From NCBI GenBank assembly GCA_965235115.1, contig OZ249436.1, positions 65,286,001 through 65,350,000 of the forward strand: DNA of 64,000 bases. The letters are read 5' to 3'. The notes beneath the pieces are model-generated. The model was given only the letters and a program-made list of their open reading frames with translations. It searched no databases and was not told the DNA's origin. Both the position numbers and the translations under genes were made by a program. Positions 1-64,000 of this stretch are shown here, piece by piece. The DNA comes from Laetmonice hystrix. Its lineage: Eukaryota. How positions within the stretch are numbered: position 1 is the stretch's first letter; each line of letters starts with the position of its first letter.

Positions 1-3000
1 TGTCATCCGAATTGGTATGTTGATGTTTTTATTTCTGGCCTCATCATAATACTGTTAATCCACTCAGCGTATTGTGGCACCAGATCAGGTCTACTTGTTT
101 TTTAGAGGAGGCTGCAGATTATCATGAGAGGGAATTCTCGCCATGGATTGACGTTTCTGTCAATATAAGCCGCATAGAAAGGTACCTCCTCATATTGAGA
201 TTGTTCTAACCAATTGTGTTGTTAACACCACCGTTTAGTCAGCTCAACAAGTATACCATACTCACAGATTACATGTTGTGACCACGTATGGATACTGATT
301 TAACAGCACTGAGATTATTTGACGCCGTGTCCTGCCATAATCGGTGGTCTAGTTAGGGGCGTGTTGTTAAAGTTACTGGCTCGGTTTACAAGTGATTACA
401 GTTTATCGGGAGAAGCCAGCTGTGTCGGGTGTAATCTTTGTGGAAGGAGCAATCATGCAGAGCAATTGCTAACTCCGGTTTGAATAGTGCATGTTTTATC
501 ATCCAGGTAATGATTTCTGACATTGTTTAGTAACGATTCATTGAGTTTAAACACATCAATCTCAATCTGATGAAAAAATAGGAGAGAAACATGGCTCGAC
601 GGCAAAACACTCGCAGCCCTAACTGTGAGACGACTGAAGGAGTGAGTGAGTGAGGTAGTGAGATTCTGCCATCGACATTCATATTATTGTGGGTTAAAAA
701 GTAAGAGATAATTGACAGAATGATAGCGTTGCACATGCCATCAGTGTTATTGCCAGCTTGGCGCCATAATGTTTGAGTCACTCGCAGTTATAAGGTGATT
801 CAGGAATTGGTAAAGAAAGATGTGGTGATGGCAGTCTGCAGGTATAGAGAGACCACAACCGGTAAGTGATGGGAGACCAAGTTATGTTGAGAGTACAGCA
901 CACATGTGGCTGCCTGCGTTAATTTGAATTTATACATGGACGAAACACAGGTAAAGATTGAAAATCCCGAGGTTCTCACCAAAATAGCCTCTAGCGCCGG
1001 TTTGTGGGCCATATTGAGGGGTGCCCCAGCTGGGGAGCGAGGCAGCTGCTACAGTAACTGTAGACATAGCCTGCCTTACGCTGTCAGAGCGGAGTACCTG
1101 CTGCCTACAGGCCGGCCAGCCCGAGCGGGGCCGTCTTAGATCCGTTAGGCGGATCCAAACCCCCTCACCCCACCCCACCCCCAACCCCCGGCCTCCCAGG
1201 TGAACCCATTCGCGCCCACCCTGTCCCCCTGACCCTCCCCCACCCCTACCCCTTCCTTGCTTTCCTTCCGTCTCAAAATAAAACGAGCCTGGTCCATTCT
1301 GATGCCTGCTGTAGCCCCAGAGTTACCCTCAGATGAGGCGCTCTCAGGTCACCTGATATCTGAGCTCCTTCAGACGGCTGCCTACGGGCCAAACTCCTCG
1401 ATGAATTGGGAAGTTCACGACGCAGGAAAAAACTTAATTTGCATGATGCAGATTTGGGTTTGCGCAGATGTCGAAAACATTTGGAGGACATCTTGCGGCA
1501 TCTGTGTGGTGTGTGAGGGTTGACTCGGGTAGTAGAGGACAGCGGGTTTAGTTGTGGAGCGGATGTGGCTAGGACTCTCGTATTACTGGTTTACCTAGAG
1601 GTTGTGGAGACGACTGGTGTGAATAGAACGTGTTGAAAGATGGCATCAAATGAATCAAACCAACCTGTGCAAACTTTCGGTACTGGAGCCCTGCGCTCTG
1701 CTGCTTCTCAAGTAAATTCGGGTTCAGCGTAATAGACTGATACTTAACAATCTATGCTGTATAGGTAGTGAGCACGAAATAAACCTTAGTCGTAGTACAG
1801 GATGTTTTCTTTGACAGAAGCTGGGCATTGTTGTTGGTATAAAGTTATATAATAAACATGTTATATGAATATGTGTGTGAAAAATCATGCTTCCTTAAAG
1901 TCTTCAACTGAAACCATATACTTTTTTTGGGGGGGGGGGGGAGATTTAGGTGTGATAAAGTTCCGCCTTTCCACACATTATGCTGAGAAAACTAGGAATT
2001 TTACCACGGACGTAAGATTTGTTGTTTCAGAAGTCCGATTGTTGCAGAGTTGGCACAGTAGGACTGTAGAGTATGTGATCCCTTGTACTTTCTCCATGAC
2101 GATGTAACTGATACAAGGGTAAGGAGACTTGATATGGCTACCAACATTTTGTCACGTGTCACATGGGCTTATAAAGGGGCGTGACATCATTCGGTGACAG
2201 CTACCAGTTACACCGAATTACAATCTGAGCCAGGGACAAGTCGTGGTAGACGGGCACAGATATTTCAGGGCAACACGACCAGCAAGAACAAAAAAGGACG
2301 CTAGTGTCATAATCTTGTCACCAGCTGTCTGGAGAAAGAATATCAGAGCGACCATTGTGAGATTATAATAATGTTGCTCCCAGAAGTTGCAAGGAACACG
2401 TAGAGAACCGTACTCCTATGTACCAGGGTACCGGTTGATATGGGATAAGCAGAGGCAGTAGGAAGGACGACCATTCTCATCCCAGTTGTTTATACACCTT
2501 GGGTAGTATATTTACCGTAAGTGCTCAAATAAAGCTCCCGTCCCGATTTTAACATGCATCCTACCGTATGTGCTCCTATAAATGCCCCAGTCTAGACTTA
2601 TACTGCGTATGTTAAGTTGACGTCTGATAGAACAGACTGCAGCAACCTCCCGTTCTTCTTTACCAAAACTGGAAAAAAACCCTTACAATGTCAATTTCAG
2701 GATAACGTTGCTCACCGTGTTTCGACAGTAGATCCAGAACTAAAATCCAACGTTCATACAAATTCAGGATTCAGATTGCTCACTGTAAGGACCACAGACG
2801 GCGTTGATAACCGCAGGCAGTAGGGGTGGTACAGTGAGGCTTCCCGCCAGTAATTGCTTGGGAGACAAGGTTTTCAGTCAAGGAGGTTCCCGTCGGTTGC
2901 CATGGAAACTATAGAAAAATGAAGGGGATTGGAGTTTACTGCACAATGCCTAGTGTAGGACGTATCGTGAGGTCATTAGGTGCGGATCCTTCTCCGGGAT

Positions 3001-4595
3001 TCAGTAGTGGTTTCTGGAGATAATATTTTGGTTTCTTCTGAAGTTTCTAGATATATAACAAGCCAAGTTAGAAACGGAACCATTCTTGGGAGATATGAAT
3101 AACGCTTGATTCTGGTCGATACGAGAAACATTATTGATGTTTGTAAACTGAATCTGACGGCATTGATGGAACTTGATGTTATCAGAATCTTTGTCAAAGA
3201 AAAGAAGATAGTCCAGTGAAGTTAACCATCTGTACTGAAGCCATATGTCATATGGCTCTATTATAGATATTGTGCGTCTATCATAGCGGACGTTAATCAT
3301 GCGTTAGTGTATACTACGTCATTTAACATGACGTAGAGCTGAAAAAGAGAAACGCATAGTTTGACATTTGTTTTGTCACGCCAGATGTAATCCAAGGAGG
3401 AACAAGTTAGATGTTGTGAAAGTGTTGTAAATGTGAAACTGCTAGTTTTGGTGTGACAGAGATTATGTGCTTCCCAGGTTTCTTAGTTTGGTGGGTGACT
3501 GTGAATTTCGATGTTGTAAATGTTGGGAATTATTTCAAGGGTTAATAATCTGCCGTACCTAAGTTTACACCTTGCCCGAGAATACCCATTTTCTGCATCG
3601 CAGCTATTTTCGAATAGCATTGAGCGGATTAGTGGCCGGCCCCTGAAGTTCTCACACTCTCAGAGTCTGCAGCACCTTCCTGTGTCTCATATTAAGGCAG
3701 CAGTGCCGTGCCTTGGTACTAACCTTTCACACTTACCAGTGGAGAACTGCCTGAGAACGTCGCTGAGCCTTTTACTTGAAGTTCACGGAGTAGTTTTAGC
3801 TGTTCACAGTCGTCTCATAAAGAAAGTCAAAGGCCACTCGGATGTTTCTCTTCGATGGACAAGTGGCTGGAGAAAGGATATTTTCTGATCCTCACAGGGC
3901 TTAGATCGTTTCTATTTGTGTTCCTTAAACTTAAAGCGACGTCTTGTGCAATCTTCCCAAGTTGAGTTTATTCCAAACATTCTTATCAGGATAGTGTTAG
4001 TTGAATTATTAGGTTATAAATATCATCATAAATGTTTATTATTTTGTTCACTTACGAAACACGAGTATAGTGCAATAATTATAAAGAATGTGTCGCATTA
4101 ATTGGAAGAACTTTGTTAAAAAAGTAAATAAAGCATTTGCAGATGTGAAAATGTGGTAATCATTAAAGACACACAGAGATGTCAGTAGCACTGGGTGCAC
4201 ACTGTGTCACTGTGGTTTAATCGGACGTCACGTGAGGCCCAACCACCTGTCACGTTACCTGCTTACTCAAGGACATATTTTAACAACTCAAATCTATGTC
4301 TTATTCCTGGGGTTCAAAGTTTTCACAGTCTAAAACTCACACTCCCTGTTTTCTTCTACTCCTGACGTCAGACGTGACGTCGTTCGCGGTAAAAGGTACA
4401 AACTGGTGCCGATTAGTATCCGTAAGGTCAAAGGTCATTACCCTGTGCCAGTATTCACAAATTCACGGCTTTAGGTGAGCATGGGAGCACATTACAGTTA
4501 TAGATCCCAGGCAGTGTGATGTCAGGTGTCACCTGTCACCCTGCCAGGCGGTGGGAGGGGTCACACGTCACCTGTCACTCTGCCAGGTGGGGGAA

Positions 4596-6571
4596 TACGG
4601 TGGCCGATTAGTGCCAACGACGAATGCAAATTCAAAACGACGAATACAAAAGCAAAACGACAAATACAAAAGCAAAACGACAAATACAAATTCAAAACGA
4701 CAAATACAAAAGCAAAACGACAAATACAAAAGCAAAAACGACAAATACAAATTCAAAACGAAGAATACAAATTCAAAACGACAAATACAAAAGCAAAAAC
4801 GATGAATACAAATCCCTCTCACACCACAAACAACAACTTGGCGTGAAGCACGTTTACAAAAAGGATATCCATGTTCCGGGCCGAGAGTCGACCAGGACGA
4901 GTCTAAGTGTAAATGTGGGACAGGGGTGAGCTGAGGTGACATCTACCGAGGCCTGCTATGGAATACCTGAAGGGAAATTCTTCGACTTCCAGCTCGACGT
5001 ACATGTATAGGTCTACATTTACTGAGACACCAACCATAACTTCGACTTCGACTTCGACGTAAACTTCGACTTCGAGTTGGGAGGCACATTCTCAAACTCG
5101 TTCCAAAGGCAACCTTTTTAGCGTGTTTGGGCTTTGGCGTGGCTCCTCCGTCCATGCAGCGGCGGATCCAACGGGCCAGGCGCGGATTTAGGGGGGTCAT
5201 TGTCGGGGGGGGGGGGGGGCGGGGGCGTTGCCGGGGCGGGGCAGGGGCACCGACCCCCGCACCGGTGTGACTAATTACCGAAATCTACCGGAATTCAGAA
5301 ACCCCATGACTAATTACCGAAATCGACCCCCAAACTTACCGAAATGGACCTCTAGTTGTGTTTGGGAGCCCCCAAACTTCCCGAAATGGACCTCTAGTTG
5401 TGTTTGGGACCCCCCCAAACTTCCGAAATCGACCTCTAGTTGTGTTTGGGAGTCCCCAAACTTACGGAAATCGACCCACTCTAATTGGGTTTGGGAGCCC
5501 CCAAACTTACCGAAATCGACCTCTAATTGGGTTTGGGAGCCCCCAAACTTACCGAAATCTGGGGGCTCCCAAACACAACTAGAGGTCGATTTCGGTAAGT
5601 TTGGGGGCTCCCAAACAACACTAGAGGTCGATTTCGGTAATTTGGGGGCTCCTATAAACCCAATTAGAGGTCGATTTCAGTAAGTTTGGGGGCTCCCAAA
5701 CACAACTAGAGGTCGATTTCGGTAAGTTTGGGGGCTCTCAAACACAACTAGAGGTCCATTTCGGTAAGTTTGGGGCTCCCAAACACAACTAAAGAGGTCG
5801 ATTTCGGTAATTTTAGGGGCTCCTAAACCCAATTACAGAGGTCGATTTTGGTAAGTCTCGGGGCTTCCCAATACTATTAGAGGTCGATTTTGGTAAGTTT
5901 GGGGCTCCCAAACACAAAGTTCTAGAGGTCAATTTCGGTAAGTTTGTGGGCTCTCAAACACAACTAGAGGTCGATTTCGGTAATTTTGTGGGTCGATTTC
6001 GGTAATTAGTCATGGGGTTTCTGGATTTCGGTAGATTTCGGTATATTCCGGTAGATTTCGGTAATTAGTCACACCCGTGGACAGTTTCCGCCCTAGTAGG
6101 AATTGGAACGAGTTGCGCATGTCCGAGACTTTGGCTCCCTTATGCCAATCTCCTACCGCATCGCCAGAACTAGTCAGAGTGCAAACACCCCTGTCCACTT
6201 AGACTCGCCCTGGTCGTCCCTGGGCCCCGAACATGGATACCATTCTTGTAAGCGTGCTACACGCCAACTTGTTGTTCGCGTTTGTGATCTCTCTCTTGCA
6301 TTTGCGTGTTTGAATTTGTTTTCGCGGTTTTTGTTTTGTAATTGCCGTTTTGGCGTTTGCGTTTGTGTTTTCTCTTTTGTTTTTGCGTTTTTGAATTTGT
6401 GGTCGTGGTTTCTGTTTTGTAATCGCCGTTCTAACTTTTGCGTTTGTGTTTTCTCTTTTGCATTCGTCGTTTTTAATTTGTAAACGTGTTTTCTCTTTTG
6501 CATTCGTCGTTTTTAATTTGTAAACGTGTTTCCTCTTTTGTAATCGTCGTTGGCACTAACCGGCCACCGTA
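4596..6571. mobile_element. Non-autonomous DNA transposon with long TIRs, IS3EU-like
   Basis: Termini TACGGTGGCCG(A/G)TTAGTGCCAACGACGA inverted at both ends; imperfect inverted arms about 4596-4929 and 6186-6571 with subterminal A-rich repeats; 6-bp direct repeat GGGGAA at 4590-4595 and 6572-6577; TAY..RTA termini with 6-bp TSD is the described IS3EU signature; no transposase ORF. Confidence 0.8.
5260..6079. mobile_element. Nested foldback/palindromic element built from about 42-bp repeats
   Basis: Inverted termini CAC(C/G)GGTGTGACTAATTACCGAAATCTACCGGAA; unit TTACCGAAATCGACCTCTAGTTGTGTTTGGGAGCCCCCAAAC runs forward to about 5560 and then in reverse orientation to about 6000; no clean TSD. Confidence 0.7.
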
Positions 6572-6663
6572 GGGGAAAGGGTCACACGTCACCTGTAACT
6601 CTGTCTGTAGGGTGCCTACCATTTTATGATAGACTCACACCCCAGTCCACTGACCGTGCAGGG

Positions 6664-6929
6664 GTGGGTGGGTGGGTATTTGGGGTTTTACGCCTTGCAA
6701 CAGCCAGGGTCATATCACGGCGGTGAAGATGATGATGAAAGTCAGTTTTTCTTGGTGGAGGAAACCGGAGTGCCCGGAGGAAACCACCGACCTTCGGGAA
6801 GGAACTGACTGACAAACCTTTTACACATGCAGCCCAGACCAGGAATCGAACCCGGACCGCAGCGGTGTGAGGCGATGGTCCTAGGTGTCATGAGCCAGCA
6901 CCTTTGACCACTCGGCCACCCGAGGCCCC
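6664..6929 (-). mobile_element. tRNA-derived SINE with V-domain-like core
   Basis: Minus strand: GGGGCC head, A box TGGCCGAGTGG, B box GGTTCGATTCC, core GGTTTCCTCCGGGCACTCCGGTTTCCTCC, (CCCA)n tail; 12-bp TSD GACCGTGCAGGG at 6652-6663 and 6930-6941. Confidence 0.9.
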
Positions 6930-7999
6930 GACCGTGCAGGGAAACCAGTATACACAAATTACATCTAGAGGTGAACCAAAAGTTTTGCAAATATATGGAA
7001 CAGTTTTAGAACATGACCATTAATGGGGACCTTTGAAAGGTGATGTTAGGACGTCTTACACAGACGTTAAATGGGGCCAATCGTGTGCTTACTCCTCTCG
7101 GTAAACAAGACATCCAGGTTTGTATCTGTGTCTCGACCCCCAAGTCAGTCCGCCAAAGGATTTCATCACAAACTGTAAATGCAGATTAACCATTTAATTT
7201 GTTCTGATTACGATGACTGATGTGGATAGTTGTATAGTTATAAAGAGTGGCAGTTAGTTCCTCAGTCAAGTATAGTCAAGTCTTCAAACTTCACCACTTT
7301 TATTGGTCGTACAGCAGTAAGAGATTGTACTGATCAGGTCAGTGTGGTCAGGGGTCAGTGTGCCACAAACCACAGGCTGACTTCTATGACCTCAGTGACC
7401 TCAGCTTACCTTGACCCCACAGAGACCGGATCACAGATCACCTGTCTGACGCTGTTGTGTTAATCCTCTTGGCGTCACCCCCTTCACTTGGAGAGCACTC
7501 AATATGAGCGACTTACCGTCGCCAGCAAGCATCACACATCTTTGATAGGATTGTCTCACTCCGACCACTCAGGCTCAGGACTGCCTGATCCGGAGAGGCT
7601 GCTTAAAATGTGCCAGAACGGCGACGGTCACCGAGTACGGACTGCCAATAAAAATCTTTCAAAGTACGACGTACTTAGGTTGGGAAAAAAACTTCAGGGA
7701 ATCACAGAGGTGTTTGCACAGTGGCCGCTGTCACGAAGGCTTGCTTGGACACTGCAGGATGCCGCTAAATTGGCGTCTTTCAACAAAATCGAGGCCAGTG
7801 CCCACCATTGGGGTGCGTCGACACTTTCTGGAGCTGACTCTGTCCAGCCGTTTTGCCCTCTTTACTTGTCGTTCTCGGCATGGGGTCCAAGAGATAGAAT
7901 TCCACGTTTATTTTATGTGTCTCTTTAGACACGAGACATTCATATAGTATCCCTATTCTCGCCTCGGGTCAAACATTGCAGACCGATGCGGACGTTGAT

Positions 8000-8122
8000 G
8001 ACCACCACGAAGTCTTACAGCGGACAGGAGGGGCCTGGCAGACCACCGACTGACCTGGCAGTAGACAGGAGGGGCCTGGCAGACCACCGACTGACCGGGC
8101 AGCTGTCAGGAGGGGCCTGGCT
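8000..8122. repeat. Short tandem repeat (about 42-45 bp, about 2.5 copies)
   Basis: ACAGGAGGGGCCTGGCAGACCACCGACTGACC recurs. Confidence 0.7.
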
Positions 8123-8469
8123 GGGAGTGTTCGCGATGGGCAGTGTGAGCAAGCAAGAGTTAATCGAACAATAACATGCAAGCATAGATATCAAACTTAA
8201 TAATATATGTAGATTTGTGATCATACTGTGATTCTAATGAGGAGATAATTTAAAAAAGCACAATCCATCATCCTGTGGAAAAACACCAAAATCCTGTGAG
8301 CCAATGACCACGGAGCGCGCTATTTATACTTTCTGTGGGTTGGATCTGGTTGGTCACTTTAACGGAGTGGGAAAATTGACTTTAAATGTGCTTTTATTGA
8401 CAGCGGGTGGCACTGATTGAATCTGAATGGACAGGATCACGAGGTGGGGGGAGAGTGAGGGACGGCCTG

Positions 8470-8646
8470 GACCTGGGCCAGGAGCCGGGACAGGAGCCGG
8501 GCCAAGCGCCGGGCCAAGAGCCGGGCCAGGAGCCGGGACCGGAGCCGGGCCAGGAGCCGGGACAGGAGCAGGGACAGGAGCCGGGACAGGAGCCGGGACA
8601 GGAGCCGGGACCGGAGCAGGGACAGAGCCGGGACAGGAGCCGGCCC
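8470..8646. repeat. 12-bp GC-rich minisatellite
   Basis: (GGACAGGAGCCG)n variants, about 14 copies. Confidence 0.85.
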
Positions 8647-8699
8647 AGCTGAGAGACATTCTGGGGCTGGTATTGATGCCACAGGCGTGTGCAAGTTGT

Positions 8700-8990
8700 C
8701 AGGAACTTAAAAGCACCGCTGGGTGGAGACCAAGGCAGGACATACATTATATCCATCCGGAATATGTGAACTTCTTCAAGGATTTGAATATTACAAAATA
8801 CCAAATAGCTAAGGAATATCGTTGTTAGGTATCGGTGTCTCGGATTAAAAGACTGGAGCTTTGGTTTGTGTGAACGTTGTCTTCAGCGGTATGGTAATTG
8901 ATTTCACATTGTTGCCAATGACAGTCTTTCTTTGATGTGTCTCGGATGGTCTATGGGTTCCTTGCATGTTGTAACCTTTGACAGCCTAGA
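8700..8990 (+). pseudogene. Possible decayed HTH/integrase-type transposase fragment
   Basis: GWRPRQDIHYIHPEYVNFFKDLNITKYQIAKEYRC*VSVSRIKR...RMVYGFL loosely recalls the N-terminus of animal IS3/IS481-like integrase-core proteins; several stops. Confidence 0.22.
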
Positions 8991-9112
8991 AGTGGGACAA
9001 CCTGTCAGCGGTAAGGAGACCGTGTTGTAATGTCAGGCGTGCATCCCGCCCCCAGTCAGTGCCATCCGAGTGACTGATTGCAAACAGTTTGACCCACGGA
9101 GATCTGACCTCA

Positions 9113-9319
9113 GGGGGTATATCGCCCATGATAACTTAAACCCCACGAAATTTGGTGGAAAGTAAAGATCCATGGCCCTGACCTTATCCCTAACCCCTAA
9201 CCCCAGTCCCTATCACCTCCCAAAGACATATTCCTATCCTATCCCTATCCCTATCCTTGACCTTAACCCTAACCCCTGCCCAAACATTTCGTGGAAAGTT
9301 ATCATGGGGGAAGAACCCC
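9113..9319. mobile_element. MITE, PIF/Harbinger-like
   Basis: Imperfect TIRs GGGG...CCCATGATAACTT...CACGAAAT; 3-bp direct repeat TCA on both sides; CCCTAA/CCCTAT-rich interior. Confidence 0.6.
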
Positions 9320-9651
9320 TCAGGGTGTCCTGATCAGGGTGGAAACGTTTCCAGAGGAAACAGGTCTTGGGGGCTAGGCAGCCCGGGGAACGTTAGAAAT
9401 TACTCAGGGGGATGGCATGCGTTATTTCTCCAGGGGAGAATACTGACACTTAGAGCACCCTTCATCACTCGTTAAATGTTCTCGTCTCTCGGCTGCCATG
9501 GTCACCAACGTGACAGGAATGGTAGTGCGAGGTCTAATTACAGGGACGACCTGCTGCGGGCACAGTGTGGCATTAATTCATTGAACTAGTGGTCAATATC
9601 GAGTACATAATCTTACCATTAATTTTCATTATGGAGGAGTGCTCTTGTGAT

Positions 9652-10228
9652 TCTAGTTGCCTGGACCCAGTGTATAGTTGACCTAGTTCCCTTGACCCAA
9701 TGTTTGGTTGCCCGGACCTGTTGTTGCTCAGACCCAGTGTTTGGCTGTGCCAGTTGCCCGGACCCATGGTGTTGCCCGGACCCAGTGTTTGGCTGTGCCA
9801 GTTGCCCGGACCCATGGTGTTGCTCAGACCCAGTGTTTGGCTGTGCCAGTTGCCCGGACCCATGGTGTTGCCCGGACCCAGTGTTTGGCTGTGCCAGTTG
9901 CCCGGAACCAGTGTTTGGCTGTGCCAGTTGCCCGGACCCATGGTGTTGCTCAGACCCAGTGTTTGGCTGTGCCAGTTGCCCGGACCCATGGTGTTGCCCG
10001 GACCCAGTGTTTGGCTGTGGCAGTTGCCCGGGCCCATGGTGTTGCCCGGACCCAGTGTTTGGCTGTGGCAGTTGCCCGGACCCATGGTGTTGCCCGGACC
10101 CATGGTGTTGCTCAGACCCAGTGTTTGGCTGTGCCAGTTGCCCGGACCCAGTGTGTCGTTGACCTAGTTCCCTTGACCCAATGTTTGGTTGCCCGGACCC
10201 ATGGTGTTGCCCGGACCCAGTGTTTAGT
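9652..10228. repeat. Composite minisatellite (48-bp unit with 18- and 30-bp subunits)
   Basis: GACCCAGTGTTTGGCTGTGCCAGTTGCCCG + GACCCATGGTGTTG(CCCG/CTCA); bracketed by direct repeats GTTGACCTAGTTCCCTTGACCCAATGTTTGG. Confidence 0.9.
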
Positions 10229-10544
10229 TGTCTTGGGTCCTGTGCCTTCAGTCCTCGCCTCACCACACCAACCAGGCTTCATCATGGCTCTGTCATGTGA
10301 CGACACGAGGTCTCAGTGAATCAATATTGTTCCTCTACCCCCCCCCCCCCCCCCCCCCACCGACACGTGATGCTGGACGGTTCATACTCTGGCACCATGC
10401 CGCACGATCCCGTCAACAGCCAGACCCACAGGTTCTGTCTCTAGGGGAGCACCTCTCCACGGTTTATAGATGGATCCAAAACTGGTCTGTAGTCTCAGCA
10501 TGGCACACAGTATGAGACATCAGCATGGCACACATAGTATGAGG

Positions 10545-11030
10545 TATGAGACGTCCAGCGGTTTTAGATGTCCTATACCATGTCAACGTCCGCGGACAAA
10601 ACGAACTGAGTATTTGTGTGAGGTGTGGAATGATTTACCAGGCTGCACCAGTCAGCCTTGGTGTCTCAGCCTGCCCGGAGGTTCTGGTTTGTGTTGTCTC
10701 TGCATGGCACACACAGTATGAGACGTCCAGCGGATTTAGATGTCCTACACCATGTCAACGTCCGCGGACAAAACGAACTGAGTATTTGTGTGAGGTGTGG
10801 AATGATTTACCAGGCTGAACCAGTCAGCCTTGGTGTCTCAGCCTGCCCAGAGGTTCTGGTTTGTGTTGTCTCTGCATGGCACACACAGTATGAGACGTCC
10901 AGCGGATTTAGATGTCCTACACCATGTAAACGTCCGCGGACTTGAAATGAGTATTTGTGTGAGGTGTGGAATGATTTACCAGGCTGCACCAGTCAGCCTT
11001 GGTGTCTCAGCCTGCCCGGAGTCTCTGAGA
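10545..11030. repeat. 172-bp tandem repeat, about 2.8 copies
   Basis: TATGAGACGTCCAGCGG at 10545, 10717 and 10889. Confidence 0.9.
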
Positions 11031-12561
11031 TGACCATTAACTAGTCAGGTGGAAATCTCGCTGGGATCTTTGCTGCAACGATTGTTATATTTGGACTCTT
11101 TTCCTGCTTTTGTTGGTTTTATCTCGATCTTCCACTAAGTTCGTAGTTAAAGGCAGACTTTGATTTGTTACCACAAACCTTCAGATTGTTTGGAATCAAG
11201 GAATAGTTGAGACGGGTCCCGAAACAAGTTCGTCTAGTATCGAGGATGATGCATGGATTAAGAGATAAATCCACGCAGAAGAGAGTTATTTCTAACCGTC
11301 TCTGGTAGACTGAATGATAACGACCTGGTCGTGTACGTTATGAATGGGTTGAGAAATGATGTTTGTAATGCAGCATGGCGCGATGCGTTCTGCCCTATAT
11401 CCATTTAGCACATGATGGTATTTTTGGCTCTCGTATGACAACACGTTCATATGGCATTTACCGCCATACTCCGTCATTGTCTTTCTATCCGAGGAAAACA
11501 AATGTTGCCATAAAGATGGCGAGGATATTGTATAAAAAGTGGTCTATGAGACCAGACCGGTGTCTGGTGCCGACAGTGGTGCCGCCACAAGTGGATGTTT
11601 GGCCACAACTCGTCAACCTCTGACCCACGACCAGCGAGGTGAATGTGGTCAACACACTTGTCATTCATTGACCAGTGATCATTGGGCGGGCACGTGGTCT
11701 GGGTCCCACAGTGGCCGGTCGGGGGCCTGGCGGGCGCTCAGCCGGTGACTGGCTTGTTTTCACAGCCATTGTTGGCAGTGGGGACAGAAAGTGGTAATTT
11801 CCCTTACGGATACCAGCCGAAAAACGTCACTTGTCGGGGATACGGTAGCATTGTGTATGCACCAACAGAATTGTAGCCCCTAGCCTTGGATAAAGGTGTT
11901 CATCGGTTCTTCTATCACCCCCTTAAAATATGCTGCTTATTAACCCAAACCTGGATGTTTGCCAGTGTGGACAACATGGGTTTATTTCAGAGGATCCATG
12001 ATCAAATTGAAACAGTCCTATCCGATTATCAGACGAGTAGGACTCCTACCTAACGTGAGCGCCATCACTGTATCGGAGATTTAGACAAGAACAAACGACC
12101 AATGTTTGATCACCCAGGATCCTAGAGTCAGGCCGTGAGACGTGATCGGTACTGACTGTTGGCAACAAGTGATCACATGTGACTGAGAGCAGATGTCCAC
12201 GACAAGTGCTTCACTCACATGTATGTGGTGACAGATGTCAGCGACAGGGATCAACGTTTTTAAACCCATGTGACAAGTAGGGTGATGAGCCCTCAGTATC
12301 TGTGTGGCCGCGAGCCCTCTACCTTCCCTGCCCGTACCCAGCAGGGAGCAAGCCTCAACATCTCAGTTCATAAAGGTGTAAATTAAACGAACCGTAACGT
12401 TCTGGTCTACTTGTCATCTAGGTGACAATATGTAGGTGGCACAGCGTCTTAAATTATCATCTGTGGAATTTAATACGAAGATGGCGAAAAGAAGCGACGT
12501 TTCTGGGAAGCTGTCATAATTATTGAAATTTGAATATAATGTATGCTCTGGACATGGCCAG

Positions 12562-13677
12562 TAGCGGCCGCACAGAAGCGTTGGTAGTCCTATCAATACC
12601 ACTAACACCGCTGGTAGAAAATTTTGGGCGCACAGAATCCTGTTGATAGTCGAACCCCAATCAGTGGTGATAGACTAACAGTTGAAGACCGCACAGAAGC
12701 GTTGATAGACTATCAAAAGCATCCAGTATCAGCGCTGATTTATCAACTCACTATAGGTGCCCGGGGGCACCTTTAGTGTCTTGATAGCACTGAATCGGGA
12801 GTGAATCTCGACCTGAGTCAGTCTTAAAGTAGTGTTTGTACCCTTAATTAACATGTGGCGTGCTGAAGCTGAAGTCTGTTTATGGGTGATGGCCATATAT
12901 ATGAAGAGGCAAAGATACAAGCCATATCAGCAACTCCTATGGCATTCACTTCAGCTGCTATTTCCAGAATCATATATTTTGTCTTTAGCCTTCTGCGTTG
13001 TCTCATTGTTGTGTGTGGCCCACAAGACCTTGGGATGCTCCGAGATATTGCTTATCACCGAAATTTCCGCTTCAGAATAATCTAGAGCACAAGGTTTCGT
13101 CGACTTTTCTATTACAAATCTAGTAGCCTAGGTGTACGTTCACTGCAAGTGCGGACTGGTGAATGGCACCTAATTTCAAAGAGTTCTGTCTTAAGCCCAA
13201 ATAAAGTAAACACTGTAGGGTTGTTTTCATGAAAGGGTAATACGTTGTGGATGCAAACTATCAAAGGACTGACCATCTACCGGGGTAGCTCCCCTGTTTA
13301 TACTTCCTTACTGTTTTATGGTATCACAGATGAAAGAATTGAGCGAATGGTGTTTGGTGTTACTGTGTACCTGACACTTTCAATTAAAACAAAGATAGTA
13401 CTGTAATTTGTAATCTAGCATGCACCGGAGCAGTGGGGTGGTGCTGGTGTGTGTGCTCCACGTGCACTTGTTTACAGTCTGTAGAGGGAATTCCCTCACT
13501 ATAAATAGACGGACACATCTTTATAATATGCAAATAACCCTATCAACAGTTAGCCCTATCAGCAGGATAGAGCCTGTTCTGTGCGCTCATTTCTTAGGTG
13601 TTGATAGTGCCTATTTTGATAGTGTCTTGATAGGACTATCAAAGCCTCCACTATCAGCACCTTCTGTGCGGCCGCTA
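12562..13677. mobile_element. Non-autonomous TIR element, Academ-like
   Basis: Perfect 17-bp TIR TAGCGGCCGCACAGAAG with further inverted GATAG/CTATC-rich subterminal repeats; CAG on both flanks (3-bp TSD); TAG..CTA termini with 3-bp TSD fit Academ, though a TA-TSD reading is also possible. Confidence 0.65.
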
Positions 13678-15810
13678 CAGGTATCTGAGTCAGCAACTGG
13701 CAGCAGCTTGGGTTGGGTTTGTTACGAAACTGTCAATAACGATCGATTTCTGCCTGCTGCGAGATTGTGAAGTTATTATTGCATGTGATCATTGTGATAA
13801 TATGAAATTATGTGGAATAATAACCTTTTCAAATTTGCCGTTTTGAAACACATTATTATAGGGTTGTTGTATCAAAGTATTCCGTATTATTGATTACCGC
13901 GGAGGTCGATACGGTGTCTATAGCACTCAGATCCAAACTGAGCCATCCCATATTTGTTACAATTTTAGCAAAAAGGGCTCCGAAAATTATGAAACCACAC
14001 ATCTGGCTGCAAAAGACCATAAATTCGGTGAATATTGTTTCATTGAAAGTTGTCGCTGATACACAAGAGAAACTTCTTGTGAGTAGGATGAATTAATGTG
14101 AAATGTGGGCTCAGGAGGGCGGATGGGGACAGGTGCTATAATAGCACTGGAGTATATCGGTGAATTCACTGATGTAGATGAAAAAGTATACAGGCACAGG
14201 TGTCATTACAATACCCTCTGGGACACGGGTGTCACTACAATACCCTCTGGGACACGGGTGTCACTACAATACCCCCTGTTACTGCGCAGGTTGTGAATCA
14301 GGACCTTCCATGGTCGGGGGTCCGTCAAAGGCGTGTAGGATCCGCAGGCGTGGGGGGATCTCAACGTTTGAGAACCTGTCTTTATTGACAAATTGTTTTG
14401 AAATGTCGTAAAGTTTAACGTAAAGTATGATTGTTGTTGTTAGGGAATGGTTGGACGGATAGTTGGGACAGAAGGGTAGATAGTTGGGGGTATACTTAGG
14501 TAGTAGGCAGCAGATCACAGTGGACCACTGTCGGGTAGGGGTAGTGATGGGCATGACCACTACCACTTTCTACCAGGGTGACTACTGAAAACAAACCCAC
14601 ATAGTATGATAACCATAGAGCAGGTATTCTGTCAGGCTGAGTGTATCATGACGGTAGACTGAGACAGAGGAGGAGGTGGTTGGGGGAGCTGTAGACAGCC
14701 TAATGGTAATGTACTTGTCCTGTTCTAAAATGATGTATTAATGTGCTGAGAACCCTTCTCCACGCCAGCCGCGCAGGAAGAAACGCCACTTGAGTGTCTC
14801 CACTCTAATTTTTCCTTTTAGAGATCTGCAGTGAGGTTAAAATGATTGGAACCAGCACTAGACACTGGTAGACTGTGAGTGTCAGACACCACGCGGTGTG
14901 GTACTGACTGCCTTCCGGACGTTTTCTTGGTTTCTCTCACAAACGTCTGAAATCTTTTCTTCTCCGCCTCCTCCTCCGCCTCGCCAGATCTGAAGTGAGA
15001 AATGCCCTCTCATTCCTGGCCCAAAACTTGTAACAAAGAACGATGAGGACACCTTTACCAGTCCAGTCGACTTAGAAAGAAAGATGATCTCATGCACGAT
15101 TTGAGAGAGTGAGAAGTGAAGTACTGGATCTTCCGTCCAAATGTTGCCCGGTTTTCCACCATGGTAGACCCTTGAAACCACCATGTGAGTAATAGATTGT
15201 CTGCAGCAGCGTTTACAGCCATGGCTTCGCCACGGTCCGTGAGTTATTCCCCAGCCACATGTCCGAGTGATAAATTTGTCACTAGGATCCAACCGTGAGC
15301 AACAAATTGTACTGAGAGCATTTACAGTTGCTCGGGACTCGGTAATTACGGCAGGGCCCTGGTGTGTGGAGACCGCAAGCTCCCGGATGTAGTCCGACTG
15401 GTTATCACTTCTCAGATACGGAACGTAACCCCTACGTTCTGAGAAATAACGATTTGATAGAGCTGTTATGGCTATACTAATTCATTACTCATAAACGGCG
15501 AGCGTAATATCTCAGCTGATGTTCAAAAATAATTATTATTTTGCGATCAAGATCGGCTATAATTTAAAAAAAAAAGGATTTGGAAGCATTTTGCTGAGAA
15601 ATAAAAATGCAGTTACAATTTTACAGGTTACAGGTGCGTGATACTGTCTAAGCTGAAATCTACTAAACTTGAGCTGCTGAAACGTAAATTTGGATCAGGG
15701 ACTCGAGGTATAGGGGCCTATGCTGTAGAATAACACGACGGTAAATGCCACTTTATGGGCCCGTCTGCCACAGTCCCCCCCTACCCCCCCACCCCACCCC
15801 CACACCCACT

Positions 15811-16064
15811 CAGGTCCATCCTTGTCTCCGTCCCTCACATCATCTATACTGACCCACTATGATATATATCATAGACTCATCACCGACCTCCCTACTCGAG
15901 GTGCAGTCGGTAGGCAGGAACCGTGACAGGTCCCTAATCAGGTCCATCCTAGTCTCCGTCCCTCACATCATCTATACTGACCCACTATGATATATATCAT
16001 AGACTCATCACCGCTCTCCCTACTCGAGGTGCAGTCGGTAGGCAGTGACAGGTCCCTAATCAGG
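15811..16064. repeat. 128-bp tandem duplication
   Basis: CAGGTCCATCCT...GACAGGTCCCTAAT at 15811 and 15939. Confidence 0.9.
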
Positions 16065-17835
16065 CTCGAGTGACAATTGATGCCGGGGCTTGGGGTGGGA
16101 TTTATTGAGAGATTTATACTGCAGCCGCTTCCCCCTATTCTCTCCCGGAGCTGCTGGTGTTACCATTCACCCTGTGAATATATGTGGAATCAGCCATCAC
16201 CACTAATAATCCAGCGTGTAGATGAGGGAGGGTGGGAAGGGGTACTTATTAAGGGTTTGGTTAGGAAGAGAGAGTCAGGTTTTTGCCAAGAAGCGTTCTT
16301 CCAGTCAGTTCCGTTGGACAATGCATGGCGGGAGATTGGCTCGTTACCGCTCGGCCGTCCTTCCGGCCGTGACCCATGGGTCCCGCTAACGTGACGGTAG
16401 CCGTGACTGTGGAAGTGACGGTGTCAATCTGTGTGGGGTCCAGGCTGACACCCACGAAGGTCACCCAACCTCTGTATTAAAGGAAGACCTCAGCGCGTAC
16501 GGCCACTTGTACTACAGGCGGTGGGAGTCAGGAATCGGATGGACTGATTGGGTTAAGGGACTTTTTAAAGGATGACCTCGGAACGAAAGGCCCATATGTT
16601 CTGCAAGCGGTTGGAGACCATGGGCCGGGTGACCGTGGATGAACTGATCAGGTTAACGGACACCGGGGGGTGAACCCTAAGTGACAGCCACCACCCCCGC
16701 GGTGAGGAACAGTACTACTACCGTCGGCATGTACAGTGTTGACATGACTAGAGGAATCTGCCCTGACCTTGACAGTAATCTGGAGGTCAGCACGGCTGTG
16801 GATGCTATGGTCATCATTAGCAACAAGGAGCTAACATATCTAGACGTTAAGGCCGAGAATGTACGGTGGAGGCCGCTAGATATAAGCTCCAGGTATAGTT
16901 AACGTACATTGGAGTTTTAACAGAGGAATGAAAAACCGAAAGTGCTATCACACAAGTATTGTCTTTGCGGCGGCCAGGGCTGGGCAGCAGTCACCTATAT
17001 AAAACAAGAAGGCGGAGTTCCAGGTCCGACCTGAGAGTTGTATTGACGGCTGACCAGTGGTCATCTTACGGTCAGCAGCCTTCAGTGTCCAGACATTGGT
17101 CAACAGGGCAGGACGGGTGGAAGCCTTTCAGGGACCTGGGCATTGACCATTGGTGACTATTAAATAGTCAGCTGCCAACAGCTGCAACACGTGCCAATCA
17201 GGAGTGGACCGACTGAAAGGAGAACCCGATGTGGCTCGTTATCGAGGACGGTCGGGTGGTGGAAGGTTTTCAAGTGGCAGAATCCAGCGCTCACTGCACA
17301 ACGTATTCCTCAACATGTTCTATATCGGGTTGTTGTCAGGGGACTGGCGGGACTGGTGGGACACGGGTTCTGGCGGAAATCCTGACCTCAACATGTGCTG
17401 ACCGGCCATTTCTGAATCCCAATGTAGACACGGTGGTCGTGAATAGTAGTGGTGAGATGGATAGGTAGGGTCTCACAGAATGCAGGTTACATAACATCTA
17501 CTACTGTCATTCTAATGGGATGATCTGTTGTCGGTGTTAATGAGCAGAGATCTAGGGAGGGAATAGGGACGTAAACGGGAAACTAGTATTGGTCATATCA
17601 TGATATCTAGATTGTATAAATCTTTCTTTTTTCATTAAAAATCATTGACAAGGTTAGATCAATTATAGGTAGCCTCAACCTCTTGTTTTTCAGGCTTTTT
17701 TTGAGGATTGATGCGAGTCGAAATTGATTGTATGATGCACGCAGAATGACGCATATAACTCGCAACTATTGCATGGAACTGCCGGTGTGAGTTGGAACTG
17801 TTTTATTTAACCTGCTTGTTTTGTGCGTGTTTCAG

Positions 17836-17987
17836 CTGAATCCCAACAGCAAGGCGTACATAGAGGGGGTACAGGTCGGGGATTACGTGGACAAAATCAA
17901 CGGTGACCAAACTGCGCACCTTATGCACAACCAGGCCCTACAGCTCATACGAGACGCCTCCGATAAACTCGTCCTAGAACTGAGAAG
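17836..17987 (+). CDS. Exon encoding the C-terminal part of a PDZ domain (ALP/Enigma/synaptopodin-2 type)
   Basis: tttcag|CTG...AG|gtaag, 152 nt, phase 0-2; translates LNPNSKAYIEGVQVGDYVDKINGDQTAHLMHNQALQLIRDASDKLVLELR with typical PDZ features (SKA..GV.VGD.I..ING, H..A..LIR, L.L.L). Confidence 0.92.
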
Positions 17988-19080
17988 GTAAGAGACATGC
18001 TGTGACAGCTAACTCCGGCTCCTCAACGTCAGCTCCACCCTGGTCGGAGATCGTCATTACCTGTATCTCAACCAAAGCTTGTGATCGGCCAGCCAGGGGA
18101 GCTTCTTATATCCTTGGGATTCTGCGTAAAGCGAGTGAAATTACCTATTGAATCTTAGTATGGGACTGGACGCAATACAGTTTTTGAGGTGTTGCTTTCA
18201 GCCTCGGAGGTGGCCCTGAGGGTGTACATGAGCAACTCAAACCCCGTTGGTGTAAACTTATGTCTAGGATTGGTAAAAATATCATTCATAAGTAACATTT
18301 AGTTTCAAGTCTTTAATGTACGTTAACAAGTTGGCCGTGTCAGCTCCGAGATAAACGTTGACCTGGTTGAAGATAGTAACAATGCGTACAACATGTTGCT
18401 GATGCTGACTACAGATGAAGAAACCAGATGAGATGAGGGTTGTGAGACCGACCTCTATAGTGCTTCCTGTTGACCTGTCATTGACTTCCGATTCTGTCCT
18501 CCCTAGACTGTCATCCATAGCAATAGATTACCCTCGCAGGGAGAGTTATGGGCGTGTGTTGTGCGGAATCATCGCACAGGGCCGGGATTGGGCGGGTCCA
18601 AGGGCCGGGATGGGACCAATAGAAGACCGAGCTATACACAAGGCCGAGTCTGGGCCCATCTGTAGCGACCCCATGTGTAGCGGACCCATCGTAAGAGTCT
18701 GAATGTGCTCAGCCCTTCCAACAATTCCAGATTTGGCTGGAATCTTCCGATTGTTTTTGCTGTCTTTCCGCCAAAAGAAAACGTCGTGGTGGTGAACCCC
18801 TAGCCAGTTCATCACCCGACTGATGATTGTAACGGTAATACCACCTGGTGCCTGTTGAATAAAGTGATTATTCTGGTGCAGATGTGCGCTGACATAAATA
18901 TACAAATGTCATTAAAGGTCAAGTGGTATGGTCTTGTGGATTTGATGGGAGAAAATCACCTGTAGGCTGGATGTAACCTAGTGTTACCGGGGCTATGTGT
19001 GCCATATCGCACTTCAGAGGCACAATATTGGTGAATGTAGAGTATTTGACATAGAATCCTAGCTGTTTCTAGGACCTGGG

Positions 19081-19330
19081 ACCATGGCGAGAGTGTGTGA
19101 GTACGTACTCTACTCGTGATTATAGCACCCAGGTCACAGCACTACCATGGCGAGAGTGTGTGAGTTCGTACTCGACTCGTGATTATAGCACCCAGGTCAC
19201 AGCACTACCATGGCGAGAGTGTGTGAGTTCGTACTCGACTCGTGATTATAGCACCCAGGTCACAGCACTACCATGGCGAGAGTGTGTGAGTTCGTACTCG
19301 ACTCGTGATTATAGCACCCAGGTCACAGCA
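19081..19330. repeat. 63-bp minisatellite, 4 copies
   Basis: ACCATGGCGAGAGTGTGTGAGT...CCCAGGTCACAGCACT repeated. Confidence 0.9.
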
Positions 19331-19584
19331 CCCGTCAGGTGGCGCGCAAGTCGTTATCTCGATAACACCCCCCCGTGTATCTCAACGCCAGCAGGCGACC
19401 GGAAGGATGAAGCTATTACAGGGGGTTTTATGACGGGGTTCAGACAGTGCGGGGTGTGGTCGGCATCCCCGTGGTCATGTAGATCTCTGTCATTTATAAG
19501 GTCCTCGGTCCTGGAGTCCGGGGGTACCCATGGGGTCCTCAGGAGAACCAATGTGGTTTCTAATCATGAAACCCTCAGAACTGT

Positions 19585-19740
19585 GGCCCCCAGACATGTG
19601 GTCCCTAGCCATGTGGTTCTCAGCCATGTGGTCCCCAGACATGTGGTCCCTAGCCATGCGGTTCTCAGCCATGTGGTCCCCAGCCATGTGGTCCTCAGCC
19701 ATGCGGTCCTCAGCCATGCGGCCGGTCCTCAGCCGTGCGG
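19585..19740. repeat. 15-bp minisatellite
   Basis: CAGCCATGTGGTCCC variants, about 10 copies. Confidence 0.8.
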
Positions 19741-22700
19741 TCATGAACTGATGACCTGGTATTGGTATTTTTCATACTGTTGGGATGATTTAATCCTTTT
19801 AATAAGCCGAAGTAATATGTAACTGTACCACACTTTGTATGCAAGGCAGGGGTCATGGATAGGGAGAGACAGGACACAACAAAATGGTACGTAAACAGTC
19901 ATGAGGTTCTGATTGGCTGAATCAGGGTAAAACACAACCTGAAAACGCATGGCCTGAGGCCATAAACTTAAGGTAAGTTCGCTGGGATTGTGAATGTGGC
20001 TCTTTATCTTTGCTGATAGGGTAGACATGTGTGGGATGGCTATCTTGTTTAATACATCTGACTTCTAGAGGGACTCGAGGTCCCGAGTGAGCGGGATTCC
20101 AGCAGGTAGAAGATGTAAACATCATTAGAGCCAGCTACGTCACGTCATTGACTTTTACCCGGCCCGGCCCAGCCCGGCCCGGCCCGGCCCGGGTCCAGCC
20201 CGGCCCCGGCTGAGATAGGCCCGCTGTCCGGTACGACAGGCCTCCAGCCTCCATCGGCCGGCGGGGGAAATTATTCTGCCAAAGATGCTCTCAGTAAACA
20301 TTGAGCTAATGGAACAATTAAGTGTTCAAAAAGTGGCGGCGTATCTCCAGTGTCGGGAGTCGGCAGGGTGGGCTTGATAACTGGAGAGGTTGGATAACGT
20401 GGGACAGCCGGCCTCACTCTGTGTACGTACAGTGTAAGGGTTGGTGTAAGTAAACATGTCGGACGTAAGACTGCCACGGTCGTACTTTATGGTAGTAAGT
20501 TATCCCGTCTGGTGGAAAAGGGAAAAACCAATGGGATCAGCTCCTGGCAACCACCATTGTACTTGATGTATGGACCTTAGATCGGGTCCCGACACTAAAA
20601 GAAAAATGTTACAGAGATTATGGTAATACTATCACACACAGGAGGGACGGACGGGTCTTTCTGTTTTTATTGATGTGTAAACAGTGTTTTCAAGAGAACC
20701 ATATGACATGACCGTCGTTGAATGTACAGTTCATTTAAATTGATTTGACGTTGCTTGTAAACCGGGCCCAGATCACTGGAGAGAAAAGCGGTTTCTCAGA
20801 AAGGGGAATCTAATACGTTCAGACCTCTGTGTTCAGACTCTAGTCTGAAGTAACCTCAGTCAACAAACACAGACGTAACCTTTACCAGGAGAATGGTACA
20901 CCAAAGATATACATGACAGTATATAACTGAGCGTATACGTGAGAGAGTTTTCTCAGTGGTTGCAGAAAGCCGTCGTTATACGAGACCGAGCAGGAGAGCA
21001 GCAGGTCTGTGAGACTATGATTTGTGATAGCGGGACATGATGATTGATACTCTCCTATACCAGCGCCTACCCAAGTTTGCCGAGGATGGAGATATAAAAG
21101 ATTTATGTAAATCAGGGGGAAACAGATCCATTCATTGGAAGTGTTGTGTTCCAAGAAAGACGTGGGAGGTGGTGTATAGTGAATGGGAAGTTATTGAGGC
21201 CCAGCGTGGCACAGTGTACACTGGTATTAGGAATCACAATATTGGCAATCCTTTCTGACTGAACCTCAGTATTCTAACCATGCTGGCATGCCGTTCAAGT
21301 GGAGACCGGGAGTATTGGCTGCGATCGTCAGAATACAGGAGTGGAGAACGCCTTTCACAATGAGAAGGAGGGGGAGGCAGATTTCATTATTGTAGTCTGA
21401 CAGGAATATCTAGGCCACAATCAGTGCAGAAAATGAGAAATCATCAGTGTTCTATGGCCGTGAGAATTCTTCAACCATGGGGATTAATTCAGCAAATACC
21501 GGGCGAAATCTTGGAGTAAAGTGAGGATAAGTTGTGTTAGTTGTGACATATGGAGCAGTAAATTCCTTTATAGTCACTGCTATCTTTGCTTTCCGTATCA
21601 TAACAGTCTTGTGTACATTTATTCTGTCTACAAATCAAGACATGGGCAGATGAGATAAATAATATTTTGACCACCGGTGAATGTTTTATATTGTACCTGT
21701 TTGGGTTGTCATGTAATTATCAGTACCTGTAACGTTAGCGACTAGTAAGTCCAATAGTATTTACATGTGGGACAGCATTTTTACGGGTAGGGCAAGCAGG
21801 GCTGGTTAAAGTGATCCACGAGAGGCCGCGGATATTGTCAAACTGGTCGGGGGCTTACGTGTTCAGTGTTCTTTAAGGGATACAGGGGGGTCATAGCAAT
21901 CCCCCTCCTAGTATGTTTTATACGGTACCATCTACCTGTACTAGTCTCGACATGCCATATTGTATGAAAGATGAGTCGGGCGGAGCTCGGCCGCCTATAC
22001 ACCAGACTATGATTGCTATTAGGATCGATACAAAAATGACTAGACACTGGAAAAATATCTTTTGCTCATACGTGGGGATAGGAGACATAGAAAAATAGCA
22101 AGACTGTCGCGTGCCCGGGTCATCGACTGTATCCAAGGAAATTACTGGCTTGAATAAACCAGAAGGTTCATGATTGCGTCGTTGACCTGGCCATGAAGTG
22201 CGCAGTGTGCTTGTCCGGTCGGAAACGGAGGCATTTACCAAACTGTGGCTCGTGTCAATTTGCTCTCCATAGTCCATTCCAGCAATGTAATATATGGATG
22301 TGTGTTCACACATTCTGATTGTTGCGCGAATGATCAATACAGGCTAAAATTGCCTTTGGATCTCTGAGGAGTTGCAGTGAAATTACACCTGACCATTTGT
22401 AAGTAGTATCTGAAAACGAGCCATTGTTGCAGGCCGACCTCATTCCTCAGGTTGTTTTCGCAACAATTATAACCCTTTGTTAGAGAAACTGAGAAGGCAG
22501 TGTTTATAGGTTGAATTCAGTTGCGTGTTACCGTAATGTTTTGTGATTAAAGCGGGTGTTATATTAATTGAGGTGAAACAATGTTGAAATGGCCGTTTCA
22601 CTCATGATGATTGATGAAACGGGACTCGGTCTATTGAGACTGGCGGCGGTTTGAGACAGGTTCTACGGGTGATTGATTGACCACTGTTCACGACAAGGGC

Positions 22701-22816
22701 AGATGAAATGGATCAGTTTGTGGGGGTGGCCTTTAGTTCACCGGGTGCGCCAAGGAATTTGTCTCCTCTGAAAGCAAACAGAGAGAAGATGTGTATGTAA
22801 CATGATGATGGAGGCA

Positions 22817-23053
22817 ATGTGGTCTGGTTAACGAGAAAAGTGAGACTGGCTTCAGATGTGGTCTGGTTAACGAGCAAAGTGAGACTGGCTTCAGATGTGG
22901 TCTGGTTAACGAGAAAAGTGAGACTGGCTTCAGATGTGGTCTGGTTAACGAGAAAAGTGAGACTGGCTTCAGATGTGGTCTGGTTAACGAGCAAAGTGAG
23001 ACTGGCTTCAGATGTGGTCTGGTTAACGAGAAAAGTGAAACTGGCTTCAGATG
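22817..23053. repeat. 39-bp minisatellite, 6 copies
   Basis: GTGGTCTGGTTAACGAG(A/C)AAAGTGAGACTGGCTTCAGAT. Confidence 0.92.
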
Positions 23054-25016
23054 CAATCTTTCTCTGTTCTTTTTACGATGACCTGGCCGGCTGACCCCGG
23101 TCATATAACATTGAGAAAAGTGATTACGGACTAGAGAAAAAACAGTTAATATAGAAAAAGTGTGTAGAAATGTATTCATAGAGTGAAGAACTTAGGAAAT
23201 ATATAGATTGTTTCATACACAGGACCTCTATTTTCTTAATTACCAAAGCTCTATGCTATCCATCCGTGAAATCCCTGCAGTTTATAATAAAACATGTAGT
23301 GTTCATTGTGAAGGAGAACAAAGACCTAGAAGTAGAAAGACAATTGGAGATGGTAAGGTCCAGTTACCCTAATGATGTTCTGTAGTGAGGAGCCAGTGGG
23401 CGGTGCTCTCCACCATGTCTGCTCCACTCACTCAACTGGTTCACTAAGATGCTCAAGGCCTGGCCAGTCTCAGCCTTTGTTGGACACAGGCATCTAATCT
23501 GATTTAGTGGAACACTAAAGCCATGGGAAATTGGCTCGGAGCTATAGCAAGGTTAGGTGGATGATGATGGATGTGCGGCTTGATCTGGCCATGTGATTAG
23601 GCTGTGACATATCACTGAGGGGGTAAGCAGTGTATGCTGGCGCAGGCCGGTACTGTTTGTGATGATAATGGCAGGTTGAAAGGTCGGTACTCTCCCCGTT
23701 ATGATATATGGCAGTTTATCATGTGGAAAGCGTGAACTATGAGGGTTTACATGGCCTAACACGGCCGCCGTTATTCTACAGCGTGTCTGCCCACAGACTG
23801 GATGCCATCAACACAAGGATAAATTGGGGGAAGTGGAATAATACAACCCCACGCCATGAAGTTAATTCACGCCATACACTGAGAGCCACGCCATGAACCC
23901 AGCCACGACATGATGTAGCCCATATCATTTTGCTTCGTATTTTGTGTAGTGGCGAGGGAACCTTATCTTAATTGTCTTTAAGAATGTACGCGAAATGAGG
24001 CGAAGTTCATCTTAAAGTAATCAGTAATCTGAATTAAACAATAACAATTAATGATAATGGAATTGATACAGGTATACATGTATATATGTTATATCATTTA
24101 TGGCGTATGGAGTACTCCCGGTGGGTCTTTGCTTCATAAACTTAACTAATCCGATCCCATGTCCATATCGAGGAGAATCTTGCAATACAGCAGGACAGTT
24201 TGTGAGACAGCCTTCCCGCAGTCAGTCTGTATGAGTCGGTGAAGTACGCCATGGGGACGTTCTGTCAATGTTCTACTGCAGCCAGAAAAATACACCGCCC
24301 TGTAATTGTAGAAGACGTGTTGTCTTCTTGGCATTGGAAAAAAAAACAAGCCAGCGAATTTGTTGGCGTCAAACTGGTGAGCCATTGGAGTGGGAGGGCC
24401 TTGGAGGGTTAACGATCGTATGACAACATTTTGTCTCATCTAAAGGCGGCGGGAAGACGGTCGATACAGTCCCGCACTATAGGACATTGTATACCAACAC
24501 GGGAACTGTGAATCAGGTTTTAAAGTTCAGTGAAGCCAGTTTGCAGCCACTGAGACAATAGGTCAGAGTTCAGAGAAGCCATATAAGGTAGTTCAGAGAA
24601 ACCAGTCTAGGTGTCCTGCACACCCATTTTGAGGAGAGATTTCCCTTCAAATGAGGAAAAATCAGATTGAGGTGACTGAGTGGCAATAAGAAGCCAGAAG
24701 CCAGTGAGAGGTCAAGGGAAACTTGACTAAAGGGAGAGGAGGTTGACAGTGAGTAACTGGTTCAACTAGAGCTGCCAAAAATCTTATTACCAGTCGCTCC
24801 CACTGCTAGCAAAACCACTTGGATGTACACGATATCATAGGCGAGGAATCAACCGGAAAAACTTGTCCATTCCTCACGGGATCCAAGCGTCGATTTGTGA
24901 ATTCCTGGGAGGGTTAATATCCCAGCTGTTCTGTCCGGAGGGTTAAGGGTGTTCAGAGGTAGGCATCCCGTGGTAATATCACCATACAATTTGGTGGCAA
25001 GAAATAAAGGTTCCTA

Positions 25017-26112
25017 GCCCCGACCCTAACCACGGGACCTCCCCCTGTCCCCAGACCTCCCAGAAATACTTACTCCTAGCCCAAGATCTAACCATGGGAT
25101 CTCCCCCTGTCCCCAGACCTCCCAGAAATTTATACTTATTCCTGGCCCAAGATCTGCCGATATCCCGACCCTAACCATGGGTCCTCCCCCTGTCCCCAGA
25201 CCTCCCAGAAATACTTACTCCCAGCCCAAGATCTGCCCATATCCCGACCCTAACCATGGGACCTCCCCCTGCCCCCAGACCTCCCAGAAATTTATACTTA
25301 TTCCTGGCCCAAGATCTGCCGATATCCCGACCCTAACCATGGGTCCTCCCCCTGTCCCCAGACCTCCCAGAAATACTTACTCCCAGCCCAAGATCTGCCC
25401 ATATCCCGACCCTAACCATGAGACCTCCCCCTGTCCCCAGACCTCCCAGAAATACTTACTCCCAGCCCAAGATCTGCCCATATCCCGACCCTAACCATGA
25501 GACCTCCCCCCTGTCCCCAGACCTCCCAGAAAGACTTACTCCTAGCCCAAGATCTGCCCATATCCCGACCCTAACCATGGGTCCTCCCCCTGTCCCGAGA
25601 CCTCCCACAAAGACTTACTCCTAGCCCAAGATCTGCCCATATCCCGACCCTAACCATGGGTCCTCCCCCTGTCCCGAGACCTCCCAGAAAGACTTACTCC
25701 TAGCCCAAGATCTGCCCATATCCCGACCCTAACCATGGGACCTCCCCCTGTCCCCAGACCTCCCAGAAAGACTTACTCCTAGCCCAAGATCTGCCCATAT
25801 CCCGACCCTAACCATGGGACCTCCCCCTGTCCCCAGACCTCCCAGAAATACTTACTCCTAGCCCAAGGTCTGCCCATATCCCAAACCTAACCATGGGTCC
25901 TCCCCCTGTCCCCAGACCTCCCAGAAAGACTTACTCCTAGCCCAAGATCTGCCCATATCCCGACCCTAACCATGAGACCTCCCCCTGCCCCCAGACCTCC
26001 CAGAAAGACTTACTCCTAGCCCAAGATCTGCCCATATCCCGACCCTAACCATGCCCCCCCCCCCTGTCCCCAGACCTCCCAGAAATACTTACTAGCCCAA
26101 GATCTGCCTATA
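25017..26112. repeat. 79-83-bp C-rich minisatellite, about 13 copies
   Basis: CCATGGG(A/T)CCTCCCCCTGTCCCCAGACCTCCCAGAAA(T/G)ACTTACTCCTAGCCCAAGATCTGCCCATATCCCGACCCTAA. Confidence 0.92.
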
Positions 26113-29100
26113 TCCCTAACCCCAGTTTCCTGGGGGTTCTACCATGGAGGAGTAAAGGATTCAGTAAGGTAGCCAGTTATTGATGTGGTGGAGAAGATTA
26201 GAGAGAACCGTATGTGAGATGAGAACTAGGTGGATCAGCCATGACATGCGCTGTCCACTTATTTAAGCCACCTGAGAGATTACCCCGCAGACTCAGAAAC
26301 CGCGACGTCGATATTTCCGGTCGGGGGGAGAGGGCGACCCCTAGCGGGTGAAAGGGGAACCTTGGGTGGGATGTTACCATGGAGATGGTCGGTTGGGAAC
26401 GTCGTGGGGGGGGGGGGGGGTGGAATCTGAGGGGCAGGATGGGGTGGGTGGGGGTTAACTTTGAGGGTGTTTGGGCGGTAGGGTTAGCTTCTCATGTAAC
26501 CAGGTATATGTAAGAGTGTGGGTGTGGGGCGGTGTGTGGGTGTGGGTGTGGGTAGGTGGGTATAGGAAAAGATGGACAGGCCGGGAAATTCTCACCTGGA
26601 TTCTTGGATATAATCGTCTCACCGGCTATCGGTCTAGGCACCTGGCATCGTTTGAGATCTCTGCCCGATGGCAGAATGAGTCCGGTCATCGGGTAAAAGT
26701 GTCGGAGTTTTTATAATTTCAAGTGAAAATCTCAGTCTGGGCCCTCTGTAAGCTTTCAGAGTATGTCTTAGATGTCGGAGTAGTCGATGTAAGTTCAGAC
26801 CAAGAGGGTGATTTCTTGATTAAATACAGTTGGAAGTACCTGACTTCATCATTAATAATTATTATTTATATGTATCTTTGCTTGTTGTTCGCCATCTCTT
26901 TTCTATTTTAGCAAGGACAAGTTCAAATTTTATGTAATGGAAACCTTACCGTAAATCATCAAACAGATGTTAAGAAGCGTGGTTACTGGTATTGCGTCTT
27001 TACGAGACTAGACTCGTCGGTCTGTTGTATGCTCCGCGCCGTTTTCTTTGAGGATTCAGAGCACCAAATTGTCAATCTTACGCAAGTATAGGTAAAAAAG
27101 GACATATAGTGAAGACCTTCCCGGCACGTCAGGGTGGGAAGGAGGTACCCTGACCGCATTTCATGGCCAGGACAAGGGGTGTGTGTGTTAGTGGGGTGGG
27201 TGTTTGTGTAAACATTCTGTAAGGTTACATGCGGTGTTGCGTAGTGCCAGGTCCCAGCCGTCGTGTATTCCAGTAGCACGTACAGATATCGTACTCTAAA
27301 CAAGACAACCCCATCCACCCCAACCTCTACCTCCCCCTCCCACAGAGCCAAACCCAATTTGTCGCAGACACTCCTGCCCTGGTCCCTCGTCCCTACCCGA
27401 CTCCAGATCAAAACCACAGGACCAGAGGGCAACACCAGATATCCCCACCCCTCAGGGCTACTGGGAGGATAAACATCTACGGTTGGACATGTTAATGTCC
27501 TATCTCCCTAAGGACAGGCCTCCGGCAGTGATCTCTGCAAGGATTTCTTGTTTCATGATTTCCATGCTGGACAGACCGATAAGGCATACATCTGTATCGA
27601 CCCACCATTCCGTGATGGACAGTTTCCACAGAATTGAAATAACTTACTCGCTGTAGTTCTGGTGAATTTACGCCATGAAAGCAACTACGACAATATTTTG
27701 ATATTTAAAAATAAGATGTTAAAATGTACAAAGGTGGGTGGGTAATTGGCTGCATTGATTCCGTGATAGAGTGGGGACTGGCACGGGAGGACTGGTAAAA
27801 GCAGGGAAATCCAAACACGTACAAAAGTGCAATTGTGATTTTATGATTTTGGAATGATGGGTGCAATTCACCACCTTCTTTGAAAATAATGGCTTCCCAG
27901 ACACAGAGAGCGCAGGAACGATTTATTTCTCTGAGAGAACTGGGATTTTTTGCCCTTGTCGCTTGGCGCTTGGCGCAGCAGAACGAGCAGCGTGCGGTGG
28001 TAACTGTAACGTCTAGGGTCCCTAGTTACGGTGATGAGAAGAGTTGTTACTCGGCGTTCTTGGCACAGAGGGCACGTCGTGCCCCCATGGCTGGCACCTT
28101 TGTTACACCCCATACATCACTGCTGACAGTTGAGGTGTTGGTAGATTACGTAAACATCCTGAGAATACAGCAAGAGATGGAGCACACTGAGGTCCCTCGC
28201 CCGTCATTCATAACTGTCTCTGTTGGGAGGGAGTGGGGGTAATATGGGTGGGGGGGGGGGGAGGTGAAGTGTACCGGATCACACTAAACCTGGCCTTATT
28301 TCACCACCAATAAATTCGGTAAGAAGGGATACTGTATTATTCGTATGGAACTCTGCAACATGAATTCTATTTTTTCTAACCCGTTTTGTCACCGTTAATA
28401 TCTATCAGTTTGTCGGAAGAACTGTTCCAGGTATGTAGGTGGTAGAAGACAAAATTATGCCAGGCCTCCGGGCTCTATGTCTCTTGTCGGTATTTAATGA
28501 GGGTAACAGACGCCAGGCCCGACCCAGTGGGGGATGTACAGTGTACTTGAAGGACAAGAGGTTTCACTGACTCACACAGACTTATTAACTTCCACTAAGT
28601 TTGTCTGGAGGATTCACGCTTTAACTGGTGCTACATGACACTAGAGTGACGTCACTAACAATAACTTTGTCCGGTCGTGTCGGGTGTTTACAAACGAGTC
28701 TGCGCCCTGTCAATGAACAAGGTGGCTGGGTCTGGCGCTGGGCGTCAGGTATACATCAACACCTGTCGGATGTATATACCAGGGTCAAGGTCACACTGGG
28801 TCACGGTCACACAGCCACACACTGGGGCCTCGCCTGGCAGCACACCTATGGGGTGGCATCACCGGTGTTAGAGTCGAGGCTGCAACAGAAGGCAGGGTAA
28901 AAAAAGGTGCGAGATGGATCTGTAGTCATGAGAGGCGGACATTTACATGATGTTGGGCCCATTGCCAAGGGCACGAGATGTGGATTTCTTTTACGCCGTT
29001 AGAATTGGTAAACTGTTCAGCCGATTAAAACGGGACAAATATGCAGTTTTCCCGGCACGGCTGTGACCGGTATCGGGGCGCATTGTTGAGAAATATTCAC

Positions 29101-29300
29101 AGAGGCCCATATTAAGGAGCAGAATTAATTATTAATGAACTATCTGTATATTGATTTAATGAATCAGAAGGTAATTAATACCTAACATTCTCAAGCCAGG
29201 ACGTACATGAACGTTTCCTATATGCTGTTATTAACGACAATTACAGAGAAGCGATATAGAGAGAAAGTGGGCAAAAAGTCAGATGAATATTTATGACGGT

Positions 29301-30217
29301 CAGACTCGGCTTTGGTTAAACGCACGGTTTGCCATGTGTGGTCCGTGGTGACGTAGGACCCTCAGACTGACTGAGAATGGTTTATTGAGACATGTTGGTT
29401 GGACTCGGCTTTGGTTAAACGCACGGTTTGCCATGTGTGGTCCGTGGTGACGTAGGACCCTCAGACTGACTGAGAATGGTTTAAACGCACGATTTGCCAT
29501 GTGTGGTCCGTGGTGACGTAGGACCCTCAGACTGACTGAGAATGGTTTATTGAGACATGTTGGTTGGACTCGGCTTTGGTTAAACGCACGGTTTGCCATG
29601 TGTGGTCCGTGGTGACGTAGGACCCTCAGACTGACTGAGAATGGTTTAAACGCACGATTTGCCATGTGTGGTCCGTGGTGACGTAGGACCCTCAGACTGA
29701 CTGAGAATGGTTTATTGAGACATGTTGGTTGGACTCGGCTTTGGTTAAACGCACGGTTTGCCATGTGTGGTCCGTGGTGACGTGGGACCCTCAGACTGGC
29801 TGAGAATGGTTTATTGAGACATGTTGGTTGGATTCGGCTTTGGTTAAACGCACTGTTTGCCATGTGTGGTCCGTGGGGACGTAGGACCCTCAGACTGACT
29901 GAGAATGGTTTATTGAGACATGTTGGTTGGACTCGGCTTTGGTTAAACGCACTGTTTGCCATGTGTGGTCCGTGGTGACGTAGGACCCTCAGACTGACTG
30001 AGAATGGACATGTTGGTTGGACTCGGCTTTGGTTAAACGCACGGTTTGCCATGTGTGGTCCGTGGTGACGTGGGACCCTCAGACTGGCTGAGAATGGTTT
30101 ATTGAGACATGTTGGTTGGACTCGGCTTTGGTTAAACGCACGGTTTGCCATGTGTAGTCCGTGGTGACGTAGGACCCTCAGACTGACCGAGAATGGTTTA
30201 TTGAGACATGTTGGTTG
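29301..30217. repeat. 99-bp minisatellite with 66- and 90-bp deletion variants
   Basis: GA(C/T)TCGGCTTTGGTT at 29303, 29402, 29567, 29732, 29831, 29930, 30020 and 30119. Confidence 0.92.
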
Positions 30218-30604
30218 GGGACGTGGGCTCAGCGTCCTTTGATGAGGAGGTCATCGTTAAGAAAACGGAGGAAGTTAGATTTGTTGTACATGTGAAGCCA
30301 AGGAAAGAAGCCGAATATTAGATAAACTTGTCCAGGAAGGGATCTGATGCCAACACACACCTTGACATCAGCCGGGGATGGCTGATCGCTGACCTGCCCC
30401 AGCCAGATGGTCGTCCGCGTTTTTAGAATAATTGGTGGAGTTAAAAATGAATTTAGAGCAACAAATATACTGATAAAACTGATCTTTATGTTATTAAGGT
30501 AATAATCCAATGTATTTCCTTGACATCCCTGAATACTATGATATTATTGATAAGATACGAACACGTATGCCTGGCACTGATAACGTTTTGACGGTATGTT
30601 ACAG

Positions 30605-30720
30605 GGGAGACGTTGGCGGGACCGGTAGTGGTGGCCGAGTGAAGGCAGACGGTCGACTTAACGGCGACGTTAACCACAACTTACCGGGACATTGGAGTGG
30701 TGACGAAGGTGAACAGGACG
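30605..30720 (+). CDS. Internal exon (Gly-rich linker)
   Basis: ttacag|G GGA GAC...GAC G|gtaag, 116 nt, phase 2-1, the phase needed to follow the PDZ exon; (R)GDVGGTGSGGRVKADGRLNGDVNHNLPGHWSGDEGEQD. Confidence 0.8.
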
Positions 30721-33436
30721 GTAAGCACTCAGTCCCGACCTCACCGACAACAACCGGGCACAGGTTGGAACTCGGCCAATAACAACCCTTCAGTCACCTG
30801 TTGTTTTTGTTGATGTTGTTTGCAGCTTTCCGTAACATGTTCTCGGCTTGGTTCGTTGGTTTTTGTAATACCTTAGGTTGTCTTACGAGAACTTTTAGGC
30901 AAGAGTTCAGCAGTTTCCGTGAAGTTGGTTTCTAAGGAATGACAAATGGCATAGAGTGCATTGTATGAAGTTCAGGGATTTTTTGTTAGGACAAGATGAA
31001 AGACATTAATTATTATACGATAAGGATTAATAGAATGAAACCTATGAATGGTACAAGATGAATGACATTATAAGATAAGATGAAAATTTTGAAAAGAGGT
31101 TACAATGTGATAAAACTCGCAATGCTAAATTTACGTTTTAACACAAACCTAACTTAAGCTGACATTGAATCGGTCACGTGATCGGCAGCCTCGTTCCCGT
31201 CTCGGCTCGAATGTTTACACTCAAAGCGCTAACAGTTGACCAACCTCCTCCCGCTGTCTCTCTTAAATTGACAAAGCTCAACGCAGGATGGGCAAATAAA
31301 AGCTATTGTTCCATAATCTCAGCGGTGCAGTATTTCATAGTGTTCATGCTGGTTCAGCACAATAAATTTCATCCCTGCGGGACCACCAACACGAGGTTAC
31401 GTAATTTATTGAAACCCACTCTGTACTCCGCGCCGAGCCAGTCAGTGAAATGGAAGATTTGATGGTGGGTAGGGATTGGACCGTGCTCAATAAATTGGTT
31501 TCTCTAGAGTGTGATTGAGACTATTTAAGATTCCTTTTATAATGCATCCATCATGTCCCTTTTTGGGTCGTAAACACCGAAGGATGTCTCGGTGGAATGT
31601 TTAGACAGTGAGCATTTCTGTGGGACTGACCTGTTTGAGACTAATGAAATCTTTATAGAAGAATTAGCTCATATTTGCGGAGACCACTGCAGGGCAGAGA
31701 ACAGTCATACTAACGATGTCACTTTGAATTTCATAATTGAGATTAATTACAGATTAATCGATCGTGATTTTTTGGTCGTCCCCTTCAAAAGCCTACTGTT
31801 GAACTTTTTGATCTGGGCCTAGACTCTCATTATCTATTACAAGGATTGGATTTAAACCCAGAATCAGAATTGATTGCAGCTTCCAGTGTTTTGTCATGCT
31901 GACCTATGTGATTGATAATCTGACAGGGTCAGTTTACAGTAGGAGTCAATAATTAACGCCTTGTCATCAAACAGAGACCATAAATTATGACTGCAGTCAC
32001 TCTGAAACAACGTGGGACAGGTCTGCTCCCAGTATGGCGACAAACACAAACCCTCCAAGGTTCCCTAACTCCGTCAGTCACTGACTGGGTAACTGGGTAA
32101 TTATGTAAAAAAAAGTAACAAGAGTAGTTAATATTTCTGTGTGCCGAGAAGTTGATTGATGATACAGCAGTCACGCAAACATTTGATTCGTATGTACACT
32201 GACAATGATAGGGACAGGATCGTTCACAGATCAATATAACTTACGATTTCATTGGTTGGAAACAATCAACCATTTTTTATAGTTTGCAGTTGTGTCGTAG
32301 TTTTAATTTCGGCTGAGGCACCAGGACGACATACTTTTACAGGCGCGGAAATTGTGCTATCAAATTGGATTAAAATATTTGGTTTATTTTTGGTTCGTCC
32401 AAAAGGTTAATATTGTTTTAACTATATTTACCCACTTTTCGATGTCTGGTTTGCAAAAATTGATTTTATGTCCAGCAACTACACGATGTTCAATGTTTCA
32501 ATGAGAAACCGTTATAGACCTTTTAACATGGTACTTAATAGCCAAGTAAGGAAAAACATAACGGATATTTTTCCTAAACCAAGGCACATGGTAATATTCA
32601 AAGTTTATGATTGCAGTATACTGGGTAAGTGTGTAGTCGGTTCCAAACCTTGAAAATGTGTAAGCAGTGATATAAGTTGATTGTTATTCTCAGTTTGGTG
32701 ATTAAACTTTACGTCACAAACTAATCCTCTCCCTGCCAGGTGACAGCATCAAGCCATCTAATTGTCGCTTCATTAACTCTGGTCTGGTTGACTCAACACT
32801 CCCAGAGTGTGCGCTCAGGTTTATCTCCATCCAGTGCCCTCAGCTGAACTCAGAACTAAAGTTCCTCAATAGCTGGAACCCCTTTTAACAGAAGAACAGA
32901 TTACAAAAGCGTTTGTTTGAGTGGTTTAATAAGCAAGATTTTAACGTTAACGTGTCGACACATACAATGATGAGCCGTGCGTGGGTCCTGGGGAGATATG
33001 AAAGTAGAAACTATGGACAGCTTTCTGTCCCCACCCATGTGAGACATGTCCTCCGTCCTACAATTAAAGGCAGGGTTTGTTCCGACAGTGATCCATCACA
33101 TATGACTGTTGGTTTTAATTTGATGTGAGAGGTACTACCGTTATGATTCATTGCTGTTTTTTAGGTTTACAATGCTATCATTTGAGTGTCTGTCGTTTAT
33201 CAAGAATAAACACATGTTTTGTGTTTCCTGTGATGATTGCTGACGTCTGCTGTTTCTGAGACTGTAGAGGAGAGAGATAGTAGGCCGTCAATGGTGGATG
33301 TTATAACATATTACAAGTGCAGAAACAGCAGGCTGTTGTAGCAATCATTGCCGTTTGCTGTTTGGCGAGTTTGAGTCCCGCCCGACCCATGTAACCTTTG
33401 TTGCACCTTTTTTTTGCTGTTTTCACTTTCACGCAG

Positions 33437-33640
33437 GTCTGTGCAAACCCGTCTTTTCTACGGTTGCCTTGGATACGGGCACATTGACTCACGCGGACGA
33501 CATGTCTGGGTCGTCGTCTGATTCCCAGAGCAGTATTATTCTGGCCAGTGGGCAGAGAAAACGTCCACAGGGGGCTGGGCCACCCCCAGTGGGGGCGGGG
33601 GCGACCACTAAGCCGACGTCCTCAGTTTGGTCTCCCTTCG
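33437..33640 (+). CDS. Internal exon (Ser/Gly-rich, ends VWSPF)
   Basis: pyrimidine tract + cacgcag|GT CTG...TTC G|gtcagt, 204 nt, phase 1-1; GLCKPVFSTVALDTG...KPTSSVWSPF. Confidence 0.75.
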
Positions 33641-33742
33641 GTCAGTGCCGTGACGTCACATGTCGTGTCATGACGTAGCTGTGTTCAGTCCTCAGGACGA
33701 CCACCGTGCTGCCTGCTTCTGTGCACTGCATCCGCCCGACTC

Positions 33743-33890
33743 GGGGCCGTCTCAAAAACACCGTCAATAGAAACCCACGAATCAAATAACTGGAAAATAC
33801 CGAGTTACTGGGTTACAAGTAATGGCTCTGTTGAATATTGAAATGATTTACGTTTCGTCAGGGATGTTCGCTGTTTTTGAGACGGGCCCC
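33743..33890. mobile_element. Short MITE
   Basis: Inverted ends GGGGCC(C)GTCTCAAAAACA; AT-rich interior; no clear TSD. Confidence 0.55.
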
Positions 33891-35322
33891 CAGATCCCCA
33901 TGAATCATGTTTCGTACATGTTAAGATTTGTGGTGCCAATGTACTAATGATTTTAGAAGAAATCTTATTGGAATATAGAATGTGCGTGGCTCTCTAACTG
34001 TCTTTCTCTGTTAACCAAGGCTAACCCCCTCTCTTTGTGTGGAGACTGAGGTGCCCTAGGATATGATTACGTAACTGTTTTCAGATGTGATATACAATAT
34101 AGTTACTGAAGAAAAGCAAAGGCTTTTCCATAGCTGCTCATTATGAATTTTATTTTTGATAACATTTGTTGGCATGGAATTGTTGATTCTTGAAATTGAC
34201 ACCGTGTCTAGTGTCTAAGAAGGTTCTGACAAAATAGTTTAGCGTACGAGAATGAGAGTGAAAAATCTTTCTTTTCTGTAAAATACTAACCAAGCCATTG
34301 TACTCGGTAAATCAAGATAAGAAATTTATATATCAAAGAAACATCAATCCTGTTCAGACTTTCAATACATTTAAAAATACATTTAAAAAGACGTCAAACA
34401 GTACTTTAATACGGGGGATTCATTCACGTAGAGCTTGTCCGTGTAAATTCTTAATGTCAGATTGTAAATGGAAATAATTGTAGCGTTTGCTAGATAATTT
34501 GATGTATTTAAAATCTGTTGTGTGATAGTTTAAGACAAGCACTTGGTGAAGGGTCTGGTGATGGTTATAGAGAAATCTCCCCTGATCCCAGCCTAGGTGA
34601 CCGTGATGGACACCTGTTTATCAGCCGCCGTTACTCTACCAGCCATATATCACAGCTTGCTGTTTGTGGAAATGTAGAAGAATGGTGGCAGGTGGCAATA
34701 CATTTTTAGTGTAAATTGTTCCCGGTTGCTTATCAAATTTATCTCATAGCACGGGTGGGTTCGGGCAGAAATGGGTCTTCTCTTGGTGTAGTTGTTTCCT
34801 TTTATTCTGCATTGCCCCCCACCATCTTTTTAATTTTTTTAACCCAAAAATAAGCGCCCTCCCCCACCCAACACGGATTTCTTGTTCCCGTTTAGGGCCT
34901 TAGCTCGTGAAAGACCCACGTCCCTAAGCTTCTCATCCCTGACGCAACCCAACATGTCTTGTTCAGGTCAAGACTGACTGCTCCCCATGCCAGGAGTGGG
35001 TATTGTTATCAAGATTCAAACAGCCATCTGCGTTTCCAAGCATCAGCCTAGAAGCAAAGAACAGGGGCTTTAACGATGACAGACTGGGAACTGATAGTGG
35101 AGGGACGGGGCCTGGCTTTGGGCGTATCGGTTAGTTGGCTGGTGTGGTTTGTCTGTGGCCACACAGACGGATAGCAAGGACCGAGTATCCTGGCTGTTGT
35201 CTTGAATTGATCGGCGCAGTCAGGTTCCCTTACAGAGGAGTTTGTGTTTCCGCTTCCGGTATTACCGGCTTCAGTCGTTCTCAGCGATCACAACGTGAGT
35301 GGCGCTCAGTAACAACAGTAGC

Positions 35323-35541
35323 GGTCCATGTCCCTGTGGGTCCGTGTCCTTGTGGGTCCATGTCCTTGTGGGCCCGTGTCCTTGTGGGTCCATGTCCTTG
35401 TGGGTCCATGTCCTTGTGGGCCCATGTCCTTGTGGGCCCGTGTCCTTGTGGGCCCGTGTCCTTGTGGGTCCATGTCCTTGTGGGTTTGTGTCCTTGTGGG
35501 CCCGGGTCCTTGTGGGCTGGTGTCCTTGTGGATCCATGTCC
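35323..35541. repeat. 15-bp minisatellite
   Basis: (GTCCTTGTGGG(C/T)CC(A/G)T)n, about 14 copies. Confidence 0.88.
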
Positions 35542-36002
35542 ATCACTTGTAAGGTTCAGTGGTTTAACTGGGAGTGTAAAAAAACCGAATTGGATCCAAT
35601 CGCAGAGGCTTCATGTCTCGTTGCGTTTTCATATACCGTGGCTATTACAGGTACTGTTGTGCTATGATATAAGTTCCTCATCTTGCAGACATTATCTAGA
35701 TAAGGAATACATCTGACGTAGAAATCATGTGGGTGAAGAACAGGTCCTACCACTAGCCCCACAATGTGAAGCCCGATCCCCTGGAACAACTACTACAACT
35801 GATTACCCCCGGGGGGGGGGGTGTTTACCAGAGTGACCTTAGAGAAGCAGTCCTTTAGCCCCTCGTCCACACCAATGTCCTTAGCCTCCTCAGTATGGGG
35901 ACCAGTGCTGCCTCCTGGAACACACGCCTCGTGCCCTCCCAACATGCAGACTCCCCTATCCCCACCAACACGTGGTCCTTACCTTCTGAACACATACCCG
36001 CG

Positions 36003-36110
36003 CGTCTCAAGACATAACCCTCGCCTCCCAGACCGCCTCTCAAGACATGACCCTCGCCTCCCAGACCGCCTCTCAAGACATAACCCTCGCCTCCCAGACC
36101 GCCTCTCAAC
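36003..36110. repeat. 33-bp tandem repeat, about 3 copies
   Basis: CTCAAGACAT(A/G)ACCCTCGCCTCCCAGACCGCCT. Confidence 0.85.
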
Positions 36111-36234
36111 ACATGCCGTATGATTGGTTTTTCTCTCGTCACACCTCACCTTTTGTTTCATTAAGCACTGAGCACCATTTGTGTCACTCGATCGGACGAC
36201 GTTCTCCATTTTCCACTGGTGTGAACTGTTTCAG

Positions 36235-36446
36235 GGGGGAGCCGAATGGTGACATATAAACCTGTGTCTTTCGGAGCACCTGGATCTGGTGCTGGCCCCG
36301 CCCCGTACACCGCCATCGGTCATCAACAACAACAGCAGCAGCAACAACAGCAACAACAGCAACAACAACAGAGAGAGCACCTGCAGCAGCAGAAGCAGCA
36401 ACAACAACAACTACAACAACAACAGAGAGAGCACCTGCAGCAGCAG

Positions 36447-36478
<32 letters not shown>

Positions 36479-36555
36479 GCAGAGAGAGCACCTGCAGCAG
36501 CAACATCAACATCAACAACCGCAACCACAAAGGCAGCACATGGAAACACGTGAAG
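36235..36555 (+). CDS. Internal exon with polyglutamine tract
   Basis: tttcag|GG GGG AGC CGA ATG...GAA G|gtaaat, 321 nt, phase 1-1; GGSRMVTYKPVSFGAPG...polyQ...HMETRE. Confidence 0.8.
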
Positions 36556-39500
36556 GTAAATGTTTGTTATATTCCCAATTTGTTTACAGTTCAGCCTCAC
36601 GATTATACTTGTATCATTTGGGGCAGCATGTTTCATGATTATTGCAAGCTGACTTGCAGGAGCAGGGATAGCAGTGGAGGCACAAGTCTGAGGTGTTCCA
36701 TCGGTAGCAAAGCTCATGGTAACACCTGGAAGGGATCGTTTCTCTTATTGTTTTCCAGTGTCGCAGTTTCTTGCATCGATACACGTTCATGTGAAACGTA
36801 AATCTGGTTACACATGCTGCATGGTGTACTGAAACTAGGTATGGGATAGACTTTTCTCCGAGGGCATTCGGAAGCCATTTGTCCATTTCTGGGGTCTGAA
36901 GTCCCCTTTGAATAGTGTGAAGGGAAAATGTGTCAGTTCAGTGGGGCAGAGAAAAACAAGAGACAGGGCTTCCTCAGTATTTGTATAGAAAAAAGGTTGG
37001 ATGTAGATGATGGGAACCCGAGGATGTAGGCCGGACCGAGGTCCCACTGCTGTGTTCCACTGGGGTGGAGGGACACGGGCCCGTGTTACGTTGATGTGTG
37101 GATCTCGGTGTCACCTATAAATACCTGCTACCTGCACAGGTAGGCTGTGTGGGCCAGGGACAGAGCGACTGGGCGGTGGTCCAGATTCTGAGTGATGGCG
37201 ATGCACCTGGTTACCAGGCAGTCTGAGCAGAAATTATAAGATACAGGTTCAGGTCCTTGGAATCTAGTTCGTCTTTTTGACGAGATAATTAAACATTAAA
37301 AATTGATTATAGGAATAGACTTCGAGGGACCTTCGTGGTTCCGTACAGTAGTTATTTTGATATGAAGAAGGGGTTTTAAAAGGTTTTGGTAAAGAAGAAA
37401 AAAAGAAGACTGCTGCCAGTTCTTGGTTGGAGAGGGAAAGGTCCATGCTATTTCATGTAAAGGTGAACAGAAGACCCAGTTTGCTTGATTGGAAATCATG
37501 CATGAGTGGTGGGAAACTACAACTGCTCAGGTAGCTGTATGAAAACGAAGCCAGATTTGTTGGCGGCTAAATCGGGTTAGAAGATTGACTGCACAAATCA
37601 GACGGGAGTTTGGAGCACCAAGTGTGTCAGTGAAGGAGAAAAAAGTGGTGCACGTGTACTAAGTGTTGTGGTTGTTAATGTCAACACCAGAAACTAGAGG
37701 GCAGCCCGGCTCAGCGTGGGTCGGTGTTTGCACCGCGGGATGGTGTACACTAGGCGTCATTTACAATAAACCACCCGACAGCTGTTAAAAAAACCGATCG
37801 GCATCAAGCTGAACTTTGGTTACATTACCGGAGAAAATTAAACGCTTTTCTACAACAGGTGTTTTTTAGCATAACGGAAACAATTCTTAATTCACAGAAT
37901 GTTTTTCACGAATGGAAAGTTTTTCGCCAATGGCAGCAGCGTTCTTGATCTTTAGGATTTGAAGGACTCTGGAGTGTGAAGGAATTCTTCAGCTTTGAAT
38001 TTAGGCACTCACGAACCGATCCGAGTAAAAGCTTTCATTGATTTTGTGGTCTAGATAACAGCTTTGTATTTAGGTGTTTGTGGAAGTAAAACTTACTTTT
38101 ACCTTGGTAAAGGCTTATTTAGTATACTTTAGTGTCACATTCAAAGGATACAGGAACGCGGCAGGATTCTATAGGGAGCTGTCGAAGGCTTTGCAGAGAT
38201 CAAGAAGCTGTTAACACAAGGTCAGCGATGGACACATATAAAGAATGCTGATGCTGTTTGTGGTTGAACCTGGGCGGCGATTGGGTGATTAAGGAATGTT
38301 TGTGGCCCTGATAGCCAGGGATCCTGCGGCCTTCAGGGGCGAATAACCTTTTTATAGGATCGCGTCGGCCGTTTTAATGGATCAAACGACGTGCAGCGTT
38401 GACAGTGGCTTTACGTTAATGGGCCAGGCACCGCACGACTGGCGGAGAGGGCAGGCCGTATCATCTCGTGAAACTGACCACAGAACGGCAGACAGCCACG
38501 ATATAATGGGCGCAGTCCCTTCTAAACATGTTTAGATATGCCTGTTTGAGTGGATGTTGCCAGGGATGTTCAGCGGTTCCAACACTGTCGCAACATGATC
38601 GGAAGGGGTTGTGGTTTTGGCAGTATGTTTCCCCTACATTATGATAGATTACATTATAGATTATGATGGTGATGGGTCACATTTTTATAAGTTATTTAAC
38701 TTATTTACGATGGAGATCACAGGACCTCTCGACATCTTCAATCCGTGGCAAACATTGACTTCCAGAGGTTGGAACATGAGGGTTCTTGGCATATTGGCAA
38801 GTTCACTGGCGCACAAGAAAGTCATGAATAAAGTTGTATTAAATTTGGGCCTCTGAAGCACAATGCTGTAACGGGCTCATTTCGGAGCGGTAATCGGTAT
38901 TGGTGCATGCAGATGCAATCTTTAGTCGCCGGATACGTAGGATAGGTTTAGAATAATCTTACCGATGCCAGACGTCCATGTCCGGTGCTGAACAGTTTCT
39001 GATAATACGAAGATAAGACAGGCAGAAGGATGGAAGATGCTTTGTATGATTTCACTAAGTGTCTTACTCATTGCTAGTTTGTCTTCTGCATTCTTCTATG
39101 TTGTGATCCGAACGTGGACACGAAATGGATGGCTGGGCCCAGGTATCTCGCTCACTGTAAGTAGATTAAGATAAGAACTTGGATACAAGCTTCCAATTCA
39201 TCGATCGGATTTATGAGGCTTTAAAGAAAGAAGGACTTAGCGATTGAACGATTTATTGAACAATCCTTGGTGTCGAGGACGCTTGAAAATGGAAATATTG
39301 CGCCCCACCTCTTGTTTTCTGAGGCACTGTGATGGTGGAGTGTTCCTTCCTGAATGTGGCTTCAATTAACAGATGAGATAATTAGTAGGCAAAGATTGAT
39401 ACTGTCATATAGACAAGTTGATTGTGTTCAGTGTACGAGGTGTGAGCGCAGCCTGGCCGTGGTGTTAGAAGAGGTAATCAGGTATTGATTTGGTACGGAG

Positions 39501-40271
39501 TGCGGGAGCCGTTATGTCAGGGAGCTACAAGGGAGAGTCGAAACGGGAGCGCTTCATAAAGACATAAAACGGGAGGTATTTATGACGAGACAATACCCGT
39601 ATTTCATCCATTTCTATCGGTACTGTTGGCTCCTAAATCAGGCTTTGTTAGGGGGCCGTGATTCTGACGGTCGTTACGTATGGCTATGGTAATCGTGATA
39701 TCGAAGGGTCTGGCCATCTCGTGTCTGTATCTCTGTATGGGGGAGGGTGTGTGCGCGGAGGGACTCCTATGAGGGAGAGGATCGGCCAACCTGAAGAACT
39801 GACCACTGTAGAAATTGTAGGGTGATGGGGAACCTGTTTGAAACATCAGCGGTGACCGTACAGGTATCCGGAAGCGATAGCAAGATTTAGCCCGGTTAAG
39901 GCTCAGAGCTAGTACACGTAGACACCCGATTTAATTAAAATGTTCTCATTTCAAGGTTTGCGTATTTGAGTTTTTCATTTTACGGAAGAAGAGAAAATTT
40001 TATTAAAATTCGGTGATGACGTAATTACTATGTTCCTGTTGGTAAATTGGCCTGCCGCCTCGCCATAGATTCCGGTTATACTCGTCAGTTTAATGGGAGC
40101 AGCACCGTTCATAGTGACGTCTTAAGGTGTTTGTAGGTCAGTGTGTCAGATGGTAATGTACATCAGGAGTAATTAATGTCCTCCCTAATCAACCTCTGTT
40201 ATAGTCGGTGATGTGCCGCGAGCAGCACATGTCCGGGGATGTTCTGCTTACGGGAATGTTAACATAACACG

Positions 40272-41318
40272 TTCTGGTTGAATACCAGAGGGTATGTTTC
40301 TGGCTGAAGACCACAGGGTATGTTTCTGGTTGAAGACCACAGGGTATGTTTCTGGTTGAATACCAGAGGGTATGTTTCTGGTTGAATACCAGAGGGTATG
40401 TTTCTGGTTGAAGACCACAGGGTATGTTTCTGGTTGAATACCAGAGGGTATGTTTCTGGTTGAAGACCACAGGGTATGTTTCTGGTTGAATACCAGAGGG
40501 TATGTTTCTGGTTGAAGACCACAGGATATGTTTCTGGTTGAAGACCAGAGGGTATGTTTCTGGCTGAAGACCAGAGGGTATGTTTCTGGTTGAAGACCAC
40601 AGGGTATGTTTCTGGTTGAAGACCACAGGGTATGTTTCTGGTTGAATACCAGAGGGTATGTTTCTGGTTGAAGACCACAGGGTATGTTTCTGGTTGAATA
40701 CCAGAGGGTATGTTTCTGGTTGAATACCAGAGGGTATGTTTCTGGTTGAAGACCACAGGATATGTTTCTGGTTGAAGACCAGAGGGTATGTTTCTGGCTG
40801 AAGACCAGAGGGTATGTTTCTGGTTGAAGACCACAGGGTATGTTTCTGGTTGAAGACCACAGGGTATGTTTCTGGTTGAATACCAGAGGGTATGTTTCTG
40901 GTTGAAGACCACAGGGTATGTTTCTGGTTGAATACCAGAGGGTATGTTTCTGGTTGAATACCAGAGGGTATGTTTCTGGTTGAAGACCACAGGGTATGTT
41001 TCTGGCTGAAGACCACAGGGTATGTTTCTGGTTGAATACCAGAGGGTATGTTTCTGGTTGAAGACCAGAGGGTATGTTTCTGGTTGAAGACCACAGGGTA
41101 TGGGGACCAGAGGGTATGTTTCTGGTTGAATACCAGAGGGTATGTTTCTGGTTGAAGACCACAGGATATGTTTCTGGTTGAAGACCACAGGATATGTTTC
41201 TGGTTGAAGACCAGAGGGTATGTTTCTGGTTGAAGACCACAGGGTATGGGGACCAGAGGGTATGTTTCTGGTTGAATACCACAGGGTATGTTTCTGGTTG
41301 AAGACCACAGGGTATGTT
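40272..41318. repeat. 26-bp minisatellite, about 40 copies
   Basis: GG(T/C)TGAA(G/T)ACCA(C/G)AGG(G/A)TATGTTTCT. Confidence 0.95.
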
Positions 41319-42167
41319 TTTAGAGGGAGTTGGCACATGACTGACCTCAGGACAAGACGCCAGCCGGGTTTTAACTGGGGTTTGTCAGCTTGTGTGTTGC
41401 TCGTCTTGTCAGCATCGACATGAAACGTGTGTGTCAAGATCATGGCGTCATTGTGTTTAAACGGCACTGAGATGTGAAGTATTGCGAATACAGGAATAGC
41501 GAATAATCCAGGCAAAACACTCCCTCTACTGTGTATAATCACCAAATGTCCCTGCAATGAATGCTAAATGTTCAGCCAAAGGATGAAGTTGATTTAGGAT
41601 TCTAGGCCTGTTTCTTTAGGGCTATCTCTAAGGGCTGTATAGGTCTGTGTGACACGAACAGGCGTTGGGTGATGCATGGTTTCGTAAAATGCCTTTATTT
41701 CATAGCAGTAGTAGTTCACGGGTCAGCATTCTGTAAGTGGATTGGATTTCGTGCGGTGAAGGTTATGGGAAATATGTGGCAGAAAATATGGGGTTGGTGA
41801 TCACATCTCAGTTTACCATTGGCTGCGCTGGATTAGGTCATGGGGCGGGGAGGTGTGATGTGAAGGAATAATTAATGAGCTATGTGAACAGCAAGGATAG
41901 GTTGTGTATGTGGGAAGGCATGCAGCTCAGTTTGCACTATCAGGGGTGGTTTTATTCTTAGCATTTTTAGGGAGTTGTCTTTCTGTTCCAGTTAACTGTT
42001 TGCTGTCAAGTTGTGCAGGATATGGTGTCACATGTATCCTCCCCTCCCTCCCAATCCTGGCGTTTGGCAACACTGGTCTCTTACCTGTTTGATGATGTTG
42101 CTGACAGTGAAGAAAATGATGACGATGTGATGTTGCTGATGATGATGTAAGGTGATATTGTTTTCAG

Positions 42168-42422
42168 CGTACAGGCTGCAGCCACCTAGCTACAGCCAAG
42201 TGGTTGCCGATCGAGCAGGTGCCCTCTCTCCCACCCCGGCCAGCAGTGGGCGGCCCCTCAGTCCGTATGCCCGGCCGCTCACCCCCGGCCGGCCGGGCAC
42301 ACCGGGCCGGCCCCTCACCCCCGGCCGGCCGGGCACCCCTGGCCGGCCGGGAACACCAGGCAAGATAGCTTCACCCCGAGACTTTTACAAGATGTACGGA
42401 GGAGAGTCAGAAGACGGCAATG
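42168..42422 (+). CDS. Internal Pro-rich exon with TPGRP repeats
   Basis: ttttcag|CG TAC...AAT G|gtaaca, 255 nt, phase 1-1; AYRLQPPSYSQVV...RPLTPGRPGTPGRPLTPGRPGTPGRPGTPGKIASPRDFYKMYGGESEDGN. Confidence 0.8.
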
Positions 42423-45297
42423 GTAACACAACCCACCATCATGCCATGCCTAGATGTTATGTTATGTTGTGCGATTATTCTCTTAGTTTGACTTACAGAG
42501 AACGTCGCCATTAACAACTGTCAGTAGTCTAGTACAACTCGGTTTGTGCCCGTCATTTTGCATAGTGATACCTGAATATAACACTGTTCTTGGCGTCTGC
42601 CTTGTTGAGGACAGCTGACTTCCGGTTGGGAGAATGTACAAAACGTGCGGAAAGAGTACCCCCACACATTGTTATACGATTGTGAGTGCACACGTAGGTC
42701 TGGTTTGGTATGTTTGAACTCGTAGGTTGCACCTTCCTTTGATGTACTCTGTCTCTAACCATTGCTGTGAGAATCAGTTAAACCCTATTTTACTCTAATG
42801 GTCTGTAACCAGGGAGAATTGTAAAATTTGTACATTATATTTTTCTGTAGCTAACGTAGCTGTTCTTGTTTACTTTAAGAGTAATATTAACAAATCTTAT
42901 CTCGCTGTTATAAACTAAAAGCACTTGTAAACATGACTCGTAAACTCAGTATTTTCCCTTATATGTTGCTGATTGTATTTTTTAAAAGAGTGAAGAATTG
43001 TATAGATTCTGGGATCAGGTTGAATGTATCTGTACACTTCTCAGTTTGCGATCGTGCCAGATGTCGATAAAAAAAGAGATGGGGTCATTGGCGTCAGGTG
43101 GACTAATTAGGGGTCGGACCTAATGAGGTTCAGACCCCATGGTCGTTGTGACAGGTAGCCAGGTACATCAGAGGGGCAATGCTTTGAAAGGGTTTACATT
43201 CATGGTCACGGAAAAACCAACAAGACTGGTAAAGCACGTACTCCAGCAGGCAGGGCTCCAGTAGCAAGTGAGCAACCACCCGCCAGTTAATAATTACCTG
43301 TCACATAAATTTACATTACCGCCCCATATCACACCAACCTCGCCCTTGTCAATTATTGTCTACTTCAAAGACACAAGGTGGAATTGATAACCTGAATCAG
43401 ACGGGGGTGAATTCAATATTGTGTGCGCGGTGACACAAGTGGTTGGTGCGTCCCCAGGAGGCGTGGCAGGAACCACCGAGGCTGGCAGCGCGTTCCGTTC
43501 TGCCAGGTGACCGGAGCACTCAGATGGCCACAATTGAGTTAATTGAGTCACTCATGTAGAACTTCTTGATAGGTTTCGCCGATTGATCCCAGATTAGCCC
43601 GATATAAATAGAATCCGAAATGTTCAGTATTGAAATCCACGATCAAGTGAACATGGGTGTTAGTAATTGTGTAATTTTTCTGTTATTACAAAAGTCTTGA
43701 CCAGCTCCTCGGTTTTCGGGGTGGTCGTAGTGAACGATATTTAAAGTGCAGCACCCATAAATGTGGAATCGGATTTAGGCATTCCTATAGATTCGAGCAC
43801 TAATATAAGACCGTGATTGTAGTATCTGATTTTTGCGGTACACGAATTTGGCCAATTGCCCTAATGCCATATATGAGTTCTGAAGGCATACTTTTCTTTT
43901 CTACATATATTTCGCTACATACATATTATTGATAAAAGAATCTCCACTACAATATGTCCCAGCTGAGCTGCAAGCAGAGCCGCAGGCAGGTGACCGACAG
44001 AGTCCTCTACTGGCGACCGTGCGCATGATGAGGGTGTAAAAGCTAATAGGCAATTATCTAGAGTTGTGGGCAGCCTTCTGTGCCCTGAGCCTGATAAACG
44101 GACGACCAGACGGACAAAGTGATCACCTACACGGCCCACTCAGACCTTATAAACCACCGGGGACGAGAAAAATGAAGTTCTAATGTTTTATCTTGGACGA
44201 AAATCTGCCCAATTTACAATGTCCAGAAGTTGTTGACTTTTCGTTCGCACTCCGTGACGTGTTTCGGAAATTATGATATCAAACGAGCAGTGATCAGCCG
44301 ATTTAATTTCAGGATTATTTTGAGTAGGTTTTTCAAGCCAAGTTTTCCGGTGTAGAATTCCACATTGTGGTGGACAAGTTGTGTGATTGTTTCCCTTGTT
44401 CCAGGCGTGAATTATGTGGCTAACTTTTCATCCATCCGATTATTGAATTAAATTTCGGAATGTGTTAAATGCGGTGGGATTTTCTGCTTTTTTGGGGAGT
44501 ACTCGAGAGAGATTAGCAGAGCGGACTGCGTTGAGTTTGTCACGGCAGTACATGTTGAGTTAATGAGAGCTTATGACGACTCTTTCACAGCACGTATCTA
44601 TACCCAGAAAAACGGGTTCTTCATTAAGGATGGCATCGACATAATCCATCCTCGACACTGGAGTTGTGCTGCATTGATAATGGAGGTTTTGTGTTAGATC
44701 GTATGAGAAGCAAGAAGTGAAGAATTTAATGAGGTGAAAATGATATTATATACGACCTGCACACACCCGGAGTGTGAGATCCCATAATTCTCTCTCTCTC
44801 AGTGTATCGTTTTAAACCTGCACCATAATGCATCTAATACCTAAATACCTAATTCTCCTAATAGACCACCTGTGATTTGATTGTAGCATTGTGACCCCCT
44901 GGTGTATCATCCAATAAGACTAAATGCACAATATTTACTGGTTCATTGAATATAGGCCTAATATATGTATCTTTGATTATTGCTGGCACCATAGCGAAAT
45001 GATTTATTTGACAAGGCAATGATTTTGTATGATCTACATTCTGAGGATGCGAGGAAGATGGAGAATGAATGGGGAGTGATGAGTTTTGATGAATGATGAA
45101 CAGTTACTTGATGGCTTTGTTTCACATGGGCCATTGCACAGCGGACCTGTTTTTCATTAACAGTTTCATTTTTTACCTTTGGCGGCCTGTTTTAGTTTCA
45201 GTCACAGTACAAATCTGGCGTGCTGAAGTTTCATTTGCCGTAAAACAGGCTATTTATGTTGCGCTGTTCCCAGTATAGAGCTTGCCTATCAGGCCGA

Positions 45298-46277
45298 AAC
45301 CAGCCTGTTTTACCAATCCCAGTAAAGCCAGACCTGTTCTAGTACCAGCCCCAGTAACCGACCTGTAGTTACCAATCCCAGTAAAGCCAGACCTGTTCTA
45401 GTACCAGTCCCAGTAACCAGCCTGTTTTAGTTACCAATCCCAGTAAAGGCAGACCTGTTCTAGTACCAGCCCTAGTAACCAACCTGTAGTTACCAATCCC
45501 AGTAAAGCCAGACCTGTTCTAGTACCAGCCCCAGTAATCAACCTGTAGTTACCAATCCCAGTAAAGCCAGACCTGTTCTAGTACCAGCCCTAGTAACCAA
45601 CCTGTAGTTACCAATCCCAGTAAAGCCAGACCTGTTCTAGTACCAGTCCCAGTAACCAGCCTGTTTTAGTTACCAATCCCAGTAAAGCCAGACCTGTTCT
45701 AGTACCGGTCCCAGTAACCGACCTGTAGTTACCAATCCCAGTAAAGCCAGACCTGTTCTAGTACCAGCCCCAGTAACCGACCTGTAGTTACCAATCCCAG
45801 TAAAGCCAGACCTGTTCTAGTACCAGCCCCAGTAACCGACCTGTAGTTACCAATCCCAGTAAAGCCAGACCTGTTCTAGTACCGGTCCCAGTATCAGCCT
45901 AGCTGTTTTAGTTACCAATCCCAGTAAAGCCAGACCTGTTCTACTACCAGTCCCAGTAACCAGCCTGTTTTAGTTACCAATCCCAGTAAAGCCAGACCTG
46001 TTCTAGTACAAGCCCCAGTAACCAACCTGTAGTTACCAATCCCAGTAAAGCCAGACCTGTTCTAGTACCATGGCAGTCCCAGTAACCATGCAGCCTGTTT
46101 TAGTTACCAATCCCAGTAAAGCCAGACCTGTTCTAGTACCAGTCCCAGTAACCAGCCTGTTTTAGTTACCAATCCCAGTAAAGCCAGACCTGTTCTAGTA
46201 CCAGTCCCAGTAACCAGTTACCAATCCCAGTAAAGCCAGACCTGTTCTAGTACCAGCCCCAGTAACCAGCCTGTTTT
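45298..46277. repeat. About 58-62-bp minisatellite, about 16 copies, abutting an exon acceptor
   Basis: GTTACCAATCCCAGTAAAGCCAGACCTGTTCTAGTACCAG(C/T)CCCAGTAACC... Confidence 0.93.
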
Positions 46278-46285
46278 GGTTTCAG

Positions 46286-46624
46286 TCCCAGCCAGCCACG
46301 CCCGCCCGGTCTCCCCAGGAGGACCACAAGGCTGGGCGCCGTCACCACCGCCCGTCGTCCCCCAGCCCCAACCCCCGACCCCTCCTCCCCGACCACGTCC
46401 GGTCCAACCGCCCCCGGGGCTGGGGTCCCCGGGACTCGGACCCCCGTCCTCCCCGGGGACCAAGTCCAAGGGTCTGGCCCTGTTCCTCAAGCGCCAACAG
46501 AAGTGTACGGATGCCGAGGACGAGCGGCAGCACTTCGCCGACACGGATGAACCCGATCGGCCGGCGCCGTCGGGCGTGCCCTCCGACTATATCGGCCCGG
46601 CCCAACCGATCAAGGCCGTCCGAG
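46286..46624 (+). CDS. Internal Pro-rich exon with synaptopodin/myozenin-like motif
   Basis: gtttcag|TC CCA...CGA G|gtactc, 339 nt, phase 1-1; contains PGTKSKGLALFLKRQQK. Confidence 0.82.
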
Positions 46625-49048
46625 GTACTCGTCGACCTCCAGTCTCCGCATGGCCCGCTCTAGGCGCTTGGTTTCTAACACCGAGTCCCCCACTCTGTGT
46701 GAATCAGGAGGCGGGGCATGCAGTTACATTTGGTGACGTTACAATTCTTACTCTGTGAACTCGGTACTGAGTGTGGGCAATGTTCACAGTGATCGGATTG
46801 TAAGGTCGGTCTAACATTCTCCCTGTTCGTGCCTGTGTTTCCATGTTACAGGCCAATACGCCTTCATTCATTCACTAATCATGTTGCAATCCCTGCCGTA
46901 ATTCTGCCAGCATGATTTTGTATCCAGTTACAGCAGATTATTCCACCGAGCCCTGACTCGGTGACAAACCGAGCCCTTGGTGGGGCAACATTAAAGGATG
47001 ACTAGAGCACTGTCAGAATTAAAGGATGATTCGGACAAGTTTCTCACTGGAGAGTGTGACTTGAGCTCAGTATGACTGGTCAAATAAGTAATAAATTTAC
47101 GAAATTAGAAGTTGGGAAATATTCTATCGAAGGGATCGATCATCGTCCATTTTGTGCTTGCATTAGAAATGATGTGGTGATTTCAATTGCTGAAGTTTTA
47201 TACAAATAAAACTTTGCACATTACTGATGTTACCAGTTGAAGAGTCAAAAAAATTCCTCAAATGCATTATAAAGTAAAACACTGCTCTTCAGATATTATT
47301 TTCCGTTTCAATCCTCCTAATTGGTTTATTCTTGATAATTTAATTCACTCTTGAGAGTAATTGAGTTAAGGCAGTAGAACAAGCTCAAAAATGGGTTAAT
47401 GAGAATCGCGGGCAAAGATTTCAATGAATTTTCAAAGTCATCTCAGACTTTCCAGATAGAATCCTTGAGGCAAATAGTTTTTATGGATCATGAAATCTCT
47501 TGAAGTAGAACAATTGCTCCCGAAGATTACCTATCAGAACAACTTCAGCGTTTCTCTCTGTTCAGTATTGAAATGTCGAGAATCTTCATAGCTTTCCCAC
47601 CTTTCTGTTGATTAAATTGTTCTCCACAGCTAGCTGAAGAGTCGGCGGCTTCAGCCTCAAGCCTTTTAATAGCAACTGACGCAGACAAAAAAAAGCTATT
47701 GCCAACTCATAAAGCTTGACTGCTCACAGTCATTGTGTAGTAGCTTTGACTAAGCGTGCTGTTAATACGAACTTGTATTAATCTGAAGTGTTGGTGCTTT
47801 ATCTGTCATTAAAACTGGCTTGGCTCTTACAGATGTGCTACTCATTGGAATGTGACTTTTTGTATCGTGTTGAGGGGTGGGGTATTGTCGTATTGTGGAT
47901 CATGTAAGAAGTCTTGACTCTTCATTTTTTATTTAATCTTCACATGTTACATCGTGATATATTTAGCTCTTTATGGCAAAATATTACTGACTACAGGTTG
48001 AGGTTTTCAAATTGTATTCTCTGGTTTACATGTTGTGACTGCTTAGTAAAATATCCCTGAAAAACAACATTTCTGGTACACTGGGATATTCTAAAGATTC
48101 GTTGGCTTCATGTCATCACAACCAACCTGGAGGGTTCTCTCTGTCGGTTCGTCTTTTTTTTATAATTTAAATACCGACATTTCATTATTATAATTATTGA
48201 CATAGGGTCGCAGACATAATACTGTTTTTGCCCCCTAGAGTACACCTACCTGGATAACGTTTTCCCCTATATCTGCATGGACCACTGTTTGTCGTGTTAA
48301 CCATGGCTGCTAACGTAACGAGAATCGCCAGGAGCATGGCCATTATTTCATAATTCCAGTACAAACAGCTTTGACTTTTTTCGTATGATTAAATATCAAC
48401 ACGAGCCCGTCGGTAATACCCTGAGGATAATGTTATGGCGACAGTGATGATGATAATAATACAACTACCGAGTGCTTCCAGTGATACTCTGTATACTGTA
48501 TACAGTGCAAACATTACCGTGGATGTTTTATCCGTCTATTCTAACATTTTATATAGATACATTGCGATGTACTTGTATTGATTAATGTATCTGTCGATAC
48601 GTCAGTGGGCGATATCTGACCGAGTCTCCGTGTGTACATAGTAAGGGTGTCATAAACTGGTATGTGTATGACTTTGTACAGCAACTATCATAATATCGTA
48701 TTTGTCATAACCAGACACAGTTTATTGATTTCTATGTTTGAGTTCACGTTTCTCTTTGAGATGACTTAATTAAAGCCGGCATAATATTTTGTGCGGGGGG
48801 GGGGGGGGGGGTTACTGCGTGGATCTGCTGATTGCAGGCCCTTTTGGTGCCTGTTGCGTGCATCTGCTGATTCAAGGGCCTGGCGGTGTCTATTGTTTCC
48901 TCCATCTGCGGATCCTAAGCAATGGTAGTGGCTGTTGCGTACAGCTGCTATTCTCGGCTAATCTAGGTAGTGCCCATCAAGCCATCCAGGGCCATGGTGT
49001 GGTCTGTTTTCTACATCTGTTAACTGGTCTCGGTGCTCTCTATTTCAG

Positions 49049-49174
49049 TGAACAGCGACCAGATTGAGTTTTCGTCAACATCTTCGGCGTTGTCTCCGAC
49101 TGTCAACTCTGCGCTGTCCTCCACCTCGTCCAGTCCCAGACCCTCACAGAGCCAGTCAGTGGGCCCCAAACCAG
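49049..49174 (+). CDS. Internal Ser-rich exon
   Basis: tatttcag|TG AAC...CCA G|gtgagt, 126 nt, phase 1-1; VNSDQIEFSSTSSALSP...SQSVGPKP. Confidence 0.78.
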
Positions 49175-50430
49175 GTGAGTCATGGCACCAAACTCCTCCA
49201 CATCATCTAGTCCCAGACCCCCACAGAGCCAGTCAGTGGGCCCCAAACCGTGAGTCGTGGCACCAAACTCTCCTCCACATCATCTAGTCCACGACCCCCA
49301 CAGAACCAGTCAGTGGGCCCCAAACCAGGTGAGTCATGGTACCAAACTCTCCTCCACATCATCTAGTCCCAGACCCCCACAGAGCCAGTCAGTGGGCCCC
49401 AAACCGTGAGTCGTGGCACCAAACTCTCCTCCACATCATCTAGTCCACGACCCCCACAGAGCCAGTCAGTGGACCCCAAACCAGGTGAGTCATGGCACCA
49501 AACTCCTCCATATCATCTAGTCCCAGACCCTCACAGAGCCAGTCAGTGGGCCCCAAACCGTGAGTCGTGGCACCAAACTCTCCTCCACATCATCTAGTCC
49601 CAGACCCTCACAGAGCCAGTCAGTGGGCCCCAAACCAGGTGAGTCATGGCACCAAACTCTCCTCCACATCATCTAGTCCACGACCCCCACAGAACCAGTC
49701 AGTGGGCCCCAAACCAGGTGAGTCATGGTACCAAACTCTCCTCCACATCATCTAGTCACAGACCCTCACAGTGGGCCCCAAACCAGGTGAGTCATGGCAC
49801 CAAACTCCTCCACATCATCTAGTCCCAGACCCTCACAGAGCCAGTCAGTGGGCCCCAAACCAGGTGAGTCATGGTACCAAACTCTCCTCCACATCATCTA
49901 GTCCACGACCCCCACAGAACCAGTCAGTGGGCCCCAAACCAGGTGAGTCATGGCACCAAACTCTCCTCCACATCATCTAGTCCCAGACCCTCACAGAGCC
50001 AGTCAGTGGGCCCCAAACCAGGTGAGTCATGGTACCAAACTCTCCTCCACATCATCTAGTCCACGACCCCCACAGAACCAGTCAGTGGGCCCCAAACCAG
50101 GTGAGTCATGGTACCAAACTCTCCTCCACATCATCTAGTCCACGACCCCCACAGAACCAGTCAGTGGGCCCCAAACCAGGTGAGTCATGGTACCAAACTC
50201 TCCTCCACATCATCTAGTCACAGACCCTCACAGTGGGCCCCAAACCAGGTGAGTCATGGCACCAAACTCCTCCACATCATCTAGTCCCAGACCCTCACAG
50301 AGCCAGTCAGTGGGCCCCAAACCGTGAGTCGCGGCACCAAACTCTCCTTCACATCATCTAGTCCCAGATCCCCACAGAGCCAGTGAGTGGGCCCCAAACC
50401 AGGTGAGTCATGGCACCAAACTCTCCTCCA
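49100..50430. repeat. About 79-bp minisatellite, about 17 copies, spanning an exon-intron donor junction
   Basis: ...CCAGACCCTCACAGAGCCAGTCAGTGGGCCCCAAACCAG|GTGAGTCATGGCACCAAACTCTCCTCCACATCATCTAGT... Confidence 0.95.
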
Positions 50431-50869
50431 CCTCCTGTAGCTTCCCCTTATGTTGTCCTTATAGCAGATATCTCTAGAAAAATATTAATATATAGTGTAT
50501 ATTCTTGCTTGGGCTGCTTTTCCTCAGTTCATATTTTATCGGTATGACATTTTTTCTTGAACACTGCTCGTAGATGCTGTAAACTTAAACTGTATGAAAC
50601 CACCATTGGCGTGTAAATTTGCAAGGGTGAAATATTTTGCACCCTTAACTTTCTTGAGTTTTCTTCAATTGGGAAGATTTTATCAGTTATGCAACTCTGT
50701 TTTGCACCATTTATATTTGGTGTTTTTTGCAGAAATAAGAAATTTTAGCGTTGACAGCATTGAAGCATGTTGTTCTCCGTATTGTGTCCTTGGGGGAAGT
50801 TTGACTCTCGAAACTGCTTGAATCCTTCCGTTGATTTTGTTTCCTTTCCAACTATTTTCCCCTTCTCAG

Positions 50870-51412
50870 AAGACCCAACCGTCAAGGGCTATGACCCCAC
50901 CTTGACCTCTGATCTGACCCCCAAGTCAGACGGGAGGAGTGTCTTCTACCATGATCAAGGCATGCCAGTCTTCAGCTCATCTTCACCTCCTTTGACCGAG
51001 ACCACCTCAGGCTCCAGCATGTCTAAATTGACCGACACGTACCTAACCAAGGCACAAACCCAGCCTTCACTGAAATTTCTGGACCTCAGGAGTCCAAACT
51101 ATGGCTCGTATACGCCAGGTTTCGATCGGGACCCTTTTACAATGGACTTGCAACAATTTAGCCATTCTGATGAACAAAAGACGAACATTTCAAATGGTGG
51201 TTATCATAGCGATACAGCTATTGTTACGGGCAAGCCATTGCACTCAAGTGGTCAAATTGGCTATCGTTTGGCGCCAATGGCTGAAAATGGCTTCGACTCT
51301 GAACCAGCGCCATCTAGTGTGCAGCAAAGTAGCTATTCAGTGGCGCCGTCTAGTGAGTCTGAGAACCCAACATCAATGTCTAGTCGATCTCTCTCCCCGC
51401 GTCCCAAGCCAG
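50870..51412 (+). CDS. Internal Ser/Thr-rich exon
   Basis: long pyrimidine tract + ctcag|AA GAC...CCA G|gtgagt, 543 nt, phase 1-1, open throughout (part of ORF 50767-51426). Confidence 0.82.
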
Positions 51413-52035
51413 GTGAGTTTAGGTAGATTTAAGGATACAGATAAGTGGCTGTGGCTTATTGGTAAAGAGAAAGTAATGCTGCAACATGATACACAATGTG
51501 CTTTGTCTGGCTTATGAAATGTAAGGTAGAAATACAGAAATTAATGGTATGAAATAATATAAAGCGTAGGGGTGTTAATTTTAGCACTAAGTTGAATTGA
51601 TCAAATTCTACATACTCATATCCGATAGCGCACGGATGTCCTTTCTTCCCTTGGTAAAAACCAAGCGCAGCCCCTAGCATGGACTAACCGGGGGTATTTA
51701 GAAGAATAGAAACCCCATTATTAAATATATTTGGCATACACATGTCATAGAATGTGTTAACCCTAGCAATTCACGTTATTGTCTCATTACAAATTCAACA
51801 TCTACATCAAAAATAGATACTTTCTAAGGGAAACATGATTTTTTTTCTCGGAGCAACTCATTTTGGCAAAGCCTGCATTGATACAGTTTTAAATCAATCC
51901 TAAAATCCTGCACACCTGACCTGGACCTCGTCTTTGACATGGCATTTGCTTAGACTGGATGAGGTCAGTCCAGCCGCGGTCCCCTCCAGCCGGGGTCCTC
52001 TCCAGCTGGGGTCCTGTCCTAGGTTTAGTGGTTAA

Positions 52036-52243
52036 AGGCCCACTGTATACGTACTGTGAACGCCGTGTCGAAGAGAGCGGCACCCCATGGATATCCGTCC
52101 GAAGTCGGTTGACGCACACAGCCCGGGCCGTGGGAGGCGGCCTTGAGCAGAGTAGGTTATTTATAGAACAGTCAACCAACTTGGGGCGGATACCAGGGGG
52201 CGCCACTCTCTTCGACATGGCGTTTAAAGTATACAGTGGGCCT
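52036..52243. mobile_element. MITE, Kolobok-type
   Basis: TTAA|AGGCCCACTGTATAC...GTATACAGTGGGCCT|TTAA; about 50-bp imperfect TIRs; TTAA TSD with RR..YY termini indicates Kolobok rather than piggyBac. Confidence 0.8.
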
Positions 52244-52415
52244 TTAAGATGGTGAGGGTGAAGTAGTACATTCATCAAGTATAGGTTATATTTGTAGTGT
52301 AGGATTGTAGAAGTCATGCATGTCGTATTGTCAGTAGCTGTAGTGGAGCTGGTCTTAGCTGTGCCTAAAAGTAAAAGTCAGTATGAATGTCACTGCTGAT
52401 ACTTTGAAGTGAAGT

Positions 52416-52719
52416 TTGGTTGGAATGTCACTGTTGATGCCTTCATGTAGTTGGTTGGAATGTCACTGTTGATGCCTTCATGTAGTTGGTTGGAATGTCA
52501 CTGTTGATGCCTTCATGTAGTTGGTTGGAATGTCACTGTTGATGCCTTCATGTAGTTGGTTGGAATGTCACTGTTGATGCCTTCATGTAGTTGGTTGGAA
52601 TGTCACTGTTGATGCCTTCATGTAGTTGGTTAGAATGTCACTGTTGATGCTTTCATGTACACTGTAGTTGGTTGGAATGTCACGGTTGATGCCTTCATGT
52701 AGTTGGTTGGAATATCACT
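52416..52719. repeat. 35-bp minisatellite, about 8 copies
   Basis: GTTGGTTGGAATGTCACTGTTGATGCCTTCATGTA. Confidence 0.92.
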
Positions 52720-52837
52720 TACGATAGGTCCTACCTTGTAGTTGTCCTTTCCTGATTGTGGTGGTGTGGTTAAGGAGGATGGTTTGAGTTGGCCTGATGT
52801 CAGCCCCCATTGTGATCATTACCTGTTTGATCTTCAG

Positions 52838-53046
52838 GTGTGTGGAGCCCAGGGTCGCGACTGGAGCAACTTCCCACCGAGAGGCTGGAGCGGGAGGTGG
52901 CAAGGAGGGAGCCGGCGCCCGTGCAGGACCTCGCTCATGTCTGGGCGCCCTCAGGGTTGCTCAGTTCCCCGAAGAAGGAGTACAAGCCTGTTTACAACGA
53001 CGGCGCAGCTACGCTACCCTTACCTAAACAGAGTGAGAAACCACAG
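52838..53046 (+). CDS. Internal exon (VWSP / VWAP / YKPV motifs)
   Basis: tcttcag|GT GTG TGG...CCA CAG|gtaggt, 209 nt, phase 1-0; GVWSPGSRLEQ...HVWAPSGLLSSPKKEYKPVYND...EKPQ. Confidence 0.8.
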
Positions 53047-53211
53047 GTAGGTGGGCTATGGTCACTCATAGAAAGCTGTAGTTGTCAAAAGCACTCTTGT
53101 GATTTACAAATTATTATAGATTCAGGTTCATTATAAATGATTTTGAAGCACAGCAGAAATTTACGATTTTCATGAGTGAGCTTCCAAGAACTGGTTAAAA
53201 CATTGCTGCAG

Positions 53212-53434
53212 GTAAAGCCAGTAGATCCTTTCGCATGGAAACCCCGTGAACGCACCACCACAGCCACAAGCACTGTACCAACAGCCACCATGACTACAAC
53301 AACAACAACATTACATTCAACAACCTCACCAACGTTTACATCCTGGAACGGAACCATCAGTCATTTCTCCGAGTCCAAGAGCGGCCTCCCGACCCCCCAG
53401 AGCCCCACCATCACACTCCTCCAGAAGAGCAGAG
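53212..53434 (+). CDS. Internal Thr-rich exon ending PQSPTITLLQKSR
   Basis: ctgcag|GTA AAG CCA...AGA G|gtaagg, 223 nt, phase 0-1, matches both neighbours. Confidence 0.78.
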
Positions 53435-53865
53435 GTAAGGAGATGAAGTATCTGTGTAATAGATATAAAGTTTACATTGACTTATTTTACTGACAAGTAG
53501 TGGTAGAGACAGAACCCGTATCATCGAAGCACACGCTATGGGAGGATGGAAGTAGAGACTGGTCTACGTGGATGATATGTTGGTGTTGGCTCGGTGTCAG
53601 GAGCAGACAGTTATGTTGGCGTTCACCTTTGTAGTTCACCTTGTAGTTTAGTTTATAAAATAGATGAACAAGTAGACTACCCATCTCTATATCCTTCTCT
53701 TTCTTTTAAGTTCGTTCTCATATTATTTTCATTTAAATCTGTTATATTCATTGAAGCAGTGTTGGAGGTATATGTTGTAGGGATGAGTTGAGTAAACAGG
53801 TCTAAAAGTCTCCACGAGGCTTCCTCTGAAGATGTTCTTTCTAAGCTTCTCGTGACTCCTTTCAG

Positions 53866-55283
53866 CCATGGCAGCTCTTAAAACTCCTAGTGAGTCAAGT
53901 ATAACAGCGAGTGAGTCGAGTGAGATGTATGAATCCATCAGTGAATTTAGTGAAACGACAAATACGGATATCAGTGACTTAAGCAGTATATTCTGCGTTC
54001 CCTATGGGGCAAAGGACAAGGTGGCTGAGCTTCCCATTCAGGTTTCCAGTGTTAGCCATGTGCCAACTGTAAAGAGCGCCCCTGCGACGCCCAGACTCCA
54101 GGCTCGCAGTGAGGTACACATGCAGCCGACGCCTGTGAAAAGCACGCCCAGCTCACCCATGGTACGGTTGAAGCAGGGACCCGCCGTGCCTCCCAAACCT
54201 GTACAATCCCTTATCAAACCCGTACTACCTCTCATCAAACCCAAACGGTGGACCAGACCCTGCAAGTCTCTGTGGGAGTCGGACCTTGACAACGAACCAG
54301 CCTGGACTGCCGACCTGTTGGCACGGCTAGACGAGCTGGAAGCTAAAGATAACGCCTCAGTACAGAGAGGCCAGGTAGTTAGCCCAGAGCCCGCTCGACC
54401 CATGTCTCCAGAGATGAGACTCTTCCCCAACGAGCCTTTGTCGCCACTTCTTCCAGACTCCATACCCTTTCCTCTTCGACCTACCTCCCCTGAGAGTGAG
54501 ACTATCCCTGTCAGACCTGTCACCCCCATTACTCTCGAATCAAGAGCCATTCCTGCCCGACCAATAACTCCAAACCTTAAATCCCTTCCCATCCGTCCAG
54601 TCACCCCTGACCCAAAATGGCCTCCTCTCCGACCTCTGACCCCTGATCCTAGGATTATGGATGCACTACTTTACTCCCCTGTCCCTGCGGAGAGGTCAAA
54701 CATTGACCATGTCACCATCACTTCTACGAAGAGTGCGCCAGCCTCTCCTCAGGTAACTATCCGTAGCAGTGCAAAACTGAGAAACCTTTCACCAAAAAGT
54801 GCTCCTTCATCACCAGTCATCATGCGCACAATAAGGAACAAAACTAAGGCGAGGCAGCAACAGATTGTTCCAATGCCTGACCCGACGCCAGTACCTGTAG
54901 TCATTAGGAGTCAGCCTAGCTCTCCTGTGGTACAAATAAAAAGCAAGTATCGAGGTCGGGATCTTCTCTCACCTCCCAAGTCCTCAGCCAACCAGTTTCG
55001 ACAACAAGATCGCCCCCACAGCCCCTCACCGGTTCCTGTCCATGTACCGGTGGAGAAACTCTCCGATGTGCCGCTCAGTATGCCAGCACCGGTCGCCAAG
55101 TCCATCCCCACACAGGACAGACTGATGAGCAAGACGCCCCCAATCAAGCTGCGCCGCCCAAAGATGGCTCAGTGTAGGCAGCCTTTGTTACTCGTGAGTT
55201 CCCCTCCTGCATGCGTTTGGTTGGAGTGGACATCCAAATCAACAGGTCACCTTACAACATGTAAACCCACAAGAGAGTATTGA
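53866..55283 (+). CDS. Large Pro/Ser-rich alternative exon (terminal, first or cassette; 3' boundary uncertain)
   Basis: 471-codon non-repetitive ORF; ctcctttcag|CC ATG gives a phase-1 acceptor in frame with the 53434 donor; candidate donors after 55173 (phase 1, gtaggc) and 55193 (phase 0, gtgagt); stop at 55281-55283. Confidence 0.75.
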
Positions 55284-55579
55284 ATAGTACACTACAAGGC
55301 AGTTGATTGAGGAATGTCTGCCCTCAAAGATCAAGGCGAACCATCCAACTGTAGAGTTTTCACTCTTTGAACCAATGCTGAAGGCATCTCTTGTGGAAAT
55401 CTGACTCATCTTACGTGAGGTTCATGTTATTTTTATGAAGGGTACAAAAGTGTGTCATTGAAACCCCTGGTGATTGATTTTGATTCTCCTGACGTCTGGC
55501 TAAGATGATGAAGGTGAAGGAGAGCCAACCATTGTGAACGTGAACCCATACAAAGTGACACCGCGGGCCTGTTGATTTG

Positions 55580-55800
55580 TGCGGCTTACGTCGGGCTGGT
55601 GACGTGATACGTCCTGTTGACGTATCCAACCCGTCCTGCCACCCATTGTTACGTCACCATGAGACTTGCCAGGAGGTCGCCATGGCTGACGGCCCCCTGT
55701 ACCGCAGTTGTTAAACCCGCCCCTTCACCTCCCTCGCGAGCTTCTCTCTCACACACCACTCGTTCTCTGTTGTTCTTGTTTCACACACCGTTCACCCAGT
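55580..55800 (+). promoter_or_regulatory. Candidate internal promoter/enhancer (ACGT-core, CRE-like cluster)
   Basis: Five ACGT cores in about 70 bp (TTACGTC, TGACGTGA, ATACGTC, TTGACGTA, TTACGTCA), CpG-rich, followed by a CT-rich tract; motif evidence only. Confidence 0.35.
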
Positions 55801-57919
55801 TTGTCAGCTGTTTTGTCTTGAACCAGTTTTTATAGCCACTTTTGGTATTTTAAAATGTTTGTTGTGTTTTGACTTGGAGAATTTGAGCTCTGACCTTTGC
55901 TTTTGATATATCTTGCCTCACCTCACAGCGGGACGTATACTTAGAGTAAAGCCCACAAACAGCCGTTTTGACTTAACTAAATTTTGAGAAGTGACCGTCC
56001 AGTTTAATGTGTCTCTCTACCTTTTTTGACAGCAAGATGTATCATTGCACAGTCACTTAAGAAGGTTCTGAGTAAAGGTATGGTTTCCGAGGCCACCTTA
56101 CTCATCTTGATTCATCTATTTAAAACTGCCTTCTCAAGGCTCTTCGCTCATGTAGCCTGTCTATTCGATTTAGTTTGACAATTTCTTCTTGAGGTAGATT
56201 CTTTAGTGACTAGCCTCCTCCCATGGCGACCTGGGAGAAACTAGGTGCCGACTCTAACCTTGTTTTGGCCGTGAAGGTTGCCTTACATGCCGACACGACT
56301 TCCAATCACTATTACTCTGTCAGTCACTTTTCCTGTCCCTCACGTAGCATGTCCGGTCGGTTTAGTATGCCACTTTGTCAACACAGAGTTCTCCACTCAT
56401 TACTCAATATAGAATAGTATATCGAAGTCGGCGTCAAGACTTGACAAGACGTGAGCTTGAAGACGTAACAGTATGCCTCCCCGTCAGATTGCACCCGGTA
56501 GTCGTAGCAGTGCACCTAGTGCTGCCCTCTCGTGGTTGCTCATTACTCTACCAGGCCAACAAACTGGCAAACTGGTAAGAGTAGGAGGACAAGAAAAAGT
56601 AATCTGTATTGACACATCACGCTATTATGGCACCATCACATCAACATCTTAGTGTAGTTAGTTGTCCTGACTCTGCGCAAATCAGACATATATACATGTA
56701 TACGTTTTTGTAATGAAGCCATCAGTGTAAACAAGCTAAAGTATTTTTTCTTTTACATGATAAGTTTATTGTTACTGTAATTTTTATCCTTTGTGCTTCT
56801 TTGTGTCGTTATTTTATGTCTGTATTGTGTGTGTGTAAGAGAAGCCTTGTGTCGGCGTTAAGATTTGAAATGTTGATGTAGAAAGCTAGCATAACTACGT
56901 TCGCAGTAGCTTTGTAACTCAAGTAATGGTTTGGTGACTTTAACCCGAATTTATCAGAATGCATCCCAAACCCTTTATACATATTTTAGTGTTTATACGG
57001 TCTAATTTATGATTGTTCAGTGAAAGAATTGATATTGGTTGCAAGCAGAAAAAAAAACATTGCACTTCTCGTTCCCTACCTAAATAACATTGTGTATTAG
57101 CTGTCTCTTTGTCAACACGAGTCCAAAGGTGAAAAGTAATAATACTTGAGAGGAGTGATATGACCTTATCACTGTTTGCCTTTAGTCGATAAACACTGAC
57201 CAGTATTATTAATCTAGTTAAAAAAATAGGAGAGGGTCATAAGAAATATGGGCAAGAATGGGCCAGGCTCAGTCAGTAACATCCACACCCTGTGTAACAT
57301 TCACGACTCTATACAGGGCCGCCGAGAGCCAGAAGGGAGAAACTTATTTCCCGGTCGCGGGGCAAAACCTAGCCCGGGACCCCTTTCTTATTAGATTAAA
57401 AAAAGTATTTAAACAAAGCTGGGCCCTGTGTGAGGTCTTGCTAGGCCGCAGAGTAGTTAGCTCACTGGCATTCTCTCGGCGGTGCTGAATCAGTGAGTTA
57501 CAAACTAAAAGCCTAACTCTATGAGCAAAGCCAGTGCCCCAGATTGCCCATCATCATCATCATGAGGTAGTTTTGTGTGTGTACACGTCATCAGTTCCTG
57601 TGTTCCTTCACCCAAGCCTCGCCATCATGGCTTCCACCGCCAGCCCCCTCACAGTGTGAGTTCACCTTGACTTGTGGTTTTAGTTTGTGCATGCGTACCT
57701 TAGCAGGTCTACGCTTCTCTAAGCAGATGAAGTTTGCAGTGATGAAGGATGGTGGTTTTTCTAGTGGTAGAATTAAATCAAATGTTACCTGGCATGATTT
57801 GGCATAAACCTAAGTAAGCCATCCTGCACTACTGGGGAAGCCACAAGGACTGTGTGGCCGACGTCATTGAAGCCATCTGCTTAGCGGGGCGGCCTATAAA
57901 GACCTGTGTATATTTTCAG

Positions 57920-57976
57920 ACGATGAAGACCCAAGTTTGGCGCAATGGCCTGGTTCGAGTTCTGTTATGGTCACTG
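57920..57976 (+). CDS. Candidate 57-nt symmetric cassette exon
   Basis: tattttcag|AC GAT GAA...ACT G|gtaaga, phase 1-1, (D)DEDPSLAQWPGSSSVMVT; strong splice sites only. Confidence 0.45.
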
Positions 57977-60184
57977 GTAAGACTGTTTGGCTGCATCGTG
58001 CTGCCTGCGTCCGTCAACTCTCACCCGACATACCCACAAATATCTGTAACATCGTCACGCCTCTTGTTTCATCACTCACTCAAGTCCAACACGATTTCCG
58101 ACTATTTCAATGAAAAATCTTATTTTTATTTACGTTCATATTTTTTTTTTCTTTTTCTACTTTTATTTATTACATCTTTTGGTTTTGTAATCACTTTGCA
58201 TCGCTGTAAAACTAACACACTTGGGGAAACCATTTTGGTGACTAACCTCATTATTATTATTAATATATTTGAGATGAATTGTGACGCCCTATGGTAAGAA
58301 CGTGTATTGTACATGTGTTGATAGTCCTGACTATCGTCTTGTGTCCTCGCCACTGTAGCCAGTGCTCTCTCATACCAAACTCGTTGCTAAATCGTGCAGC
58401 TGCTACTACTATGACGTTCCCCATGTAGGATGCTTTGTGCCGTCGGTGTTAGCCGATAGGTGGCACCACGTGCGTAACAAATACGACCGGATCGTTGTAG
58501 GCTCAGGATAATACAACATAGAATTATATAAGGTACATTCTAGTGATATCAACATTAAGTTAAACCCATACACCTTCTTGTAATTAGAAACCCAAAATTA
58601 GTTATTTATTTAGAATTAAAAGTTCACTTAATGCGTTCCACAGTTCTTCCCCCGTGTAGACATCGTGAGGGTTTCCAAAAAAATCTAAGTAGTTGCCCTC
58701 TTCAAGGTCGCTCACACAAAATGGGAAAAACTTGGCCCTAACCAAAATAAGGGGCACCGTAGCCGTTAGTGTTACTGTAGAGGTTAATAAGTTTGGATTT
58801 ATGTTGTAGAATTTTATCTTGAGTTTATTTGTTGCACTAGCTTGTATGAAAGACAATACGTGCCCAGAGCTTCCAAGCCCAGTCCCCTTCCACCCCTTTT
58901 TTGGAAAAAATATTTTAAATGATATTGTATCGAGTATATGTGTTGTGATATTGTCATATCTGATGTTTAGCCGGAGGTTAAATGTAAGGCGGTTAATGGA
59001 ATTAACACTTGGAAGCTCTGACTATATGCCGACTTGTGTCATTCACGGATATACATTGTATATTAGTGATACTAGCCCTTAGTTATACCCAAAACCTGAC
59101 AATATCGAAACCCCAGTCGTCATGACACCTTAGCAATTCATTTATTTTTTAGAAATTTATCGATTTATATTTTCTCATTGTCTTATTTCGTTCTTGATTG
59201 GGTGTTTTATGGAAATGCAAAGAATTAACCCAAAAGGAAGCGCAGTGCCTTAATTTGGGAACAGAGTGCTTTTTACTAAAAGGTGTGGATGCGTTGGTTA
59301 AACTCTTGCTTTGATAGGGTTTTAGTTATTTTTTAGATCAAATGTAAAATTCTAAGATTATTGAAAGCAAGATTAACTCACATTGCCTCAAAAAAATTGT
59401 TTTGTAAATATATTTTGATCATGTGTTGCCCGATAATCTTTTTCTTTCAATTTTTGAGAAAAATCTTTTTGTCCAATTTCCTCGTCAAGAATGATCTGAT
59501 TTTGCTTAATGTGTCCATCTTAATGTAAACAAGTATTTCTACAGAGGATACCATAGGTTTAGTATATTGTATATAAAGTGATCAATGTGACGAATCTCAT
59601 TTATATTTTATTGTGTATTAGATGGACAGAAGAAGATTATAAATCGTGAACAATTGTAAAAGTAATTCTGCCGTATTGGTTCAGTTATTGATATTTTGTA
59701 ACAGCGACAACTGGAACTTGTTATTATGACGATTTAATTTTATTTTTATTCAGTTTGTTGTATCTATTCCGTTACAGTTAGTAGATTAAGCTTAACCCCT
59801 TTTACCGAAAATCTAAGCTATGATACATTCATGATCGTTAAGTCAGGTTGTGAACACCATGGACCATAAGAATTCCTATGTTTATACCGACATGCCTACC
59901 TTGGACAAGATTATTCCTTCCCCCAAAACAACTTACACCTTTACCGTGTCACATAGAATCAAATGTAGGCCTCCCTATACTGTGTTATTATGGGGGTATT
60001 ATCAATAAATACACCTGTGTGTGTTGTACGTTTTTTTCAGATTCGGCAAATGGTGATTATTTTCAGGTATTTATATTTTAGAGGTGAATATCTGATGTAC
60101 CTGGAATGATCGATGATGAACTACTCGTGGCCAAGCGAGAAGGTTAGCTATATAGTAATGGCTAGTTCTGTGTCTCTCCACCAG

Positions 60185-60381
60185 ATGGCTCTCTCCCCAA
60201 GGGCGCCTTGTACATGGGAACGAAGGAGACGGTAGATGGCGATATGAAACACACTGATACCTTCTACATGGTACCTGGGGAGAAAACAACAACGACACGG
60301 ACAATAGAGAAAAAGGCACCAAGGTATGCAGGAGTCGGGCCCAAGGACAAGGATACTGGCATGCCCGTCAGCCTCAGGACG
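60185..60381 (+). CDS. SORBS: Exon encoding the N-terminal half of the SoHo (sorbin homology) motif
   Basis: ctccaccag|AT GGC...AGG ACG|gtaagt, 197 nt, phase 1-0; ends YAGVGPKDKDTGMPVSLRT, matching the SoHo pattern YPGIGPVDESGIPxAIRT. Confidence 0.9.
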
Positions 60382-60693
60382 GTAAGTAACACTGTGGGTG
60401 TGATTTATTTACAAGGATATAGGTATGTCAATATCACTAAGACAGTGAAGTGTGTGTTGGTTAATAGGGACATGGGTATGTACGTTGTAAATCAGCGAGA
60501 GAGGTGTTTTTATTTCGGCAAAAATCCCGGAGAAATATTGGAAACCGTAAAAATAGTCGCCCTGTCCATGGCAGACAACCTGCAGCTCCAGAAAACATAC
60601 AAAGGATCTTGTCAGTGTGCTGCAGAATGGTGTTGGGTATAAAGTGTTGTCCTATTGTGTGTCTGATAGGCGACCTGTCTGTGTTTCTTACAG

Positions 60694-60775
60694 ACCGTGG
60701 ATGAAGGCAGCCAGAAAGAGTGGTACAAACAGATGTACAAGTCCCTACACAAGGACCACAAACCCAAGTCTAAAG
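60694..60775 (+). CDS. SORBS: Exon encoding the C-terminal half of the SoHo motif
   Basis: ttcttacag|ACC GTG...AAA G|gtgagt, 82 nt, phase 0-1; TVDEGSQKEWYKQMYKSLHKDHKPKSK, matching SoHo TVDRPKDWYKTMFKQIH. Confidence 0.92.
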
Positions 60776-61590
60776 GTGAGTTCGTGCGTTGACGACCGGC
60801 GCGACCCCTGGCGGAGGTTTCATGGGGTGATTTACTACTCTGCACTGATTGACCCACTCTTCCTGACCCTCGCACCTGGGCCGTAGTCGAGCACTTAGCG
60901 ATGAAATGATATGAAGGAATCTTATTGGTCTGATGATGTGTATGTGTATGATCCCCTCCCCTCCCCCAAGGAAGAAAACGACTTCTAACTTTCGATTCAT
61001 TGATCGATTCATTGAGTTTCGAGTCAAAAATGATTAAGAGGAAACATGTTGCCAAGAAATAACCCCCACACTGTGTGATGTGATTGTTTAATGGTTGAAT
61101 TTCCTAGTGATTTCGTTTTATTCACCTGTAGCGTGGTAGTGAAGAGGAATGACCAAACTTTATCATGAACCCCTGCAACCTTTTGCGGCCCATTTAATGT
61201 GACAAATTCGGTATTCTGATGACTTTTGCATTTTACAGTTGGCAGATAGTAGATCATTTACCGGCTCCAAATAATTATGTAATTTCTGCCTGAAAATATC
61301 ACGTTCGGAAGGTCTCGATTTCATGCAAAGGTTTCAGGGGGTATCGTGTTTTGTTAACATAAAATGTAGAGGAACAGATTTAGCGTGTGAATGCTCACCT
61401 TCTGCTATGTAACGACCCATAGGTAATGATTAGCTAGTTGACTGTATGACTGTCCCTTGACGACGTGACGGTTGTTTTATCGTCTGCCTACTGAAGACGA
61501 CAGACGCTGATAGCGCCACCTGTCGACTGTTGGTTGAACTACCTGACCAACCCGCCCGCTCATGTTTGTGCCGTGCCCATTTGCTTACAG

Positions 61591-61650
61591 ATGGTGATGT
61601 TGATGATGATAGTGATGATGGTGGTGTATCAGGAGGGAGTGAATCGGAAG
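61591..61650 (+). CDS. Candidate acidic cassette exon
   Basis: ttgcttacag|AT GGT...GAA G|gttttt, 60 nt, phase 1-1, DGDVDDDSDDGGVSGGSESE; donor is weak. Confidence 0.5.
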
Positions 61651-63666
61651 GTTTTTATCACAACTCTGCTGTCTTACTGTGCCTCTCTGTGCCTCAGTCC
61701 CCTGTCATCAGCTTCAGGCCCAATACCCAGCTATATGCTGGTTCCACCTAGTGGCACAAACTGCAACTAGTTTAGGCTTTACCGATTCATTTCGTCTCAA
61801 AACTTCTTTAACAAATGCAGTCTTGGAAAGAAGCTGATGACAAGTGTGATTGAAGAATGTAGATAATTAAGACATTATGTTGATATGTTTGTTAAGATTT
61901 CATTTGTTTAAATGTCAAGAAAATACAAGTGATTTCATGCAAGGCCTAATCTGACATATTTATTATGTCCTGGTTTTGCCCTAAGTCCTTAACGCAAGGT
62001 CGGAAGGGTAGCATGGTTGTAGGCTAGGGTTCTGAAATGTGTGTTTGCCTGCTATCATTTTAAAGTCGTTCTTTAAATCTGTATAGCACTATTATGCAAT
62101 GAACATAACTTTAAGTCATGATGGAACTTAATGTCTTCACAGTTAGGAACAGGCAGTAAACTAAACATCAGTACGGTCCCATTGTATTAATTCAGTCCGT
62201 AAAACACAAATCAGTAAAGTCCAGAAACCTGCCAAAATTGTTGTGGAGATATTGAGTGTTTTTCAACAGGATTTGCTGCATGATATGTTATAGGACATAA
62301 ATATATGTTGTAGTAATATCAATGTTGCGGTTGTAAGCCTATGTTGAAGGTTACATTGCATGTTGATTCATCAGTAGAAAGTTGATGCATGTTGAGGTGA
62401 TATTTCTGTATCCCCCGTCATCCCAGTACCATAATCCGTTGTTCACCATATACACGAGTCATTGAAGATGACAGGATTCGAATCTAAAGTCGTTGAAAAA
62501 GCACCTTTATAAATTCTTGTTCCTAGCTGTCAGATAATTTAGATATTTAAGATATTGGATGAACAACTCATGCTGTACAGTCGGCTGCAACTAACCTCAA
62601 GGATTGGACTTATACTTAAAATACATACTCCTTCTGTCGTAGCTGAAATCTTGCGGCCTGTGATTATTTATAGAAAACGGTCCGTTTTCCGGGATTAGCC
62701 TTGGTTTACGTCAGTACCGAACAGACCATAGACGGTTTACTGGCTGAGGGTGGGTATGAACACCCCCTGGAGGTGTTAGTAACCCCTGGGGTATCATACC
62801 TGGGGTGTGGGTGGGTGTTGATTGTCTGGTCACCTGGTTAACGTCAGACCATACCAGTCTGCCGTCTCAAGGCGTCCATGTATTGTGGTTTGTGTATTGT
62901 GTAACTAGTCGATGTTAAGGCGTTGTGTCAGGTTATTAATACCAGCTATGTTGTGGTATAGCATGGCATGGTCTGTATACCAGTGTAAACGTGTCGGTAC
63001 TCTACAGACTCTACTATATATTGTTATCTCACATGGTTTTTTTTCTGCTTCACCATTACGCGTTCCACGGATGCACACACAATGGTACGCAATGATTATT
63101 TGGTCTACGATGTAATTTTAATATAATATTTTCGCCTTCGGCTTCATGACTTTTGTTTCTTTGCCGTGGCTTTGGATATAACCATCGTTAAGAATGGTTG
63201 AATGAGAAGTCTTTCTGGTCCCGATAGTTTGAAATTTTCGAGTTCTAGAGCGTGATATTAATTTATATTGTCATCTCTGATCCTAATATACGGTTAAATC
63301 TATGACTGATTTGACATGGCTATAAGATTGTTGAAAGTATCAGTCTCAAAGATTGTTTGAAATATTGAACAAAACGAGGATGTTTTTCGCCTTTACCCGT
63401 GCAGACCCAGACGTAAATTAGTGTTGACTGGTAGCATGCTCCATCTGGATGGAATAATATGACTCGGAACGTGCAAGCAGCAGCATTTATCAACGATGGC
63501 CATGCCTGGTTCTGTTCTGTGTTTGGTTTCCGGCAGTAACTTCCCGCAGTTTGCATGTTGTCTGTATCTTTGAGAATGAATAGGACCACATGTCATATTA
63601 CGTTATTGAAGGCACGCCTTAGTGCTTGCGTTTAACGCTAACATTGGGCTTGTTTACATCTTGCAG

Positions 63667-63729
63667 ATGTAAACACATACAAACCCACCTATGTGTTCCC
63701 AGATGATGACTCGGAACATGAAAAGGAAG
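63667..63729 (+). CDS. Internal exon after SoHo
   Basis: tcttgcag|AT GTA...GAA G|gtaagt, 63 nt, phase 1-1; DVNTYKPTYVFPDDDSEHEKE. Confidence 0.78.
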
Positions 63730-64000
63730 GTAAGTAAATGGTCTTGACGAGCATGTCGATAGATTTAGGCCGGTCTCAACTTGCAAGTCGTGTGTTATTT
63801 CATATAATGAACTTTTCTACTCGTTAAGGAGAGGTTGATATGGATAGGTTAAGTTTTTTTAAGAGAGTTCAGCTCAGAATCGGATGGGTGTAGTTAGTGC
63901 ATGGACCGCCAGGGGACAGCACTGCGGGGAGTTGGGACCCAGCGCTAAGATGGAGAGTGTGTAGGGGTGGGAGCAGTTTACACCTGTGTCATGCATGGCA

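Follow-up and report, generated by a model that had tools for sequence, protein, structure and literature searches.

A SORBS-type adaptor gene of Laetmonice hystrix whose long form probably begins with a PDZ domain

Proteins of the SORBS family are described as carrying an N-terminal SoHo domain plus three SH3 domains at the C-terminus, and a PDZ domain is never mentioned (PMC5706990). Its members include SORBS1 (CAP/ponsin), SORBS2 (ArgBP2) and SORBS3 (vinexin), Drosophila CAP and C. elegans SORB-1. As in the gene described here, the family is represented in an invertebrate genome by a single gene (PMC5706990). Two other groups of proteins carry a PDZ domain. The PDZ-LIM proteins (PDLIM, ALP/Enigma and ZASP) have one to three C-terminal LIM domains, and SYNPO2 lacks SoHo and SH3 domains.

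A locus in the genome of Laetmonice hystrix is very probably a single cytoskeletal adaptor gene of the SORBS (CAP/ponsin/vinexin) type in which a PDZ domain starts the long form. The window, a stretch of 64,000 nucleotides, holds the 5' two-thirds of this gene on the + strand. The gene is orthologous to vertebrate SORBS1/2/3, fly CAP and worm SORB-1, and the only match to the Sorb profile in the whole 627-Mb genome is its second SoHo exon. Sixteen GT-AG exons, one upstream of the window and 15 within it, give a stop-free open frame of 1,389 codons in which all phases agree. Within this frame the PDZ half-exon (17836-17987), an exon with a short conserved motif (about 46286-46504) and the two SoHo exons (60185-60381 and 60694-60775) join in phase. 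PDZ, motif and SoHo, as noticed in the initial annotation, are all confirmed at their positions on the + strand. That annotation had also assigned them to one gene, and this is borne out by the stop-free GT-AG chain, by RNA contigs that join 53866-55173 to the SoHo exons, and by the architecture of relatives. Its span for the gene, 17836-63729, ends at a true donor but is too short on both sides: the gene extends to ~133,190 and to ~62 kb upstream of the window.

The PDZ domain is encoded by two exons. Coding exon 1, with the first half of the domain and the ATG, lies at G000:C1:65223860-65223952 (window -62140 to -62048, + strand) and is the top genome-wide match to the N-terminus of the orthologues (E 1.8e-9). 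It encodes MTSTVVLWGGAPWGFRLQGGREFDEPITIAK, ends at the donor AAG/GTAAGT and has an in-frame stop two codons 5' of the ATG. The long transcript would begin at this ATG, some 62 kb before the window. Searches with WGF-type motifs over the window and the 60 kb upstream of it did not find this half, which was located 2 kb farther out. Exon 1 shares its chromosome and strand with exon 2, from which it is separated by an intron of ~80 kb.

Coding exon 2 (17836-17987, + strand; Pfam PDZ E 7e-6, PDZ_6 E 1e-6) encodes LNPNSKAYIEGVQVGDYVDKINGDQTAHLMHNQALQLIRDASDKLVLELR. Since its match is limited to profile positions 31-80, it represents the C-terminal half of the domain only. Thus the PDZ domain first noticed in the window is real, but its first half and the ATG lie outside. 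Exon 2 has an AG acceptor in phase 0 and the donor AG/GTAAGA in phase 2, and shows 47-69% identity with the PDZ of those spiralian proteins that combine PDZ, SoHo and SH3 domains. The domain belongs to the 'PWGFRLQGG' class, common to ALP/Enigma/ZASP and synaptopodin-2. These proteins are alpha-actinin binders.

Between PDZ and SoHo lies a long, disordered linker, encoded mostly by phase-1 symmetric exons that could be skipped without breaking the frame. All of these exons are on the + strand. Exon 3 (30605-30720, GDVGG...GRLNGDVNHNL...; phase 2 in, 1 out; acceptor gttacag/G, donor ACG/gtaagc) falls within an unbroken BLASTP match, residues 1-205, to the Mercenaria and Owenia orthologues. It is followed by a probable cassette exon at 33437-33649 (phase 1-1), recognised by its splice sites and ending in ...SSVWSPFGQC, whose VWSPxG block is kept in orthologues; when it is included, the N-terminal match lengthens to span residues 1-205, at E 1e-35 to 1e-36. 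The exon at 36235-36555 (phase 1-1; donor 36549 or 36555) carries a conserved YKPVSFG block and then a poly-Q (CAG) tract, and Owenia residues 63-95 match 36198-36302 by tblastn. A proline-rich exon at 42168-42422 (PPSY and repeated PGRPGTPG; phase 1-1) is predicted from splice sites and an open frame; no clear orthologue match was seen for it.

The motif exon, at about 46286-46504, carries SKGLALFLKRQQK. Its ends are approximate: 46292 or 46319 could serve as acceptor instead, and the donor GTACGG is weak. The motif itself, TKSKGLALFLKRQQK, lies at 46465-46503, and oyster and abalone proteins match 46441-46551 by tblastn. Of 22 spiralian orthologues, 16 have a motif of the form S[KR]G[LMI]x[LM]F..[KR]Q.E[KR] at the corresponding position; it is conserved in molluscs, and absent from annelid models and some isoforms. 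The actin-binding motif SFM (V..L...FE; PMC13364712) was considered as the identity of this SKGLxLF motif, but its spacing is different and it was discarded.

A candidate exon at 49049-49174 (phase 1-1) is predicted at the head of a tandem array that spans 49.1-50.4 kb. A chain that joins 46504 straight to 50870 was rejected because it creates a T+AA stop at the junction, and inserting 49049-49174 removes this stop. Like the exons at 42168-42422 and 46286-46504, it is predicted by splice-site logic. The next exon, 50870-51412 (phase 1-1), is rich in Ser and Pro, has the strong acceptor ttttccccttctcag and the donor CAG/gtgagt, and ends in ...SPRPKPG. Joining its end to 52838 restores a conserved KPGVWSPG block.

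The exon at 52838-53046 (VWSPG...KKEYKPV; phase 1 in, 0 out) is defined by its splice sites and by five orthologues that match 52798-53043 in tblastn. It falls within the central orthologue match, whose best E is 4e-16 with a chiton protein. The exon at 53212-53434 (PFAWKP ... TPQSPTITLLQKSR; phase 0 in, 1 out; donor GAG/gtaagg; tblastn 53335-53562) contains the FAWKPP and TQSPYITLLQKSR blocks, which are kept in all orthologues. A Pro/Ser-rich exon of 1,308 bp follows at 53866-55173 (phase 1-1), beginning cag/CCATGG. It shows 37% identity to a 418-aa open reading frame in a relative's genome, the sole match of a word-based homologue search. The ATG at 53868 could serve as an alternative start for forms without the PDZ domain.

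The SoHo domain is split by an intron, with half of it in each of two exons. Exon A (60185-60381, ...KKAPRYAGVGPKDKDTGMPVSLRT; phase 1 in, 0 out) matches Owenia by tblastn at E 1.4e-18 and 58% identity and ends ...APRYAGVGPKDKDTGMPVSLRT/gtaagt. Exon B (60694-60775, TVDEGSQKEWYKQMYKSLHKDHKPKSK; phase 0 in, 1 out) covers positions 22-40 of the Pfam Sorb profile (PF02208) and scores 20.3 bits; with just half of the domain present, this falls short of the 27-bit cut-off. For the same reason a Pfam scan of the read-through frame 60166-60639 did not report Sorb. Taken together, exons A and B align with the Sorb regions of the orthologues at E 1e-25 to 1e-32, and the orthologues themselves score 19-34 bits on the profile.

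RNA evidence comes from spliced contigs of one public run, whose type is not stated on its record, compared over 54800-60790. Contigs cover 54800-55173, and one, which includes 54863-55173, joins 55173 to 60185 (GT..AG), 60381 to 60694 and 60775 to 61591; its free end past 60775 is an exact and unique match to 61591-61620. Splicing in the 3' part is therefore observed directly, on both sides of exon A and for exon B as well. Judging by the collinearity of orthologues, the PDZ exons on the 5' side and the SH3 exons on the 3' side would belong to the same transcript, and the PDZ domain is likewise expected in Laetmonice hystrix mRNA.

The contig leads into an acidic micro-exon, DGDVDDDSDDGGVSGG, at 61591-61638 (phase 1-1; acceptor cttacag; 3' end predicted). 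The last coding exon in the window, NVNTYKPTYVFPDDDSEHEKE, lies at 63667-63729 (phase 1-1). Three orthologues match it at 63663-63728 (tblastn), its NTYKPTYxFP block recurs in orthologues, and 63729 is a genuine AG/GTAAGT donor. Beyond the window come an optional exon of 2,118 codons and three SH3 domains. In window coordinates these lie at ~116.5-119.0 kb (Pfam 51 bits for the second half), at 119.25-120.05 kb (27 bits) and at 133.02-133.19 kb (50 bits). The last is followed by the stop at ~133,190, ~69 kb past the window end.

The closest relatives of the PDZ domain are in gene models from ~20 molluscs and the annelid Owenia, as the initial annotation had allowed when it supposed that similar invertebrate models might exist. 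The combination of PDZ, SoHo and SH3 is found in these spiralian annotations. The ten long proteins that come closest to the PDZ exon belong to bivalves, a gastropod and an annelid, and all of them have PDZ and Sorb. SH3 domains number three in eight of them, two in Argopecten and none in an 848-aa Pinctada model. A second search adds Mya, Pecten, Ylistrum, Ruditapes, Crassostrea virginica, Biomphalaria, Lymnaea, Arion, Patella and the chiton Liolophura. These relatives are collinear with the locus from PDZ through third SH3. A word-based search with the Owenia SoHo region returned four proteins, too few to be informative on PDZ with SoHo beyond Spiralia.

When the spliced conceptual protein was compared with orthologues by BLASTP, and orthologue proteins with the locus by tblastn, the blocks matched in the same order. 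The conceptual protein gave E 1e-30 to 1e-36 for the PDZ/N-terminal block and 1e-25 to 1e-32 for the SoHo block. Such agreement in order means that the chain from PDZ to SoHo exceeds chance.

One alternative is that two genes adjoin here: a PDZ gene (-62, 17.8, 30.6 kb ... ~51 kb) ending before 53.8 kb, and a SoHo and three-SH3 gene starting at ATG 53868, with the in-frame chain between them a coincidence. The CCATGG at 53866-53871 is a good start context, the RNA evidence extends upstream only to 54800, and phase-1 symmetric exons chain easily. However, the acceptor at 53866 is an ordinary polypyrimidine-AG site whose phase fits that of 53434. Furthermore, the blocks KPGVWSPG, EYKPV, FAWKP and TQSPxITLLQKSR lie 5' of this point, and in all orthologues they share one protein with both PDZ and SoHo. 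A terminal exon, LIM or other C-terminal domain for a separate PDZ gene was not found, and two genes are improbable. Still more improbable is that the link between PDZ and SoHo is an artefact of merged gene models spread by automatic annotation. Many orthologue models are indeed automatic predictions, and most of the supporting proteins come from Gnomon or other pipelines. Yet several independent pipelines arrive at this build (RefSeq, and GenBank submitters for Sinanodonta, Pinctada, Owenia and Mytilus coruscus), and the intron phases also fit in the unannotated Laetmonice hystrix genome. It is seen as well in the Arion entries, 11 isoforms with no genome contig on record, which fits a transcriptome origin and hints at independent transcript support.

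A reading compatible with a single gene, and possible although not the likelier one, is that the PDZ form is a minor isoform from an alternative promoter, with a mostly PDZ-less product as in flies, worms and vertebrates. The annotations of orthologues list as many as about 38 isoforms, PDZ-less models exist (Mya 'SRBS1-like', centipede SORBS2), and PDZ-less forms from an internal promoter, with the possible start at 53868, could be the major products. On the other hand, the 47-69% identity of the PDZ holds from chiton to annelid, which argues for a used and selected exon. The single gene with a PDZ-bearing long form is the best explanation.

The initial annotation had called the PDZ and motif 'synaptopodin-2-type', and this proves to be a resemblance only. 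The PDZ scores 65-67 bits against SYNPO2/SYNPO2L and 61-76 bits against PDLIM/ZASP (PDLIM7 76, ZASP 72), from databases that differ, and so scores as high or higher against PDLIM7 and ZASP. Pfam Calsarcin (PF05556) gave no match at E<=10 for the motif exon of the window or for five orthologue motif segments, whereas two control segments of SYNPO2L match at E 2e-4 and 1e-2. Comparison of the motif regions with those of SYNPO2 by hhalign gave 91% probability, for two alignments both selected by the motif. Moreover, a distinct SYNPO2-like gene with PDZ and Calsarcin (E 1e-4) lies just downstream, tail-to-tail; its PDZ exons occupy 170147-170055 and 163636-163481 in window coordinates. A chiton has SORBS and SYNPO2-like genes in the same arrangement, and the scallop Argopecten has an unrelated downstream neighbour. 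A PDLIM neighbour of the kind noted for vertebrate SORBS genes was not seen: the ~120 kb examined downstream hold no LIM match, none of 78 LIM matches in the genome falls within C1:65.22-65.47 Mb, and the PDZ-LIM loci are on this chromosome at distances of 14 and 55 Mb.

From what is known of the families, the N-terminal PDZ would give the SORBS adaptor a tether in cis to alpha-actinin. For C. elegans, the proteins that provide this tie in trans are alpha-actinin and the PDZ-LIM protein ALP-1 (PMC5706990). SoHo and SH3 would continue to act, as elsewhere in the family, at integrin and actin attachment sites, and the SKGLxLFxKRQ motif probably adds a contact to alpha-actinin, filamin or actin. 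All of these partners are proposed by analogy. The spiralian gene may then be a natural 'fused' version of the SORB-1/alpha-actinin/ALP-1 interaction placed by worm genetics, which can be tested in spiralian muscle.

A more speculative and rather unlikely reading is that the PDZ and SKGLxLF head, with the tail-to-tail SYNPO2-like neighbour, are remnants of an old linked cluster in which SORBS, synaptopodin-2/myozenin and PDLIM modules swapped exons. If so, PDZ-bearing SORBS would be either the ancestral bilaterian form, which ecdysozoans and vertebrates have lost or split, or an early-spiralian capture of the neighbour's 5' module. Either way, one protein would have built into it a link to alpha-actinin for which other animals use a separate PDZ protein.

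A literature search found no paper describing or characterising a PDZ-bearing SORBS. The build had been put forward as under-described, which holds for the literature, but it is not rare: it is predicted in many molluscs and Owenia, common in spiralian annotations, and undescribed rather than unique. The individual locus is an ordinary orthologue of publicly deposited gene models. Its interest is that the SORBS of a large clade, comprising molluscs and at least one annelid, has a PDZ of the alpha-actinin type and a short conserved motif beyond the SoHo and three SH3 domains of the literature definition. The conserved SYNPO2-like neighbourhood may help to trace the origin of Z-disc and dense-body scaffold genes.

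Compared with the published SORBS, CAP and SORB-1 proteins, the Laetmonice gene adds the N-terminal PDZ and the conserved SKGLxLFxKRQ motif. It shares with SYNPO2 and SYNPO2L an N-terminal PDZ of the PWGFRLQGG class, at 43-46% identity, and [KR]Gxx[LM]FxKRxxR-type motifs downstream of it. With the PDLIM/ALP-Enigma/ZASP group it shares an intron at the equivalent point of the PDZ, about residue 33/34, but this locus and its orthologues are without LIM domains. The mollusc and Owenia models have PDZ, motif, central blocks, SoHo and three SH3 domains in identical order, their PDZ block being 49-59% and their SoHo block 41-50% identical, and differ from the Laetmonice gene in their linker exons (poly-Q, Pro-rich), which are species-specific.

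The gene at this locus adds another orthologue to a variant of the SORBS family that is undescribed yet visible in databases. The published definition of the family does not include a PDZ domain (PMC5706990), and no description of a PDZ-bearing SORBS protein was found in the literature searched. The initial annotation had presented the build as a candidate under-described system, and had allowed that similar invertebrate gene models may exist; PDZ-based protein searches place it already in public predictions from about 20 spiralian species.

The 51-residue PDZ exon served as query in an exhaustive HMMER search for such orthologues, which returned 148 proteins. With multi-PDZ proteins and short ORF fragments set aside, there were ten long single-match proteins, matched at residues ~32-82: Sinanodonta, Mercenaria, Dreissena, Crassostrea angulata, two Mytilus species, Haliotis, Argopecten, Pinctada, and the annelid Owenia. 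All ten combine an N-terminal PDZ with Sorb. Three SH3 domains are present in eight of them, two in Argopecten, and none in the 848-aa Pinctada model. A second search, using the Mercenaria PDZ, added Mya, Ylistrum, Pecten, Mytilus coruscus, Crassostrea virginica, and Ruditapes, as well as Haliotis asinina, Lymnaea, Biomphalaria, Arion, Patella, and the chiton Liolophura. Arion is represented by eleven entries, none with a genome contig on record. These are presumably products of transcriptome assembly, and would as such provide independent mRNA-level support.

When the ten orthologue proteins were compared by tblastn with 244 kb around the window, the matches stood in protein order along the + strand of the locus. 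The PDZ half lies at 17.8 kb, the SKGLxLF-type motif at 46.4-46.6 kb, central blocks at 52.8-53.5 kb, and the SoHo at 60.18-60.78 kb. Small exons follow at 63.7, 66.4, 78.5, 87.6, 89.0, and 104.6 kb. The three SH3 domains, confirmed by Pfam, are found at 116.5 and 118.9 kb (SH3-1), 119.25 and 119.9 kb (SH3-2), and 133.02-133.19 kb (SH3-3), after which the protein stops. Between the SoHo and SH3 exons, the same gene contains, on the + strand, an open frame of 2,118 codons (91732-98085).

The exon chain was built by splice-site and phase analysis, guided by blocks conserved among orthologues (NGxxNGD, VWSPxG, YKPVSF, SKGLxLF, KPGVWSPG, EYKPV, FAWKP, and TQSPxITLLQKSR). Up to 63729 it comprises 16 exons, with every intron GT-AG and a 1,389-codon frame free of stops. 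For three of the exons (42168-42422, 46286-46504, and 49049-49174) the boundaries are no more than predicted. Conceptual translation gives a protein that aligns with Mercenaria and Owenia without a break over residues 1-205 (E 1e-35 to 1e-36); its central block reaches E 4e-16, with the chiton protein, and its SoHo block matches orthologues at E 1e-25 to 1e-32. Skipping would leave the frame intact for eight of the 15 in-window exons, which are phase 1-1; this accords with the dozens of isoforms annotated for orthologues.

A first version of the chain joined 46504 directly to 50870 and had a stop at that junction; the candidate exon 49049-49174 removes it. This exon is the first copy in a tandem array (49049-50430) in which the exon end and donor (...SVGPKPG|GTGAGT) are repeated many times, and the open chain needs only that copy. 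The KPG|GTGAGT ending also closes exon 50870-51412. Elsewhere, a long CAG/CAA (poly-Q) tract at 36300-36540 lies within a coding exon that also bears the conserved YKPVSFG block.

The surrounding assembly is eukaryotic (627 Mb in 35 contigs), and the window (G000:C1:65286001-65350000) is intron-rich, with abundant intronic tandem repeats that give rise to many spurious long ORFs. Such repeats lie at 19100-19800, 22700-23100, 25000-25650, 29300-30150, 35150-35700, and 40190-41560. The ORFs within them, on either strand and as long as 432 codons, do not resemble coding sequence.

The PDZ domain is divided between two exons, predicted from orthologues to be part of this gene's mRNA. Its presence at 17836-17987, as initially annotated, was confirmed by Pfam and by splice sites, for the C-terminal half: the ORF piece 17791-17988 matches PDZ (E 7e-6) and PDZ_6 (E 1e-6) at profile positions 31-80 only. 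This second exon, on the + strand, has a phase 0 acceptor (tttcag|) and a phase 2 donor (AG|GTAAGA). Searches of the window and of 60 kb upstream did not find the first half. The genome-wide best match to Mercenaria protein residues 1-33 lies on the same contig, at C1:65223866-65223955 (+ strand, E 1.8e-9, 73% identity). It reads TAA GGA GGA ATG ... = MTSTVVLWGGAPWGFRLQGGREFDEPITIAK|GTAAGT, with a start codon, an in-frame stop upstream of it, and a donor in phase 0; the acceptor at 17836, on the far side of an intron of ~80 kb, is in the matching phase. The domain belongs to the PWGFRLQGG class. Because its bit scores overlap (61-76 against PDLIM/ZASP PDZs, 65-67 against SYNPO2/SYNPO2L), it is assignable to neither group.

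The two SoHo exons likewise proved to be as described. Exon A (60185-60381) ends ...APRYAGVGPKDKDTGMPVSLRT|gtaagt, and exon B (60694-60775) reads TVDEGSQKEWYKQMYKSLHKDHKPKSK|gtgagt. The sole Pfam Sorb match in the whole genome falls in exon B, covering model positions 22-40 and scoring 20.3 bits. The read-through ORF of the SoHo region gave no Sorb score in the Pfam scan, because an intron divides the 42-position domain.

A search for sequencing runs found none on record as RNA. X4 is a small run from the same sample, with one fifth of sampled words; though listed as of unknown kind, it behaves as RNA, with exon-only coverage and GT..AG joints in the region whose contigs were examined (54800-60790). 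One 741-nt contig joins 54863-55173, 60185-60380, and 60693-60775 with GT..AG ends, and its onward letters match uniquely at 61591-61620, straight after a cttacag acceptor. The genomic run X1 showed no such joints in the same region. The codon begun by the final T at 55173 is completed by the AT that opens 60185, giving ...PKMAQ-Y-GSLPKG... in frame. The 1,308-bp exon 53866-55173 is therefore part of the SoHo transcript. This exon opens cag|CCATGG (53866-53871), whose in-frame ATG (53868) has a good start context and could be the initiation codon of PDZ-less isoforms made from an internal promoter.

PDZ domains of the PWGFRLQGG class (ALP, ZASP/Cypher, CLP36) bind alpha-actinin, and SORBS SH3 domains have vinculin and other adhesion proteins as partners. 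The analysis establishes gene structure, domains, and orthology; binding roles are drawn from knowledge of the families. Fusion of a PDZ to SORBS would yield an adaptor that anchors itself to alpha-actinin; a further contact of Z-disc type may come from the motif, and cassette exons would tune the set of modules present. In C. elegans, the arrival of SORB-1 at the actin-binding part of dense bodies depends on alpha-actinin and on the PDZ-LIM protein ALP-1 (PMC5706990). Filamin C has calsarcins, myopodin, and ponsin/CAP among its partners (PMC7216277).

The SORBS-PDLIM adjacency that the initial annotation cited for vertebrates was not seen here. Among the LIM matches of the genome none lies near the locus, and two PDZ-LIM loci on the same chromosome, Enigma-like and ALP-like (C1:9620201-9676184, -, and C1:51207091-51220437, +), lie at distances of 55 and 14 Mb. 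A separate gene on the minus strand follows shortly after the SORBS stop (G000:C1:65428485-65456147, window ~142.5-170.1 kb). It has a first exon at 170147-170055 (MGEQVTVTMTGGGPYGFRLFGGDNIPLTVAK), a second PDZ half at 163636-163481 (52% identical to SYNPO2L, E 8e-10), and a 455-codon exon (L023:8485-9849, ~142.5-143.85 kb) that matches Pfam Calsarcin (E 1e-4) and carries two KGxxxFxKRR motifs, ARGQKMFMKRRQKSARW and GRGGKLFAKRRAKAEQWVV. This neighbour is the real synaptopodin-2-type gene, and it faces SORBS tail-to-tail. The chiton Liolophura likewise has an opposite-strand PDZ + Calsarcin gene 6 kb beyond its annotated PDZ-Sorb-SH3 gene; the scallop Argopecten has an unrelated gene as the neighbour within 10 kb.

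The SORBS gene itself was also said to contain a synaptopodin/myozenin-like motif. A motif is present at 46465-46503 (TKSKGLALFLKRQQK), and its tie to SYNPO2 is one of resemblance. Pfam Calsarcin matched neither the window exon nor any spiralian motif segment tested, and scored E 2e-4 and 1e-2 on SYNPO2L segments. Profile-profile comparison of the motif regions gave 91% probability over 28 columns; both alignments were chosen by the motif, so the comparison is no independent test. SYNPO2 and SYNPO2L have two or three copies of [SG]KGxx[LM]FxKRxxR. A single instance of the pattern S[KR]G[LMI]x[LM]F..[KR]Q.E[KR] stands between PDZ and SoHo in 16 of the 22 spiralian proteins examined; it is absent among them from Owenia models and some mollusc isoforms.
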